Assembly: GCA_025360005.1 (NCBI GenBank)
Contig: JANYDA010000052.1
Location: 58,457-122,456 of the forward strand
Length of the DNA: 64,000 bases
From: Fibrobacteria bacterium
GTDB taxonomy: Bacteria > Fibrobacterota > Fibrobacteria > UBA11236
Reading direction: 5' to 3'
Below the pieces are notes generated by a model. The model did no database searches, was not told the DNA's origin, and saw only the letters and a program-made list of their open reading frames with translations. This document shows, in pieces, positions 1 through 64,000 of the stretch (position 1 is the stretch's first letter; each line of letters begins with the position of its first letter). The position numbers and the translations under genes are program-made.

Positions 1-2801
1 TTAACCGTTTCCGCGGCCGCGGGGGCTCCGTCGATCCAGGCTCGGAGCCAGAGCAGTCCCTGGGGCAAATCCCTGGAGGGAACGGAGGCCTTGGCGGGCG
101 CAGCCGCCCAAGATCGCGAAAATACCCGGCGGCCTTGCGCGTCGAACACGTCCAGACGCAAGGGTCTTCCGGCCTTGGCCGCCACCACCAAATCCGCTCC
201 GGCATAGGAGAGGAAGGCATGTCGTGCCCCCGTTTTCCCATCTGCCGGACTTGAGCCCAGAGGCTTACTGGTGATTCCCGCCCCCGAAAAACGGCCTTCG
301 TCCAGATAGGCGGAAACCAGGGTCAACCCAGATCCGGAAACGCCCTGCTTATGGACCGCCTCGATGTCCAGGAAATCCACCTGGTCTTCGTCGACATCGT
401 CGCTTGTGGAAAGCACGACGGAGAGCCTCCCCTTTGCGGGATCATACACCGATGTTATGCGCGCGCCTTGCACCCCAGAGGTGATGCTCGGAATATCCGT
501 GATGCCATCGGCCACCTGGAAAGCCAGCTCCCCGGACAACAATCCCATGAGGGACTTGCCGGCAAGACGATATCGGTAGCGCGATCCACTGATAAGCTCG
601 GGGGCTTGCAGGAATAACGATGAACCGCCGGCTGCGCCCGCTTTCGCCAATCCCCGCTTAAGGGCGGGCATTCCCGCGGCCTTGGCCTCTTCCACGGGGA
701 ACCTTCCTATCCACCCCATGCCGTACTGGAACACCAAAGCCGCATCGTAGCTGGTGATTTCCCCGTTGCCGCTTACATCGGCCACGGCCTTGGTGAAGTC
801 CGGATAATCGGGATCCGGCAAAGCCATCTTGCCCACCACGTAGTCGATTATCTTCTGCGCGTCGAAAAGATCCACCTCGCCGTTTCCGGTGACGTCCCCA
901 TAGCGGACGGAAGGCTTGGAAACCGTGATCCGACCAGGAACATTGGTCGCGTGAATGATCCCGCCGTCATCGAATTTTACGTCGGCCAGATCCAAGGATG
1001 ATGACGCGCCCGTAGCCGCATCCGAGTTGATCCGGAACCCAAATCGGACCAGCTCTCCCTCCCCATACCCCAGCGGCTTGACGCCGCCGCCCATGGCCAC
1101 CGTCGCCTCATCAGGCCGGGTCTGCTTCCAATCCAGCAGGGGCCAACCCTTAGCCAAGCCGCTATCCGCTTTTACCGCCAAGAGGGTTACCACGGCGGGA
1201 TCGTATTCGAGATAAAACTGCGCGGCGGAAATGGAATCCGCTTCGAAATTGGACAGGTAAAGCGGCACCCATACGGTATCCCCCGCGGTTCCAAAATGCG
1301 ATTTCATGCCCAGGTTCACTTCATGGACCTTAGGCCGTAACTCGGCCGCCATGGCGGCGATGGTATCCGCATCCAAGGCATAATTCCAGATGCTGACTTC
1401 GTCCATGTCGCCCCGGAATTTGAAGTCAATGGGCACGAACGCGCAGTCCCCCAGTAACAGATCCTGAGTCGTTGAAGTCACGGCGTCTATGCTCACGGCA
1501 CGGATGGCATCCAAGACGCCGTCCACGTAGATGCGGAAAACCCTGTCCTTGAAGGTTGCGGCGATATGACGCCATTTGCCCAAGGTGACTTGGGTCTTGC
1601 CCAGGGCTATGTAGTCCCAGCGGCTGGTGAAATTATCCCTTACGTCCGATTGGACCACTCCAGGGGGTACGGGATGGCCTTCGATTTCGTGGATGCGACT
1701 GGGGATCATCAGACGGTAATTCCATTGATCCCCACCCGGCGCGACCCTGTCTATTATCGCCTGATCATGGGTTTTTTCATCGGTGCGAACCCAGGCCTGC
1801 AAGGTGAACTCCGGCGTGTTCATATCCGGCGAAAAAGGCACCCGCACGAGGTTGTCAATTCCGTTGAAGTGCAGCGCATTGCCCTTGACTCCCGCGGTCC
1901 ATGCCGCTCCCGTGATGGTTCCATTATGGCCATTGCCGCTCTTATCGTAAAGCACCGCTCCAGAGGTTTGATCGAAATCGTAATGGACGATCAAGGATTT
2001 GCGCGGCACCGAGGGTCTTTGATATCGACCGAAATCGGCGACCACGGCGCTGTCGGACCACGCGTGATCATAAATGCGCACCTCGTCGAGACTGCCCCTC
2101 AGGAAATAACTTCCTTGCCCGTAGTCAGACGCGCCCAGGGTGAGCGGCTCACTGTCTCCGGCCAGCGGGGAGGCGGGGGCGATGCGGGATCCGTCCGGTT
2201 TCCCGTCTACATATACGAGCAGCTTGCCGGGCTTATAGATGCCGACCACTTGATGCCACGCTCCGTCGCATACATCGGTATGCCCCACAGCAAAGGTCGA
2301 TTCCGGAACCGATGAATTCCAATATCCGGGAACCACGCGCCCCGCAGGCGTCCCCCAACCATCGCCTACGGATCCGGAAAGATGCATGCGGAGGTCGATA
2401 GGCGAGCCTTCGGGGGGTTGCCGGCTGATCAGAGCTTGATGATCAGAGTTATACAGCGTCTTGACCCAGCAGTTCAGGGTCCACTCCTTCAGGGCAAGCC
2501 TGGGATTGAACGGGATAGTAACACGCGAGCTACCATCGAAAACCATGGCTTGGCCGGATACGCCCGTCTCCCAACCGGCATTGCCGGAAACGGTTCCGTT
2601 CAAGCCATGGCCCGAGGCGTCCATCACCGAATCCGAGGGCCCGCCATCGAACCCCCAGTAGCCCACCAGGCCGGCGGTATCCAGCGGCGCTGCCGCCCCA
2701 GCGTTTCCCGGGCAAAAGGCAATGACCAATAATAACACGGCCGATAATCCGGCATAACGCGTCATGGCAGGCCGTATAGCGGCGTTTAATTTAGAGCCCA
2801 T
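1..2801 (-). CDS. Secreted multidomain protein: 2x LamG-like jellyroll + cohesin + dockerin + degenerate cohesin-like + T9SS/FlgD-like C-terminal domain (3' end runs off window)
   Basis: Missing from the ORF track because no stop lies in the window. Manual translation from ATG 2801 (GGGAG RBS; alternative ATG 2765) gives a signal peptide (..GNAGA), LamG1 GLVGYWGFD..WHQVVGIY..LDEVRIY, LamG2 LIVHYDFD..WRHIAATF..MDEVSIW, cohesin GDTVWVPLYLSN..ISAAQFYLEYDPAVV..GEGELVRFGF, dockerin YGDVTGNGEVDLFDA..ADVSGNGEITSYDA and CTD LDVFDAQGRRV. Confidence 0.85.
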   Translation of the reverse strand, partial: MGSKLNAAIRPAMTRYAGLSAVLLLVIAFCPGNAGAAAPLDTAGLVGYWGFDGGPSDSVMDASGHGLNGTVSGNAGWETGVSGQAMVFDGSSRVTIPFNPRLALKEWTLNCWVKTLYNSDHQALISRQPPEGSPIDLRMHLSGSVGDGWGTPAGRVVPGYWNSSVPESTFAVGHTDVCDGAWHQVVGIYKPGKLLVYVDGKPDGSRIAPASPLAGDSEPLTLGASDYGQGSYFLRGSLDEVRIYDHAWSDSAVVADFGRYQRPSVPRKSLIVHYDFDQTSGAVLYDKSGNGHNGTITGAAWTAGVKGNALHFNGIDNLVRVPFSPDMNTPEFTLQAWVRTDEKTHDQAIIDRVAPGGDQWNYRLMIPSRIHEIEGHPVPPGVVQSDVRDNFTSRWDYIALGKTQVTLGKWRHIAATFKDRVFRIYVDGVLDAIRAVSIDAVTSTTQDLLLGDCAFVPIDFKFRGDMDEVSIWNYALDADTIAAMAAELRPKVHEVNLGMKSHFGTAGDTVWVPLYLSNFEADSISAAQFYLEYDPAVVTLLAVKADSGLAKGWPLLDWKQTRPDEATVAMGGGVKPLGYGEGELVRFGFRINSDAATGASSSLDLADVKFDDGGIIHATNVPGRITVSKPSVRYGDVTGNGEVDLFDAQKIIDYVVGKMALPDPDYPDFTKAVADVSGNGEITSYDAALVFQYGMGWIGRFPVEEAKAAGMPALKRGLAKAGAAGGSSLFLQAPELISGSRYRYRLAGKSLMGLLSGELAFQVADGITDIPSITSGVQGARITSVYDPAKGRLSVVLSTSDDVDEDQVDFLDIEAVHKQGVSGSGLTLVSAYLDEGRFSGAGITSKPLGSSPADGKTGARHAFLSYAGADLVVAAKAGRPLRLDVFDAQGRRVFSRSWAAAPAKASVPSRDLPQGLLWLRAWIDGAPAAAETV

Positions 2802-2947
2802 AGAACTCCCTATTTCAAGTGCAAGCGCGCCCCTAAATAATAACCCACTTACAGATGCCTGCAAATGGTTTTCCGGGACGCTTCCCGAAACCATTGCCGT
2901 CTCCAGCCCCCATCCACGCAAAGAGAACTAGAGACGCGCTGGACAAT

Positions 2948-2964
2948 CGCAATTGCCGTGCCGG
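2948..2964 (-). promoter_or_regulatory. sigma54 -24/-12 promoter
   Basis: Minus strand reads CCGGCACGGCAATTGCG, i.e. GG-N10-GC close to the YTGGCACG-N4-TTGCW consensus, about 150 nt upstream of ATG 2801. Confidence 0.7.
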
Positions 2965-3121
2965 GGCCACAAGCGCAAGAAAGGAATGGGAAAGCGTATG
3001 GTACCGCGCCTGGTGGTCAAAAGCGCATCAGCATCCCATCCCGGCATTCTGAGGTCCCGAAAGCGGGACTCTCGATGTCAAAAGGGAGAGTAAAGATTTT
3101 TGGGTTCTCCAACGAGTTCCA

Positions 3122-4777
3122 TTATGGGCCGATGATCGGAGGAATAGCGGCGATCGCTTTGAAATGGGCGCGCACTTCCGTGGAATCGAGATCGTAGGAA
3201 TAGATGCGCACTTCATCCATGGCGCCTTGGAATTTGAAATCCACCTGCGGAAACTCGCAATCGCCCAGAAGCAAGTCCTGGCTGGTTGAATCCGAAATCG
3301 CTGGATCCGATCCCGCTATCCGCGCGGTGTCCAATTTTCCATCGACGTAGATGGAAATCCGCCGGGATCGGTTCGTCACCACCACATGATGCCAGCGGCC
3401 GTCGGCTACAAAGACCTTCCCGAAGGCGATTTCCTCAAAGGAAGTGGCGAAGTTCGATCTTACATCGGCTTGGACCACGCCCTTTGGAAAGGGCTGGCCA
3501 TTTACTGATACATCGCGGCCCGGTATCAGCATTCGATAATTCCATATATTGCCGCTTGGCACCACTCGATCGATGATAGACTGGTCACCCTTGGTTTTTA
3601 TAGTGCGGATCCAGGCCTCCAAGCTATATACCCCCAGATTGAAATCCTTTTTGAAGGGAATGGTCACTCTCGAATTCGCGCCATTGAACCACAGCCCTTT
3701 GCCGGAAACACCGTTGGTCCATTCCCCGTTGCTGATAATTCCATCATGACCGTTTCCGGATCTGTCGGAAAGAATCGATCCCGTACCTTCTTCAAAGTCC
3801 CAATGGGCAACAAGCCCGCGCTCCACCTCTTCGGTTGAGTCCACTTTAATAACAACCCGTGCCTGGCATGTATCAGAACCATTTTCAGCGGTGATGGTAT
3901 AGACCAATGCAGAACCTGGATTAGGAACTGATCCATTGATCAATCTCAAGGAGTCGGGGATAAAATAGGTCGAAATATCCCCTAAGGAATCCAGCGAAAA
4001 GCCTGGCGGCAGGGCAGGTGAGGATGAGAAGGAGGCTTTGCCGCCGCGGTAAGTCTTGGGGGCAATTACCTTAGCTCGACCTAAAACAAAATGGACGCCG
4101 TCCGCAGGGTATTCCAAAAAGCGCGGTGGTTCGACTCTCGTGCTGAATACCCGGATCGGCCCGAAAGCCACTGAAAGTCCGGAGACGCGATCCACTCTCC
4201 ATTTGTAGATGCTTCCGTACTTCAACGAAGATACGGACAGTCGCGGTGAGGTCAAACCTGATTTTAGAACCGGAAGGGGTTCGCCCCCCAATGAAACCCT
4301 CCATGTCTCGTTTTCCAAAAGGCTATCCGTATCTGACCAGCTAAGCAGCAGGGTAGTATCCAGGTTTGAAGCGGAGTCCAATGGAGCCTGTAGCGAAAGC
4401 GAATGGATGCCATGGCCGCCTGCCGGGCTCGCTTCGGTTTGCCCCGGACCGATTTGCACTTCCAGTTCCTCCCGCAAAGCTCCAGGCCCGAAACCTCGTA
4501 AGACCATCGAGGCGCGATCGCCTTTATAGTTGCTTACCCGCAACTTTAGGATAGAGTCTCCAGGAGCCGGCCCATTCCAAAGGGTGTCCAGACGGAACCC
4601 AAGGTTATCCTCAATGAATATGAATAGGGAATCGGCGTTTCGTAGTGACTTGGGCAGAAAAACTTGCAATGAATGCCCTCGCGCTTCGGTTTCCTTTTCC
4701 ATTACACAGGACAAAGCGATACCTGCCAAGCATGTAAGAATGAATACCTTTAGTCGATATATACCGTTCCGTTTCAC
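3122..4777 (-). CDS. Lipoprotein with FN3/Ig-like domains and a C-terminal LamG-like domain
   Basis: Lipobox IALSC. YKWRVD FN3-like strand, SSSPALPPGFSLD Ig-like motif, LVAHWDFEEG..WHHVVVT..MDEVRIY. GTG 4777 preferred (GAGGAGG upstream); ORF track start is 4807. Confidence 0.75.
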   Translation of the reverse strand: MKRNGIYRLKVFILTCLAGIALSCVMEKETEARGHSLQVFLPKSLRNADSLFIFIEDNLGFRLDTLWNGPAPGDSILKLRVSNYKGDRASMVLRGFGPGALREELEVQIGPGQTEASPAGGHGIHSLSLQAPLDSASNLDTTLLLSWSDTDSLLENETWRVSLGGEPLPVLKSGLTSPRLSVSSLKYGSIYKWRVDRVSGLSVAFGPIRVFSTRVEPPRFLEYPADGVHFVLGRAKVIAPKTYRGGKASFSSSPALPPGFSLDSLGDISTYFIPDSLRLINGSVPNPGSALVYTITAENGSDTCQARVVIKVDSTEEVERGLVAHWDFEEGTGSILSDRSGNGHDGIISNGEWTNGVSGKGLWFNGANSRVTIPFKKDFNLGVYSLEAWIRTIKTKGDQSIIDRVVPSGNIWNYRMLIPGRDVSVNGQPFPKGVVQADVRSNFATSFEEIAFGKVFVADGRWHHVVVTNRSRRISIYVDGKLDTARIAGSDPAISDSTSQDLLLGDCEFPQVDFKFQGAMDEVRIYSYDLDSTEVRAHFKAIAAIPPIIGP

Positions 4778-4820
4778 GGTGACCACGCCCTCCTCGCATC
4801 CGGCCAATGCGCAACTCGGA

Positions 4821-5324
4821 TCATTGCCGGGTCGCTATCAATAAGGCCGCAGCCACGGAAAGGCTTGCGGTCGCCACTGCTATCCATCGCAGCCTATATC
4901 CCATGGGCCTGATTTTGGATCCCAAAAGCGGATCCGGAGTTATGCTCTGCGGCGCCGCCATGAATTCCCGGCGGATGCGTCCGAACAGAGCTTCCGTTTC
5001 CGGCTTGATCGGCAAATCCAGCGATGATCGCTCGGGTTGCAACCGGAGTAATTGGTACATACAGCTCGAGGCTTTCGATTCCCCACCTTTTTCTTCCGCA
5101 TAGATGGCGCTCAAATACCTGAGGCATTGTCCACGAATAGCTGGCGGCATCGACGGGGACGAAAGCATTAACGTCTCCAGGGATTTCTTGGCATCCTCGC
5201 GTTTTCCGGCGGCGAATGATTGCCGGAGGCGATTTGTATCCAAGGATTGAGCGGAAGGCTTCTCGGATTGCGCATGGAGGGAAAGCGATGCGGCGAGGAT
5301 GCAGCCTGACAAACGCGCGATCAT
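4821..5324 (-). CDS. Exported TPR-like protein with C-terminal TM helix
   Basis: Signal peptide (SLHA|Q), helical TPR-like core CLRYLSAIY..QLLRLQP..LDL, hydrophobic C-terminus. Overlaps the upstream gene by ATGA. Confidence 0.6.
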   Translation of the reverse strand: MIARLSGCILAASLSLHAQSEKPSAQSLDTNRLRQSFAAGKREDAKKSLETLMLSSPSMPPAIRGQCLRYLSAIYAEEKGGESKASSCMYQLLRLQPERSSLDLPIKPETEALFGRIRREFMAAPQSITPDPLLGSKIRPMGYRLRWIAVATASLSVAAALLIATRQ

Positions 5325-6313
5325 GGGCGGAGCATCCCTTTATCAATAACTAGGCCATAGAAATCCCCATAAACATGGGTTCTTCCACCCAATACCGCAA
5401 ACCGGAAGTGCGGATGCAGAGTTTGCCGGATTGCCTGGGCGTTGGAATTATCTATCGCCAACAGGGTGTCCCATTCGCCCTTTTCCGCTGCGGCTGAGTC
5501 CGCGCCCAGGACACGATACCATGTCCCGATCCGTTCAATTTCGGCGGCATAAGTCGTAAGCGGCGCCACGCCGGTGGTAGCCCCGTTCTTTCCGAAACCA
5601 TACCCGGATCCGTTTGCCCCCCCGCTCGTATCGTTTGAAATACTAAAGCCTAGGCTTTCCGAGGCATGGAAATCCGTATCGGCCAAAGGGGACATGAAAA
5701 AATCCATGCGGATATTTTGGATAGGAGCCGAGTCGATTTGTTCATACACCCGCAAACGAAAATCGCCGCTCACCCCGAATGCCCCGGCCAGACCGTCAAC
5801 ATAGTCCTTGCCGCCGGTATCCGGATTGTAATGAAGCTCAAATCCATATTTTTTTTCCCCGCTTTCATCAAACCATGCAAATCGTTCCGTATTCAGGACT
5901 TGGTAATTTTGCCATGCAATCAATCCCGCCGAATCCGGAAAGAAGCCACGTAAGATCCTGGAAACCTTGAAGGGTACGCTGTCCACCGCGCCGCGGCGGT
6001 CCATCAAAGCCAGCTTTCCCGCGAAAGTCCCCAATTGGGGACCATTCATGAAAAGCGTTACGGAGTCTCCCTTTTCGCTCCAGTATTGATGCCCGGGCCA
6101 TGTGGCCGGAACGATACGAGCTTCATCCTCATTGGAATCGCGCACGGAAAATACGCCTACCAGGGAATCGGGAAAGGAAAGGTCTTTTATGATTACCGCT
6201 TCGGAAATCGTCGGAGCCGTATTCTTCAGGCTGATGTCAGTATCATGCAAGCAGGCTGCCAATCCCACCCCGGCCGCCATGGAAAGACCGCATAGCATAC
6301 GCCGCCGGCTCAC
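5321..6313 (-). CDS. Putative Tat-exported lipoprotein, function unknown
   Basis: From GTG 6313: MSRRRMLCGLSMAAGVGLAAC (twin-Arg plus lipobox LAAC), then NTAPTI Ig-like start. Confidence 0.6.
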   Translation of the reverse strand: MSRRRMLCGLSMAAGVGLAACLHDTDISLKNTAPTISEAVIIKDLSFPDSLVGVFSVRDSNEDEARIVPATWPGHQYWSEKGDSVTLFMNGPQLGTFAGKLALMDRRGAVDSVPFKVSRILRGFFPDSAGLIAWQNYQVLNTERFAWFDESGEKKYGFELHYNPDTGGKDYVDGLAGAFGVSGDFRLRVYEQIDSAPIQNIRMDFFMSPLADTDFHASESLGFSISNDTSGGANGSGYGFGKNGATTGVAPLTTYAAEIERIGTWYRVLGADSAAAEKGEWDTLLAIDNSNAQAIRQTLHPHFRFAVLGGRTHVYGDFYGLVIDKGMLRP

Positions 6314-6326
6314 AGGAGACCCCGTT

Positions 6327-7145
6327 TCAAAATTCCCATGCGACCAATACACCGGCATGTTTGGCCGTTAAGGAAAATGAACCGTCTATAGGAAGATTTC
6401 CGAATCTCTTTTTCAGAACCAGGAACTCCGCTAGCATGCATCCTCCCGCGATAAAGCTCCCGGCACCCATGACGCTGAACGCCAGCGTCCTTCGGTCCGC
6501 GGCCCGTACCGCTTTTTTAGCGCTTAGGTAATCCGCCGGCTTTCCGCTCACCGTTGCTGCGTATTCCAAATCACGATAAGCCATCTCTCCCTCCGAGTAT
6601 GAATTGGCAGCAAGAGTTGCGCCAATAACGCCGGCTGAAAACCCGATCAGGCTGAAAACCAAATCCACCTTTGCCCGCCCCCTGGCAGATCCCACAAACC
6701 TTTGGCCGTCCACTTGGCGAACAGAATCCAGATAGGCTTGGCTCTCCAATGTAAACCGGTAATGATCCATGATTTCCTTATCAGCATAGAGAGGATCCAA
6801 AACTATGCCAGAATCGAGTTGTTGCGATTTAATGAATTGGAGGATGGATTCAGTCACCCGCCCCTTGGCGTAGTAGGCTACGCCCAAATCCAATCGGACC
6901 CGTGCAACTTCCTTGTCCTTCAAGTTCCGGTTCAGAGAGAGATGCTCCCCTAAGACGATGACACTGTCGTATTCGGCCCACTTGAAAAATTCTTGGAGCC
7001 GATCGAAATCAGCCCTCTCGGGAGGTTCGCCCCCAACCGACCCAGTTGCGGGCAACCGCAGCATGGCGATCAGGAAAAAGAAAAGCCAAACAATATGGGC
7101 CGTTCCCCAAAGATAAAAGCCGAATCCACGGGTTATAAGCGGCAT
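6327..7145 (-). CDS. TPR-containing membrane protein
   Basis: N-terminal hydrophobic segment, TPR-like LDLGVAYYAKGRVTESILQF..LDP, two C-terminal hydrophobic helices. Start uncertain. Confidence 0.6.
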   Translation of the reverse strand: MPLITRGFGFYLWGTAHIVWLFFFLIAMLRLPATGSVGGEPPERADFDRLQEFFKWAEYDSVIVLGEHLSLNRNLKDKEVARVRLDLGVAYYAKGRVTESILQFIKSQQLDSGIVLDPLYADKEIMDHYRFTLESQAYLDSVRQVDGQRFVGSARGRAKVDLVFSLIGFSAGVIGATLAANSYSEGEMAYRDLEYAATVSGKPADYLSAKKAVRAADRRTLAFSVMGAGSFIAGGCMLAEFLVLKKRFGNLPIDGSFSLTAKHAGVLVAWEF

Positions 7146-7272
7146 ATATACTTTATCAAGTCGTGAAATTTAGCAACCTGCCTGCACCACCCCGTCCTTT
7201 TTCTTTGTTCACCGGAAGCCCGGGCCAATAGGCTAAATTTTCCGAAACCCTTCCCCTGGAGCCTCTTTTCAC

Positions 7273-9060
7273 ATGTACTGCCTTAGGATATTTCAATCGG
7301 GTACCCATCAGGTCGTGACTCTAGATTATGACTTGCTGACCGCCGGTAGTGCGCTCGAAAACGAAATCGTCCTGAAGGATACGGGCCAACCTTCTCTGGC
7401 TTTTCGATTGTCTCGCGTCGATGGTGGCTATTCTTTTGCTTCCACAAGCCCGCAATGCAAAGCCTATGTCAACGGCAAGCGATGCGATTCGGCAATCCTT
7501 AAGCCTGGCGACCGGTTTGAGGTGGGGACCGCCGTTTTTATTCTGGACTTTTTCGCCGATCCCGCGCCTTTGCAAAAGTATGAGGATTCCAACCCCGCTA
7601 TCCAGAAACGGGATTTGCGGTCGGGACTCTCGCACCTTTGCGCCGCAGTGGCCGAAGAAAGGGACATCAAGATCCTTCTGGATAAAACCATGCACATGCT
7701 GCTGAATATCTTCCGTGGGGATGAAGCATTCCTGTTCACGCTCGATGCACGCGGTGAGCCGCAGGTATTTGTGAGCTCGCGCCAGGAAGGGGTCCCGAAA
7801 ACCCTGTTTAGCGACACCGTGGTCGCCAAAGTCTTACACCAGCGCCAAGGGGTGTTCATACGGAATGCCATGTCACATCCCGAATTCTCCCAGTCGGAAA
7901 GCGTGATGGCTTTGCAGTTGAACTCGGTCCTTTGCTGCCCCATCGCGGCCGGAGGACAACTTACCGGGCTGGTGTACGTTGGATCCAAGCGCCCCTCGGT
8001 TTCCTTCTCGGAAAGCGATCTGCGCGAATTGGAAATCTATGCCATGGTGGCCGGTTGCCTAATCAACCATGTTGGTTTCATCGAACTCCAGAGGAAGCTG
8101 CTGGCTACGATTCGGGTCCCGGGAGAGATCCTCTTTATCGCGGCCAGCCCGGCCATGCAAAAGGTGCAGGAAGAGGCGCAGATGGTGTCGACCGGGGATA
8201 TTTCCGTTCTCCTGCAAGGCGAAACCGGTACCGGCAAGGACGTGCTGGCAAAATTCATCCATCAACAGAGCAAGCGTCGTGAAAAACCATTTTTAGTGGT
8301 TAACTGCGGCACTCTAAGAGGGGAAATCCTGGCAAGTGAGCTTTTCGGGCATAGGAAGGGATCCTTTACCGGAGCCGTAAGAGATCAACCCGGACTCTTT
8401 CTCGCGGCAAACGGAGGCACGCTTTTCCTCGACGAAATCGGGGAAATGGATATGGCGCTGCAGGCAATGCTATTACGCGCCCTGGAGACGGGCAAGGTAC
8501 GTCCCGTGGGACAAGCGGAGGAAATCAAGGTTGATGTGCGGATCTTATGCGCAACTAACCGCAATCTGGAGGATATGATCGCCTCCGGCGCCTTCCGCCC
8601 AGACCTTTATTATCGCATCAACCAGCATCTTATCCACCTACCTCCATTGCGCGAACGCGGAGAAGATGTCATCCTTCTGGCACACCATTTCCTGGAAAAG
8701 GCTAAGGGCCAATACCCCGATAAGGCTATTGACGGGTTCCATCCGGAATCCTTGTTCGCGATTTCACGTTATGCCTGGCCAGGAAATGTACGGGAACTGG
8801 CGAATGCGGTTTATAAAGCCGTGCTTTTTTCCCCGTCTTCGGTCATCCGGATCTCTATCCCGGAAAAAAGTGGCCCATGGATCGGCTTCGATGAAGCCAC
8901 TAGACGATTTCAGGAAGATTACCTTCGGAAAGCCCTTTCGATTTGCGGGGGAGACAAAAACAAAACCGCCGAGATGTTGGGAATGGGCCGAAGTACTTTT
9001 TTCCGCCATCTGGCATTGGCCAGAAACGATTCCTCTCCTGCCGATGGGTTGCAACGGTAA
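7273..9060 (+). CDS. sigma54-dependent enhancer-binding protein (FHA-like + GAF + AAA+ + Fis HTH)
   Basis: FHA-like N-terminus (GSALENEIVL..YVNG..LKPGDRFEVG), GAF (SVLCCPI..GLVYV), Walker A GETGTGKD, GSFTGA loop, Walker B LFLDEIG, WPGNVREL, HTH KTAEMLGMGRSTFFR. Confidence 0.92.
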   Translation: MYCLRIFQSGTHQVVTLDYDLLTAGSALENEIVLKDTGQPSLAFRLSRVDGGYSFASTSPQCKAYVNGKRCDSAILKPGDRFEVGTAVFILDFFADPAPLQKYEDSNPAIQKRDLRSGLSHLCAAVAEERDIKILLDKTMHMLLNIFRGDEAFLFTLDARGEPQVFVSSRQEGVPKTLFSDTVVAKVLHQRQGVFIRNAMSHPEFSQSESVMALQLNSVLCCPIAAGGQLTGLVYVGSKRPSVSFSESDLRELEIYAMVAGCLINHVGFIELQRKLLATIRVPGEILFIAASPAMQKVQEEAQMVSTGDISVLLQGETGTGKDVLAKFIHQQSKRREKPFLVVNCGTLRGEILASELFGHRKGSFTGAVRDQPGLFLAANGGTLFLDEIGEMDMALQAMLLRALETGKVRPVGQAEEIKVDVRILCATNRNLEDMIASGAFRPDLYYRINQHLIHLPPLRERGEDVILLAHHFLEKAKGQYPDKAIDGFHPESLFAISRYAWPGNVRELANAVYKAVLFSPSSVIRISIPEKSGPWIGFDEATRRFQEDYLRKALSICGGDKNKTAEMLGMGRSTFFRHLALARNDSSPADGLQR

Positions 9061-9105
9061 ATTCATCTTGACCTTGGATTGACAACCCGATTTGGTACTA
9101 CTGAT

Positions 9106-10773
9106 TCAAGGGCGGTCCGGTTCCGATTCCGATTTTTCCAAAATTAACCGAAGCGAAGTGGTTTCACTCGGAACGATTTTAAAGGTGGAATGCAAGGGGC
9201 GGCAACCTTCCCGCACCAGGATCAGTTCATGGACACCGTCTTCCATCTGTATGGGCGATTTGGTGGGAGTGGTTCCCGCTTCTTTACCCTCCACGAACAA
9301 CTTGGCGAAGGGAGGATTGGACTTGACGATCAGGTAGCCTTGCGAGGAGGGTTTCCCAACTTTAGTCCCCTCCGGTCCCCCAGGGTTGCCTACCTGGGGA
9401 TTGTTCTCCACGGCAGCATGCTCCAAATCCGGTCCTGGTTGAATCGGCCTCGGTTGAGAATCTGGCTTACGATACCCAGGTTTTCGTTCGGGATTAAAAG
9501 AGCGGCCGGGTTGGTTTGCCGCAAATTTAAACTGGGAAACTGTCCCGACGGTTGCAGGGCTTAAATCGGCTGTCGGCAGGGAACGCGACGGAGCGAAGGA
9601 TTGGTTGGGTAACTCGGGCGTCACTGGGAAAATTGTAATGGGGGCTTGAGTTCTATGACCCCATTGTCCCGCCACGCCTGCTAGTACGGCCAGGCAAGCC
9701 AATCCCCCTACCAATATTTTTTTCCGGAAACGCAACCGCAATTTTTTCAATAGGTCTTCCGCTTCCAAACGAATTTTTTCCGGCTCCGCACAGAAGGTTT
9801 CCGCCAGAGCATAGCCTTTCAAGGCCTCGCGCGGCTTGGCATGGCCTCGCACAAGCCTTGCGTGGTCCAGGAAGTGATCGGATATCTCTCGCTCCTCTTT
9901 TTCGCGGTATATGGCGGCATCCGCAAGGAAAGCCGCCAGCCTCCGCGGTTCAAAAAGAAATCCGAGCCCGCGCGCCAGGGCCTCCAATTCCGCCAGGCAT
10001 TCCCGAGCGTTAGGGCGCGCTTGCGGATCTTTGGCCAGCATGGATTCTATGAGCTCCGGCAGCCCGGGCAAAATCTTCCGGTTCAGGCTTGTAGGCTTGG
10101 CGGGAGTCCTTTCCATGATGGCCCGCAGTACGGAATGGGGCGTATCCCCCTCAAAGGGAAGCCTTCCGGCAAGGCATCGATAGAAAAGGATCCCCATGGA
10201 AAAAATATCAGTTCTATCGGTCGCCTCGCGCCCGTCGGCTTGTTCAGGCGCCGAATATCCCGGGGTTCCCAGGAAGGATCCGGTGCGGGTGATGGACGTT
10301 TCCCCTGAAAGGAATGCGATACCGAAATCGGCAATGCGGACGCAACCTTTCTTGTCGAGGAGCACGTTGGAGGGTTTGATATCGCGGTGGTAGATGCCGC
10401 GGTCATGAGCGGAGGCCAGACCTTGCAGTAACTGTTGGAACAAGGACAACGATGCCAGGTTTGGAAGCGTGACGGCTTCGCCCTTCAACAAGGTGTCAAG
10501 GTTCACGCCGTCGATATATTCCATAGCCAGGAAAAGATTTCGTTCCTGATTTCCGTACTCGAACACCTTGATGATATTTTCGTGGGACAGCGCTGCGATA
10601 GCGACCGCCTCCTTGGCGAACCTTTTGACCATGTCCGCATGGTTATGCAAGTGCGGATGCAGTTTCTTAAGGGCAACCTTGCGGCGCAGAACATTGTCCT
10701 GAGCCAGATAGACCGTGGCCGTAGAACCGGAGGCGATTTCCTCCAAAATCGTATATCGCTCCGGATTGAGCAT
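9106..10773 (-). CDS. Hanks-type Ser/Thr protein kinase with TM helix and C-terminal PEGA domain
   Basis: VALKKL, HRDIKPSN, DFG, GTPGYSAPE, TDIFSMG. TM KKILVGGLACLAVLAGVAG, Pro-rich linker, PEGA GYLIVKSNPPFAKLFVEG..GTTP. ATG 10773 preferred. Confidence 0.92.
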   Translation of the reverse strand: MLNPERYTILEEIASGSTATVYLAQDNVLRRKVALKKLHPHLHNHADMVKRFAKEAVAIAALSHENIIKVFEYGNQERNLFLAMEYIDGVNLDTLLKGEAVTLPNLASLSLFQQLLQGLASAHDRGIYHRDIKPSNVLLDKKGCVRIADFGIAFLSGETSITRTGSFLGTPGYSAPEQADGREATDRTDIFSMGILFYRCLAGRLPFEGDTPHSVLRAIMERTPAKPTSLNRKILPGLPELIESMLAKDPQARPNARECLAELEALARGLGFLFEPRRLAAFLADAAIYREKEEREISDHFLDHARLVRGHAKPREALKGYALAETFCAEPEKIRLEAEDLLKKLRLRFRKKILVGGLACLAVLAGVAGQWGHRTQAPITIFPVTPELPNQSFAPSRSLPTADLSPATVGTVSQFKFAANQPGRSFNPERKPGYRKPDSQPRPIQPGPDLEHAAVENNPQVGNPGGPEGTKVGKPSSQGYLIVKSNPPFAKLFVEGKEAGTTPTKSPIQMEDGVHELILVREGCRPLHSTFKIVPSETTSLRLILEKSESEPDRP

Positions 10774-10995
10774 TCCGCTTTCGGCTCGAGAGCGGCTGGG
10801 GCAGATGGAGTTCCGGCCCGCCGCGGTCACAGGCGATAGGAAATATAACAGGAAAGTTTACCGGAGTTTTCCTCTTTCTCAAAGATGGGTCGATTGAGTC
10901 CTGGTAAGAAATCTCGTCCAGATGTCAGGACGGTTGTCAATCCGCAGCGGTGACCGCCTTTTGGAGATGCCGCTGCTACTTGGGTATGCTATTTC

Positions 10996-11832
10996 TTAGG
11001 GCGTTCCCTTCCAGATATTCCCAGCGGAATTAATGGCGATGGTAAAACCATTGCCCCGATCTATTTCGGTGGCGAGGCCGTTGTCGCAAAGGTCCCATGT
11101 AGATCCGGTCCATTTGTAAATCTTGCTTGACCCCTCGGTAATCCAAACTTGGCCATCCGGTCCAGCGCCAATGCCATATGCTTTAATCGATCCCCGTTTG
11201 ATCCAAGAACCCCCTGTCAACTGATAGATATCGTTTTGTCCGTTGATGATCCAAGGGTTTCCGCCGTTATCCACGGTGATCCGCATCCCAAAGGCGCCGG
11301 AAGAAACCTTCCACAGACCGTTTACGAGTTGTAAGACCTCATATCCGTATGTTCTATCGAAGACACCGCCCACTGCCCAGACTTGTCCATTACCGGCGCC
11401 AATGTCCTGTATCGTTGCTGTGCCGAACGCGTTTGAAAAAGCGTTGTAAAGCACCCAATTCATTCCGACTGAATTTGCTTTGAATGCGTTGCCGGCGCTG
11501 TTTACGACCCAGACATTCCCATTGTTTTCTACTTCAACCCGAACGCCACGCCCAATGGAGGCGGATGGTGTCCATGCTGGAGAAGGAGAACTCAAATCAT
11601 AATATTGGACCGCTTGGTCTCCCGGACCCGCATCGATTCTCCAGATTTTGCTCGCGGAACTCGCAGCGATTTCTTTGCCAGCTCCCGGAAGTTGGACCCA
11701 ATTCAAGCCCGACATTGCCCCATAGGATAGCTCGTTTTTTTGAGGGCCCACAGTTTGTTCCGATTGGAGGCATCCTCCGAACAAAAGCGATCCAACCGTC
11801 ACGATGGGAATAAGTAGCACTTGCTTCTTCAT
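10996..11832 (-). CDS. Tectonin-like six-bladed beta-propeller lectin lipoprotein (copy 1)
   Basis: Lipobox FGGC; six repeats such as IQDIGAGNGQVWAVG and RITVDNGGNPWIIN. AGGAG RBS favours ATG 11832. Confidence 0.8.
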   Translation of the reverse strand: MKKQVLLIPIVTVGSLLFGGCLQSEQTVGPQKNELSYGAMSGLNWVQLPGAGKEIAASSASKIWRIDAGPGDQAVQYYDLSSPSPAWTPSASIGRGVRVEVENNGNVWVVNSAGNAFKANSVGMNWVLYNAFSNAFGTATIQDIGAGNGQVWAVGGVFDRTYGYEVLQLVNGLWKVSSGAFGMRITVDNGGNPWIINGQNDIYQLTGGSWIKRGSIKAYGIGAGPDGQVWITEGSSKIYKWTGSTWDLCDNGLATEIDRGNGFTIAINSAGNIWKGTP

Positions 11833-11900
11833 TTTCATCTCCTAAGTATTGGCTATAATTTTCTCTGGGAATTCCGGGATATAGACCGAATAGCAAGCAA

Positions 11901-11917
11901 TGCAAGTTGCGAGCCAA
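11901..11917 (-). promoter_or_regulatory. sigma54 -24/-12 promoter of tectonin copy 1
   Basis: Minus strand TTGGCTCGCAACTTGCA (GG-N10-GC). Confidence 0.8.
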
Positions 11918-12182
11918 TTCCAAAGGGCGGTTAATCGCAGCGTGTTTTAGAATTTAAAGGACGAGAATCGGTTGAGAATCCCTTAGTAGGGATTCTGATC
12001 CCAATTTCAAAACAGGGTAAGAATAATGGTTTCAAAAAATGATATCGCGATCATGTTGGTTTGGGCTAAGGTCAACAAAATTCTGGTTATATAAAATCAT
12101 GACTTTCTTTGAAATAGTTTGGCCCACTTATTGTAAGAGAAGCTCCCAAGACACTTCCATTTCCTAAATCCAAGGAGTTTAT

Positions 12183-12260
12183 GTGAAAATCTTTTCTTAT
12201 TGCCTTGAATCCTGTTTGATTTTTCTGACCGCGTCCATTCTGGACCTGAAAAGGCAGTGA
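12183..12260 (+). pseudogene. Remnant 5' end of an astacin-lipoprotein paralogue
   Basis: AAGGAG-GTG ORF MKIFSYCLESCLIFLTASILDLKRQ* aligns at nucleotide level with the astacin signal region 13618-13695. Its promoter copy (12120-12135, TGGCCCACTTATTGTA) has GT in place of the -12 GC. Confidence 0.55.
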
Positions 12261-12359
12261 AAAATATTGCGGGACCGATGTTAACGCCATGGCCGGCTAT
12301 ATCTGCGGTTTTCTAGTTTTCGACGCTCTTGGGACTACAGATCTGCTCATCCAAGCTAA

Positions 12360-12384
12360 GTCACCAGAGGATCCGTCTGGTGAC
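12360..12384. terminator. Hairpin downstream of tectonin copy 2
   Basis: GTCACCAGA-N7-TCTGGTGAC perfect 9-bp stem; no clear U-tract. Confidence 0.4.
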
Positions 12385-12433
12385 CTAGATTCAAACAGCG
12401 GTCGCATCCAATGGGTTCAAGGACCCGAAATCC

Positions 12434-13264
12434 TCAGGGCGTTCCTTTCCAAATCTGGTTCGCGGAGTTGATGGCAATAGTGAATCCATTCCCTCGATCG
12501 ATCTCGGTCGCGAGGCCATTGTCGCAAAGATCCCAGGTGGATCCAGTCCACTTGTAGATTCTGCTGGAAGGAATCGGCCCAGAAATCCAAACTTGCCCAT
12601 CGGGCCCGGCGCCTATACCGTATGCCTTGATGGTTCCCCTCTTAACCCAGTTGCCACCGGTAAGCTGGAAGACATCGCTCTGGAGGTTGATGACCCATGG
12701 AGCTCCGTTCTTGTCCACCGTGACGCGCATCGCTCGCGCTGCGGAAGACCACCATTTGCCATTTACCAGGTTGAAAACCTCGTAGCCGTAGGTGGCGTCG
12801 TAACTGCCACCGACTGCCCATACCTGGTTATTGCCGCCTGCGCCTATATCGCGTATGGTGATCGTTCCGCTGGGATCCTGCGTATTGTATTTGACCCAGT
12901 TGTTTCCGTTGACGTCCGCTTTCCAGGCATCGCCGAGGCTGTTCACGGCCCAGACGCTTCCTCCATTCTCAACCTCTATCCGCACTCCCGATCCGATGCT
13001 GGGCTGGATCCAGGCGGAGGTAGAGGGATCCCAGTACTGGACTTTTTGATCCCCGCTACCCGCATTGATTTTCCAGATCCTGCCAGACGAACTGACGGCG
13101 ATTTCCTTCCCGGTCCCGGGAAGCTGCGTCCAATTCAATCCCGAAAGGGCTCCGTAACTAAGGTCATTTTTTTGGGGCCCGGTCGTCTGCTCGGGTTGCA
13201 GACAGCCTCCCAGAAAAAGCGATCCAACTGCCACTAGAGGAATTAACCAAACTTGTTTCTGCAT
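12434..13264 (-). CDS. Tectonin-like beta-propeller lectin lipoprotein (copy 2)
   Basis: Lipobox LGGC; close paralogue of 10996..11832 (identical C-terminal block IYKWTGSTWDLCDNGLATEIDRGNGFTIAINSA). Confidence 0.8.
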   Translation of the reverse strand: MQKQVWLIPLVAVGSLFLGGCLQPEQTTGPQKNDLSYGALSGLNWTQLPGTGKEIAVSSSGRIWKINAGSGDQKVQYWDPSTSAWIQPSIGSGVRIEVENGGSVWAVNSLGDAWKADVNGNNWVKYNTQDPSGTITIRDIGAGGNNQVWAVGGSYDATYGYEVFNLVNGKWWSSAARAMRVTVDKNGAPWVINLQSDVFQLTGGNWVKRGTIKAYGIGAGPDGQVWISGPIPSSRIYKWTGSTWDLCDNGLATEIDRGNGFTIAINSANQIWKGTP

Positions 13265-13332
13265 TTCGTCTCCTAAATTTTGGCCTTTATTTTCTCAGGT
13301 GATTCCGAGATCTAGACCGACTATGCAAGCAA

Positions 13333-13349
13333 TGCAATACGCGAGCCAA
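13333..13349 (-). promoter_or_regulatory. sigma54 -24/-12 promoter of tectonin copy 2
   Basis: Minus strand TTGGCTCGCGTATTGCA (GG-N10-GC). Confidence 0.8.
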
Positions 13350-13553
13350 ATACAAATGTGGCCGTTTGATGCGCGTTTTTAGAATTCAAAGGGCGAAAGT
13401 CGGTTGAAAATAGCCCGGGATTGAGATTCCAATCCCAATTTTAGGACTGAGCAGAAACAAGGATTTTCAAAAATGGTATTGCGACCCTGTGGACTTGGGA
13501 AAATTTCAACAAAAACCTGGCCGTATGAAATCCATTCTTTCTTCAAAAAAGAA

Positions 13554-13569
13554 TGGCCCACTTATCGCA
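13554..13569 (+). promoter_or_regulatory. sigma54 -24/-12 promoter of astacin gene
   Basis: TGGCCCACTTATCGCA: GG at 13555-56, GC at 13567-68. Confidence 0.55.
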
Positions 13570-13617
13570 AGAGAAATCCACCAAGGCATTTCAATCCCTT
13601 TTCCCTACGGAGTTTAC

Positions 13618-15168
13618 ACGGAAATTTTTTTCTTTTCCCTTCAGTCCGGTTCGGTTTTTTTGATCTTGGCTATTTTGGGTTGCCAAGGCACTGAACCTAC
13701 TGCAATGGTGGATATACCTACCGGGAAGGAATCAACCACCAACGAAAATGCAGGTGGCAATTTAAAGAGCGGTATACTCAAAAGTGGCTGCTTGTTGGGT
13801 GAACCCATTGCATACAAGGAAATTGACGGTGACGCGGTTTTTATGGGAGACATGATCCTAAGCCCGGAGCAATTACGTTGCCCGGACACAACGGCGAAGC
13901 CTACCGGCGCAGCCCGCAGCGCTGTTGGCGCAAGGTGGCCCTACAACAAAGTTTATTACAACTTTGCTCCCGGTTTTTCAGGTCAAGATATCGTAATGAA
14001 TGCTATTTCCCAATGGGAGTCCCACACAAAGATCCGCTTCCTAGTTCGGCAAAATGAGCAAAATTGGATCACCTTCTCGGACGATGGTTCGGATTGTAAG
14101 TCATTCGTCGGGATGCAAGGGGGAAATCAAACCGTGAAGCTTCCTGGATGCAGCACTGGAAATACAATCCATGAAATTGGGCACGCTTTAGGACTGTATC
14201 ACGAGCAAATGAGAGCGGCACGGGACAATGACATCATTATGCATCCTGAAAACGCTGACCCAGCCAGTGCCGTTAATTTCAAAACATATCTCCAACTTTC
14301 AAAGGATGGTTTCGACCAAGGACCTTTTGATTTCGGATCTATCATGCTATATGGTTCCTATTTCTATTCAAAAAACGGATTACCCACTATGACAAAAAAG
14401 GATGGCAGTACGTTTGGGAGCCAAAGGACCGCCCCCTCAGCGGGTGATATCTCCCTGATAAACTTTCTCTATCCCCAACCTTGGAATCTGTTGCCGGGGC
14501 AGGCCCGAGATATCGGTGTAGGAGCGAATGGCACGGCATGGATCATCGGCTCTACTAAGGTGGGTTCAGCGGGGGATTATAATATCGCACGATGGACGGG
14601 ATCCGGATGGATTACCGTTGGAGGTGGTGGAGTAAGGATAGACGTGGACCCAGCAGGGAATCCATGGGTGGTGAATGCAAGCCATGGTATTTATTACTGG
14701 AATGGAACATCCTTTTTACATATGCCCGGCAATGCAAATGATATCGGTATAGGTGCTGACGGATCCGTCTTTATTATTAGTAATACATTATATTCTAACA
14801 AAAAGGATTTCTACATTCAAAAATGGAATGGCTCTTCTTGGGTGACTTTGCCCGGTGCCGGGGTTCGCATCTCAGCCGATCAATCGGGCCATCCTTGGGT
14901 GGTAAATTCGAGTGGTACCATTTATGCATGGAGCGGCTCTAGCTGGGTCCTGCAACCAGGAATGGCATCGGACATAGGAATTGGTACCGAAGGGTCCGTC
15001 TTCATCACGTCAACGACGGCTATTCCTGGTACACACGATTACTATTTTGAAAAGCAAAGCACTTATGGATGGGTTTTAACTGGCGGGGCAGGCGTTAGCA
15101 TTGACGCGGGTCCCGGAGGCGTACCCTGGGGAACCAATTCTAGCTTATCCGTTTATAACCAACTTTGA
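13618..15168 (+). CDS. Astacin-family (M12A) zinc metalloprotease lipoprotein with C-terminal tectonin propeller
   Basis: HEIGHALGLYH (HExxHxxGxxH), Met-turn SIMLY, prodomain GDMIL, six tectonin blades, lipobox ILGC. Start uncertain (ACG 13618, ATG 13525, GTG 13489). Confidence 0.85.
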   Translation, partial: TEIFFFSLQSGSVFLILAILGCQGTEPTAMVDIPTGKESTTNENAGGNLKSGILKSGCLLGEPIAYKEIDGDAVFMGDMILSPEQLRCPDTTAKPTGAARSAVGARWPYNKVYYNFAPGFSGQDIVMNAISQWESHTKIRFLVRQNEQNWITFSDDGSDCKSFVGMQGGNQTVKLPGCSTGNTIHEIGHALGLYHEQMRAARDNDIIMHPENADPASAVNFKTYLQLSKDGFDQGPFDFGSIMLYGSYFYSKNGLPTMTKKDGSTFGSQRTAPSAGDISLINFLYPQPWNLLPGQARDIGVGANGTAWIIGSTKVGSAGDYNIARWTGSGWITVGGGGVRIDVDPAGNPWVVNASHGIYYWNGTSFLHMPGNANDIGIGADGSVFIISNTLYSNKKDFYIQKWNGSSWVTLPGAGVRISADQSGHPWVVNSSGTIYAWSGSSWVLQPGMASDIGIGTEGSVFITSTTAIPGTHDYYFEKQSTYGWVLTGGAGVSIDAGPGGVPWGTNSSLSVYNQL

Positions 15169-15231
15169 GAAAAGGTGATTCGTTGTTGGGAGGTATCGAA
15201 CACAAAGTTCAAGCGGATTTCCATGGGACTT

Positions 15232-16131
15232 TTAAGCCTGAATCTCCCACCTAAAGTCCCGCCCGATGATCTGGTTCCGGGTGTGGTGGGAAATCGACGT
15301 CGCCGACTCTTCATAAATGAGGACATCCCGCAACGCCTCCGGCAACCCTTCCACGTCGGCCTCGTTGGAAACGTAGGGGCGGGATTCGCGCATCTCCGGC
15401 GCATAGCCGTAGCTGTAATTCCCGGTTTGTTCCATGTGGAACTTGGCCGCTTCCCATAAGCCTTGCGGAGTCCCGAAATCGAACCACGCCGCCTCGTGGC
15501 TGTAATTGGCCACGCCGATGGTATGCCCAGCGCGCAGCGCCGCGTTCCAATAAGGCTTGATGTCCTCGCATCCCGGCTTGACGAAATCCAGGAAGGCCTT
15601 TTCGTATACCGCGATGCCCGCGAAGGTGAGCCGCGCCAGTTCGCCGGGCGCGGTCGCATAGCCCCCGAAACCGTGCACGCCCAGCAGCTTGCCGTCCGCG
15701 TGCACGCTCAAGGTATTGTGAACCGGGCGGAAGATCCCCGCCAAGGTGGCGATATCGCCGGAGGCTTGGTGGCGCGCCTTCAGATCCTTGAGATCGATGG
15801 TGTGGATGAGATCGCCGTTATGCACCAGGAAGCGATCGGTGGTCTCCAGGATATGCCGGGCATTGTCCAGGCAACCGCCCGTGCCCAGGATCCGGGGTTC
15901 GTACAGGATGTTCATGCCCAGCCTTTGGGCGGGTTTTTCCATCTCCGCATAGAGATGATGGGTGTTGCAAAGGATGCGGTTGGGGAACAGGGGCTGGGCG
16001 CGGCGGAAATTTATTTCCAGCGCGCTGCGGCCCTGGAAGGTGATGGCCGGCTTGGGAATGCGATCGGTGAGAGGACGCAGGCGCTTGCCGTAGCCGGCGC
16101 ACAGGAAGAAGGCGGATAGGGTACCAGGCAT
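15232..16131 (-). CDS. Sugar-phosphate nucleotidyltransferase (MurU-like)
   Basis: CAGYGKRLRPLTDRIPKP, EPRILGTGG, HNGD, WFDFGTP; directly downstream of namZ. Confidence 0.8.
   Translation of the reverse strand: MPGTLSAFFLCAGYGKRLRPLTDRIPKPAITFQGRSALEINFRRAQPLFPNRILCNTHHLYAEMEKPAQRLGMNILYEPRILGTGGCLDNARHILETTDRFLVHNGDLIHTIDLKDLKARHQASGDIATLAGIFRPVHNTLSVHADGKLLGVHGFGGYATAPGELARLTFAGIAVYEKAFLDFVKPGCEDIKPYWNAALRAGHTIGVANYSHEAAWFDFGTPQGLWEAAKFHMEQTGNYSYGYAPEMRESRPYVSNEADVEGLPEALRDVLIYEESATSISHHTRNQIIGRDFRWEIQA
15428..15443. promoter_or_regulatory. Possible degenerate parS site
   Basis: TGTTCCATGTGGAACT, two differences from the palindrome TGTTCCACGTGGAACA. Confidence 0.4.
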
Positions 16132-16151
16132 GTTACGTCAGTTCCGGGGAA

Positions 16152-17264
16152 TCAGGGGATGGTGGGAAAAGCGCCCGTTACCGGCCCGCCGATCAGGATC
16201 TCGATGGGAAGTTTTTTGTGTTCGTATTCATAGGGCGGTTGTTTCCATTGGAACTGCGTCGGATACTCGCGCCGCACCAGGTTGAGCATCTCCACCGCGC
16301 TGCGATAGGGGAGGAAAACCTTGCGGTCGGTGACGTGGAATTGGGCCCCACCGCATAGCTTGCCCTGGAACTTGTGGAAGGTGGGCTGGAAATAAGCTTC
16401 CCGGAAGAACACGCCCGGCAATCCCAGCCGGTTTAGCTTGGCGGTGAAATCGCGCGCGTCTTTAATGTATTCCGCGCCGAACAACTCGAAGGGCTTGGTG
16501 GTGCCGCGCCCTTCGGACATATTGGTGGCCTCCAGCAGGCACATGCCGGGATAGACCACGGCCGTGTCCACGGTGGGCATATTGGGGGAGGGCAGCACCC
16601 AAGGCAGGCCGGTTTCCTCGAAATACATCTCCGGTTCCCAACCCTCCATCTCCAGAACGGTAAGGCCGCATTTGGGGAAGGCTTCCTTTTGGAATTGTCG
16701 CGCCAATTGGCCGATGGTCTTGCCATGGCGCACGGGAATGGGATGCAGACCGACGAAGGATTTATATTCGGGATCGAGAACAGGACCTTCCACCGTCACG
16801 CCGTCGATGGGATTGGGTCGCTCCAACACCACCACATGCAGACCGGCCTTTTCCGCCGCCTTCATGCACAGGTACATCGTCCAGATGAAAGTGTAATAGC
16901 GGGCGCCCACGTCCTGCATGTCGATGAGGATGGCGTCCAGCCCGGCCAGCATTTCCGGCGTGGGTTCGCGATGCTCGCCATAAAGACTGGAGACCGGGAT
17001 GCCCCATTGCGGATGCAGGAATCCTTGCCATTCGATCATGTTGTCCTGGGTTTGCCCCAGGTAACCATGCTGCGGTCCGAACAAGGCTTTCAACTGGAAG
17101 AGATCGCCGTCGTGCGACTTCAAGACATCGCTGGCATGGGCCAGGGAGGCGGAAACGGAGGCGGGATGCAGCACGGCGCCGATCCGGGCGTTTTTAAGCG
17201 CGCGCGGCCAAATTTTGGCCAGCCTATCAAGCGGGAGCGAGACCGGTTTTTTGCTATTTTTCAT
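16152..17264 (-). CDS. namZ: Exo-beta-N-acetylmuramidase NamZ (DUF1343)
   Basis: LFGPQHG, SLYG, DMQDVGARYYTF, RPNP, WVLPSPNMPT, SEGRGTTKPFE. Confidence 0.88.
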   Translation of the reverse strand: MKNSKKPVSLPLDRLAKIWPRALKNARIGAVLHPASVSASLAHASDVLKSHDGDLFQLKALFGPQHGYLGQTQDNMIEWQGFLHPQWGIPVSSLYGEHREPTPEMLAGLDAILIDMQDVGARYYTFIWTMYLCMKAAEKAGLHVVVLERPNPIDGVTVEGPVLDPEYKSFVGLHPIPVRHGKTIGQLARQFQKEAFPKCGLTVLEMEGWEPEMYFEETGLPWVLPSPNMPTVDTAVVYPGMCLLEATNMSEGRGTTKPFELFGAEYIKDARDFTAKLNRLGLPGVFFREAYFQPTFHKFQGKLCGGAQFHVTDRKVFLPYRSAVEMLNLVRREYPTQFQWKQPPYEYEHKKLPIEILIGGPVTGAFPTIP

Positions 17265-17408
17265 CTTACCCAATCCGATGCGACGGGTGCTTTCCCACGC
17301 ATGGCGAATGCTAAATAAAGTAATTCACCGCACCGGACGGGACGGTTAAATTCAACTTCACGTATAGCGCCCCGGGGACTCACCCTCCCCGGGAGAAATG
17401 AGGACAAA

Positions 17409-17918
17409 ATGGGATCACTGAACAAAGCCACCTTGATCGGAAACCTGGGCAAGGATCCGGAAGTGCGGGCCATCCCCTCCGGCGCCAAGGTCGCCAACTT
17501 TTCCATCGCCACCACCGAGAGCTACACCGGCAAGGACGGCAACAAGGTCGATAAGACCGAGTGGCACAATATCGTGATGTGGCGCGGCCTGGCCGAGGTC
17601 GCGGAGAAATACCTGCGCAAGGGTTCCCAGGTGTACATCGAAGGGCGCCTGCAGACGCGCTCATGGGACGATCAGAACGGGCAAAAGCGGTACACTACGG
17701 AAATCGTGGCGGATAACATGGTCATGCTGGGACGACCCGGCAATGGTGGAGGCGGCGCTCCCCGCGAAGGCGGCGACAATTTTTCCCAGCAACGCGAACA
17801 GCCCGCCATGAACCCGGGCCGCGCTACCGGAGGCTCCTCCAGCTTCGGCGGCGGCGCCGGCAATTACGGAGCGCCCTCGTCCTTGCCGCCCCAGGCGGAG
17901 GATGATCTACCGTTCTAA
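17409..17918 (+). CDS. ssb: Single-stranded DNA-binding protein
   Basis: [32 protein letters not shown]-terminal EDDLPF. Confidence 0.97.
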
Positions 17919-18394
17919 GGTTCAGGGGCGGTTTGCCGCCCCAAGCTGAAATCGATGTCCGGCTTTTAAATACCCGATGGCGCCCCCAAGTCGGCGCTAT
18001 CATTCCTACGATACCCAACCGCCCCATTTTCGTCGATATGGTTTTTGAACGGGGTATGACCGATCCGATCGTATCGTAGCGCACCACATCGACGAAAACC
18101 GCCGGGTCGCTTTCTTCAAAAGCGTTTTTCAAAGCGGAGACGGTTTTATGGATAGGCGCTCTCCTTGAATCGCGAGATCGATATCGGAGGCTTCCCGATG
18201 GGCTCCCAGAGCGCGCGAACCCTATTCCGCCCCTCCATTCGCGGGCTCCCCGTTGGCAGTATTTGGATTGTCTGGCCAATGGAGTTAGTAAAACCAGTTG
18301 GTAAAAACGCGATTTTCCATGGGAACGGACCGGCTTTGCCAAAGGGTTTGCGGCCGCTCTTCCCCCCGCCACAGGGCTATGGTAGAATGGACCC

Positions 18395-19492
18395 ATGGCG
18401 GACAGGGCTACCCCGGATTGGCAAATGGACGATTCCGACGGAACCGCACCGCTCCCGTTGCTCTCCATCATCCTTCCCTGCTTCAACGAGGAAAAGAATA
18501 TCGCGCCCGTACATGCGGCTTTGGCGCAAACCTGCGCCGGTATCGCCTGGGAAATGATCTTCGTCGACGACGGCAGCCGGGACGGCACCAGCGGGGAAGT
18601 CCGTCTATTGGCCGCGCGCGATCCCAAGGTGCGCCTGCTCCGCTTCGTCGGCAATGCCGGCCACCAGCATGCGTTACGCGCCGGTTACCGGGCCGCCCGC
18701 GGCCGGTGGATCCTGACCATGGACGCGGACATGCAGCATCCGCCTGCGGCCGTTCCCGCCATGCTCGCAAAGGCCCAAGAGGGCTTCGACGTGGTGCAGA
18801 TGGTGCGTGCCGGATCGCAAGCCGGATTCCTGAAGGATTTTTTCTCCCGCGCGTTCTATAAAGCGTTCAACGCCATCTCCGAAGTGCCCATCCCCGAGCA
18901 GGCTTCGGATTTCCGCATCGTGAGCCGCTACGTCTGCGACGTGCTCAACGGTTTGCCGGAACGCAACCTCATCGTGCGCGCCATCCTGCCTTACCTGGGC
19001 TTCAAGGCGGCTTCCCTGCGTTTCCAATTGGCCGGGCGCTTGCACGGCCAGGCGGCTTTCAGCTTCCGGAAATCGCTGGACATGGGTTCCCAGGCTTTGT
19101 TCAATTTCAGCGCCGTGCCTTTGAAGCTGGCCATGCGGGTGGGATTGCTCATCTCGGCCCTGGCATTCCTATACGGCATCTACAATGTGGCTGCCAAATT
19201 CCTCTCCAATCGCAACGTACCCGGCTATACCGATCTCATCGCTTCCACGCTCTTCCTGGGCGGCCTGATCCTGGTCTACCTGGGGATACTTGGACGTTAC
19301 ATCCTGGTTATCCTGGATCATTTGAAAAGCCGGCCGGAGTATTTGCTGGCGGAAGAAACCGTTCCGCCTCCACAGGCGGCTTCCCCATCCGTCGCAAACC
19401 TTGGCAGTGCCGCGCAGGAGAACCACCCCCGATCGGAACCGCTTCGGCTTCCGCCGGACCGGCCTGCGCGCCCCCAGGGACGCCGGGCCTGA
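18395..19492 (+). CDS. GT2 polyprenol-phosphate glycosyltransferase (GtrB/ArnC-like)
   Basis: LSIILPCFNEEKNI, VDDGSRD, MDADMQHPP, SDFR, two C-terminal TM helices ending RPEYL. Confidence 0.85.
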   Translation: MADRATPDWQMDDSDGTAPLPLLSIILPCFNEEKNIAPVHAALAQTCAGIAWEMIFVDDGSRDGTSGEVRLLAARDPKVRLLRFVGNAGHQHALRAGYRAARGRWILTMDADMQHPPAAVPAMLAKAQEGFDVVQMVRAGSQAGFLKDFFSRAFYKAFNAISEVPIPEQASDFRIVSRYVCDVLNGLPERNLIVRAILPYLGFKAASLRFQLAGRLHGQAAFSFRKSLDMGSQALFNFSAVPLKLAMRVGLLISALAFLYGIYNVAAKFLSNRNVPGYTDLIASTLFLGGLILVYLGILGRYILVILDHLKSRPEYLLAEETVPPPQAASPSVANLGSAAQENHPRSEPLRLPPDRPARPQGRRA

Positions 19493-19587
19493 ACGTCTTC
19501 CGGACCGTCGCTCCGGAGGTCACCAAACCCTTTCGTTTCCCCGCACTTGAATGGCACCGGCTGCCATCGATGACGTAGAATGAGGCC

Positions 19588-22017
19588 ATGATCTACCTGC
19601 TTGCGGCCTGCCTGGGTCTCCTCCCCATCCTGCCCAGCCTCATCAAGGGCAGCCCCGTTCTCAACAACGATATGCTGGTGGCCTATTTCTGCTACTTCTG
19701 GGATTTCCACCGCAATTGGTCGTGGAGCCATCCGCTGGTTTTCTGGAGCTCAAGCTACCAATGCGGCATGCCCATGCACGCCTATTGGCAATCGGGCTTT
19801 CTCTACCCCATCACCTGGATCCTCTTCGGCCCGCTGTCCCCGCATTACGGGATCCATCTTTTCTACGCATTCCATTTTTTCCTGGGCATCGCCGGTTTCC
19901 TGCGCCTGGGACCACGCCTGCGCTTGGGGCGCGTTGCCTCGCTGTGGGCGGGCATCTGCTTTGCCCTCTCCGGCACCATGCTGGCCCGCTACGAACACGC
20001 CACCTTCCTGGCCGGATGGTCCTGGATCCCGCTGGTGCTTTCCGCCTTCCTCTCCCTGCGCGATGATCCCGGCCCCAAGGCTTTCTTCTGGTACGCCTCG
20101 GCCGTGGCCCTGCAGGCCCTGGGCGGACACCCCCAAGCCTCCGTCACCACTGCCATCCTCATGGCCGCGTTTACCATACCTTGCTTGTTACCAGTAACTT
20201 CCCCGTTACGTAACGGCCCTCGCATGGGCCGCCGCGCCGCTTGGATCCTGGGCGGGCATTTCCTGGCCCTCATCTATTGCGCGCCCATGCTGGTTCCCTT
20301 CCTGCAGTTGGTGGATCAAACCAACCGATTCGACGGGGTTGCCTGGGAAGGCGGCCGGGCCGGCGAAGCCGCCACCGCGGACCAGGCGGTCACGGCCGCC
20401 CGGGCTTCCGCCGCGGAGAAACTGGAGGCAGGGGTATTCGGATTCGAGAAATTCGCCACCGGCGGCATGCGGCCGGTGCATCTGCTGTCGCTCATCGCCC
20501 CCAACGCATTGGGCAGTCCCTCCAACGCGTCCTGGTGGGGCGGAGAGGTATGGGGGGAGGTTTTCGTCTATCTGGGTGGACTGGGACTGTTCTTCTGCTT
20601 TTTCGCCTCCCCAAAACGCGCCAACTTCGACCTGCGCTTGATCTGGATGCTGGGATTGGCCGGGCTATGGCTTTCCTTCGGCGCGCATCTGGGCGCAAGC
20701 CAAATCCTATACCATGTTCCGGTGTTGAACAATTTCCGCCGTCCTGCGCGCTTCCTCATCCTCTTCGCGTTCGCGCTGGCGCCTTTATCCGGCCATGGCC
20801 TGCAACGCTGGCTGGCGCATCCCAAGGGCCATAAGGCCGCGCTTCCGTTCGCGGCCGCGGCCATTCTTGTGACGATAGGATTGGCCGCCTTGAATTATGC
20901 CCCCGCGGCCTCACGGCCTCTTTCGCAACTGATCCTGTTTTTCAAAAAGCCGGATCCTTCCAGGGATTATGGCGTGAAGATTTCCGCCCTGCTGGGTCGG
21001 TATGCCTTGGATGCCGCCGTCCTGGCCATTTCCGCGCTGGCCGTGGCGGCCTATGCCCGCCTACACCGGGCCGATGCAATCCTGAGATCGATTAAAGGTA
21101 ACAGGAAGGATACCCTCTGCAGCCCTCATAGGGCTGGCCTGGGGCTGTTGTTCCTGGTCCTGACTGCGGATTTGCTGCGCGTGCACTGGGATCATTTCTA
21201 TCTCTTCCCGTCCGATTACTACCGTCGCCCGCCCGCCTCCGTCCAAGCCCTGGATACCGCCACGGCCCCTTTCTGGCGCGTCTCCCATTATCTGGAATAT
21301 CCCGGCCTGGAAATGTGGCAGTTGCATAATGATCCCGTCGCCCATTTTGCATTGCTGGAGCGGGAGAAAACGGCCCTGAGTTGCGGTATCCACGCCGTCT
21401 TCGGATACCGGCATGTTTCCGCCCATCTGCCTTTACTTTGGAAATGGGATGCCGGGATAAGCCCGGCGCAAAAATCCGCGCGCTACCTTTTTTCCAATCG
21501 CCTATTGTCCGTCTATAAAACGGATTACCTCAGCCCGCTTGGCCGTTTCGATTCCGTGTACGTCTATGAAGTGGCCGGATGGCGGCCCCGCATCGGCATC
21601 GTTTCCCGGAGCCGGGGGGGAATCGAAAATGGATTCGGTCAAGGGGACGGTCACCCAGCGAGGGAACCGCGCAAAGAGGGGAACACGATCGCCTGTCCGT
21701 CGGGATTTTCCGGATACCGGCAAGTGTGCGTCCTGGAAAAGCGCGACGGCGACCTGCGCATCCAATCCGACTTCCTGCCCGGCGATACCTTGCTTGTACG
21801 CGAACGATTCAATCCGGAGTGGAAATACCGATTGGATGGAGGCGCTTGGCAAAGACCCCGGGAAACGGTGGACCATTTCATGGCCATGCCCCTGCCCGCC
21901 GAAGTCAAAGCGGTGGATTTAGTTTATTCACCCAGGATTTTTTATGCCTTGGCCGGACTGGCATTGGCGCTGACGGCAGTAATGTTGGGCTGTTTCCGAA
22001 TATGGAAACAGCCCTGA
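19588..22017 (+). CDS. YfhO-like polytopic membrane protein (GT-C glycosyltransferase)
   Basis: WSSSYQCGMP..GFLYP, GGHPQ, NFRRPARF, C-terminal ERFNPEW..LVYSP motifs; many TM helices. Confidence 0.7.
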   Translation: MIYLLAACLGLLPILPSLIKGSPVLNNDMLVAYFCYFWDFHRNWSWSHPLVFWSSSYQCGMPMHAYWQSGFLYPITWILFGPLSPHYGIHLFYAFHFFLGIAGFLRLGPRLRLGRVASLWAGICFALSGTMLARYEHATFLAGWSWIPLVLSAFLSLRDDPGPKAFFWYASAVALQALGGHPQASVTTAILMAAFTIPCLLPVTSPLRNGPRMGRRAAWILGGHFLALIYCAPMLVPFLQLVDQTNRFDGVAWEGGRAGEAATADQAVTAARASAAEKLEAGVFGFEKFATGGMRPVHLLSLIAPNALGSPSNASWWGGEVWGEVFVYLGGLGLFFCFFASPKRANFDLRLIWMLGLAGLWLSFGAHLGASQILYHVPVLNNFRRPARFLILFAFALAPLSGHGLQRWLAHPKGHKAALPFAAAAILVTIGLAALNYAPAASRPLSQLILFFKKPDPSRDYGVKISALLGRYALDAAVLAISALAVAAYARLHRADAILRSIKGNRKDTLCSPHRAGLGLLFLVLTADLLRVHWDHFYLFPSDYYRRPPASVQALDTATAPFWRVSHYLEYPGLEMWQLHNDPVAHFALLEREKTALSCGIHAVFGYRHVSAHLPLLWKWDAGISPAQKSARYLFSNRLLSVYKTDYLSPLGRFDSVYVYEVAGWRPRIGIVSRSRGGIENGFGQGDGHPAREPRKEGNTIACPSGFSGYRQVCVLEKRDGDLRIQSDFLPGDTLLVRERFNPEWKYRLDGGAWQRPRETVDHFMAMPLPAEVKAVDLVYSPRIFYALAGLALALTAVMLGCFRIWKQP

Positions 22018-22043
22018 GAAGGTATAGGGCACTTACCCTGTGA

Positions 22044-22685
22044 TTATTTCTCCTTTTTGTGTCCTTCGTGCTTATTCTTTTCTGCCTTAGTAAGGGGTTT
22101 TCCTTTCAGGGCCGATTTCGCTTTATCGGAACTTACAGCAGCGGAAGTATCCCCCGCCTTAGCCGTTGAGGAATCCTTGGCGGCAGGTTTAGCGCTGTCA
22201 GCGGGTACTTTGGTCATGGTAGAGTCCGTTTTTTTTCCGGTCGTATCGGCTACGACATTCTGCTTGGTCACATTCACTTGGATTTGCTGGTAAACGGGAG
22301 GATCGTAAGGGACATGGTCGCCCTTGGCGAATTGCAGGATCAAGGTGTGTTGGCCCACAGGTAAATCCAACACGGCTTCCATTTGGCCTCCACCGTAATG
22401 AATATGCTTTGCATCCTTTGCCATGGGTTCGGCCGGAGAAGCCAGGGAAGCGTCCACGATGATATGGAAATGGCCATGGCCATCATTAACTCCCATCGTA
22501 GCCGGTTCCACAATGAGGTTTTCCGCCTTCATGACCACTTTGAAGGGGCTTTCCAGGTTGGATCCATCCGTAAGGTTACCGAAATACACCTTTTTAGTCC
22601 CGCCCCCGCCACAGGCGGCCAATAACAAGGCTGCTACTCCCAAGGGAAGAAAGCTTTTCCAACGACTGTTTCCATATTTAGGCAT
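22044..22685 (-). CDS. DUF4399 family lipoprotein
   Basis: Lipobox LAAC, VYFGNLTDG, GHFHIIVD, HIHYGGGQ, GQHTLILQ, GDHVP; low-complexity tail. Confidence 0.8.
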   Translation of the reverse strand: MPKYGNSRWKSFLPLGVAALLLAACGGGGTKKVYFGNLTDGSNLESPFKVVMKAENLIVEPATMGVNDGHGHFHIIVDASLASPAEPMAKDAKHIHYGGGQMEAVLDLPVGQHTLILQFAKGDHVPYDPPVYQQIQVNVTKQNVVADTTGKKTDSTMTKVPADSAKPAAKDSSTAKAGDTSAAVSSDKAKSALKGKPLTKAEKNKHEGHKKEK

Positions 22686-22789
22686 GACTGCCTCCTTTTA
22701 ACGATGTTAGATCAGGGTTAATTTTATGGAAAAGTAAATTTTTGAAAGCGACTTCCAATAAGTACCGGTAGTTCTCGGATAATATTTGG

Positions 22790-23350
22790 ATGTATTTTTT
22801 CAACATTTTCAAGAATCACTGTTGATATCCATCCAACTCAGTCCTTTTTTCAACAAGTACCCACAGGAAACTGTTTAAAACTCAGGTTGTTGGGATAAGA
22901 GTTAGGACACACTGTGGATACCTGTGTAAAAAATTTCTTCCCCATCAATCAACAAGTGATATTAAGGAAAAAAAACAACTTTCCTCATTTTTTCCACTTT
23001 TCACCACTCATTATAAATCATTGCTTTTCAAATACTTAGAAAAGAAAATGAGGTTTATCCTTGCTTATCAACCAGTCTATTCCTAATCCTGTATATATCT
23101 AAAACAAGAATGAATAGGAAAGGAAGAGCGTTGAAATAAAACGCCTCTTAAAATCCCCCACCCGATGGTGTCCTGATTGATACTGTCGGTAGTTGGCTGG
23201 CTGCCAGCTTTAGCCGCGAGAAATCCCTTGGGAGGCATCGGTGGACTCCCATGCGGTTCAAATTGCTTCTGATGGCTTCCTGGAGGTTGAAATCAAGTAA
23301 AGGTTTGTATCGCTGGAAGGCGCTGAAAAAAAAATATTTATCCACATTCT
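22790..23350. other. Candidate oriC: AT-rich intergenic region with clustered DnaA boxes
   Basis: Exact TTWTNCACA matches at 22923-22931(-) and 23338-23346(+). One-mismatch boxes at 22797, 22847, 22872(-), 22913(-), 22990. IHF-like TTTCAAATACTTA at about 23026-23038. Confidence 0.55.
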
Positions 23351-23456
23351 CACGCCTTTATTTCCTTATCGCAGGGTTTCTGCACTATCTTCCCACCGGC
23401 TATTCTCTAGCTTGCAGGAGTTGTTCCACCTTTTCCCAGATAGATCGGGCGGAAGG

Positions 23457-24338
23457 TTATTGCAGATAGATGTGGGAGAATAGGGGTTTACTTCGCGAAG
23501 TATGTTTCATTTTGCTTAACGCCTTTTCCTTGATCTGCCTCACCCGTTCCCTAGTGATGTTGAGCCGATTGCCGATATCTTCCAAAGAATGCGGCACTTC
23601 CGGTTCGATGCCGAAATACATCTTGAGCACGGCTTCCTCTTTGGGGCGCAGGGAATGCAGGGCATGGGAAACATCTTCGGCCAATTGCGTCCGCTCCATG
23701 AATCGCTCGGGACCGTTTTCATGATCGGTGGGCAGGATATCCAACAATCCGCTTTCTTCATCGCGGGACATAGGCGCATCCAGGGAGATGGGAGTATGTC
23801 CCATCTCTACGCTGGTCTCGATGGAGCTGATTTCCATTTCCAGATCGTTGGATATTTCCTGCGAAGTGGCGGGCCGTCCCAGCTTCTGTTCCAGCTTTAC
23901 GGAAGATTTATGGATGCGGCTCAGCTTGCCGATGCGGCTGGTGGGCAGCTTTATCAGGCGCCCCTGTTCCGACAACGCCTGCAGGATCGATTGTCTGACC
24001 CACCATACGGCATACGATATGAATTTGAATTGGCGGGTTTCATCGAAGCGTTTGGCCGCGCGGATCAATCCCAGGTTGCCTTCATTGATGAGATCACTTA
24101 AAGGCAATCCCTGGTTCTGGTAATTACGGCATACCGATACGACGAACTTGAGATTGGCCTTGATCAGCTGGTGCAAAGCCTGGCGATCGTCATTGCGGAT
24201 GCGTTTGGCGAGGGACGCTTCCTGCATGGATGTAAGCGGCTTGGACTTTCCAATTTCCTTATAGTAAAGGGAAAGGTATTCTTCGCTGGTAGGGGATTTA
24301 TCGTTTGCGGCCGTTGCCGGGGATGACACTGTTCTCAT
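23457..24338 (-). CDS. RpoD/SigA-like sigma70 factor lacking region 1.1
   Basis: LIKANLKFVVSV, DLINEGNLGL, FISYAVWWVRQ, ISLDAP, SLEDIGNRLNITRERVRQI. Confidence 0.9.
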   Translation of the reverse strand: MRTVSSPATAANDKSPTSEEYLSLYYKEIGKSKPLTSMQEASLAKRIRNDDRQALHQLIKANLKFVVSVCRNYQNQGLPLSDLINEGNLGLIRAAKRFDETRQFKFISYAVWWVRQSILQALSEQGRLIKLPTSRIGKLSRIHKSSVKLEQKLGRPATSQEISNDLEMEISSIETSVEMGHTPISLDAPMSRDEESGLLDILPTDHENGPERFMERTQLAEDVSHALHSLRPKEEAVLKMYFGIEPEVPHSLEDIGNRLNITRERVRQIKEKALSKMKHTSRSKPLFSHIYLQ

Positions 24339-24420
24339 ACCCGATTAGTTAATCAAAAATCGGGCCATGTAACATGATAACGATCACGCTATCGATTTTG
24401 AAACGGAACTGCGATAAGAA

Positions 24421-25392
24421 CTAGGTTTTTTTGAGAAGCTGATCCAACAGGGAATCCGGCGTCAAACCTTCCGCTTCGGCCTGGAAATTCAGCAGCATGC
24501 GATGATTCAGCGCGGATTTGAAGATGGAACGGATATCCTCTTCTACGGGAGTGGGGCGACCTTTGAGTAATGCTCTAGCCTTGGCAGCCAAAACCAGGAA
24601 CTGGATGGCTCGCGGTCCGGCGCCCCATTTAACATATTTCAACACTTCTTTGTGCGAATTGTCAGGAGTAGGCCTAGTGGCACGTACCAGTTTCACTGCC
24701 AATTCAAAAACGTGATCGGAAACGGACATGGAGACTACCATATCTTGCAACTCCAGAATTTGATTTCGATCCAATACGGGTTGGATTTTATCCGTCATCT
24801 TGCCCGTATGTTTTTTGATAATGGCGAGTTCTTGTTCGTAGGTAGGGTAGTCCAATTGCAAGGCGAACAGGAACCGATCCAATTGCGCTTCCGGGAGCGG
24901 GTAGGTGCCTTCCTGTTCGATGGGGTTCTGGGTGGCCAGAACCATGAAAGGTTCTTCCAATTTTTCCGTGCGGCCGAACACGGTGACCATTTTTTCCTGC
25001 ATGGCTTGCAGCAAAGCGGCCTGGGTTTTGGGCGGCGTGCGGTTGATCTCGTCTGCGAGCAGAATCTGGGTGAAGATGGGACCGTGGATGAAAACCAGTT
25101 CGCGCGACCCGGTGGATTTATTCTCCTGAAGAATTTCCGTGCCCAGGATATCGGAAGGCATCAGATCCGGCGTGAATTGGATGCGGTTGAATTTGAGATT
25201 GAGGGCTTGGGAAAAGCTGTTGACCATGGTGGTCTTGGCCATACCGGGAACGCCGATCAAAAGGACATGGCCGCGGGATAACAACGCGATGAGGATTTTT
25301 TCCAGGACCTCATCCTGTCCCACTATGACCTTGGAAATTTCCCTCTGGAACCGTTGCAGGATGCCGGGGATGTCTTGCAGCGCTATCGGCAT
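24421..25392 (-). CDS. moxR: MoxR family AAA+ ATPase
   Basis: GVPGMAKT, RIQFTPDLMPSD, LADEINR, ATQNPIEQEGTYPLPEAQLDRF. Confidence 0.92.
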   Translation of the reverse strand: MPIALQDIPGILQRFQREISKVIVGQDEVLEKILIALLSRGHVLLIGVPGMAKTTMVNSFSQALNLKFNRIQFTPDLMPSDILGTEILQENKSTGSRELVFIHGPIFTQILLADEINRTPPKTQAALLQAMQEKMVTVFGRTEKLEEPFMVLATQNPIEQEGTYPLPEAQLDRFLFALQLDYPTYEQELAIIKKHTGKMTDKIQPVLDRNQILELQDMVVSMSVSDHVFELAVKLVRATRPTPDNSHKEVLKYVKWGAGPRAIQFLVLAAKARALLKGRPTPVEEDIRSIFKSALNHRMLLNFQAEAEGLTPDSLLDQLLKKT

Positions 25393-25474
25393 TGATCTAT
25401 CCCTTTTAAGCCGCCCGAGGAACGGTACCGGGGTACCGTGACGTGGGCAATAACGCGGCCGGGCCGTGATTTAA

Positions 25475-25738
25475 TCAATGCGCGCCGGAAATTATATCTT
25501 CCGCCGATTCGGCCAGGACCACGGCTTTGTTCTGATGGAACTCCACGAAGCCGCCGGAAATAGTATAGAAGTTTTCCTTGCCATTGGCCCGGATCCGCAC
25601 TTCGCCTTTGGAAAGCGTGGAAAGGATGGGCGCATGGTCCTTGAGGATCATGAAGGGACCCGCGGCGCCGGGAACCAGGAGGGATTCTACTTCGCCATCG
25701 TATACGGACTTGTCGGGAGTGAGGATTTGCAGCTTCAT
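25475..25738 (-). CDS. atpC: ATP synthase F1 epsilon subunit (N-terminal domain only, 87 aa)
   Basis: LQILTPD..VPGAAG..ILKDHAP..SGGFVE; last gene of the atp operon. Confidence 0.9.
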   Translation of the reverse strand: MKLQILTPDKSVYDGEVESLLVPGAAGPFMILKDHAPILSTLSKGEVRIRANGKENFYTISGGFVEFHQNKAVVLAESAEDIISGAH

Positions 25739-25862
25739 GCATTGCCCTTCCGGAAGGAAAGCTTGGGCCCATCTGCTGCCCAGAGTGGGTCACAACCGGT
25801 CGCAAGTGTGCTCGCTCCCGGCTCACGTGCCTTTGGGGCATGTTCGCTGCAGACCAAAGTGA

Positions 25863-27320
<1,458 letters not shown>

Positions 27321-28229
27321 TTACCCGTTCAACGCCTCCGCTCCGGATACGATTTCGATGAGTTCCTTGGTGATGGCGGCCTGGCGGGCGCGGTTCATCT
27401 TCAAGGTCAATGATCCGATCAGTTCCTTGGTGTTCTTGGTGGCCGCGTCCATGGCGGTCATGCGCGCGGTATGCTCCCCCACGGCGTTCTCCAGCAGGGC
27501 CCGCAGCACCTGGATGGTGACCAGCTTGGGCAAAAGCTCAGCGAACACTTCCGTGGGATTGGGCTCCACGATATAGTCGAGCCGAAAAGGGCTATGCGCG
27601 GGCCCATGGCTGTCCGCCAACTCCTTGGCATGCGGGGCGGGCTTGGCCGCGGCTTTTTTAGGGGCCGCAAAGGGGAGCATCTGCACCTGCACGGGAGTCT
27701 GGCTCAACACCGAATTGTAACGGTTGTACACCAGGTAAACCGCGTCCACCTCCCCGGAAATGAAATCCCCGATCGCGTTCTGCGCTATCTCCTGCGCGTT
27801 GGCGTAAGTGGGCACGTTGCTATGCAGGAGTTCCGCGGACTTGGCGGCCAGTTGGTTCTTGGTCACGTAGTCCTTGGCGCGCCGACCCAGGCCCAAAGCC
27901 TCGTTCGCCTTGGCGGCATCCAGGGTGCGCGCGAAGAACTTGAGCAGGTTGTTGTTGAAGCTGCCGGCCAGGCCGCGATCGGAGGCGACCACGATATAGC
28001 GGACGCGCTTCTGCTCGCGCACCTTCATCAGGGGATGATCCAGGTCCTGGAAGGAGGCGGTCACCTGCTCCAGCAGCTCCTGCATCTTCTCGGCGTACGG
28101 CTTGTTCCTGTTGAACGCATCCTGCGCCCGGCGCAACCGCGCGGCCGAGACCATTTTCATGGCCGACGTGATCTTGCTCGTATTCTGTAACGATTTGATC
28201 CGGAGGCGGAGTTCTTTGATTGTCGGCAT
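27321..28229 (-). CDS. atpG: ATP synthase F1 gamma subunit
   Basis: KITSAMKMVSAARL, SDRGLAG, RQAAITKELIEIVSGA. Confidence 0.98.
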   Translation of the reverse strand: MPTIKELRLRIKSLQNTSKITSAMKMVSAARLRRAQDAFNRNKPYAEKMQELLEQVTASFQDLDHPLMKVREQKRVRYIVVASDRGLAGSFNNNLLKFFARTLDAAKANEALGLGRRAKDYVTKNQLAAKSAELLHSNVPTYANAQEIAQNAIGDFISGEVDAVYLVYNRYNSVLSQTPVQVQMLPFAAPKKAAAKPAPHAKELADSHGPAHSPFRLDYIVEPNPTEVFAELLPKLVTIQVLRALLENAVGEHTARMTAMDAATKNTKELIGSLTLKMNRARQAAITKELIEIVSGAEALNG

Positions 28230-28238
28230 GGTACGGTA

Positions 28239-29765
<1,527 letters not shown>

Positions 29766-29783
29766 GATATATCCTATGCCTTC

Positions 29784-30320
29784 CTATGCGGCTAATTTCT
29801 GCTTGAGCAGATCGAGTTTATGCTTGATGCTGGCGTCCGTGATGGTGTCGCCTTGGACGATGCGGAATCCCGCTATCAGGGACGCGTCGATTTGGTTGGT
29901 GAGGATGTACCGCTTGCCGGGCCGCTTGGCTTCCAGCCCGCGCGCCAGCTTGTCTATCTGATCCTGGGCCAGGGGCCGGGCGCTTACCACGGTGGCGCGC
30001 AGAATGTTCTTGCGCTCCTCTTCCAGCGCGATGTATTCGTCCGCCACGGCGCGCAAGAGGGCGAAGCGGTTCTTGCTCTGCAGCAGCTTCAGGAATTGCT
30101 GGGAGAGCGGGGCCAGCTTGGCCGCGGCGGATTGCATCAGCTTGGCCTTCTCATCGGACTTGCGCACGGGATTGGCCAGGAACTTGTACAGGTCAGGCAG
30201 CTTGCGGAAGGTCTCCGCCAATGCATGCATGTCCGCGGAAACCGCGTCCCCCGCCTTATGATCTTCCGCGGCCTGCAACAGCATGCGGGCGTATATGATC
30301 GCGGCTTTTTCCTTTTTCAT
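29784..30320 (-). CDS. atpH: ATP synthase F1 delta subunit
   Basis: YARMLL.., IDASLIAGFRI..DASIK; position in operon. Confidence 0.92.
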   Translation of the reverse strand: MKKEKAAIIYARMLLQAAEDHKAGDAVSADMHALAETFRKLPDLYKFLANPVRKSDEKAKLMQSAAAKLAPLSQQFLKLLQSKNRFALLRAVADEYIALEEERKNILRATVVSARPLAQDQIDKLARGLEAKRPGKRYILTNQIDASLIAGFRIVQGDTITDASIKHKLDLLKQKLAA

Positions 30321-30335
30321 GCCTTGCGCTCTTCC

Positions 30336-30974
30336 TTACGCTTTCGACGGCGAAACGCCGGGCGCGGAGACTTCGTTGATGAGCTGATCGACCAATGCGC
30401 GTTGCTTGGAATCGTCCAGGCTGGTGCGGATCAGCTTTTCGGCGATCTGGATGGACAGGTCCGCCGTGGTCCGTTTCAGTTCCGCCATGGCGGCGCGCTT
30501 GGACGCGTCGATTTCCTGCGTGGCAGAAGCGATGATGCGCGTCTTCTCTTCCTGCGCGGCCTGCTCCAGCTTGCGGCGCAGATCTTCCGCGGCCTGCTTG
30601 GAGGACTGCAACAGGGCGTTGGCCTCATGCCTCGCCGCGGTCAGGATCCTGTTCTGCTCTTCGGCGATGCGCTTGCCCTCTTCCTGGATGCGCGCGGCCT
30701 CGGTCAGGCTGTCCTTGATGGTCTTGTCGCGTTCCTCGATGGCGGCGATGATGGGTTTCCAGGCCATCTTCTTGAGGATGAACAGGAGGACGACGAATAC
30801 GATCGCGGTCCAGCACCAGACGCCGGGATCGAAACGCAGAAAGGCCGGCAGGCCTCCCGCTTCACCGTGCGCGGCGGCGCTATGGCCTACCTCGGTTTGG
30901 GTTTCCCCGGCCGGCGTTTCCGCTTGTGCGATTTGGAGCCCGCCCGGTTGCAGCCCGTTCATTTCGGCGCTCAT
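30336..30974 (-). CDS. atpF: ATP synthase F0 subunit b
   Basis: PGVWCWTAIVFVVLLFILKKMAWKPI followed by a coiled coil. Confidence 0.93.
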   Translation of the reverse strand: MSAEMNGLQPGGLQIAQAETPAGETQTEVGHSAAAHGEAGGLPAFLRFDPGVWCWTAIVFVVLLFILKKMAWKPIIAAIEERDKTIKDSLTEAARIQEEGKRIAEEQNRILTAARHEANALLQSSKQAAEDLRRKLEQAAQEEKTRIIASATQEIDASKRAAMAELKRTTADLSIQIAEKLIRTSLDDSKQRALVDQLINEVSAPGVSPSKA

Positions 30975-31029
30975 TGTTCTTTCCTCTCCCCGCGGGCGGC
31001 CCTATGCCGTCCCGTTCCAATCAAGACGG

Positions 31030-31266
<237 letters not shown>

Positions 31267-31303
31267 TTACTCCTTATGGATTCTTAGTGGGTGTCAGTTG
31301 AAA

Positions 31304-32176
31304 TCAATGTTCCTGGTGGATGGCCATTCCCACGAATAGGGCCGAAAGCAAGGTGAAGATATACGCCTGCAGGAAAGCCACCAATACCTCGATGAGGTAG
31401 ATGAACAAGGTCATCGGCAAAAAGCCGATGGCGACATAATAGGATTTGAAGACGATGATGAGTCCGGTGAGGGACAGGATCAGGATATGGCCCGCCGTCA
31501 TGTTGGCGAAAAGGCGGATGCAAAGCGCCACGGCCTTGGTGAACAGGCCCATGAATTCGATCAAGGCGATGATGGGCAATACGAAAAGGGGAACACCTTT
31601 GGGCACCACGTTGACGATGTAATGCACGGGCCCGTTATGCGCCATGCCGGCCAGGTTATAAACCAGAAACACGATCAAGGCCATGGTGGCGGTGAAGTTG
31701 ACGTTGCCGGTGGCGGCGGTGAAGCCGGGGATCAGGCTGATGAGGTTGAGCGTGAGGAAGAAGAAGAAGATGGTGAGAAAGAAAGGCAGCCATTTGGGCG
31801 ATTCCTTTTTCCCCAGGTTGGGTTCCACCACTTCGTCGCGGATGTAGATGACCAGCGCTTCCAGCGCATGGCCCAGTTTGGAGGTGGGCGCATTGCCCTT
31901 GCGGCGTCCACCCAAGGCGAAGAGGAGGATCAATAGCCCGCCGGCGATCAACATCATCAGGACATGCTGGGAGATCCCCATATCGATGCCGAAGATATGC
32001 CAATGGGGCAGGGGGATGACCACTCCCGGGAGCGGATGCCATTCATAGGAGTTGGAGATATGGTGGGTCAGGAAGTCGCCCAGGTTCTCTTCGGCGCGGG
32101 CCGGACCCGGGCCGCAGGCCAAACCGAGAATGGCGGTCAGGGCGAAGCAGGGCGATAGGAATTTCTTTGGCTGCAT
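31304..32176 (-). CDS. atpB: ATP synthase F0 subunit a
   Basis: ALCIRLFANMTAGH, LQAYIFTLL; N-terminal signal-like extension. Confidence 0.96.
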   Translation of the reverse strand: MQPKKFLSPCFALTAILGLACGPGPARAEENLGDFLTHHISNSYEWHPLPGVVIPLPHWHIFGIDMGISQHVLMMLIAGGLLILLFALGGRRKGNAPTSKLGHALEALVIYIRDEVVEPNLGKKESPKWLPFFLTIFFFFLTLNLISLIPGFTAATGNVNFTATMALIVFLVYNLAGMAHNGPVHYIVNVVPKGVPLFVLPIIALIEFMGLFTKAVALCIRLFANMTAGHILILSLTGLIIVFKSYYVAIGFLPMTLFIYLIEVLVAFLQAYIFTLLSALFVGMAIHQEH

Positions 32177-32556
32177 CAAGTGCTCATCAGGCTGGCGTTA
32201 TGGCGCAGAAAATGGTGGATTTCCACGGCCAGATAGGCAATGAAGGAAATCATCGCGGTCAAAGTCAGGGCGAGCAAGGCAGACTGCTTTAGACCGCCCA
32301 ACAGGATGACCCCGATCAGGACCATGCCGATGACAGCCATGCGTACCACCATCCCCATCAGGTAAACATTGAAGGGATTCATTTTTCCCCGGAAGCGGTA
32401 CAATGGATAGATGGCGGCCAAGGCATTGAGGCCCATGAATACCACGGCTCCGGCGGCGAATGCGAGCGGATACCCTTCCAAGCGGGAGGAAACCAGACCT
32501 GCGGTCACGGCCAGGAAGACCATGACAATCGCGATTTTTTTGGAGTAGATGGACAA
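32176..32556 (-). CDS. ATP synthase protein I-like membrane protein
   Basis: Four TM helices; stop overlaps the atpB start (TGATG). Start uncertain. Confidence 0.6.
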   Translation of the reverse strand: MSIYSKKIAIVMVFLAVTAGLVSSRLEGYPLAFAAGAVVFMGLNALAAIYPLYRFRGKMNPFNVYLMGMVVRMAVIGMVLIGVILLGGLKQSALLALTLTAMISFIAYLAVEIHHFLRHNASLMST

Positions 32557-32684
32557 AACTGGGTAACCTGTTTTCCCGGAAAAAGATTTTTGCCGGGGTT
32601 TTTTTACGCGTGGGAAGCATAGCAAAGCAGCCGTAATCTTTAAAGGCCGCACGGGATAGCAAAACCCGGTTTGGGCTGTTCGCG

Positions 32685-32933
32685 CTAGGGCCCGGCGCCT
32701 TCTTGGCGTTCCAATTTTTTCACGGCACGATATATGGTATAACCGCTGGAGAAGAATCCCGCAAAGACGCCGATCAGCAATAGGATCGGCGGCGTCTGGA
32801 AATGCTTATCCAGCCACAATCCCCCGCCCACGAAAAGCAGCATATTGCCGACGATGATCCATCCCAGATTCAGGAAAGCAAGCCACTGGTTACTGCTATC
32901 CGCCTGCGGGTTTGGGGGGTTATTTTTTTTCAT
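32685..32933 (-). CDS. AtpZ/AtpI family small membrane protein
   Basis: GGGLWLDKHFQTPP..LIGVFAG motif. Confidence 0.8.
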   Translation of the reverse strand: MKKNNPPNPQADSSNQWLAFLNLGWIIVGNMLLFVGGGLWLDKHFQTPPILLLIGVFAGFFSSGYTIYRAVKKLERQEGAGP

Positions 32934-33264
32934 CCATCTGCATGGAGCAATTGCCTTGGAAAATTGCGCCCTCGTTGATGACCAACTCCCTGGTATTTAG
33001 GTCTCCCATCAGGATGGATTTGGATTCCAGGACGATTTTATCGAAGCCTCGGAGATTCCCGATGATTTGCCCGGCTACGGTTGCCGATCGCGCCTGCACC
33101 TGGCCTTCGATTTTACCTGTGGGCCCCAGCACCAACATGCCGCCCACATCAACCGTTCCTTTGAGGTAACCCTCTATCCTTAGATCATGTTCAACTTTGA
33201 TGTCGCCCAGGATCTGGGTTCCATCACTGATGAAAGTCATTGCTGCGGCTACGGATTTGGACAT
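32920..33264 (-). CDS. Bactofilin (polymer-forming cytoskeletal protein)
   Basis: TFISDGTQILGDI..LRIEG..INEGAIFQGNC beta-helix repeats. Confidence 0.9.
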   Translation of the reverse strand: MSKSVAAAMTFISDGTQILGDIKVEHDLRIEGYLKGTVDVGGMLVLGPTGKIEGQVQARSATVAGQIIGNLRGFDKIVLESKSILMGDLNTRELVINEGAIFQGNCSMQMDEKK

Positions 33265-33276
33265 AAGGCTCCTCTG

Positions 33277-34095
33277 CTACTTTAGGTATTGTTCCGGGTC
33301 CACGGATTTGCCCCTGACCAGGATTTCGTAATGAAGATGCGGGCCGAAACTGTTTCCGGTATTTCCTACCGCGCCGATGCTGGTCCCTTTCTCAACATGA
33401 TCCCCGACTTGGACAAAGCTCCGGCTTAAGTGCGCATAGAGGCTTTGCAGCCCATGGTTATGATCGATTTTCACGAACCGGCCCAAGTCCCTGTCCTGGG
33501 CCGCCTGGATCACGATGCCGCTGGCGGCGCTCGAGACGAGCGCATTGCTTTCCGCGATGATGTCGATGCCCTCGTGCCGGGCTTCCGGAGTCCCGGCGCC
33601 GTTATAAGGCTGGCTGATGATGCCGGCCACCGGCCAGATGTCCGGGATCTCTTCCCGCGAGGGGAAGAGGGAGGGTCCATGCTTGCGCTTCTCGATGGCC
33701 TGCACATCCGCCACGAACTTGTCCAGATCGCCTTGGGAAAGCCGGCTGCCGCGATCGCCATCCTTGGAGGAGTCCCCTGCCTGCTCGGCGATGAAGGTTT
33801 GTACAATGCCGCGGATCTTCCGTTCCTGTTCGGCTATCCTTCCCAACTCCATTTCCAATTGGGTCATCTTCTGTTGCTTGTCCATCAGCTGGCGATTGAT
33901 GGCGGCCAGATGCGACGCGGTCAGGACTTTGCCGTTGATCTCCGTGATCTTGACGGCGGCCAATGCGGTGGCGAACAACGCGATGACGATGGCGTAGAAC
34001 AGGAATTCAAAAAAGCGGTAACGCAGCTTGATGGTCCAGGCATCGCTGGAGTCATCGGGGAGGACCTGAATGGTGATATAGCGTTTCTTCGACAT
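33277..34095 (-). CDS. M23 family metallopeptidase
   Basis: WPVAG, HEGIDI, YAHL, GNTGNSFGPHLHYE. ATG 34095 preferred; the ORF-track start falls in a repeat. Confidence 0.9.
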   Translation of the reverse strand: MSKKRYITIQVLPDDSSDAWTIKLRYRFFEFLFYAIVIALFATALAAVKITEINGKVLTASHLAAINRQLMDKQQKMTQLEMELGRIAEQERKIRGIVQTFIAEQAGDSSKDGDRGSRLSQGDLDKFVADVQAIEKRKHGPSLFPSREEIPDIWPVAGIISQPYNGAGTPEARHEGIDIIAESNALVSSAASGIVIQAAQDRDLGRFVKIDHNHGLQSLYAHLSRSFVQVGDHVEKGTSIGAVGNTGNSFGPHLHYEILVRGKSVDPEQYLK

Positions 34096-34110
34096 CAGGG
34101 CCGCTGGAGG

Positions 34111-34264
34111 AGAGAGTGCAAAGTGCAAAGTGCAAAATTCAAAGTGCAAAATGGAGGAAAAGAGCGAGCGGCCGTTCGTGGCTGAAAGCGCATTGCAGCG
34201 GCTATCCCTGATTTATCTTAAACTTTGGATTTTGCACTTTGCACTTTGAATTTGACTTCTCTCT
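34111..34264. repeat. Inverted pair of tandem heptamer arrays (TGCAAAG)n ... (CTTTGCA)n
   Basis: Left arm AGAGAG-TGCAAAG-TGCAAAG-TGCAAAA-TTCAAAG-TGCAAAA. Right arm CTTTGGA-TTTTGCA-CTTTGCA-CTTTGAA-TTTGACT-TCTCTCT. Confidence 0.85.
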
Positions 34265-35116
34265 TTACTTAGTCAGTTGTCCACGCTCAAGCAAATCCGC
34301 GAAAGTTTCCAAATCCTGCCGGTTCATGTAATGGATTTCCAGTACGCCGCGGTTTTCGTTCCCTTTGAGGGTAACCTTGGTGCCCAGGAGAAAGCGCAAC
34401 TTTTCCAGAAAGGCCTGGGCATTGGGATTGAGCGCCTTGGTGCTATCCGATTTGCGTCCGCCGGATTTTTCCGCGCGCCGCACGTTAAGGTGATCATCCA
34501 CGATTTTCTGAGCCAGCTTGGCGCGCTTTTTCGGATCGGTTTGCAATAGGGCGCGGCCGTGGCCCGCGGTCAGCTTACCCTCTTTGATCATCGCCTTCAG
34601 ATCATCTTCTAGTTTGAGCAGACGCAATGTGTTGGTGATGGCGGAGCGGCTCTTGCCCAACTTCTGCGCCAACTCGTCATGGGTGATGCCGCAATTGTTG
34701 ATCAACTGCTCAAAGGCGATGGCTTCTTCGATGGCATTCAGCTGCACGCGCTGGATGTTCTCGATGAGGGCCATCTCCATCATGTCGCGATCGGAGAGCT
34801 GCTCGCGCACCAGAGCCGGGATCAGGGTACGGCCCAAAAGCCGCATGGCACGGAATCGGCGTTCTCCGGCTACTATCTGATAGCCGTCATGATGCTTGCG
34901 GAGGAGGATGGGCTGCAAGAGCCCTTTTTCCTTAATCGAGTTGGCCAGCTCTTGGATTTCTTCGGGACCGAAGTCAGTGCGCGGCTGGAAGGGATTTGGA
35001 GCTATTTTAGAAATTTCAATTTCCAGCGTGGCCGATCCCGTCTTGGGATGCACCACTTCCTGACCCAGGTTTCCGAAGATGGCTTCCAGGCCTTTGCCCA
35101 GGGCTTTCCTAGTCAT
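34265..35116 (-). CDS. parB: Chromosome partitioning protein ParB
   Basis: RKALGKGLEAI, PNPFQPR, GERRFRA, ENIQR. Confidence 0.97.
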   Translation of the reverse strand: MTRKALGKGLEAIFGNLGQEVVHPKTGSATLEIEISKIAPNPFQPRTDFGPEEIQELANSIKEKGLLQPILLRKHHDGYQIVAGERRFRAMRLLGRTLIPALVREQLSDRDMMEMALIENIQRVQLNAIEEAIAFEQLINNCGITHDELAQKLGKSRSAITNTLRLLKLEDDLKAMIKEGKLTAGHGRALLQTDPKKRAKLAQKIVDDHLNVRRAEKSGGRKSDSTKALNPNAQAFLEKLRFLLGTKVTLKGNENRGVLEIHYMNRQDLETFADLLERGQLTK

Positions 35117-35888
35117 TCAGGATGATCTCCTTGGCCAACTCCATGTAACGCATGGCTCCTGAACTCAAGGCATCATAGAGAATGATCGGTTGTCCGAACG
35201 AGGGGGCCTCGCTCAGCTTGACGCTGCGGGGGATGATGGTTTTGAACACCTTTTCGGAAAAGGTGTTTTGCACATCCTCGGCCACCTGTTTCGAGAGGTT
35301 CAAGCGACTATCGTACATGGTCAGCAAGGCGCCTTCGATGGAAAGCTTGGGATTCAGGTTCTGTTGCACCAGGCGGATGGTATTCAAAAGTTCGGCCAAT
35401 CCCTGCAGCGCATAGTATTCGCATTGGATGGGAATCATCACCGTGTCCGCTGCGGTAAGTACGTTCAGAGTGAGCATGCTTAATGAGGGCGGCGAATCGA
35501 TGAAAATGAAATCATAGTCGTCCCGGACCGCTTCCAGTACGCGCATCAGGCGTTTTTCCCGGAGGGGTTGGGTGATGAGTTGGACTTCCAGGCCCGCCAG
35601 GGAGCGTGAGCAGGGAAGGACCTCCAGGAAAGGCATACTGGTGGGCTTGACGAAATGGCGTACTTGGGCCTTGGTCACATCGCCTTCGGCCTGGGTCAGG
35701 ATATCGTAGAGATCTTCTTCAAAATCCTGGGGACTGAAGCCCAAACCTTGCGTGGCATTGGCCTGGGGATCCATATCCACCAGCAATACCTTTTTCTCCA
35801 TCGCAGCCAGTGCCGCCGAGGTGTTCACACAAGTCGTGGTTTTGCCCACTCCACCCTTCTGGTTGCAAGCGGCGATAATCCGGCTCAC
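35109..35888 (-). CDS. parA: Chromosome partitioning ATPase ParA/Soj
   Basis: NQKGGVGKTTT, DMDPQAN, QCEYYALQG, EAPSFG. Confidence 0.97.
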   Translation of the reverse strand: MSRIIAACNQKGGVGKTTTCVNTSAALAAMEKKVLLVDMDPQANATQGLGFSPQDFEEDLYDILTQAEGDVTKAQVRHFVKPTSMPFLEVLPCSRSLAGLEVQLITQPLREKRLMRVLEAVRDDYDFIFIDSPPSLSMLTLNVLTAADTVMIPIQCEYYALQGLAELLNTIRLVQQNLNPKLSIEGALLTMYDSRLNLSKQVAEDVQNTFSEKVFKTIIPRSVKLSEAPSFGQPIILYDALSSGAMRYMELAKEIILND

Positions 35889-36484
35889 ATCTCTCCTGTT
35901 TTGGTCGCAATGACTATAAAGTACCTGCGTGGATTTCCGGGGAGGTGATAGGGATAGTTGTCGACTTTGTCATAGCCCTGCGGGATATTGGTTTCTTCCG
36001 CGGTCTTGAAAGTCATGAATAGTCCGCCCGGCTTCAGCATTTTATAGGCAAGCCTTGCGTCCCGGGTGAACTCACCGAAGGCGCGACAACATACCACATC
36101 CATGTGGGACAGAAAAACCTTCTCGACGCGTTCCGAAAGGACGTGAAGATTGGGGATCCGGATTTCCCGGATCAACTCGGCCATCAATGCCGCTTTTTTC
36201 TGGCGAGGTTCAATGGCAAAGACATCGATGTCCGGACAGGCGATAGCGAGAGGAACGGCAGGCAGCCCCACACCGCTTCCCATATCCGCCAGCTTATTGA
36301 CTTCCTTGAAAAATGGCATCAGTTGGACCGAATCCACGATGTGGCGCTCCCAAACGGTCGGCTCATCCTGTTCGCTTACCAGGTTGATGTTTTTATTCCA
36401 TTTCCTCAGGAAATGTTCCACTTCCCTCAGTTTTTGGAGGGTTTTATCGTCAAATTTTGACGGATCCTGTAAAAGGTTTTCCAT
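35885..36484 (-). CDS. rsmG: 16S rRNA m7G527 methyltransferase
   Basis: WNKNINL, RHIVDS, DMGSGVGLP, CRAF. ATG 36484. Confidence 0.92.
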   Translation of the reverse strand: MENLLQDPSKFDDKTLQKLREVEHFLRKWNKNINLVSEQDEPTVWERHIVDSVQLMPFFKEVNKLADMGSGVGLPAVPLAIACPDIDVFAIEPRQKKAALMAELIREIRIPNLHVLSERVEKVFLSHMDVVCCRAFGEFTRDARLAYKMLKPGGLFMTFKTAEETNIPQGYDKVDNYPYHLPGNPRRYFIVIATKTGEM

Positions 36485-36788
36485 AGGGTAGGTAAATGTA
36501 TCATAAAGTTTTTGGATTTCAATGATTATCGGCCGCTGAGGGAGAAGCAAGGGTGGGATGGGCGTTAAAAGGACGAGGAAAGGCAAGAATTTTGCCCCTC
36601 GACGTCCTATATCGAGCGCTAAGATCAACGCTAAGATGAATTGGGCGACTATTTCAGCCGGCGAGCTTTACTAGTTCCTTGGCACCTAGGAGCGCAATCC
36701 CATTTCAAGGCTTTTGATTTTGCTCCGACGCTGAATGTCGATCGCCGACGAATGCTGCTAAATCCTACCAAGTTTAATCCTTCCGCTC

Positions 36789-37664
36789 TCATTCAATTCT
36801 CTGTTCCTTGCCTTTTGACGTTTCACGTGAAACCATAACTCCTGGTGCCACCGATGTTTCACGTGAAACATGAACTTTGCCCTGTAGATCCAACAGGTTT
36901 TGAAAACGACCGTGGGCTAAGCCGTACCAGTAGGCGGGGTGGGTCCGAACTAAAATTTCCAAGATGCGATGGTAGCGGCGGGCTAGGTTTTTGTTTGGAT
37001 GCTCGGATCGGCTTGGGTCTGCTATTTGGATAAGGCGAAGCTCTCCACTCGGAAGCAATGCGCCGAAAAATACCGGAGTGGGCGCTTTCTCGACAAGGAA
37101 TAGGGGGAGAGGATCTAGAAGCAATCTCTGGCCAAAGAAGGGGGCCGTGACGGCGGAGTGATCCACCCGCTGATCCCACAGCAGAGCAAAGCAATTTCCA
37201 GCCTGCAAATGCCGCCAGGCGCGACGGGGAATATCTTTGAATATGATCTTCATTCCCAACCGGTTTCTCAGACGCACAAGCAAAGATTGGCTCCAGCCAC
37301 GGGCCATGGGCCGCGCGCCGCTCAAGAGCGGGACCCCTTGGCTGGTCATCCATGCTCCCATCAACTCCCAGTTGTGAAAGTGGGCCGTCAAGAAAAGTGA
37401 CGAGCTGTTTTTCAAACGCTCGAGAGACTGGAGGTCTCGATGGCGAAGATGAATGGTCTTTGCGTATCGGCCATGAAAAAATTGCAGCAGATCGAAAGCG
37501 AGGGCTTGATAGAATAGGAGTCGGAAACCCAACGAGTATGGAAGATGACATAAATTTGCGTTTAGGTGAATTTTTTCCCGTTTCCAACCCATCACAGTGA
37601 GAAAGACGACCAAGGGAAGAGAAAGTACCCCTATATATAGTTTATATAGTTTTTTCTTAAACAA
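36789..37664 (-). CDS. Lipid A acyltransferase / LPLAT family (LpxL/HtrB-like)
   Basis: LFLTAHFHNWEL, LLWDQ, PFFG, HPAYWY. Start uncertain. Confidence 0.7.
   Translation of the reverse strand: MFKKKLYKLYIGVLSLPLVVFLTVMGWKREKIHLNANLCHLPYSLGFRLLFYQALAFDLLQFFHGRYAKTIHLRHRDLQSLERLKNSSSLFLTAHFHNWELMGAWMTSQGVPLLSGARPMARGWSQSLLVRLRNRLGMKIIFKDIPRRAWRHLQAGNCFALLWDQRVDHSAVTAPFFGQRLLLDPLPLFLVEKAPTPVFFGALLPSGELRLIQIADPSRSEHPNKNLARRYHRILEILVRTHPAYWYGLAHGRFQNLLDLQGKVHVSRETSVAPGVMVSRETSKGKEQRIE
36819..36834. promoter_or_regulatory. parS site
   Basis: cGTTTCACGTGAAACc palindrome. Confidence 0.85.
36855..36870. promoter_or_regulatory. parS site (perfect)
   Basis: TGTTTCACGTGAAACA, about 1 kb from parA. Confidence 0.93.
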
Positions 37665-37796
37665 TGTATTTTTGATATTTTTTAGTTTTTCGACCCGATC
37701 ACCATGGAAAACAGGAACTGAATTGGCCTAACCCTTGAATTTTCAAGGGGATGAAAACTAAATTGATCCCCTTCCTCTTAAAATGGATCTTTCATC

Positions 37797-37958
37797 ATGA
37801 AAAGAACGTTTCAGCCTCGCAATCGTAAAAGAGTCAACAAGCACGGGTTCCGTACCCGCATGGCCACCAAAGATGGCCGCGCTGTTCTGGCTCGTCGTCG
37901 CTCCAAGGGCCGTCATAAGCTTACGGTCAGCGATCAGATGACTTACAAGGACATCTGA
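37797..37958 (+). CDS. rpmH: 50S ribosomal protein L34
   Basis: Manual translation [53 protein letters not shown] (below the ORF-track cutoff). Confidence 0.98.
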
Positions 37959-38037
37959 ACTTTAAACTCCGCTTTTGATCGGGGGAGGTTCGCCTGTGAA
38001 CGCAAGCTCGACCCCGGAGCCGGGTCAGACCCGGCCC

Positions 38038-38382
38038 ATGCAGCTCCCGCTCAATAGACGTCGGCTCAACAAGCCTTATATGTATAAAAAGGTCTTTGAG
38101 AGCGGGAGGGCGCTAAGAAGCGCGCCACTTGTGCTCCGATTCTTCCACGTCGAGCAAGAATGCTCCCGTTTGGGTTTCATCATCCGGAAAAAAGTCGGCA
38201 ACGCTCCTATGCGAAACTCCATCCGCCGAACCTTGCGCCAATGTTTCGCGGCCGCCTTGCCGAAAATCCCGGAAGGCACCTGGATCATTTTCGACGTGCC
38301 CAACAGCGCCTCGCAAGCGACGCGCGGGGAATTGCGGGCGCAAGCGGATTCCTTTCTCACCACCATCGGCGGCGCAGCTTGA
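38038..38382 (+). CDS. rnpA: Ribonuclease P protein component
   Basis: SRLGFIIRKKVGNAPMRNSIRR (RNR-like motif); follows rpmH. Alternative GTG start at 37996. Confidence 0.85.
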   Translation: MQLPLNRRRLNKPYMYKKVFESGRALRSAPLVLRFFHVEQECSRLGFIIRKKVGNAPMRNSIRRTLRQCFAAALPKIPEGTWIIFDVPNSASQATRGELRAQADSFLTTIGGAA

Positions 38383-38383
38383 T

Positions 38384-38635
38384 ATGTTCCCGGTGAAACC
38401 GATTCCGAAAACCCTCGCGATTTTCCTTATCCGCATATACCAAGCTTTGCATGGCTCTTTCTTCACCGGCTGCTGCCGCTTTGAGCCTTCCTGCTCCCAC
38501 TACGCGATGGAAGCCATCGAGACGCGCGGCATGGCAAAAGGCATTCTGCTTTCCGCCTTCCGCATCGCGCGTTGCCATCCTTTTTGCAAGGGGGGGTGGG
38601 ATCCAGTCCCTTCCGTCCCTTCGCATAAACCCTGA
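38384..38635 (+). CDS. yidD: Membrane protein insertion efficiency factor
   Basis: IRIYQ..CRFEPSCSHY..RIARCHPFCKGGWDPVP. Confidence 0.93.
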   Translation: MFPVKPIPKTLAIFLIRIYQALHGSFFTGCCRFEPSCSHYAMEAIETRGMAKGILLSAFRIARCHPFCKGGWDPVPSVPSHKP

Positions 38636-38670
38636 TCCACTTTGCGCCTTTCCACCTTTAGGAGAATCAC

Positions 38671-40467
38671 TTGAATAGAAATAGCCTGATGGCTTGGGTC
38701 CTGCTGCTGGGACTGATGTTCGTATGGACCGGTTATAAGCAGAGGCAGGCCACCGCCGAGAATGCCAAGAAGATCGAACAGCAGAAGAAGGACTCGGTGG
38801 AGAACGCCGCCAAGCTGCCGGCGCCGGTATCCGCCGCCGATTCCGCCGCCATCGTTGCCGCGGGCGGGCATGCTCCGGCCACCCTGGGCGTCGTGGCGCC
38901 GGGAGCCAAGATCGATTCCGCCGTCATCGCCCATCGCGTCATTACGGTGGAGACCAACAAGTTCGTGGTGCAGCTGGACAACCAGGGCGCTAAGATCAAA
39001 TCGGTATACCTCAAGGATCTGGCCGGGCACAAGCCTTTCAATCCGGTCATCATCCCGGAAGAAGGCGGCGCTTTGGCGCTCACCGTGGATAACCAGGATC
39101 TGTCCAAGCTGCTTTGGCAGGTGGACGGCAAAGACAGCCTTTCCGTGAGGGGATCCGAAGCGGCCGTGGTGACTTTCAAGGGCGCAACGCCGGACGGAAA
39201 GAAAACCCTGGTCCGCACTTTCACCTTCACCGCCGATGGTACCAAGATCGCGCAGCACCTGGAAGCCTCCGCGCCCATGTCCTCCTATGCCATCAGCTGG
39301 ATGTCCGGGCTTTCGGAAACGGAACGCATTGCGCATGGCAAAGGCGTGGGGCTGATGAGCACCTATTTCAGCGAAGCCATCCTGGACAACGGCGTGAACG
39401 TGGAGCGCGTGGCCTTCATGGGATCCAAGACTTTCAACGAGGAAAGCGGGGTGCTCAAATGGGCCGGCCTGCGCCGCAAGTATGTGGCCGCGGTGGTGAA
39501 CTTCAACAAGGAGACCACGAACAAGGTGGTGGCCGTGGGCCGGGTCCCGGACGGGGAAGAGAAAACCTATCCGCACGATTATACCCTGCAGATCTTCGGC
39601 AACAATGTGGATGAGAAGACGCTGGATTTCGATTTCCTGGTGCTGCCGCTCTCCTACGATCAACTGCTGACCTACAACCAGAACTACGAGAAGATCATCT
39701 TCTCCGGCTGGGAATCCTTCTTCCGCGCGGATGTCTGGTACGTGGGGCTGTGCGGGGCCGTGCTGCACCTGCTGAAGTTCTTCTACGGGTTCGTCCACAA
39801 TTACGGCGTAGCCATCATCCTGCTGACCTTGCTGGTCCGCACGCTCACCTTCCCGCTGACCATCGCCCAGACCAAGCAGGGCGTGAAGATGCAGCAGCAT
39901 ATGCCCGCCATCGCAAAGATCCGCGAGAAGCATAAAGGCCAGCCCCAGAAGGCCAATATGGAAATCATGGAATACTACAAGAAGGAGGGAGTGAACCCGC
40001 TTTCCGGCGTGATGGGCTGTTTCCCGGTGCTCCTGCAGATGCCGATTTTCATCTCCCTGTTCAACGTGCTGGGCCGATCGGTGGAATTGAAAGGCGCGCC
40101 CTTCGTGCTTTGGGTCCACGATCTGGCGCGTCCAGACGTGGTGTACGAGGCCTTCAAGGTCCCCTACCTGTTCCCGTTGGGCGTGACCATCATGCCCTTC
40201 TTCATGGCCGCCACCATGTTCTTCCAGATGAAGGCGTCCATCAAGGATCCCAACCAGAAGTTCATGGTCTGGATGATGCCGGTGATGATGTTCGTCTTCT
40301 CCTGCTCCTTCCCCTCCGGGCTGGTGCTGTACTGGACGGTTTCAAACCTCTTCACCATCGGCCAGACTTATTTCTTCACCAACCGGCTGAAGCCGGCGGC
40401 AGGCGCGGGCGCATCCGGGAAAAACGTCCCGGTGGTTTCGACGCGCAAACCGTCCAAGACCAAATAA
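38671..40467 (+). CDS. yidC: Membrane protein insertase
   Basis: NYGVAIILLTLLVR, GCFPVLLQMPIF, PSGLVLYWTVSN; AGGAG plus TTG start. Confidence 0.96.
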   Translation: MNRNSLMAWVLLLGLMFVWTGYKQRQATAENAKKIEQQKKDSVENAAKLPAPVSAADSAAIVAAGGHAPATLGVVAPGAKIDSAVIAHRVITVETNKFVVQLDNQGAKIKSVYLKDLAGHKPFNPVIIPEEGGALALTVDNQDLSKLLWQVDGKDSLSVRGSEAAVVTFKGATPDGKKTLVRTFTFTADGTKIAQHLEASAPMSSYAISWMSGLSETERIAHGKGVGLMSTYFSEAILDNGVNVERVAFMGSKTFNEESGVLKWAGLRRKYVAAVVNFNKETTNKVVAVGRVPDGEEKTYPHDYTLQIFGNNVDEKTLDFDFLVLPLSYDQLLTYNQNYEKIIFSGWESFFRADVWYVGLCGAVLHLLKFFYGFVHNYGVAIILLTLLVRTLTFPLTIAQTKQGVKMQQHMPAIAKIREKHKGQPQKANMEIMEYYKKEGVNPLSGVMGCFPVLLQMPIFISLFNVLGRSVELKGAPFVLWVHDLARPDVVYEAFKVPYLFPLGVTIMPFFMAATMFFQMKASIKDPNQKFMVWMMPVMMFVFSCSFPSGLVLYWTVSNLFTIGQTYFFTNRLKPAAGAGASGKNVPVVSTRKPSKTK

Positions 40468-40495
40468 ACCGGAAAGCGACCGGCTCAGCGGCATA

Positions 40496-40636
40496 ATGAA
40501 TGCGATGAGCCGGTTGCCACAATGAACGCGACGAGCGCGGAGTTTGCATAGGCAGGCATCCGGGTGATGGGCCGGTGGGCCTATGAACGCGACGAGCATG
40601 GAGTTTGCCCGGCAAACTCCAAAGCGAGGAGCCTAA
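40496..40636 (+). repeat. Three imperfect direct repeats ATGAAYGCGAYGAGC.. between yidC and mnmE
   Basis: Units start at 40496, 40522 and 40583; each opens a mini-ORF. Confidence 0.6.
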
Positions 40637-40637
40637 C

Positions 40638-42059
40638 TTGGAGACCATAGTCGCCCTGTCCACGCCGCCCGGTACATCGGGACTGGCGGTGCTCCGTCTC
40701 TCCGGTCCGGCTTGCCGCGGCGTCGCTAAAACCCATCTGGGCCGCGGCGCATTGCAGGCCCGGCATGTATACTATGGTGCCTTCCGCGTCGCCCCTTCGG
40801 GCACCGGAGCTTGGAAACCGGGATCCCCGTTCGCTCCGGCTCAGGATAACGCTTCCGGGGAAATCCTCGATCGGCTGAACTTCGTTTTCTTTCCCGGGCC
40901 CGCCAGTTCCACGGGTGAAGACGTGTTGGAGCTTTATCCCCACGGCAACATGCTGCTGGTGGATCGCATCCTGAAAACCCTTTTGGATTTCCCCCGCGTG
41001 CGGCTGGCCGGTCCCGGCGAATTCACGCGCCGCGGTTTTGAAAGCGGCAAGATCGATTTGCTCCAGGCCGAAGCGGTGGGGCAATTGATCCATGCCCAGA
41101 CCGTGGAAGCCGTTCGTAACGCCCAGCGCATCGTGGCCGGAGCCCTGAGCGCGCCGCTAAAGGCCTTGCGGGACGCCTTGGTGGATTTGTCGGTACGGCT
41201 GGAACTGGACGTGGACTTCTCGGAAGAAGAGGCCGATCCGGACTACGCCTCCTGGGTCCCTCGCCTGGAAAGCGTGCAGGCCGAGTTGGCCAAGCTGGCG
41301 ACCGGTTTTGCAAAGGGCCGCGATTTGGCCCGGTCCCCGCGCGTGGTGATAATGGGGGCGCCCAACGCGGGCAAATCCAGCCTCATCAACGCGCTGGTGG
41401 ATGAGGATCGCCTTTTGGTCTCGGAAATTCCGGGGACCACGCGGGATTACGTTGAGGTAACTTTGAGGTTACCCAGCGGCTTGGTGCAACTGGTGGATAC
41501 CGCCGGTCTGGGCAGGCCCGTGGACGGGCTGGATGAATTGGCGATGGAGCGGACGCGGCGGCAATCGGAAACCGCCGATGTGCGGGTGTGGGTGCAGGAT
41601 GGGACCTCGGCGGGAACAGAGGATGGCGGAGCCCCGCATCCTTTCAGCGCTTTGGCCTCCGGAGTTCCGGCGGTGCCGGGCACGGAGCAAGCTTTCGTCT
41701 TGCGGTTGGCTAGCAAATCGGATTTGCCCGGATTCCATGCGCCGGAGGGATTTTTGCCGGTCTCCAACCGCACGCGCGCTGGACTGAGGGAATTCCGGGA
41801 ACGGTTGGATGCATCGGTATTCCGGGACCGCGGGGTGGGCGAAGACATTGTGCTGACTACGGAGCGGCAATTCCGGGCCGTAATGGCTGCACGGGAACGC
41901 GTGGAGACTGCGCTCCACGGTATGCGCGGCAAACCCGCCATCGAGATCCTGGCTTTTGAAATCCGGGAAGCGGCCGGATACCTGCAGGAATTGCTGGGCG
42001 AGATTTCCACCGACGAGATCCTGGGGAAGATCTTCAGCGGATTCTGCATTGGGAAATAA
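40638..42059 (+). CDS. mnmE: tRNA modification GTPase MnmE
   Basis: GAGGAG plus TTG start, METIVALSTPPG, GEFTRR, GAPNAGKSS, GTTRD, DTAG, C-terminal FCIGK. Confidence 0.96.
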   Translation: METIVALSTPPGTSGLAVLRLSGPACRGVAKTHLGRGALQARHVYYGAFRVAPSGTGAWKPGSPFAPAQDNASGEILDRLNFVFFPGPASSTGEDVLELYPHGNMLLVDRILKTLLDFPRVRLAGPGEFTRRGFESGKIDLLQAEAVGQLIHAQTVEAVRNAQRIVAGALSAPLKALRDALVDLSVRLELDVDFSEEEADPDYASWVPRLESVQAELAKLATGFAKGRDLARSPRVVIMGAPNAGKSSLINALVDEDRLLVSEIPGTTRDYVEVTLRLPSGLVQLVDTAGLGRPVDGLDELAMERTRRQSETADVRVWVQDGTSAGTEDGGAPHPFSALASGVPAVPGTEQAFVLRLASKSDLPGFHAPEGFLPVSNRTRAGLREFRERLDASVFRDRGVGEDIVLTTERQFRAVMAARERVETALHGMRGKPAIEILAFEIREAAGYLQELLGEISTDEILGKIFSGFCIGK

Positions 42060-42064
42060 GAGCC

Positions 42065-42499
42065 TTACTTGAATTCCAGGGTATAAGCAGCCAACCCCAG
42101 TTTTTCCGCTATCTCTTCCGAGAAGCGTCCCAACAGCCTCTGATCGTATTTGCCGAAAGCGGTGGACTTGCCGTGCAGGATGAGATTGTGGAGGAAATGC
42201 TGCGCGGAAAAATAGCCGCCGCCATGCACCTTCCAGCCTTTGGAAATAATGCGGCAGCCGCTGCTGCTTACGGCCTCCACGTCGCCGCGGCCTTCCACTT
42301 GCAGGTATTGATACACGATGTTGGCATGATAAGGCGTGAGCGAAAGCGGGGAAAGGACCAGGTGGATGCCCCGCCCCCTGGAAAGGAGCACGAACTTTCC
42401 ATTCTCTTCGCCCGCTTGCTCACCTTGGCTGGAGGCTTCGCGGTAGAAGGTGGCGAACAGGGAATTCGCTCGGCCGGCGCCGGTTTTTCCGGAGCTCAT
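42065..42499 (-). CDS. 144-aa protein resembling Janus/Ocnus/PHPT1 phosphohistidine phosphatases
   Basis: Starts at an ATGA overlap with the hldE stop; motifs GKFVLL, YHANIV, GGGY, LHGKSTAFG. Confidence 0.7.
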   Translation of the reverse strand: MSSGKTGAGRANSLFATFYREASSQGEQAGEENGKFVLLSRGRGIHLVLSPLSLTPYHANIVYQYLQVEGRGDVEAVSSSGCRIISKGWKVHGGGYFSAQHFLHNLILHGKSTAFGKYDQRLLGRFSEEIAEKLGLAAYTLEFK

Positions 42500-43938
42500 T
42501 GCAAGGAACGGACCCGATCCAGGATTTCCGAGGTGGAGAGGCCTGGGATCTTTCCGGTGATGTGCATGCGGCCTCCGTGGGCTTTGATCAGGGGCGCCTC
42601 GATGCAATCGGCGCCGTATTCGGATCCGTTCACGTGTACGTGCGGTTTGATTTCGGCTAGGAAGGGCATCGGTTCCGTCTCGTCGAAGATGTGCACATAA
42701 TCGACGGCACGCAAGGCCAGGAGCATGCGAGCGCGTTGGGATTCGGGAATGATGGGGCGGTGGGTTCCCTTGTAGGCGCGGATAGAAGCGTCGCTGTTGA
42801 GGCCGACGATTAGAACGTCTCCTTGGGCGCGGGCTTCCTCCAGAATGTGGAGATGTCCCGCGTGCAAAAGATCGAAAGAACCGTTCAAGGTGACGATACG
42901 TTTGCCCTGCGCCTTCAAGGATTCCGCCAAAGCGGAAAGCCGCGCGCGCGCCAGCAGCCGGCTTTCCCCACTTTCGGAATCCAGCAATTCCTCGCGGGTG
43001 ACCGTAGCCGTTCCGAACTTCCCAACCACTACACCGGCCGCTTTGTTGGCCAAGCGCACGGAATCTTCCAAGCCTGCGCCCGCCGCTCGCGCCAGCGCGA
43101 AGGCTGCGACTACCGTATCTCCCGCGCCGCTCACGTCGAAGACTTCGCGCGCCTGGGTGGGCAGGTTGAAATGGTTCCCGTTTCCGCGATCGAAAAAGGA
43201 GATCCCGCGCGCGCCCAAGGTCAAAAGGACATGCGACTTGAAGGTGGCGCGCAACGCGGCCCCGTTTTCCAGGATCAGGGATTCGCCGGGATCGCTTTCG
43301 ATCTGGCCCAGCAGTCCTTGCGCCTCTTTCCAATTGGGAGTCAGGTAGTCGCAACCCATGTAATAGGAAGCATGCTGCGGACGCGGATCCACCAATACCT
43401 CCTTGCCGGCCGCATGGGATTCCGCGATCAAGGTTTGCGTCAATGCTTCCGTAAAAAAGCCCTTGGCATAATCCGAGAGGAGAACCATGTTGGATGCGTG
43501 GATGTGTTTCCGGAACGCGAAAAGGATGGCGGCTGCCGCGGCGGCATCTACGGCGGTCGTTTCCTCATAGTCCAATCGGAGCAACTGTTGGCCTTGGCCA
43601 ACCAATCTGGTTTTCCGCATGGTGGGGCGGCCATCCCGAACGGACTCGAATCGGACACCGGATTTTTCCATCAACTCCCGGAATCGGATACCATGCCAGT
43701 CGTCCCCATCGATGCCGATCAAGATCGCTTTCGCGCCCAGGGAGGCCACATTGGCGGCGGTATTGGCTGCGCCTCCCAAAACGCGACGGGTTTTTTGATC
43801 GTCCATCTTAAGCACGGGAACCGGAGCTTCCGGGGATAGGCGCGAGCAATCCCCGCTCAGGAATTCATCCAGGAATACGTCGCCGAGCACCAGCACGGTC
43901 TGAGCGGCGAAGCGGGACAGGAGTTCGGTAGCATCCAT
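42496..43938 (-). CDS. hldE: Bifunctional heptose 7-phosphate kinase / heptose 1-phosphate adenylyltransferase
   Basis: RLSPEAPVPV, DVSGAGDT, NGSFDLLHAGH, GLNSDAS, STSEI. Confidence 0.94.
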   Translation of the reverse strand: MDATELLSRFAAQTVLVLGDVFLDEFLSGDCSRLSPEAPVPVLKMDDQKTRRVLGGAANTAANVASLGAKAILIGIDGDDWHGIRFRELMEKSGVRFESVRDGRPTMRKTRLVGQGQQLLRLDYEETTAVDAAAAAAILFAFRKHIHASNMVLLSDYAKGFFTEALTQTLIAESHAAGKEVLVDPRPQHASYYMGCDYLTPNWKEAQGLLGQIESDPGESLILENGAALRATFKSHVLLTLGARGISFFDRGNGNHFNLPTQAREVFDVSGAGDTVVAAFALARAAGAGLEDSVRLANKAAGVVVGKFGTATVTREELLDSESGESRLLARARLSALAESLKAQGKRIVTLNGSFDLLHAGHLHILEEARAQGDVLIVGLNSDASIRAYKGTHRPIIPESQRARMLLALRAVDYVHIFDETEPMPFLAEIKPHVHVNGSEYGADCIEAPLIKAHGGRMHITGKIPGLSTSEILDRVRSLQ

Positions 43939-44118
43939 TTTTCGGCAGCCCGATTGGGGGAATCCTAGATATTGTATTATCCATGATGGCGAAATGCCAG
44001 TCAGGCCAAGTCGGCATTTCCTTGGAGCGCCCGTTGGGTGCGGACATGCTAGGATCGCTCAGCCACCGGCCCATCCTCCGGGAATCTCGCCGCGTGGAAA
44101 TCCCATCAGAATCATTAC

Positions 44119-44150
44119 CAAAAGAAACCCCGGAGTCGGGGCTTCTTTTG
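44119..44150. terminator. Bidirectional intrinsic terminator
   Basis: CAAAAGAAACCCCG-GAGT-CGGGGCTTCTTTTG, downstream of the sigma gene. Confidence 0.8.
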
Positions 44151-44213
44151 TGGATCCGGAAAGCGGCTCATCGCTTTCCTGAAATTGCCGGCTTATCGCG
44201 CCCCTTCTTCGGC

Positions 44214-45071
44214 CTAGCTGGCTATGGCCAATTCCTGGATGTCTTCCATGGTCCGCAGATTGGCCAGGCCCTTTTCCTTGATTTGGCGTACCCGTTCCTT
44301 GGAGAGGCCTATGATTTCGCCGATCTCTTCCAGGTTCAGGGGTTCGTGATGGCTGATGCCGAAATACATGCTGAGGACGGTGCGTTCCTGGTCGTTCAGC
44401 TTATGCAGCAGTCTGGCCACGAATTTCTTCTGGGACGTTTGCGTGGTCATCAGATCCGGGGCTTCAGTATGTCCGTCTTCGATGACGTCCATGACCGAGT
44501 TCCCATCCTCTCCGTTGAGCGGCTCGTCCAAGGAGGAATGGCGCAGGCCCATTTCCATGATCTTTTCGATTTGGCGGCCGGAATAGCCCATTTTGCCGCC
44601 CAGGACGTCCGTGTCGATTTGCGCCCCGCCGCCGATGGTCTGGCGCATGGGGACGTTGTACTTGGAGAACCGGCGCAAGATCAATTCCTTTTCGGCCGAG
44701 ATGCGGACCATGCGGGCCCGTTCCGCGATGGCGCGGGTAATGGCTTGGCGGATCCACCAGACGGCATAAGAAATGAACTTGAGTTTGCGGTTCACATCAA
44801 AGCGCTTGGCGGCTTCAATGAGACCGATATTGCCCTCGTTGATGAGCTCGGGGAGGGAAAAGCCCTGATTCTTGTACATGAAAGCCACATTGATGACGAA
44901 TTTGAGATTCGCGCAGACCAACTTGTGGATGGCCTTCTGATCCCCGGTCTGGACCTTCATTAAGACTGCGATCTCCTCATCCTTCTTCAGAAGTGGATAT
45001 TTAGAGATGTCCTTGATATATTGATAGTAGAGCGAGGCTCCATCCCACGATTCAACTGACTGATGCGTCAT
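44214..45071 (-). CDS. Second RpoD/SigA-like sigma70 factor
   Basis: LVCANLKFV, LINEGNIGL, FISYAVWWIRQAI, NLEEIGEIIGLSKERVRQI. Confidence 0.9.
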   Translation of the reverse strand: MTHQSVESWDGASLYYQYIKDISKYPLLKKDEEIAVLMKVQTGDQKAIHKLVCANLKFVINVAFMYKNQGFSLPELINEGNIGLIEAAKRFDVNRKLKFISYAVWWIRQAITRAIAERARMVRISAEKELILRRFSKYNVPMRQTIGGGAQIDTDVLGGKMGYSGRQIEKIMEMGLRHSSLDEPLNGEDGNSVMDVIEDGHTEAPDLMTTQTSQKKFVARLLHKLNDQERTVLSMYFGISHHEPLNLEEIGEIIGLSKERVRQIKEKGLANLRTMEDIQELAIAS

Positions 45072-45324
45072 GGTTCACTTCCCTGTTGAGTTCCTGTATC
45101 AATAATACCCCCAACCTTAAGCGGTTTTGTCACGGTTGTGTCATACCCCTGTACTTGTTTGGCTAGGTATTTTCATTGTTTTTGCACGAATTTGGCCGGT
45201 TTCCGACCGGAAATTGCACAAAAGCGTTCCGTTCCATGGTTACTCACTAGTGCTGCATTAATTCCTACTTTTCCCATCCTCCCAATCATTTCAGGGATCT
45301 TACCGGTATTTCCAGGAGTCTAAT

Positions 45325-47697
45325 GTGTCCTTCGTCGAACTGATCGCAAACGAAACCAAACTCAGGGCCGAGCAGGTCCGTAATACGCTGGCGCTCTTCG
45401 ACCAGGGTTCCACGGTCCCCTTCATCACCCGTTACCGCAAAGAAGTCACCGGCTCCCTGGACGAAAACCAGCTTCGCTTAATCGAAGAACGGTATCTGTA
45501 TCATAAAGAGCTCGCCGATCGCAGGGAAACGATCCTGAAGAGCATCGAGACCCAGGGCAAGCTCACGCCGGAGCTGAAGGCCAAGATCGAAGCGACCGAT
45601 TCCAAGACCGTGCTGGAAGATCTTTACCTGCCATACAAGCCCAAGCGCCGCACGCGCGCTATGGCCGCCAAGGAAGCCGGCCTGGAACCTTTGGCCCGCA
45701 TCCTGCAAGCGCAGGATGCGCCCGCTGCCGGGCAGACGCCGGAACAATTGGCGCAAGCCTACGTGAACGCGGAACTCAACGTGGCCGATGCCGCCGCGGC
45801 CCTGCAAGGCGCGCTGGACATCCTGGCGGAAGAGCTTTCCGAAGACGCCGCCATCCGCGGCCAGATCCGCGAAATGGCCCTCAGGACCGGGCTCTACACG
45901 GCCAAGGTCCGCAAGGAGCATGAAGGCAAGCGCACCAAGTTCGAGATGTATTATAACTTCAGCGAGAAGGTGAGCGCTTTGCCCTCGCACCGCATCCTGG
46001 CCATGCGCCGCGGCGAGAAGGAAGAAGTGCTGCGGACGGAATTGGTGCTGGAAGACGAAAAGTGCCTGGGAATCCTGGCTGCCAAGTCCATCAAGAGCGG
46101 TTCGCCCTATAAGGTGGAACTGGAGAAAATGGTCAAGGACGCATTCGATCGCCTGCTCAAGCCCGCCATCGAAACGGAAGTGCGCATGGCCCTGAAGGAA
46201 CGCGCGGATGGAGAAGCTTACGCGGTGTTCCAGAAGAACCTGCGCGACGTGCTGTTGGCTCCGCCCGGCGGCCCCAAGGTGGTTATGGGCGTGGATCCCG
46301 GTTTCCGAACGGGCGTGAAACTGGCCGTCATCGACGGCACCGGCAAGCTCCTGGAGCATCGCACCATCTATCCCATGCCGCCGCAGAACCAGACGGATGC
46401 GTCCACCACCATCCTCTTGGCCATGATCGAAAGCTTCAAGGTGGAGATCATCGCCATCGGCAACGGCACGGCTTCGCGCGAAACGGACGAGTTCATCGGC
46501 AATGCGTTCAAGCAATTGGAAAAGGCGCCCATCAAGGTGGTGGTCAGCGAAGCGGGCGCTTCCGTGTATTCCACTTCGCCCCTGGCCGGCAAGGAATTCC
46601 CGGACTTGGACGCCACCATCCGCAGCGCCGCTTCCATAGCGCGCCGCATCCAGGATCCGCTGGCGGAATTGGTGAAGATCGATCCCAAGTCCATCGGCGT
46701 GGGGCAATACCAGCACGACGTGAACCAGAACGAGCTCAAGCGCAAGCTGGAGCAGGTGGTGGAATCCTGCGTGAACAGCGTGGGCGTGGACGTGAACAGC
46801 GCTTCGGAAGCGTTGCTGGGCTACGTGGCCGGCATCAACAAATCGCTGGCCAAGAACATCGTCGATCATCGCAACGCCAATGGCGCCTTCAACGGCCGCT
46901 CCGGTCTGGTGAAGGTTTCCTTGTTCGGTCCAAAAGCCTTTGAACAGGCGGCGGGCTTCTTGCGCGTGCAAGGATCCGACAACGTGCTGGACGCTTCCGC
47001 GGTGCATCCGGAACGCTATGATCTGATCAAGCGCATGTGCGAGGATTCCGGATTGCCGCTCAAGGATCTGATCGGCAACAAAGAGGTTATCGGCAAGATC
47101 GATCTCAACAAGTACGTTAGCGAAGAAGTGGGTTTGCCCACCTTGTTGGATATCGCCGCGGAATTGGAAAAGCCCAGCCGCGACCCGCGCGCCGAGTTCG
47201 TGTACGCGCGTTTCGACTCCAAGATACAGGGCCTGAAGGATTTGACCCAAGGCATGTGGTTGGAAGGCATTGTCACCAACGTGACCAACTTCGGCGCCTT
47301 CATCGACATCGGCGTGCATCAGGATGGCTTGGTGCATATCTCCGAATTGGCCGATAAGTTCATCGACGACGCCAAGAAGCTGGTGGCCGCGGGCCAAATC
47401 GTGCAGGTGCGCGTGCTGGACGTGGACGTGGAGCAGAAGCGCATTTCCCTTTCGATGAAGAAGGAATCCGCCGAGAAGCCGCAGGGACAAGGCCAACGCG
47501 GCGGGCAGCGCGGCCAGCGCGACCAAGGGGGGCAGGGCGGTCAGGGCGGCAATCAGAACCGCGGCCCGGCCAAACCCAAAAAGCCCACCGCCACTGTGGA
47601 TCAGCTCAAGGACAAATTCGCCAACGATGACAAGAAGAAGCAGAACAACGTCAAGTTGGCCTTCTCCTTGAAAGCGTTGATGAGAAGCGGCCGCTGA
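45325..47697 (+). CDS. tex: Tex family RNA-binding transcriptional accessory protein
   Basis: TVPFITRYRKE, GVDPGFRTG, GNGTASRET, IGVGQYQHD, S1 domain NFGAFIDIGVHQDGLVH. Confidence 0.96.
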   Translation: MSFVELIANETKLRAEQVRNTLALFDQGSTVPFITRYRKEVTGSLDENQLRLIEERYLYHKELADRRETILKSIETQGKLTPELKAKIEATDSKTVLEDLYLPYKPKRRTRAMAAKEAGLEPLARILQAQDAPAAGQTPEQLAQAYVNAELNVADAAAALQGALDILAEELSEDAAIRGQIREMALRTGLYTAKVRKEHEGKRTKFEMYYNFSEKVSALPSHRILAMRRGEKEEVLRTELVLEDEKCLGILAAKSIKSGSPYKVELEKMVKDAFDRLLKPAIETEVRMALKERADGEAYAVFQKNLRDVLLAPPGGPKVVMGVDPGFRTGVKLAVIDGTGKLLEHRTIYPMPPQNQTDASTTILLAMIESFKVEIIAIGNGTASRETDEFIGNAFKQLEKAPIKVVVSEAGASVYSTSPLAGKEFPDLDATIRSAASIARRIQDPLAELVKIDPKSIGVGQYQHDVNQNELKRKLEQVVESCVNSVGVDVNSASEALLGYVAGINKSLAKNIVDHRNANGAFNGRSGLVKVSLFGPKAFEQAAGFLRVQGSDNVLDASAVHPERYDLIKRMCEDSGLPLKDLIGNKEVIGKIDLNKYVSEEVGLPTLLDIAAELEKPSRDPRAEFVYARFDSKIQGLKDLTQGMWLEGIVTNVTNFGAFIDIGVHQDGLVHISELADKFIDDAKKLVAAGQIVQVRVLDVDVEQKRISLSMKKESAEKPQGQGQRGGQRGQRDQGGQGGQGGNQNRGPAKPKKPTATVDQLKDKFANDDKKKQNNVKLAFSLKALMRSGR

Positions 47698-47760
47698 AGG
47701 CGGACGCCAGGGGCGATAGTCCCGGCGCTTTTCCCGACTTCCGCTTCCGATGGCAGTAAG

Positions 47761-47788
47761 GCGCGTTCCCCAGGGACGCGCTTTTTTT
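47761..47788 (+). terminator. Intrinsic terminator after tex
   Basis: GCGCGTTCCC-CA-GGGACGCGC followed by T7. Confidence 0.75.
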
Positions 47789-47898
47789 GCGCCTTATGAA
47801 TAAATGAACTTTCATTGGTCGGATCTCCAGGCCCTGTGCGTCTTTGGTCCCAGGCACAACACCATGGGAAAAGGGCACCAAAACCCGGGAAGGGAAAA

Positions 47899-48204
47899 AT
47901 GAATTTCAAAACCACAGCGAGGATGGGTTGCGGCCTATTCGCGTTAATGTATCTGAGCGCCTGCGCCAGCGCCACCATCCGGCCCGGGGGCGGGGAGAAG
48001 GTGGGAGGCGCCCCTACCTACCAGAAGAGCAAGCCCTATTTCTGGTGGGGCCTTTCCGGAGAACATGAAATCGATGTGGTGGAAGTCTGCCAGGGCAAGG
48101 AGGTGGAGCAGATGCAATCGCAATTCACCTTTTTGGACGGCGTGAAATCGTTCTTTACCTTGGGCATTTATGCTCCTAAAACCGCTAAAGTCTGGTGCAA
48201 ATAA
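47899..48204 (+). CDS. Bor family lipoprotein
   Basis: LSAC lipobox, YFWWGL..IDVVEVC..QFTFLDG..TLGIYAPKTAKVWC. Confidence 0.85.
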   Translation: MNFKTTARMGCGLFALMYLSACASATIRPGGGEKVGGAPTYQKSKPYFWWGLSGEHEIDVVEVCQGKEVEQMQSQFTFLDGVKSFFTLGIYAPKTAKVWCK

Positions 48205-48217
48205 GGGGAATGGGAAA

Positions 48218-48595
48218 ATGGAAAACAAGCTTCTCTCCGCGCTCCTCGCCGGGTTTTGCCTCACCGGTTGCTCGGTCATGCATTTCAAGAACGGCCAAGT
48301 CAAAAGCGCCGGTCCCGTCCAGGAAAAATGGCATCATAACGGTATCTATAGCCTGGTGGAATTCAGTCCCGTGATCAACATGAATACGCTGTGCCAGGAA
48401 AAAACCTGGAGCATGATCACCACCAAACAAACCTTCGTCACCGGCCTGGTGGGGTCCGTAGACGATGTGGCCACGAGCGTATTGCTCCCCTACGGTGGTA
48501 TCGATCTTTGGGATCCCCAAGTCATCGAATGGTCCTGCGGGGCCGGGAAATCCGCTTCGCCCGCTCCCCCCGCGCCCGCGGATTCCACGCGGTAG
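48218..48595 (+). CDS. Bor-like lipoprotein
   Basis: LTGC lipobox, WHHNGIYSLVEFSP..C..QTFVTGL..LWDPQVIEWSC. Confidence 0.7.
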   Translation: MENKLLSALLAGFCLTGCSVMHFKNGQVKSAGPVQEKWHHNGIYSLVEFSPVINMNTLCQEKTWSMITTKQTFVTGLVGSVDDVATSVLLPYGGIDLWDPQVIEWSCGAGKSASPAPPAPADSTR

Positions 48596-48789
48596 GTCCG
48601 AGTCATCAGAACCCTAGCCGTAAGGATTTCTCGATTCACCGGTGGCCCGGGCGGCTAGGGGCGGGTTTTAGCGGGGCTTTAGACCGTCGGCATTGCCATC
48701 CGACCCTTAGCTGACTAATTTTCCCTCTCCGGTGTTAAAAACCGGGCCATCAAACCGCTTTTCCCGGAAACGGGGAAAGCCGGATTCGG

Positions 48790-48866
48790 GGCGGGTTAGC
48801 TCAGTTGGTTAGAGCAGAGGAATCATAATCCTTTTGTCCGGGGTTCAAATCCCTGACCCGCTACCA
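48790..48866 (+). tRNA. tRNA-Met (CAT), probably elongator
   Basis: Acceptor GGCGGGT/ACCCGCT-A-CCA, D-loop AGTTGGTTA, anticodon loop ATCATAA, T-loop TTCAAAT. Confidence 0.93.
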
Positions 48867-48897
48867 TTTCCCTCTTCAACCATCCACAATCCGGATT

Positions 48898-49344
48898 TCA
48901 GCCCCCGAACTGGCTCAAGTGATGATCCAGGTGGCGCCGTTGCAGTCCCTCCCATTCGGCCAGATTCATGGGTCCCAACGCCGGACTCACGGTCTTGGTA
49001 AACGGCTTAGAAGCATGCGCCTCCATCACTTCCAACAGGCCCCGTATCTCCTCGGTTACCCCTCGCACCGGCAAGCCCAGTTCCACCGTTTGGAAATCCT
49101 TCGCGGTGGGCGTTTTGCCTTTGGGCCATGGGATGATGAGGATCAAGGGGCGGAGAACGTTGCGCGATAGGAAGTTATGATCCTGGTTGACATGGAGCCG
49201 GCCCAGCGCCGCCTCAAAAGGGAGCCGGCAATGCACCAGCATCTGGCCCAGGTTCATCTTGCCCCATAAACCCCTCTCGGCGGGGTCGCGGGGGGAGAGC
49301 TTCTCGATCCGCGGGATCAATTCAAGGAAGGTTGGAAATTTCAT
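48898..49344 (-). CDS. DUF1569 / DinB-like protein
   Basis: WGKMNLGQMLVHC, HLDHHLSQFG. Confidence 0.85.
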   Translation of the reverse strand: MKFPTFLELIPRIEKLSPRDPAERGLWGKMNLGQMLVHCRLPFEAALGRLHVNQDHNFLSRNVLRPLILIIPWPKGKTPTAKDFQTVELGLPVRGVTEEIRGLLEVMEAHASKPFTKTVSPALGPMNLAEWEGLQRRHLDHHLSQFGG

Positions 49345-49407
49345 GCGGTCCTCCTGAGGCCAAAAGATAAAAGTTGGAACGGAGGGAGCGCCCCTGGGGA
49401 ATCGGCT

Positions 49408-50589
49408 TTATCCGCCGATCACGCTTTCCGGCACGTCCGCCGCATAGTCCACGCCCTTGATGCCGAAGCCGTACAGGCGGTGGAAGTCCCCGCGGTAGCC
49501 GGCTATGTCGGCATGCCCCGGACCATTGTCCGTATTGACCAATTGCCACAGGTAATCGACTTCGCGCTGCACGTCTTCGCGCAATTCCCAATCGTCCATA
49601 CGGATGCGGAAATCCGCGTCCACGGGCACGGGCTTGCCGGAATAGAGCTTGGTGCGGAAAAGGCGATCCATCTGCTCCAGACAGCCCTCGTGGATGCCTT
49701 TGGCCTTCATCACCTTGTAGAGCAGGCTGATGTAGAGGGGCATGAAAGGGATGGCGGAGCTGGCCTGGGTGACAAGGGCCTTGTTGACGGAGATGAAGGC
49801 GCGGCCGCCGCTTTGCTTGAGGCGCTCATCCAGTTTGCGCGCGGTCTTTTCCAAGTGGTCCTTGGCGGTGCCGATGGTGCCGTGGCGGTACACCGCTTGG
49901 GTCACCTGCGGGCCGATGTAGGAATAGGCCATGCTGATGGCGCCGGGCGCGAGCAGGCCCTCTTTCTGGAGCAGGTCCATCCACATTTCCCAATCGTCCC
50001 CGCCCATCACGCCCACGGTGTCGCTGACTTCTTCCGGGGTGGCCGCATCCAGGGTGATGGTGGTGACCGCGCCGGTGTTGAAGTCCAGCGTCTTGTTGGT
50101 ATAGGACTTGCCGATGGGCTTGAGTACGGATTTGTACGTCACGCCGGTTTTGGGATCCGTGCGGCGCGGGGCCGCCACGCTATAGACCACCAGGTCCACC
50201 GGGCCCAGCTCCTTGAGCAAGGCCACCGCTTCCGCTTTCATCGCGTCCGAGAAGGCATCCCCGTTCAGGCTCTTGGCCCACAGCCCGGCCTTATGGGCGG
50301 CTTTCTCGAAAGCCTGCGTCTGGTACCAACCGGGCGATGCCGTGCGGCCCTTTTCCGGCGGGCGCTCGAAGGCGAGTCCCAAGGTGCCCGCTCCGCTGCC
50401 GAAGGCGGCGGCAACGCGGGAGGAGAAGCCGAATCCCGTGGAGGAGCCGATGATGAAGGCTTTTTTCGGGCCCTTGGCGATGGGGGCCTGGGATTTGAAA
50501 TGCTCGATTTGCTCCTGCACGCCCGCTGCGCATCCGATGGGATGCGAGGTGGTGCAGAGAAAGCCGCGGATTTTCGGTTCGATTATCAT
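49408..50589 (-). CDS. fabV: Enoyl-ACP / trans-2-enoyl-CoA reductase
   Basis: MIIEPKIRGFLCTTSHP, IGSSTGFG, VMGGDDW, YSYIG, KALVTQASSAIP. Confidence 0.95.
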   Translation of the reverse strand: MIIEPKIRGFLCTTSHPIGCAAGVQEQIEHFKSQAPIAKGPKKAFIIGSSTGFGFSSRVAAAFGSGAGTLGLAFERPPEKGRTASPGWYQTQAFEKAAHKAGLWAKSLNGDAFSDAMKAEAVALLKELGPVDLVVYSVAAPRRTDPKTGVTYKSVLKPIGKSYTNKTLDFNTGAVTTITLDAATPEEVSDTVGVMGGDDWEMWMDLLQKEGLLAPGAISMAYSYIGPQVTQAVYRHGTIGTAKDHLEKTARKLDERLKQSGGRAFISVNKALVTQASSAIPFMPLYISLLYKVMKAKGIHEGCLEQMDRLFRTKLYSGKPVPVDADFRIRMDDWELREDVQREVDYLWQLVNTDNGPGHADIAGYRGDFHRLYGFGIKGVDYAADVPESVIGG

Positions 50590-50717
50590 ATGGGTGAAGC
50601 AAAAAGTAGCTACCCCGGGATCGAATTCCAAACGTCCCTTTCTAAAGACTATCTTTTTGTGCCCGATCGGGTTTTTCCGCCGCCACGTTTGGCGCGCGCC
50701 CGGCAGGAAGGGACGGC

Positions 50718-51836
50718 ATGAAGTTCGAAGCCAACAAACCGGTATTCCTGGACGCCTTGCAGATGGCCGGCAATGCGTCGCCCACCAAGACCACGCTGCA
50801 GATCCTCTATAACCTGTTGCTGAAGTTGGAAGGCAACACCCTGGAAATCCGCGCCACCGATTTGGACATGACCATAGTGCTGCGCCTGCAGGTGGAAGGC
50901 CATGAGGACGGGGAAATCGTCATCAACTCCAAGAAACTTCTGGAAGTGGTGAAAGAGCTTCCGGACTTTCCCGTGCTGCTTTCCGTGGATGAATACATCG
51001 TCACCATCAAATCCGAATCCGGATTCCAATGCAACCTCACCGGCTTCGACGCCAGCGAATATCCCGCCTTGCCGGATTTGGGCGCGGCCAAGTCCTTCCA
51101 TATCCCCCTGAAGGATTTCCGCTTCCTGAGCGAGAAGACGACCTTCGCCGTTTCCGGCGACTACAGCCGTATGAGTCTAACGGGCGCCTATTGCGAATTC
51201 AAGGAAGGCGCCTTGCAGATGGTGGCCACCGACGGGCATCGCCTGGGCAAGGCCTGGACGGCCGCCTCCGGCCTGCCCGCCCAGCCCGGCGTGATCCTGC
51301 CGCCCAAGGCCCTGTCGCAGATCCTGCGCATGTCCGAGGATCCGGAGCAAGTGATCCAAGTGGAAATCGGCCCCGCCAACGCGCGCTTTTCCACCGACAC
51401 CATCGTCATCTTCACCAAACTCATCGAAGGCCCGTATCCCAATTACGAAAACGTGATCCCCAAGGATTTCTCCAAGCAGATGAAGGGGAACCGGGAGCAT
51501 CTGGGCTCCGTGATCCGGCGCGTGGCCACCATGGCCAACGCGAAAACCAAGCTGGTGGTTTTCGGATTCCAGGAGCGGCAATTGGCGCTGTCGGCCAAGA
51601 ACCAGGATCTGGGCGGAGACTCCGAGGAATCCCTGCCCGTGGAGTATAGCGGCGAGCCCGTGGAAGTGGGCATCAACGCCAACTACGTGCTGGAGGTGTT
51701 CCGCCTCATCCATACGGAAGAAGTGCAGTTCAAGTTCAACAATCCGCTCGGCGCCATCATCGTGGAACCGGTAATGGATAAGCCGAACTATTTCTTCATC
51801 GTGATGCCGTTGCGGATTCTTAAAGACGGCCAATAA
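50718..51836 (+). CDS. dnaN: DNA polymerase III beta clamp
   Basis: RATDLD, VATDGHRL, KLIEGPYPNY, VMPLR. Confidence 0.97.
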   Translation: MKFEANKPVFLDALQMAGNASPTKTTLQILYNLLLKLEGNTLEIRATDLDMTIVLRLQVEGHEDGEIVINSKKLLEVVKELPDFPVLLSVDEYIVTIKSESGFQCNLTGFDASEYPALPDLGAAKSFHIPLKDFRFLSEKTTFAVSGDYSRMSLTGAYCEFKEGALQMVATDGHRLGKAWTAASGLPAQPGVILPPKALSQILRMSEDPEQVIQVEIGPANARFSTDTIVIFTKLIEGPYPNYENVIPKDFSKQMKGNREHLGSVIRRVATMANAKTKLVVFGFQERQLALSAKNQDLGGDSEESLPVEYSGEPVEVGINANYVLEVFRLIHTEEVQFKFNNPLGAIIVEPVMDKPNYFFIVMPLRILKDGQ

Positions 51837-51940
51837 GACCAGAGGCGATAGGCCTTCCCGCCGTCTACGGCCAGGATGGGAAAACACTGGCCCGCAGTCC
51901 CACGTTGCACCTTCCGGTCGCGGGGCCCTATAATCCTGAT

Positions 51941-53365
51941 GTGAAACTTCCCTTTCGAGTTTTGGCCTGGGGACTGGCGTTGCTGCCGTTGCGCGGCCAT
52001 TCCCGGCCATCGCTTCCGGAACCGCCTTTAGGCACCGCCTCGGCCTCCTTTGCGGGCGGGGGAGCGGCGCATGCTTCCGGGATCAACTCCGTGTTCGACA
52101 ATCCGGCCGCACTTTCCATCCAAGACGATTTCCAGGCGGAAGCCGGTATGATGGGTTTGGCCGGCGGCATCTCCCCTTATTTCCTGTTCGGATCCAAAGG
52201 CGGCGGAAACTCATCCTTCGCCTGCGGCTATTTCTACGACGCCCGCGCAGGCGATCCGGAATATCCCGTGCGGCCCCGCCAAGGCATGGTGGCCGGGGGC
52301 TCCTGGCAGGCGCGTCCTTGGGCGTCCTTGGGCGCATCCGTGCGCAGCGTGGGCACGGGCGCGGGAGTGGGCCTGGAAGGTTTCGGCATCGACGAGGACG
52401 CGGGAGCCCTGCTCACGCCCTGGCGCGCATTGCGCTTGGGGCTGGCCATCCGCAACCTGCAGGAATCCGGGGCGGGCCAGGTACCCGAAGGGTTTCGGAC
52501 ACGCCGGAGTTACCTGCTGTCCGGGGGCGCGGGCCTGGAGCGCGTGGACCTGCTGGGCCTCACCTTCCATGATCCGGATGCCTACTACGAATTCCGATCG
52601 GTGGGTCCGCCGCCGGATGGGCGCATGGTCCATGCCTTCTCCGCGGCCGCCGGCTTTATGCCGGAAGGCCGGTTGGCATTCCGGGGAACCTTTCTGCTGC
52701 CGCAATCCGGAACGCCCGGCTATGCGCTAGGCACTTTCCTCAATCTGCCGTTGGGACGCCGCGGCGCGCTCCTGTTCGGTTATACCTTTCAGACCGGCGG
52801 GCCCCAAGCCACCGGGGAAGCGGACGCCTCGCATTCCATTTCCCTCCGCTTCCGCCTGGGCGCCAAGCCGGTTGCGCTGCCGCTCACGGTGGAGTTGCGC
52901 GCGGACAAGGCCTACGCCGCGCCGCGGGACAGCGCAACCCCGGCCCAGTTGGATTTCCGCCTTTCGGTCATCGATAAGACCCACAGCCATGCGTCGGGCG
53001 AAAACGATCTCCAGGCCGCGGAGCCTTTCCCCGCGGGGGCGGAAGGGTATCGGCCGGCGGGTCCTGAGGCAAAACCGCTGCGGGAGTCGGCGCGCGCGTT
53101 GTCGGAAGGCAGGATCCGGGAATGGCTTCTTACCATCCACGCCGTGGGCAAGGATGGCGTGGCCGGAGCCGAGGTGAAAACTTACCGGGGCCGGGATTTG
53201 CCTCCCAAGGTGATCCGATGGCTGGCCCTGGACGAGACGGGCAAACGTATACCGCCGGGATTTTATTGCTTCCGCCTGGAAGCGACGGATGCGGATGGAA
53301 ACCACGGCAATACCGCATGGCAGATGGTGGAAATCGGAACCGATCCGGACGCGCCCGCCAAGTGA
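51941..53365 (+). CDS. Outer-membrane beta-barrel (PorV/FadL-like) with C-terminal FlgD-like Ig domain
   Basis: Signal peptide, SVFDNPAAL motif, amphipathic strands (LRLGLAIRNL), C-terminal W..DETGKRIPPGFYCFRLEATD. Confidence 0.6.
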   Translation: MKLPFRVLAWGLALLPLRGHSRPSLPEPPLGTASASFAGGGAAHASGINSVFDNPAALSIQDDFQAEAGMMGLAGGISPYFLFGSKGGGNSSFACGYFYDARAGDPEYPVRPRQGMVAGGSWQARPWASLGASVRSVGTGAGVGLEGFGIDEDAGALLTPWRALRLGLAIRNLQESGAGQVPEGFRTRRSYLLSGGAGLERVDLLGLTFHDPDAYYEFRSVGPPPDGRMVHAFSAAAGFMPEGRLAFRGTFLLPQSGTPGYALGTFLNLPLGRRGALLFGYTFQTGGPQATGEADASHSISLRFRLGAKPVALPLTVELRADKAYAAPRDSATPAQLDFRLSVIDKTHSHASGENDLQAAEPFPAGAEGYRPAGPEAKPLRESARALSEGRIREWLLTIHAVGKDGVAGAEVKTYRGRDLPPKVIRWLALDETGKRIPPGFYCFRLEATDADGNHGNTAWQMVEIGTDPDAPAK

Positions 53366-53482
53366 AGGGCCCGGATTGTGAATTCCTCTAAATGTCCTGG
53401 TAAATCAGGGGTTTAGCGATATATTCCCTGGAGGTGGGAACGGGTTCCGGATGCGGGGCCATCCGCCTAAGGGGGGTCTTCC

Positions 53483-53890
53483 ATGTCGGCTCGCAAATCC
53501 TGGATCCTGATCGTGTTGGGCGCTGTCGGGCTGGCGATGGCGGTTGGTTCCGATGCTCCGGTGCAAGGCAGAGGGGCCGATCTTGGCGCAGGTGCGGGAG
53601 CCGCGGCCTCCGCCGATCACGGCGCTTATTTCGCGCCCGCCATGCGTTTCGACGCGGACGCAGGTAGCTTGGAAGTTACCTTCGGAATCGAAGAGGCCGC
53701 CCGCCTGTCCTTGAGCGCTTTCGACAGCCAGGGCAAATTGCTCGCCATCCTCTTGGACGAAAACCAGGGTTCCGGCTTCCATCATCTCTCGCTTTTCTCG
53801 AACCGTCTGCAAGGCTATCAGGGCCACGTGGTTTTCCAATTGCGGGACGGGCAATCCATCCTGGCCGAGACGCGCACCCGCGCCCGCTGA
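53483..53890 (+). CDS. Small exported protein consisting essentially of a T9SS/FlgD-like C-terminal domain
   Basis: Signal peptide, then LSAFDSQGKLLAILLDENQGSGFHHL. Confidence 0.6.
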   Translation: MSARKSWILIVLGAVGLAMAVGSDAPVQGRGADLGAGAGAAASADHGAYFAPAMRFDADAGSLEVTFGIEEAARLSLSAFDSQGKLLAILLDENQGSGFHHLSLFSNRLQGYQGHVVFQLRDGQSILAETRTRAR

Positions 53891-53938
53891 ATCCCCGCTT
53901 CCGCCAACGTAAAGCGGGAGGCGTAGAACAGGCCGGGG

Positions 53939-54433
53939 CTATTTCCCGAACTGGCCCTCCACCAAGGCTTCCATGTCTTTTTCCTGCGCAGCCGTGTATT
54001 GGGGCATGGTCTTGAGGAGCGAGCCATCGCGGCCGAACACGTATACGGAAGGCAGGCCTTCGAAGCCGAACAGCTTGGACATGGCGTCCTCGCCGTCCCA
54101 CAGAATCTGATAGTCCATTTTCATTTTGCGTACGAACTTGGCGACCTTCTCCTTTGGCCCCTTGTCCGTGCTTACGCCCACCACAGCCAGGTCGCCGCCG
54201 TATTTGCCCTTGAGGCCTTCCAATACCGGAATGGTTTGCCTGCAGCTTATGCACCAGGTGGCCCAGAAGTCGAGGATCACCACCTTGCCTTTCCATTCCT
54301 TGGAGGCATGGGGGTTGCCTTCCAAATCCAGGAGCGAGAAGGCGGGCAGGGTTTTTACCTCGGCGGCCATGGCAGAGGCCGAGAGGAGAGAGGCGGTGAG
54401 GCAGAGGGCGGATAGGAGGGTACGCATGGCCAT
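53939..54433 (-). CDS. TlpA-family thiol-disulfide oxidoreductase
   Basis: Signal peptide AMA|AE, PAFSLLDLEG, LDFWATWCISC, GLPS. Confidence 0.9.
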   Translation of the reverse strand: MAMRTLLSALCLTASLLSASAMAAEVKTLPAFSLLDLEGNPHASKEWKGKVVILDFWATWCISCRQTIPVLEGLKGKYGGDLAVVGVSTDKGPKEKVAKFVRKMKMDYQILWDGEDAMSKLFGFEGLPSVYVFGRDGSLLKTMPQYTAAQEKDMEALVEGQFGK

Positions 54434-54689
54434 ATAATACTCATTCCCCGGCCGGAAAAAAGAAACCGCCGCGCCTAATGGCCGCTTCGTCCCCTTCCCG
54501 GCGACCCGAAAAAAAACCACGATCCCCGGCAACGCTTTTCCGGTCCGGGAGACAAAGGCGGCTGTAGCGATGCCGAAGGGCCTATCAATAAGGTAAAGCC
54601 CGCGGGAAAAGGGTGAGAGATTCGGGCATTAAAGGCCAATTTTTGAGACTCGAAAACCGATAATTCACAAAATCACAGGAGACGGAAAC

Positions 54690-55388
54690 ATGTCGAACAG
54701 AAAATGGTTGGCCACGGGGATTTTAATTTTGTCGGCGGTGGGGATAGCGGGGGCGCATTTGGACGGCAGTGGCATGAAGCCGGCCGGGGGCGAGACCTTT
54801 ACCGTGGGCACTGCCACCAAAATCACCTGGAAGGTCGTCAATTTGCATGATGGCAAGATGAACATCGATTTCTCCGCGGACAATGGCTCGACCTGGAAAA
54901 TCGTTAAGGCCTACACTGCGAGCGGCACTGGAACGCAAGAGTTCAATTGGACCCCAGACGCTGTAACGGAACATGGTAAAATCCGGATTTGCCAAACCGC
55001 GGGAGCTGCCGCTTGCACGGATGCACAAAACACTTCAAATCCGACAAGCGCGGCCCCATACATACTTGTCACGCCAAGCTTTTCCGTGTCGGGCACTTCC
55101 GGAATCGCGAAGAATGTGGAACAGGCCGGCAAGGACTTTTTTGAATTCCATCCGGATACCCGTGACCTGGATGTTTCCTTCAACCTTGCCGAAGCCAAAG
55201 ACGTCCTCCTGCAAGCATTCGATGCCCAGGGACATTTGATCGCCACCGTGCTGGAAGGCAAGCAGGGCGCGGGGATGCACAAGCTCTCCGTATTCTCGAA
55301 CAAGTTGAACTCCGTTTCCGGGGTGCTGGTGTTTAAGCTGAAAGCCGGCAATGAGGTTCGCACTCAAAGCTGGAACACGGCGCGCTGA
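54690..55388 (+). CDS. Exported Ig-like protein with T9SS/FlgD-like C-terminal domain
   Basis: Signal peptide, PAGGETFTVG..ITW..IDFSADNGSTW; CTD paralogous to 53483..53890. Confidence 0.65.
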   Translation: MSNRKWLATGILILSAVGIAGAHLDGSGMKPAGGETFTVGTATKITWKVVNLHDGKMNIDFSADNGSTWKIVKAYTASGTGTQEFNWTPDAVTEHGKIRICQTAGAAACTDAQNTSNPTSAAPYILVTPSFSVSGTSGIAKNVEQAGKDFFEFHPDTRDLDVSFNLAEAKDVLLQAFDAQGHLIATVLEGKQGAGMHKLSVFSNKLNSVSGVLVFKLKAGNEVRTQSWNTAR

Positions 55389-55463
55389 GCCGAATCTAAC
55401 GCAAACAGTCAATGCGGAACATGAATATGTAGGTCAGCGATATGATTGATATGGAGCCCGGTC

Positions 55464-56648
55464 TTAAAGATCGAAAGACAACCCCACCATCAAAGTCCCC
55501 TGCACATAGGTTTCATCGGCCGGGAACAACTGGTAATGGTAGGTGGGATTGATCCCGTCCTCTTCGCCGTGGGTATTGCGCAGGCCATGATCATAGCCGA
55601 TGTCCCAGCGATCCGGCAGGTATGGGGATGCGGCCCAGCTTTCCGGGAATTCCGATCCCGCCTTGAACCCCAGCGTAAGCGAAGAGAAGGCGTAGAAGCG
55701 GATATCCGCGGTGCGGAAGGCTTCGTCGCCGGCATAGGCGTCCTTGGCAAAGGCGGCGGCGCTCTGGCGGTAGCCGCGCGCCCGCAGGCGCACATAGGTC
55801 CCCTCGCGCAGGTATTGGTACCATTGCAGATCCGCGGTGTTGGAGACCAGCTTCCAATCGTCCCGGTAATGGCGGGCCTCCAGCCGCAGCGATCCCAGTT
55901 GCTCCCCGATATGGAAGCCTTGGATGATTTGGGCGGAGAGGGAGACGCCGGTTTTTTCGCCGGGCAGGTTCTCCAGCTCCAAGCTCCCCGCCGAGGTGAT
56001 GACGGGATTGTAGGGATGCCCCAGGAATCCGGAGCTATGTAACACGTTCACGGTAAGTCCGCTCAGGGTCAAAGGCGTGATGACCTGGGCCAGGGTGGCG
56101 GAGAGGGAGAGGATGTTGCGCTTGCCGCCCAGGCCTCGGAAGGGGCCGGTGGGATGCATGTCGTCGAAGAAAGTGGCGGCGGAGCCCCCTAAGGTGGTAT
56201 TGCGATCGTTGCAATCCAGGGAACCGGACAGGGAAGGCGAATAGGAGCGATAGTCGTTCTCATCGCTGAAATAGAAGGCGGCGGCGGCGTTGCGGCCTTG
56301 CTTGGCATAGGCGAAAGTGGCCTGCTCGGAATGGCGGATTTCCCGTTGCGATGCGCCGGTAACCGCGTCCAATTTCAGATCATTGTCGGCCAGGCGGCCG
56401 ATGTTGCGGAGGCCCAGCCGGCGCGAGGCGCCGGAGACCACGTCCAATTCCTGGTCCCATTGGAATTTCCAGAGCGGGGCCAGCTTGCGGAAATAGGCGA
56501 AGGCGGGCGTATGATTCCAGACGCCGTTGCGATCCCAGTAATACATATACTTGAAGTCCAGGCCTTGATTGGATTCGCCCGCTTGCGGGCTCGCGGTCGC
56601 GGCCGCCAGGAGGCATAGCGCCGCGGCCAGGGGTTTCAGCATCCGCAT
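55464..56648 (-). CDS. DUF3570 family outer-membrane beta-barrel protein
   Basis: DVVSGAS / DAVTGAS, SDENDYRS, NDRNTTL, GFLGHPY, ENLP, YRDDW, YRQSAAAF, TADIR. Confidence 0.8.
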   Translation of the reverse strand: MRMLKPLAAALCLLAAATASPQAGESNQGLDFKYMYYWDRNGVWNHTPAFAYFRKLAPLWKFQWDQELDVVSGASRRLGLRNIGRLADNDLKLDAVTGASQREIRHSEQATFAYAKQGRNAAAAFYFSDENDYRSYSPSLSGSLDCNDRNTTLGGSAATFFDDMHPTGPFRGLGGKRNILSLSATLAQVITPLTLSGLTVNVLHSSGFLGHPYNPVITSAGSLELENLPGEKTGVSLSAQIIQGFHIGEQLGSLRLEARHYRDDWKLVSNTADLQWYQYLREGTYVRLRARGYRQSAAAFAKDAYAGDEAFRTADIRFYAFSSLTLGFKAGSEFPESWAASPYLPDRWDIGYDHGLRNTHGEEDGINPTYHYQLFPADETYVQGTLMVGLSFDL

Positions 56649-56899
56649 CCGCCGCCGGATCCGGAGCTGCCGCCCGAGGAGCCTTCGCGCCGCGGCAGAT
56701 TATGGCTTTCCAGGCCGCCGCCCAAAGGGTCCGGAGCGCGTTGCATGATGGGGTCGCTCAGGAATTCGCGATCCTTCTGCTGCACGCGCGCGCAGCCGCA
56801 ACCGAAAGCGGCCGTGAGCGCGAACAGGCCGGCCAGGAAAAAGGCCGGCGGAGAGGGGAATCGCGGGGGGGCAAGGGAAGCGCATGGGCGGGGCTTCAT
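56636..56899 (-). CDS. DUF4266 family small lipoprotein
   Basis: GCARVQQKDREFLSDPIM..REGSSGG..GGGCGC. Confidence 0.85.
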   Translation of the reverse strand: MKPRPCASLAPPRFPSPPAFFLAGLFALTAAFGCGCARVQQKDREFLSDPIMQRAPDPLGGGLESHNLPRREGSSGGSSGSGGGCGC

Positions 56900-57576
56900 G
56901 GGGCGGGACTCCCTCCGTTCTTATCCTTCAATTCCGGCAAACCCTTGGCCACGGAACCCCAGCTATACACCTTGGGGCCGGGATGGCAGGCCACGGCGGA
57001 ACAGGATTCCTGGGTGGGGTTGTAGCTGGCTGAATCGCCGCCGAAGCGGGCGGGATCGGAATTGCGGGAATCGAATTTGACGTCCACGGTGTTGTTCAGA
57101 TGCGCCAGCGTGGTCATGTATTCCTGGAATTTGGGCGCGGGTCCGGGCCGCGCGGGCATGGGACGGGGATGATGCTGATGCAATGTATCTACACCCAGGA
57201 AAGCCAGGCTGCGGATGATCTTTCCGTCGGTGGTTTTGCCGTCCGCATTGGGATGGGAAAGCGTCCCCCATTTTTCTCCGCTGGTATCCTGGTAGATGGA
57301 ATCGAAAAGGGTCAGCGCCTGGAATTGGATGGATAAGCTATGGCAATCCAGGCAGGTGATCTCGCCGTTCAGATCCCTGTTGGCGCCCGCATCCTTAAGA
57401 TGATAATCATGGTTGCGATCGGTTAGGGGGTAGGCGTGGCAACCGGCGCAATCCATGCCCACAGCGGGCGTCGCCGTACGGGCGGTCAAAGCGGAGGAGT
57501 CCGCCTTCCAATCTCCGCATCCCATCAGCAGGGCGGTCCCAATGGCCGGCCACAGCTTTCGCCAGGGAATCTTCAT
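56896..57576 (-). CDS. CxxCH/CxxxxCH c-type cytochrome lipoprotein (about 3 hemes)
   Basis: Lipobox LMGC; CAGCH, CLDCH, CSAVACH; HLNNTVDVKF..ASYN resembles Geobacter-type CxxxxCH repeats. Confidence 0.8.
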   Translation of the reverse strand: MKIPWRKLWPAIGTALLMGCGDWKADSSALTARTATPAVGMDCAGCHAYPLTDRNHDYHLKDAGANRDLNGEITCLDCHSLSIQFQALTLFDSIYQDTSGEKWGTLSHPNADGKTTDGKIIRSLAFLGVDTLHQHHPRPMPARPGPAPKFQEYMTTLAHLNNTVDVKFDSRNSDPARFGGDSASYNPTQESCSAVACHPGPKVYSWGSVAKGLPELKDKNGGSPAP

Positions 57577-57788
57577 CTCCGCAAAACTAAAAACCTTGGC
57601 GCGGATTGCCGATTATTCCCCAATTCTTGCCGGATTTTTCCCTGCTCCTTGGCCGCGCCGTGTTTTTCTCCGGGAGCGCAACGCGGCAGCGGCATTTTTC
57701 CATTACTCTTTGGCATGGCCCGGTTGCGGGCCGGCGTCGCGGGGCTTCCCAGGCGCGGGATCCAAACAACCATCACCGGGGAGAACGC

Positions 57789-59462
57789 ATGCGGAACAAC
57801 GATCGCGGGAAAAGCGGTTCGGCGGCAGCGCGGGCTTTTGCGGTCGCTTCCCTTTGCGCGTCCGCCTTGGGCTTCTCCCCGGCGCGCGCGCAATTCACCT
57901 ACCCCGGCTGCCCGGATCTTCAAGCCGGGGATTTCCGCAAGGTAAGCCTGGTGGACAAAACCTCCTATCCGGACCTCGATGAGCCCATCAAGATGGATGT
58001 GGCCCATGACGGGCGCGTGTTCTGGATAGAGCGCGCGGGCGCGGTGCGGCGTTGGGATCCCGCCACCGGCAAGGTGGCCCTATTGGCTTCCCTCAATGTC
58101 TACGTACAAAGCACGCGGGGCGGCACCGGGATCGTCCTGGATCCGGACTTTGACCATAATAATTGGTTATACCTGGGATATACGCCCATGGGCGCCCCGG
58201 CTGATCACCACCAGATTTCCCGGTTCACCTTGGCCGGCGACAAGCTGCTGGACGAGAAGCCGCTCCTGCGCGTTCCTTTGCTGGCCAATACGGGCAATCA
58301 CGCCACCGCCGCCATGGCCTTCGATCCCAAGGGCAACCTCTTCATCACCATGGGGGACGCCATCTCGCCCATCAATATCGGCGCGTTCGCCGTGGACGGG
58401 TATGCGCCCATCCATCCCGGCAATCCCAACCTGGACGCGCGCCGCACCGCCGCCAACAGCAACGATTTGAACGGCAAGATCCTGCGCATCCATCCGGAAG
58501 CCGCCGGAGGCTATACCGTCCCCGTCGGCAATCTTTTTCCGGAAGGGACGGCTGGGACCCGCCCGGAAATCTATTCCATGGGGCATCGCAATCCCTTCAC
58601 CCTCTGGTACGACAGGCCCACGGGCTGGCTGTTCGTGGGGGAGGTGGGGCCGGATGCATTGCAAGCCGACCCCGAACGCGGCCCGGCGGCCCAGGACGAA
58701 TTCAACGTGGTCAAGGGCCCGGGCAATTACGGCTGGCCCTTTATGGGCGGACAGAACATCCCGTACAACGAGTATGACTACGTGAACAAGAAAACCGGCC
58801 CCAAATTCGACCCCAACAATTTGCAGAACAATTCGCCATATAATACCGGCCTGAAAAACCTCCCCCCCGCGCGGCCGGCGCTTATCGCTTTCGGCCATGA
58901 CGGCAAGTCGCCCGATCAATCCAGGTTCCCCCTGCTGGGAGGCCCCAGAGGCGGCGCGCCCATCGGCGGGCCACTCTATCGTTACCAGGCCGCGCTCGAT
59001 TCCAAAGCGAAATTGCCGCCCCATTTCGACGGCGCCTGGTTCCTGGCCGATCATGAACGGCAATGGTTCCTGGCGGCCATGCTGGACTCGGCGGCGGAAA
59101 AGGTCGAGAGCATCCGCAACCCGTTCCCCGGCATCGCCGTGCACGGCGTCATCGGCATGACCGTCGGCCCGGAAGGGGCGCTCTACCTCATCGAATACGG
59201 CGAGATAGGTTATTCCTCCAACAACAATCAACGGATTTCCCGCATCGAATATCAGGGGAGCTGTTTGCCTAAAGCGGCTACCGGTTTATCGCGGCCCTTT
59301 GGCCATACAGGTCCGCGTCCGCCGGCCATGCGCCCAAGGTTGACGGCCGATTTATCCCGGGGCCGGGTGCTGGTCTATGGGGCCGGTCAAGCGACAGGTC
59401 CCGCTCATGATCTTTTCGGGCGCGCGATTCCCGCGGTTCGCAGGTTTCCCACGATTCCTTAA
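57789..59462 (+). CDS. Glucose/sorbosone dehydrogenase-family (PQQ-type) beta-propeller, exported
   Basis: LDPDF, NDLNGKILRI, RPEIYSMGHRNPF, GEVGPD, GNYGWP, GPEGALY. ATG 57789. Confidence 0.88.
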   Translation: MRNNDRGKSGSAAARAFAVASLCASALGFSPARAQFTYPGCPDLQAGDFRKVSLVDKTSYPDLDEPIKMDVAHDGRVFWIERAGAVRRWDPATGKVALLASLNVYVQSTRGGTGIVLDPDFDHNNWLYLGYTPMGAPADHHQISRFTLAGDKLLDEKPLLRVPLLANTGNHATAAMAFDPKGNLFITMGDAISPINIGAFAVDGYAPIHPGNPNLDARRTAANSNDLNGKILRIHPEAAGGYTVPVGNLFPEGTAGTRPEIYSMGHRNPFTLWYDRPTGWLFVGEVGPDALQADPERGPAAQDEFNVVKGPGNYGWPFMGGQNIPYNEYDYVNKKTGPKFDPNNLQNNSPYNTGLKNLPPARPALIAFGHDGKSPDQSRFPLLGGPRGGAPIGGPLYRYQAALDSKAKLPPHFDGAWFLADHERQWFLAAMLDSAAEKVESIRNPFPGIAVHGVIGMTVGPEGALYLIEYGEIGYSSNNNQRISRIEYQGSCLPKAATGLSRPFGHTGPRPPAMRPRLTADLSRGRVLVYGAGQATGPAHDLFGRAIPAVRRFPTIP

Positions 59463-59542
59463 TGGAAAAATTTATCCGGGGGGCGCTGTCTCGGGACGCG
59501 GACCAGGTTCCCCGCCGCCATCCCGCTTGCTACCTTTAAAGG

Positions 59543-60244
59543 ATGGCCATCATCGGCGGCACGCCCGCCTGCCTCGTCTATACCCAGACCGCCGGCTACC
59601 GGCATGGATGCATCCCCAAGGGCATCGCCGCCGTACGCCGATTGGGACGCCTGCACGGCTTCGCGGTGGTGGCCACGGAGGATCCGGAGCGCATCCGCCC
59701 GGACCTTCTGGAGAACTTCACCGCCGTGGCCTTCCTCAACACATCCGGCAATGTGTTGGACGCCCAGGGACGCGCGGCCCTGCAGGCCTTCGTGGAAGCC
59801 GGGGGCGGCTTCGCCGGCATCCACGCGGCCTGCGACACGGGTTATGATTGGCCGTGGTACGGAACCCTGGTAGGCGCCTATTTCCTGAGCCATCCCCTGC
59901 AACAGAACGGCGTGGTCCGGGTGGAAGACAACGCGCATGCCTCCATGCGATCGATCCCGGCCCGTTGGAAGCGCTGGGACGAGTGGTACGATTACCGCGT
60001 CAATCCGCGCGGCAGTGTACGCGTTCTGGCCACCCTGGACGAGAAGACCTATCGCGGCGGCAAAATGGGGGAGGATCATCCCATCGTCTGGTGCCACGAG
60101 AACGCGGGCGGGCGCTCCTGGTATACCGGCTGCGGGCATACCGGGCGCAGCTTTTCCGATCCCGTCTATCTGGGGCATTTGCTGGGAGGCCTGCGCTATG
60201 CGCTGCGGCTGGACGATGCGGATAAGGGGGATAGGCTTGCTTAG
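59543..60244 (+). CDS. ThuA-domain protein
   Basis: TAGYRH, FLNTSG, GGGFAGIHAA, DEWY, MGEDHPIVW, GRSWYTGCGH. Confidence 0.88.
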   Translation: MAIIGGTPACLVYTQTAGYRHGCIPKGIAAVRRLGRLHGFAVVATEDPERIRPDLLENFTAVAFLNTSGNVLDAQGRAALQAFVEAGGGFAGIHAACDTGYDWPWYGTLVGAYFLSHPLQQNGVVRVEDNAHASMRSIPARWKRWDEWYDYRVNPRGSVRVLATLDEKTYRGGKMGEDHPIVWCHENAGGRSWYTGCGHTGRSFSDPVYLGHLLGGLRYALRLDDADKGDRLA

Positions 60245-60986
60245 GATACGCATATCGCTCCCCTCCGCCCTTGCCGTTGCTCTTCTCATCGGCTGCGCTT
60301 CCCACAAGGAGATCACCGCTCCTGCCATCGAGAACGCCATGCCCCGGAAAATCGGGCCGCGCCTCTACCGCGGGGATCTGGACGGTCGCCGGGGACTGCT
60401 GTTCTACGCGGCCTCGCCTTCGGCCCTCACCGTGGTCTACGACACCGTGCGTTGCGGCCTCTATGAAGTCTGGCGGGGGCCGGTGCCGGTGCCGGATACG
60501 GGCGCGGCCGCCGTCGCCGCCGCTGAAAAACCCGCTGCGGATGCGCCCTACGGGCCCCAAGGCCCCCTTTGCCACCGCCAACAAGCGGACACCTTATGGC
60601 GTGTCAGTAACGCAGGCGTTACCCTGGCCGCCCGGCCCCGGTTCCTGGGACTGGACCAGGACAGCAGCGGATATCTGTCTCTGCATTACGCCTTGGACCT
60701 GGCGGACGGAAAAAGCATCCGCGTCGATGAAAGCCCCGCTTACGACGATCATTACGGGGATGTCGCCCTGCGCCAGGAGTTCCGCTTCCAGGGCATCGAA
60801 CCCGGCATGCTGGTCAGCGTGCGCCTGGGCGGCGAGGCCTACGCATGGCATGAACTCTGGTCGCTGAGCGCCAACGGCGCCTTGACCGGGGGCCCCGGCG
60901 CGGAAACCCTGGTGACGGGCGATGACGGCGTGTCGGCGGTGAAGCTGACTTTCGAGGGCTCCGTTCCGCAAGGCGCCGCGCCCTGA
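60216..60986 (+). CDS. Hypothetical lipoprotein
   Basis: Lipobox LIGC; stop overlaps the recF start (TGATG). Start uncertain. Confidence 0.55.
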   Translation: MRIRGIGLLRIRISLPSALAVALLIGCASHKEITAPAIENAMPRKIGPRLYRGDLDGRRGLLFYAASPSALTVVYDTVRCGLYEVWRGPVPVPDTGAAAVAAAEKPAADAPYGPQGPLCHRQQADTLWRVSNAGVTLAARPRFLGLDQDSSGYLSLHYALDLADGKSIRVDESPAYDDHYGDVALRQEFRFQGIEPGMLVSVRLGGEAYAWHELWSLSANGALTGGPGAETLVTGDDGVSAVKLTFEGSVPQGAAP

Positions 60987-62074
60987 TGCATTTGGAAACC
61001 CTGTCCCTGACCGGCTTCCGCAATTACCGGAGCCAGGAGGTTTCCTTTGCGCCCGGCCTCAACCTGCTTTCCGGTCCCAACGGCCATGGCAAGACCAATC
61101 TCCTGGAAGCGATCCACTACGTTTGTTTGGCGCATTCCCAGCGCACCCGCAAGGACAAGGAATTGATCGAGTGGAACGGCAACGCGTTCGTGCTGCGCCT
61201 GCTGGGCCGCATCGGCGGGCTGGCGCATGCGCAATCGGTGGAATACGCGGAGACGGGCGCCAAGCGCGTCAAGGTGAACGGCCGCGAGAGCAAACGCCTG
61301 TCGGATTTGATCGGCCATTTCGAGGTGGTCTCCTTCAGCCCGGAGGATTTGGATCTCATCCGCTCCGGCCCGCAACTGCGGCGACGTTTCCTGGACATCC
61401 TGCTCTGCCAATTCTCCCTGGACTACCTGGACACGCTGCGGCATTACAACCAGGCCCTCAAGCAGCGCAACAGCCTGCTCAAGCAAGCGGGCGCGGGCAA
61501 TGACGTGCTGGCCGCCTACGATGCGCCCCTGGTGGAAGCGGGCGCGCGCATCACCCTTATGCGCCGCCGCGCCCTGGCGGATCTGGCTCCCCTGGCCCGG
61601 GACTGCTACCGATCCATATCGGACGGAGGCGAGGATCTGGAATTGGCCCTTTCCGGCTGCGTTTCGGAAGCGGAAGAAGAGCCCGCCCTGCGGGAGGATT
61701 TCCACCGCAAGCTTTTGGCATTGCGCGGGACCGAGCGCGAGGCCGGTCTTACCTTGGCGGGACCGCATCGCGAGGACCTGGCCATTTCTTTTTCCGGCAA
61801 AGCGGTGCGGGACTTCGGATCCCAGGGTCAGAAGCGATCGGTGGCGCTTTCCTTGAAGCTGGCTTCGGCGCGGCTCTTGGACGCCAGGAACCGGCGGCCG
61901 CCCATCTTGCTTTTGGACGATGTGTTCGCGGAGTTGGACGAGACCCGTAGGCTGCGCATCGGGGAATTGATCCGCGGCCAAGGCCAGGTTTTCATCGCCA
62001 ATCCCCGCGCGGCGGATCTGCCTTTCCAGGCCGAAAAAATCATCACGCTCAGATGCGGTCGCGTGGTGGTTTGA
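60986..62074 (+). CDS. recF: DNA replication/repair protein RecF
   Basis: FRNY, GPNGHGKTN, GPHRED, SQGQKR, LLDDVFAELD. Confidence 0.97.
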   Translation: MHLETLSLTGFRNYRSQEVSFAPGLNLLSGPNGHGKTNLLEAIHYVCLAHSQRTRKDKELIEWNGNAFVLRLLGRIGGLAHAQSVEYAETGAKRVKVNGRESKRLSDLIGHFEVVSFSPEDLDLIRSGPQLRRRFLDILLCQFSLDYLDTLRHYNQALKQRNSLLKQAGAGNDVLAAYDAPLVEAGARITLMRRRALADLAPLARDCYRSISDGGEDLELALSGCVSEAEEEPALREDFHRKLLALRGTEREAGLTLAGPHREDLAISFSGKAVRDFGSQGQKRSVALSLKLASARLLDARNRRPPILLLDDVFAELDETRRLRIGELIRGQGQVFIANPRAADLPFQAEKIITLRCGRVVV

Positions 62075-62272
62075 ATCCCTTTAGGCGCCTCCTCCCGACA
62101 CCCTTTCCCAAGCCTTTGGCCGACCCCTTGGAATAGCCCGCAAAGGGCAATTTTTCTACCTTTGTGAGCCTGGAAAAAGCGACCGGAAAATGCCGCTCAA
62201 GGCGAGCGGAATGCCGCGCCAAGTGGTATCCTAAAGGGGTTCCGTACGGCGCTTTGCGGGCCGAAACAAAAG

Positions 62273-64000
<1,728 letters not shown>

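What the first reader, a model, noticed from the sequence alone, without database searches (positions are those of the whole stretch)
1..15168. Self-contained kinase -> FHA-sigma54 activator -> lectin/protease/scaffold regulon
Seen: a PEGA-domain membrane Ser/Thr kinase (9106-10773) converges on an FHA-like-GAF-AAA+ sigma54 activator (7273-9060). Four correctly spaced GG-N10-GC motifs lie directly upstream of exported genes in the same island: 2948-2964 (LamG-cohesin-dockerin), 11901-11917 and 13333-13349 (two tectonin lipoproteins) and 13554-13569 (astacin-tectonin protease). A degenerate fifth copy lies at 12120-12135. I found no comparable motifs in front of the housekeeping genes. Known: FHA domains bind phosphothreonine, FHA-EBP/Pkn pairs are characteristic of myxobacteria, and tectonins bind surface glycans. 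Inference: a surface-sensing phosphothreonine cascade switches on a glycan-recognition plus proteolysis kit (prey or host attachment, or defence) in a non-myxobacterial lineage.
Basis: partly seen in the sequence, partly recalled or inferred. Interest (0 to 1): 0.82.

Follow-up and report, generated by a model that had tools for sequence, protein, structure and literature searches.

The report
Kinase-linked sigma-54 lectin regulon, Fibrobacteria
An uncultured Fibrobacteria genome carries a conserved kinase, membrane protein and sigma-54 activator next to exported sugar-binding and protease genes that have sigma-54 promoters and a shared upstream repeat, a well-supported but fairly ordinary kind of regulon.

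Summary
Two motifs, 11901-11916 and 13333-13348 before the tectonin lipoprotein genes, rank 17th and 13th of 4029 gene upstream regions. rpoN is present. The motifs at 2948 and 13554 are no better than chance by score alone. They gain support from context. Tectonin genes in relatives carry sigma-54 motifs 40-68 nt before the start codon (5 of 9 against a 5% background). A dyad found here, TCCC-N6-GGGA, lies 46-98 nt upstream. In this genome's intergenic DNA it pairs with a sigma-54-like site only at 3055-3068 and 11979-11992.

The kinase lies within about 6 kb of the activator ortholog in 9 of 9 informative loci, together with a small TPR-like membrane protein.

The activator's N-terminal domain has the FHA fold, but the phosphothreonine-contact residues are replaced in all orthologs. 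The classical pThr-FHA step is therefore unlikely, although kinase-activator coupling remains probable.

The target genes vary between genomes. The prey, host or defence role has no support here. I rate this a new variant of a known kind, of moderate interest.

The parts
1..2765 (-). LamG x2 / cohesin / dockerin exported protein. The gene runs 15 nt past the window start. The frame is open from TTG 2921, and the likely start is ATG 2765 or 2801, just before the signal peptide.
   Evidence: Pfam Laminin_G_3 1.8e-44, Cohesin 2.4e-10, Dockerin_1 3.4e-8. N-terminus read. Followed outside the window by GT4, methyltransferase and GT4 genes.
2948..2963 (-). Weak sigma-54-like -24/-12 motif, CGGCACGGCAATTGCG, 146-182 nt before the likely start codon.
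   Evidence: 11.5 bits, not above chance alone. Gains support from the dyad at 3055-3068. Not conserved before distant homologs: 1 of 3 informative.
3055..3068 (.). Perfect palindromic dyad TCCCGAAAGCGGGA (as 16 bp, GTCCCG-N4-CGGGAC), centred 98 nt upstream of the 2948 motif. Candidate activator binding site.
   Evidence: It is 1 of only 2 intergenic dyads in the genome with a sigma-54-like site 30-130 nt downstream. It was not in the set used to find the dyad.
3122..4807 (-). LamG-domain protein, 561 aa.
   Evidence: Pfam Laminin_G_3 4.3e-19.
4821..5324 (-). Small exported protein with a C-terminal membrane anchor. By eye it has the same layout as the TPR-like partner protein.
   Evidence: Translation. 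No Pfam family.
5321..6358 (-). Lipoprotein of unknown family. The likely start is GTG 6313 or ATG 6298.
   Evidence: No Pfam family. The sigma-54-like string at 6246-6261 falls inside its signal-peptide codons, so it is not a promoter.
6327..7145 (-). TPR-like membrane protein (family F02). In relatives it is the conserved partner gene that directly follows the kinase gene.
   Evidence: Clustering. Alignment with the FKWGEYDS motif. Weak TPR_16 match.
7273..9060 (+). Sigma-54 activator: degenerate FHA-like domain (1-95), GAF, AAA+ with GSFTGA loop, HTH_8.
9106..10773 (-). Membrane Hanks-type Ser/Thr kinase with an extracytoplasmic Pro-rich linker and a PEGA domain.
10996..11838 (-). Tectonin lipoprotein Tec280.
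   Evidence: Pfam Tectonin 4.8e-15. Lipobox LLFGGC.
11901..11916 (-). Strong sigma-54 promoter motif, TGGCTCGCAACTTGCA, 62 nt before the ATG. Predicted start of transcription about 11889-11891.
   Evidence: 15.1 bits, rank 17 of 4029 gene upstream regions.
11979..12002 (.). Array of alternating TCCC / GGGA arms 10 bp apart (TCCCTTAGTAGGGATTCTGATCCC). Candidate enhancer shared by the divergent promoters.
12120..12135 (+). Degenerate copy of the astacin-tectonin promoter. It has no GC at -12.
   Evidence: 8.0 bits. Paralogous to 13554-13569.
12183..12260 (+). 25-codon remnant of the 5' end of an astacin-tectonin gene, left by a tandem duplication of about 1.43 kb.
12434..13264 (-). Tectonin lipoprotein Tec276, 70% identical to Tec280.
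13333..13348 (-). Strong sigma-54 promoter motif, TGGCTCGCGTATTGCA, 68 nt before the ATG. Predicted start of transcription about 13321-13323.
   Evidence: 15.4 bits, rank 13 of 4029.
13417..13446 (.). Degenerate dyads, each with one mismatch: GGGATTGAGATTCC, GAGATTCCAATCCC and TCCCAATTTTAGGA.
13554..13569 (+). Weak sigma-54-like motif, TGGCCCACTTATCGCA, 48 nt before the position homologous to the start codon.
   Evidence: 10.8 bits. Conserved block in both paralogous spacers. Orthologs in G004, G013 and G014 have a motif 40-60 nt upstream.
13618..15168 (+). Astacin-tectonin lipoprotein. The zinc motif HEIGHALGLYHE is intact. The codon homologous to the start is ACG, and the frame is open from GTG 13489.
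   Evidence: Pfam Astacin 2.7e-34, Tectonin 7.1e-19.. Sequence identical in two DNA-run contigs.

Best explanation
The window comes from an uncultured Fibrobacterota (class Fibrobacteria) genome. It holds a lineage-restricted signalling core of three conserved genes:
- a membrane Hanks-type Ser/Thr kinase whose outer part is a PEGA domain;
- a small TPR-like membrane-anchored protein;
- a cytoplasmic sigma-54 activator with an FHA-fold domain, a GAF domain, an AAA+ motor and a Fis-type HTH.

I infer that the activator binds arrays of TCCC-N6-GGGA dyads, with arms 10 bp apart, about 45-100 bp upstream of -24/-12 promoters. There it would drive sigma-54 RNA polymerase to transcribe genes for exported carbohydrate-binding proteins.

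The confidence in each target in this genome differs:
- The duplicated tectonin lipoprotein genes are strong candidates.
- The divergently transcribed astacin-tectonin protease is a moderate candidate, and its start codon is damaged.
- The LamG-cohesin-dockerin gene, with the glycosyltransferase genes that follow it, is a moderate to weak candidate.

I infer that the kinase and its membrane partner sense something at the cell surface and set the activator's activity. They probably act by phosphorylating the activator or docking on it without phosphate, not by classical phosphothreonine-FHA recognition. The GAF domain may add a second, small-molecule input.

What is shown: the genes, the motifs, their rank in the genome, their conservation and the synteny. 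What is inferred: every binding, phosphorylation and activation step.
For: Sigma-54 machinery:
- rpoN is intact.
- The activator has Sigma54_activat at 221 bits, a GSFTGA loop, Walker A and B motifs and HTH_8.

Promoters:
- The two tectonin-lipoprotein sites are among 13 intergenic sites at 15 bits or more in the genome. They rank 13th and 17th of 4029 gene upstream regions.
- Other top sites lie next to other activator genes, so the matrix finds real sites.
- The -24/-12 blocks are conserved islands in the two paralogous spacers.
- In relatives, 5 of 9 tectonin-family genes have a site of 10 bits or more, against 5.0% of all genes (binomial 3.5e-5; the genomes are kin and not independent).
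- The motif ends 40-68 nt before a start codon that follows a Shine-Dalgarno sequence.

Enhancer:
- An unbiased dyad search over 9 promoters found TCCCG-N4-CGGGA in 6 and GGATT-N2-AATCC in 5.
- The largest count was 4 in 200 shuffled sets and 4 in 300 sets of real intergenic windows.
- The core TCCC-N6-GGGA occurs 222 times in the genome, 26 of them intergenic. Only 2 intergenic copies have a sigma-54-like site 30-130 nt downstream, and both are in this island.
- Only 1 of 44 intergenic sigma-54 sites of 12 bits or more has the dyad upstream, and it is the Tec280 site.
- Five of the window's 7 copies lie in the first 13.2 kb; shuffles give 2.5 for the whole window.
- Perfect copies lie 46-98 nt upstream in G003 (two promoters), G004, G008, G012, G013 and G026. 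They are often paired 20 bp apart.
- Four of these promoters were not in the discovery set: LamG-cohesin-dockerin, G008 Ig-like, G012 F5/8C and G026.

Coupling of the genes:
- The kinase lies within about 6 kb of the activator ortholog in 9 of 9 loci whose contig reaches far enough. One of these, L019 from G011, is flagged unpublished. Seven further loci are cut off.
- The TPR-like gene follows the kinase gene in most of these loci.
- Tectonin genes lie next to the kinase in G000, G003, G004 and G013.
- All tectonin genes of G000 are in this island.
Against: - No transcript data exist. No RNA run holds the stretch.
- The genome has 17 strong sigma-54 activators, so the assignment to this one rests on proximity, synteny and the dyad.
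- G014 has an astacin-tectonin gene with a sigma-54 motif and near-dyads, but no ortholog of the activator was found with this query. Its best match was 35% identity, and the genome is 95% complete.
- In G012 the tectonin genes are on contigs other than the activator's.
- The second tectonin promoter (13333) and the 13554 promoter have only one-mismatch dyads.
- The dyad is mostly missing at promoters beside the more distant orthologs in G015 and G031.
- The dyad was defined after I had seen the data.
- The weight matrix uses recalled frequencies.
- The dyad at 3055-3068 could instead be a hairpin ending the upstream gene, although no T-run follows it.
- The FHA-like domain lacks the residues known to hold phosphothreonine, which weakens the most obvious kinase-to-activator route.
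- The kinase and activator genes converge, so they are not one operon. A sigma-70-like promoter candidate precedes the kinase gene.
Confidence: 0.6

Rival explanations
1. The kinase autophosphorylates or phosphorylates a partner on threonine, and the activator's FHA domain binds that phosphothreonine in the classical pocket, as in Myxococcus FHA activators or PknH-EmbR. This binding switches the AAA+ motor on.
For: The domain is FHA-fold. Yop-YscD_cpl scores 39.1 bits against a cut-off of 33.2. A profile of 9 orthologs matches the FHA domains of GarA, OdhI and Rv1747 at E about 1e-6. The kinase is always nearby and has all catalytic motifs.
Against: Pfam FHA scores 14.4 bits, below its 20.7 cut-off. 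Aligned to GarA, the G-R is G-S/T/K, S-R-R-H is P-x-V-A, and the S-x-N-G-T loop is not kept. Only structural residues (G25, N67, G79, D80, G85) are invariant in the orthologs aligned, 7 and 9. The best Pfam family, the YscD type, is known from recall as an FHA fold that does not bind phosphothreonine.
Confidence: 0.15
2. The activator is controlled mainly through its GAF domain by a small molecule, or through the FHA-like domain by another protein. The kinase and TPR-like protein act in parallel on other substrates of the same cell-surface process, so the synteny reflects shared function and not a cascade.
For: The GAF domain is well conserved. GAF-controlled activators such as NorR need no kinase (abstract seen). 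The kinase and activator genes converge and are not co-transcribed. The neighbourhood is full of envelope-glycan genes: GT4, YfhO-like, NamZ and a nucleotidyltransferase.
Against: The kinase-activator adjacency in 9 of 9 informative loci survives rearrangements across several genera. That is more than shared pathway membership usually gives.
Confidence: 0.2
3. The promoters are real sigma-54 promoters but are served by another of the genome's 17 activators. The neighbouring activator controls something else.
For: There are 17 strong activators. G014 has a tectonin promoter without a detected ortholog of this activator. A paralog on contig C35 that aligns to the query from residue 17 at 35% identity, so probably also carries an FHA-like N-terminus (not scanned), is matched at about 34-36% identity in most, though not all, genomes of the genus.
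Against: The dyad is found at promoters beside orthologs of this activator in several genomes, and nowhere else in G000 in combination with a sigma-54 site. The C35 paralog has an unrelated recognition helix.
Confidence: 0.08
4. The motifs are chance matches, and the genes are read from ordinary sigma-70 promoters.
For: The loose pattern is not enriched in the window. The 2948 and 13554 sites score in the chance range. A look-alike at 6246-6261 is only signal-peptide codons.
Against: For the two tectonin sites: the genome-wide rank, conservation in the paralogous spacers, recurrence before tectonin genes in five other genomes at a fixed distance and the phased dyads.
Confidence: 0.03

Closest known systems
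Myxococcus xanthus sigma-54 activators with an FHA domain (Jelsbak, Givskov and Kaiser 2005). I saw only its entry in the reference list of PMC12288465. The paper itself is not held, so its content is recalled.
   Same: An NtrC-family AAA+ activator whose sensory end is an FHA-type domain instead of a receiver domain, in a genome with Hanks kinases. The output is a developmental or surface programme.
   Different: This one is in Fibrobacterota. It has an added GAF domain. The FHA-like domain lacks the phosphothreonine contacts. The kinase is a fixed neighbour.
PknH-EmbR of Mycobacterium tuberculosis. The EmbR chain 2fez appeared at E 0.12. The biology is recalled.
   Same: A membrane Ser/Thr kinase paired with a transcription activator that carries an FHA domain. 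The targets are cell-envelope glycan genes.
   Different: EmbR is an OmpR/SARP-type sigma-70 activator with a canonical FHA domain. Here the activator is an AAA+ sigma-54 type with a degenerate FHA.
NorR and other GAF-controlled sigma-54 activators with several enhancer sites (abstracts of PMC2941729 and PMC2831303, seen in the listing).
   Same: A GAF domain ahead of the AAA+ motor. Several dyad sites upstream of a -24/-12 promoter.
   Different: NorR senses NO through iron and has no kinase partner and no FHA-like domain. The dyad sequence here is different and untested.
YscD/EscD-type FHA-fold domains (Pfam PF16697).
   Same: The best-scoring family for residues 14-91. An FHA fold without the canonical pocket.
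   Different: Those are ring components of type III secretion systems, not transcription factors.
Eukaryotic tectonins (titles and abstracts in the listing, for example PMC2707011, a human tectonin that binds bacterial LPS).
   Same: The tectonin beta-propeller repeat scores above the Pfam cut-off.
   Different: These are bacterial lipoproteins, one of them fused to an astacin protease. No ligand is known. In the 41 genomes searched the family was found only in this genus (6 of 41).
PD-T4-6 single-kinase anti-phage defence (PADLOC models).
   Same: The kinase domain matches many PD-T4-6 models, the best at 275 bits.
   Different: The match is generic Hanks-kinase similarity. None of the lectin, protease or partner genes matches a defence model (0 of 7 non-kinase, non-AAA+ proteins).

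Membership tests
Sigma-54 (-24/-12) promoter | GG and GC ten bases apart, on the strand of the downstream gene | tested here: met
   Met at 2948, 11901, 13333 and 13554. Not met at 12120, which has GT in place of GC.
Sigma-54 (-24/-12) promoter | Match to the extended consensus TGGCAC-N5-TTGCW beyond chance in this genome | tested here: met
   Met for 11901 (15.1 bits) and 13333 (15.4 bits), which rank 17th and 13th of 4029. For 2948 (11.5) and 13554 (10.8) the score alone is in the chance range. The matrix frequencies are recalled. The consensus is as quoted in PMC12316311 (passages).
Sigma-54 (-24/-12) promoter | rpoN present in the genome | tested here: met
   Sigma54_DBD at 211 bits in a 608-aa open frame without stops.
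Sigma-54 (-24/-12) promoter | Transcription start about 12 nt after the GC, and dependence on rpoN and an activator | not testable with these tools
   No RNA run holds the stretch.
Bacterial enhancer-binding protein (NtrC family) | AAA+ sigma-54 interaction domain with a GAFTGA-type loop and Walker motifs, plus a DNA-binding HTH | tested here: met
   PF00158 at 221 bits, AAA_lid_14 and HTH_8. GETGTGKD, GSFTGA and LFLDEIGE read.
FHA domain (phosphothreonine reader) | Score above the Pfam FHA (PF00498) cut-off | tested here: not met
   14.4 bits against 20.7. Three orthologs score 14.5-20.0, all below the cut-off.
FHA domain (phosphothreonine reader) | FHA fold | tested here: met
   Yop-YscD_cpl (same clan) scores 39.1 bits against 33.2. 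A profile matches the GarA, OdhI and Rv1747 FHA domains at E 1.5e-6 to 7e-6. No structure was predicted.
FHA domain (phosphothreonine reader) | Conserved contact residues: the Arg of G-R, the Ser and His of S-x-x-H, and the Asn of the S-x-N-G-T loop. This list is recalled. | tested here: not met
   They are replaced by G-S/T/K, P-x-V-A and a non-conserved loop in 7 of 7 close orthologs aligned.
Hanks-type Ser/Thr kinase | Pkinase domain with the catalytic Lys, HRD and DFG | tested here: met
   174 bits. VALKK, HRDIKPSN and DFG are invariant in 5 of 5 aligned.
Tectonin beta-propeller lectin | Tectonin repeats above the Pfam cut-off | tested here: met
   56.0, 47.9 and 68.6 bits against a cut-off of 30. 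Sugar binding was not tested.
Astacin (M12A) metalloprotease | Astacin domain with the HExxHxxGxxH zinc site | tested here: met
   119 bits. HEIGHALGLYHE read. A usable start codon is in doubt.
Cohesin-dockerin scaffold | Cohesin and dockerin type I domains | tested here: met
   41.2 and 34.0 bits, both above their cut-offs. A partner for either module was not looked for.
Anti-phage defence system (PADLOC) | The system's component genes all matched | tested here: not met
   Only generic kinase and AAA+ domain matches. There were 0 matches for the 7 other proteins.

The most novel reading that the evidence does not exclude
A Hanks kinase, together with a TPR-like co-sensor, controls a sigma-54 activator through an FHA-fold domain that has lost the phosphothreonine pocket. 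This would be a coupling mode not yet described. The activator would read a new enhancer made of TCCC/GGGA arms phased every 10 bp. The module would serve as a portable switch in Fibrobacteria for a fast-changing set of secreted lectins, adhesins and a lectin-guided protease, deployed when the cell surface meets a particular glycan.
Probability: 0.25. Interest if true: 0.65.

Novelty: new variant of a known kind. Interest (0 to 1): 0.45.

Why it matters
Sigma-54 regulons and Ser/Thr-kinase signalling are almost unstudied in Fibrobacterota. My search for 'Fibrobacteres' together with 'sigma-54' returned 3 papers, none on this subject judged from titles and abstract openings. A 2025 survey of sigma-54 regulons does not contain the word Fibrobacter.

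This work gives a concrete regulon to test:
- defined promoters;
- a predicted enhancer sequence with coordinates;
- a three-gene sensor core;
- a clear question of how a kinase talks to an activator whose FHA domain cannot read phosphothreonine in the usual way.

It also shows bacterial tectonin lipoproteins and an astacin-tectonin fusion as regulated, exported proteins. That is a lead on how these uncultured bacteria handle glycans at their surface. It is not a new kind of system.

Tried and rejected
Ideas tested and dropped:
- Loose-pattern enrichment in the window: none. There were 246 matches against 273 +/- 13 in shuffles.
- The sigma-54-like string at 6246-6261 (13.9 bits) lies inside the lipoprotein signal-peptide codons of the 345-aa gene. 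The string at 6609-6624 is inside a gene.
- My first enhancer idea was GGAWTCC or GGRATY hexamers. They were enriched about 4-fold (32 in 10 windows against about 8 expected). The idea was post hoc and did not hold at distant loci. The dyad search replaced it.
- Sigma-54 motifs before LamG-cohesin-dockerin homologs in the genus: 1 of 3 informative. These are only 32-39% identical and are not clear orthologs.
- Sigma-54 motifs before the glycosyltransferase gene beside the activator in relatives: 0 of 7 at 9 bits or more.
- Sigma-54 motifs before the Ig-like surface protein gene: 1 of 5, in G008.
- Rfam families in window 1-17000: none at E up to 1.
- PADLOC: generic matches only.

Searches that gave little or nothing:
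- RNA evidence: no RNA holder is listed. Contigs of two DNA runs, which may be the source of this DNA, only confirmed the sequence over 10900-15200.
- The metagenome scan for closer relatives of the activator gave 3 loci at 44-45% identity in the N-terminal part.
- Literature: the Jelsbak 2005 paper is not held. Searches found nothing on an FHA-GAF sigma-54 activator paired with a kinase outside myxobacteria, nor on bacterial astacin-tectonin proteins. The library lacks most subscription journals. Paper supplements were not consulted.

Full report
**What the window is.** The window is G000:C62:58457-122456 of a 4.98-Mb, 65-contig genome with 60% G+C. Loci anchored on the neighbouring gene at 15232-16131 come from records titled as Fibrobacterota, Fibrobacteres or Fibrobacteria metagenome-assembled genomes. 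The first 15 kb have a lower G+C of 0.49-0.55.

**Genes**. In order along the window:
- 1-2921(-): LamG x2, cohesin and dockerin. The signal peptide starts at ATG 2765 or 2801.
- 3122-4807(-): a LamG protein.
- 4821-5324(-) and 5321-6358(-): two exported proteins with no Pfam family. The second is a lipoprotein.
- 6327-7145(-): a membrane protein with a weak TPR match.
- 7273-9060(+): the sigma-54 activator.
- 9106-10773(-): the kinase, with Pkinase, a membrane helix, a Pro-rich linker and PEGA.
- 10996-11838(-) and 12434-13264(-): two tectonin lipoproteins, 70% identical.
- 13618-15168(+): an astacin-tectonin lipoprotein.

To the right lie a nucleotidyltransferase, NamZ and a GT2 gene. To the left, outside the window, lie GT4, methyltransferase, GT4, a YfhO-like gene and others. 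The island therefore sits among cell-envelope glycan genes.

**The observation.** I scored every position of the genome with a 16-column matrix whose frequencies I recalled; the consensus agrees with passages of PMC12316311.
- At 15 bits or more there are 39 sites, 13 of them intergenic. That is 30 per Mb of intergenic DNA against 5.7 per Mb of coding DNA.
- At 10-11 bits the two densities converge.
- The two tectonin-lipoprotein sites score 15.1 and 15.4 bits. Taking the best site within -200 to +150 of each of 4029 called genes, they rank 17th and 13th.
- Many higher-ranking sites lie beside other activator genes, which speaks for the matrix.
- The 2948 site (11.5 bits) and the 13554 site (10.8 bits) are unremarkable by score. 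The 12120 copy (8.0 bits) has lost the GC.
- Outside the island, the window's only intergenic hit at 10.5 bits or more is one of 11.5 bits.
- rpoN is present and intact.
- The gene calls are my own simple longest-ORF calls, so start positions are approximate.

**A duplication explains part of the pattern.** The spacers 11839-12260 and 13265-13700 are paralogous. One unit of about 1.43 kb was duplicated in tandem. The unit held the tectonin gene, the divergent promoter region and the first codons of the astacin-tectonin gene. The left copy keeps a 25-codon remnant (GTG 12183 to the stop at 12260). The two strong sites are therefore one promoter copied, and 12120 is the decayed twin of 13554. 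Within the diverged spacers, the -24/-12 blocks of both strands stand out as conserved.

In the intact astacin-tectonin gene, the codon that aligns with the remnant's GTG is ACG (13618). It sits behind a retained GGAG. The only in-frame ATG upstream (13525) lies before the promoter motif. Contigs of two DNA runs read the same letters, although these runs may be the source of the assembly. The gene may be poorly translated or decaying.

**Relatives.** Full-length orthologs of the activator at 54-60% identity occur in G004, G008, G011, G012, G013 and G019; G003 has a partial match of 442 residues at 55%. More distant orthologs at 41-47% occur in G015, G018, G026 and G031. All are in the same order. 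Nothing comparable was found in the 9 same-class genomes searched. By its N-terminal half the family is small: 24 proteins, 23 of them (all but P0030) listed with PF16697 plus GAF plus the sigma-54 domain.

I mapped the island's proteins onto 13 fetched loci plus 3 metagenome loci. The usual order is:
- the kinase gene;
- then the TPR-like gene;
- then a large Ig-like surface protein gene, converging on the activator gene;
- beyond the activator, the GT4, LamG and related genes.

The kinase is present in 9 of 9 loci that extend far enough: L014, L015, L016, L018, L019, L021, L022, L025 and L050. L019 comes from the unpublished G011. The other 7 loci end before the place where the kinase would be. 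In one locus (L022) the kinase, the TPR-like gene, an unknown gene, the activator and a cohesin protein gene form one co-directional string.

The block lies next to the nucleotidyltransferase gene in 4 of 15 anchored loci and in L050, so the locus is variable.

**Tectonin genes.** Pfam Tectonin was found in 6 of 41 genomes, counting G000, and only in this genus. In G003, G004 and G013 these genes lie beside the kinase gene and are read divergently from it. In G012 and G014 they are on other contigs. G008, G011 and G019 have the activator but no tectonin match.

I used the same region rule as for the background. Of the 9 tectonin-family genes in relatives, 5 have a site of 10 bits or more and 4 have one of 12 bits or more. 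The background rates are 5.0% and 1.7%, giving binomial values of 3.5e-5 and 1.1e-5. The genomes are kin, so these values overstate the case. The four misses are two genes that follow another gene closely, one gene in G012 and one site of 8.6 bits.

Where the start codon is clear, the motif ends 40-68 nt before it and a Shine-Dalgarno sequence intervenes. Promoters beside the activator in genomes without tectonin precede other exported proteins:
- an Ig-like surface protein in G008;
- VIT-VWA and VIT proteins with a T9SS tail in G015 and G031;
- a GSDH-like propeller in G004;
- an F5/8 type C protein next to the tectonin gene in G012.

**A shared upstream element.** I searched for palindromic dyads with 5-nt arms, spacers of 0-8 and at most one mismatch. 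The input was the 200 nt upstream of nine tectonin-type promoters from six genomes. TCCCG-N4-CGGGA was found in 6 and GGATT-N2-AATCC in 5. The largest count in 200 shuffled sets was 4, reached once. In 300 sets of nine real intergenic windows the largest count was 4, reached 17 times.

These overlapping dyads reduce to arms TCCC and GGGA alternating every 10 bp, with the core TCCC-N6-GGGA. In G000:
- The core occurs 222 times, 26 of them intergenic.
- Only two intergenic copies have a sigma-54-like site of 10 bits or more 30-130 nt downstream. These are 11979-11992, before the Tec280 promoter, and 3055-3068, before the LamG-cohesin-dockerin motif.
- Of the 44 intergenic sigma-54 sites of 12 bits or more, only the Tec280 site has the dyad upstream.
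- Five of the window's seven copies lie in the first 13.2 kb; shuffles of the whole window give 2.5 +/- 1.6.

In relatives, perfect copies are centred 46-98 nt upstream of the -24 motif start at promoters in G003 (two), G004, G008, G012, G013 and G026. Pairs 20 bp apart, at -78/-58 or -88/-68, recur in G003, G004, G012, G013 and G014. The promoters of LamG-cohesin-dockerin, the G008 Ig-like protein, the G012 F5/8C protein and the G026 protein were not in the discovery set.

This is the best evidence that the LamG-cohesin-dockerin gene belongs with the tectonin genes. It also gives a candidate binding site for the activator.

There are limits to this evidence:
- The 13333 and 13554 promoters have only one-mismatch copies.
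- Promoters beside the distant orthologs mostly lack the dyad.
- The element was refined after I had looked at the data.
- The copy at 3055 could be a hairpin at the end of the upstream gene.

The recognition helix is GRSTFFR(H/Y)L in the close orthologs and SRSTFFRYL (SRATLFRRL in G015a) in the distant ones. The C35 paralog has an unrelated helix.

**The kinase-to-activator step.** The activator's first 95 residues score above the cut-off for the YscD-type FHA-fold family and below it for FHA proper. A profile of nine orthologs finds true FHA domains in the PDB: GarA, OdhI and Rv1747, at E about 1e-6. In that alignment the residues that hold phosphothreonine in GarA are replaced:
- G-R becomes G-S/T/K.
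- S-R-R-H becomes P-x-V-A.
- The S-x-N-G-T loop is not conserved.

Only fold-keeping glycines, N67 and D80 are invariant, together with R5, R45 and R70. The list of contact residues is recalled.

The fold is therefore FHA, but the classical pocket is missing. Given the fixed synteny I still think the kinase controls the activator, at about 0.6-0.7. I put the classical pThr-FHA route at about 0.15. The kinase gene has its own sigma-70-like candidate promoter and a weak hairpin after the tectonin gene upstream, so read-through from the sigma-54 promoter is possible but not shown.

**Function.** Tectonins of eukaryotes bind microbial glycans (listing). Nothing here tests what these bacterial proteins bind. 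PADLOC gives only generic domain matches, and Rfam gives nothing. The safest statement is this: the module switches on exported carbohydrate-binding and adhesive proteins plus one lectin-tagged protease. The set differs between genomes, and the module sits within an envelope-glycan gene neighbourhood.

**Verdict.** The regulon idea is supported and is strengthened by a predicted enhancer. The phosphothreonine-FHA mechanism and the ecological story are not supported. Kinase-paired, FHA-type sigma-54 activators are known from myxobacteria (recalled; reference seen). This is therefore a new variant in a little-studied phylum, not a new kind of system.

Noticed in passing
window 13489-13630: The astacin-tectonin gene has ACG (13618) where the duplicated remnant has the start codon GTG. 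The GGAG ribosome-binding site is retained. The only upstream in-frame ATG (13525) lies before the promoter motif. The gene may be weakly translated or decaying. Contigs of two DNA runs show the same letters.
   Followed up: partly
window 11839-13700: A tandem duplication of about 1.43 kb copied a tectonin gene, the divergent promoter region and 25 codons of the astacin-tectonin gene (remnant at 12183-12260). The two tectonin proteins are 70% identical.
   Followed up: yes
window 4821-5324 and 6327-7145: By eye, the 167-aa protein has the same layout as the TPR-like kinase partner: a signal peptide, a short helical repeat region and a C-terminal membrane anchor. It may be a distant paralog. 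No alignment statistics were run.
   Followed up: no
window 6246-6261: A sigma-54-like string of 13.9 bits is only the codons for G-L-A-A-C-L-H of a lipoprotein signal peptide. Lipobox codons can mimic the motif.
   Followed up: yes
window 13108-13121: A perfect TCCCGGTCCCGGGA dyad lies inside the coding region of the second tectonin gene, on the transcribed side of its promoter. Its meaning is unknown.
   Followed up: no
G000:C62:49500-58440 (locus L057): Directly after the LamG-cohesin-dockerin gene come GT4, methyltransferase and GT4 genes on the same strand. Nearby are a YfhO-like gene, an LPG_synthase_TM gene, a methyltransferase gene and an APH-type kinase gene. One GT4 scores 60 bits on Pfam's 'GT4 in conflict systems' family.
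   Followed up: partly
L030 2000-5100 (G012): The promoters of an F5/8 type C protein gene and of a tectonin gene share about 120 nt of near-identical upstream sequence, including the dyads and the -24/-12 motif. This is a second case of promoter duplication.
   Followed up: partly
G000:C35:7870-9543: A paralogous activator at 35% identity that aligns to the query from residue 17, so it probably also has an FHA-like N-terminus (not scanned). It lacks the G-R pair and has a different recognition helix. Comparable matches at about 34-36% identity occur in most, though not all, genomes of the genus.
   Followed up: partly
L028 11968-15948 (G013): One open frame of 1327 aa joins an astacin-tectonin to further tectonin propellers. 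The same contig holds a second astacin-tectonin gene, so the family is expanding in that genome.
   Followed up: no
window 1-15200: The island's G+C is 0.49-0.55 against 0.60 for the genome. The block is present beside the nucleotidyltransferase gene in only 4 of 15 anchored relatives. Both points fit a variable, possibly transferred, locus.
   Followed up: partly
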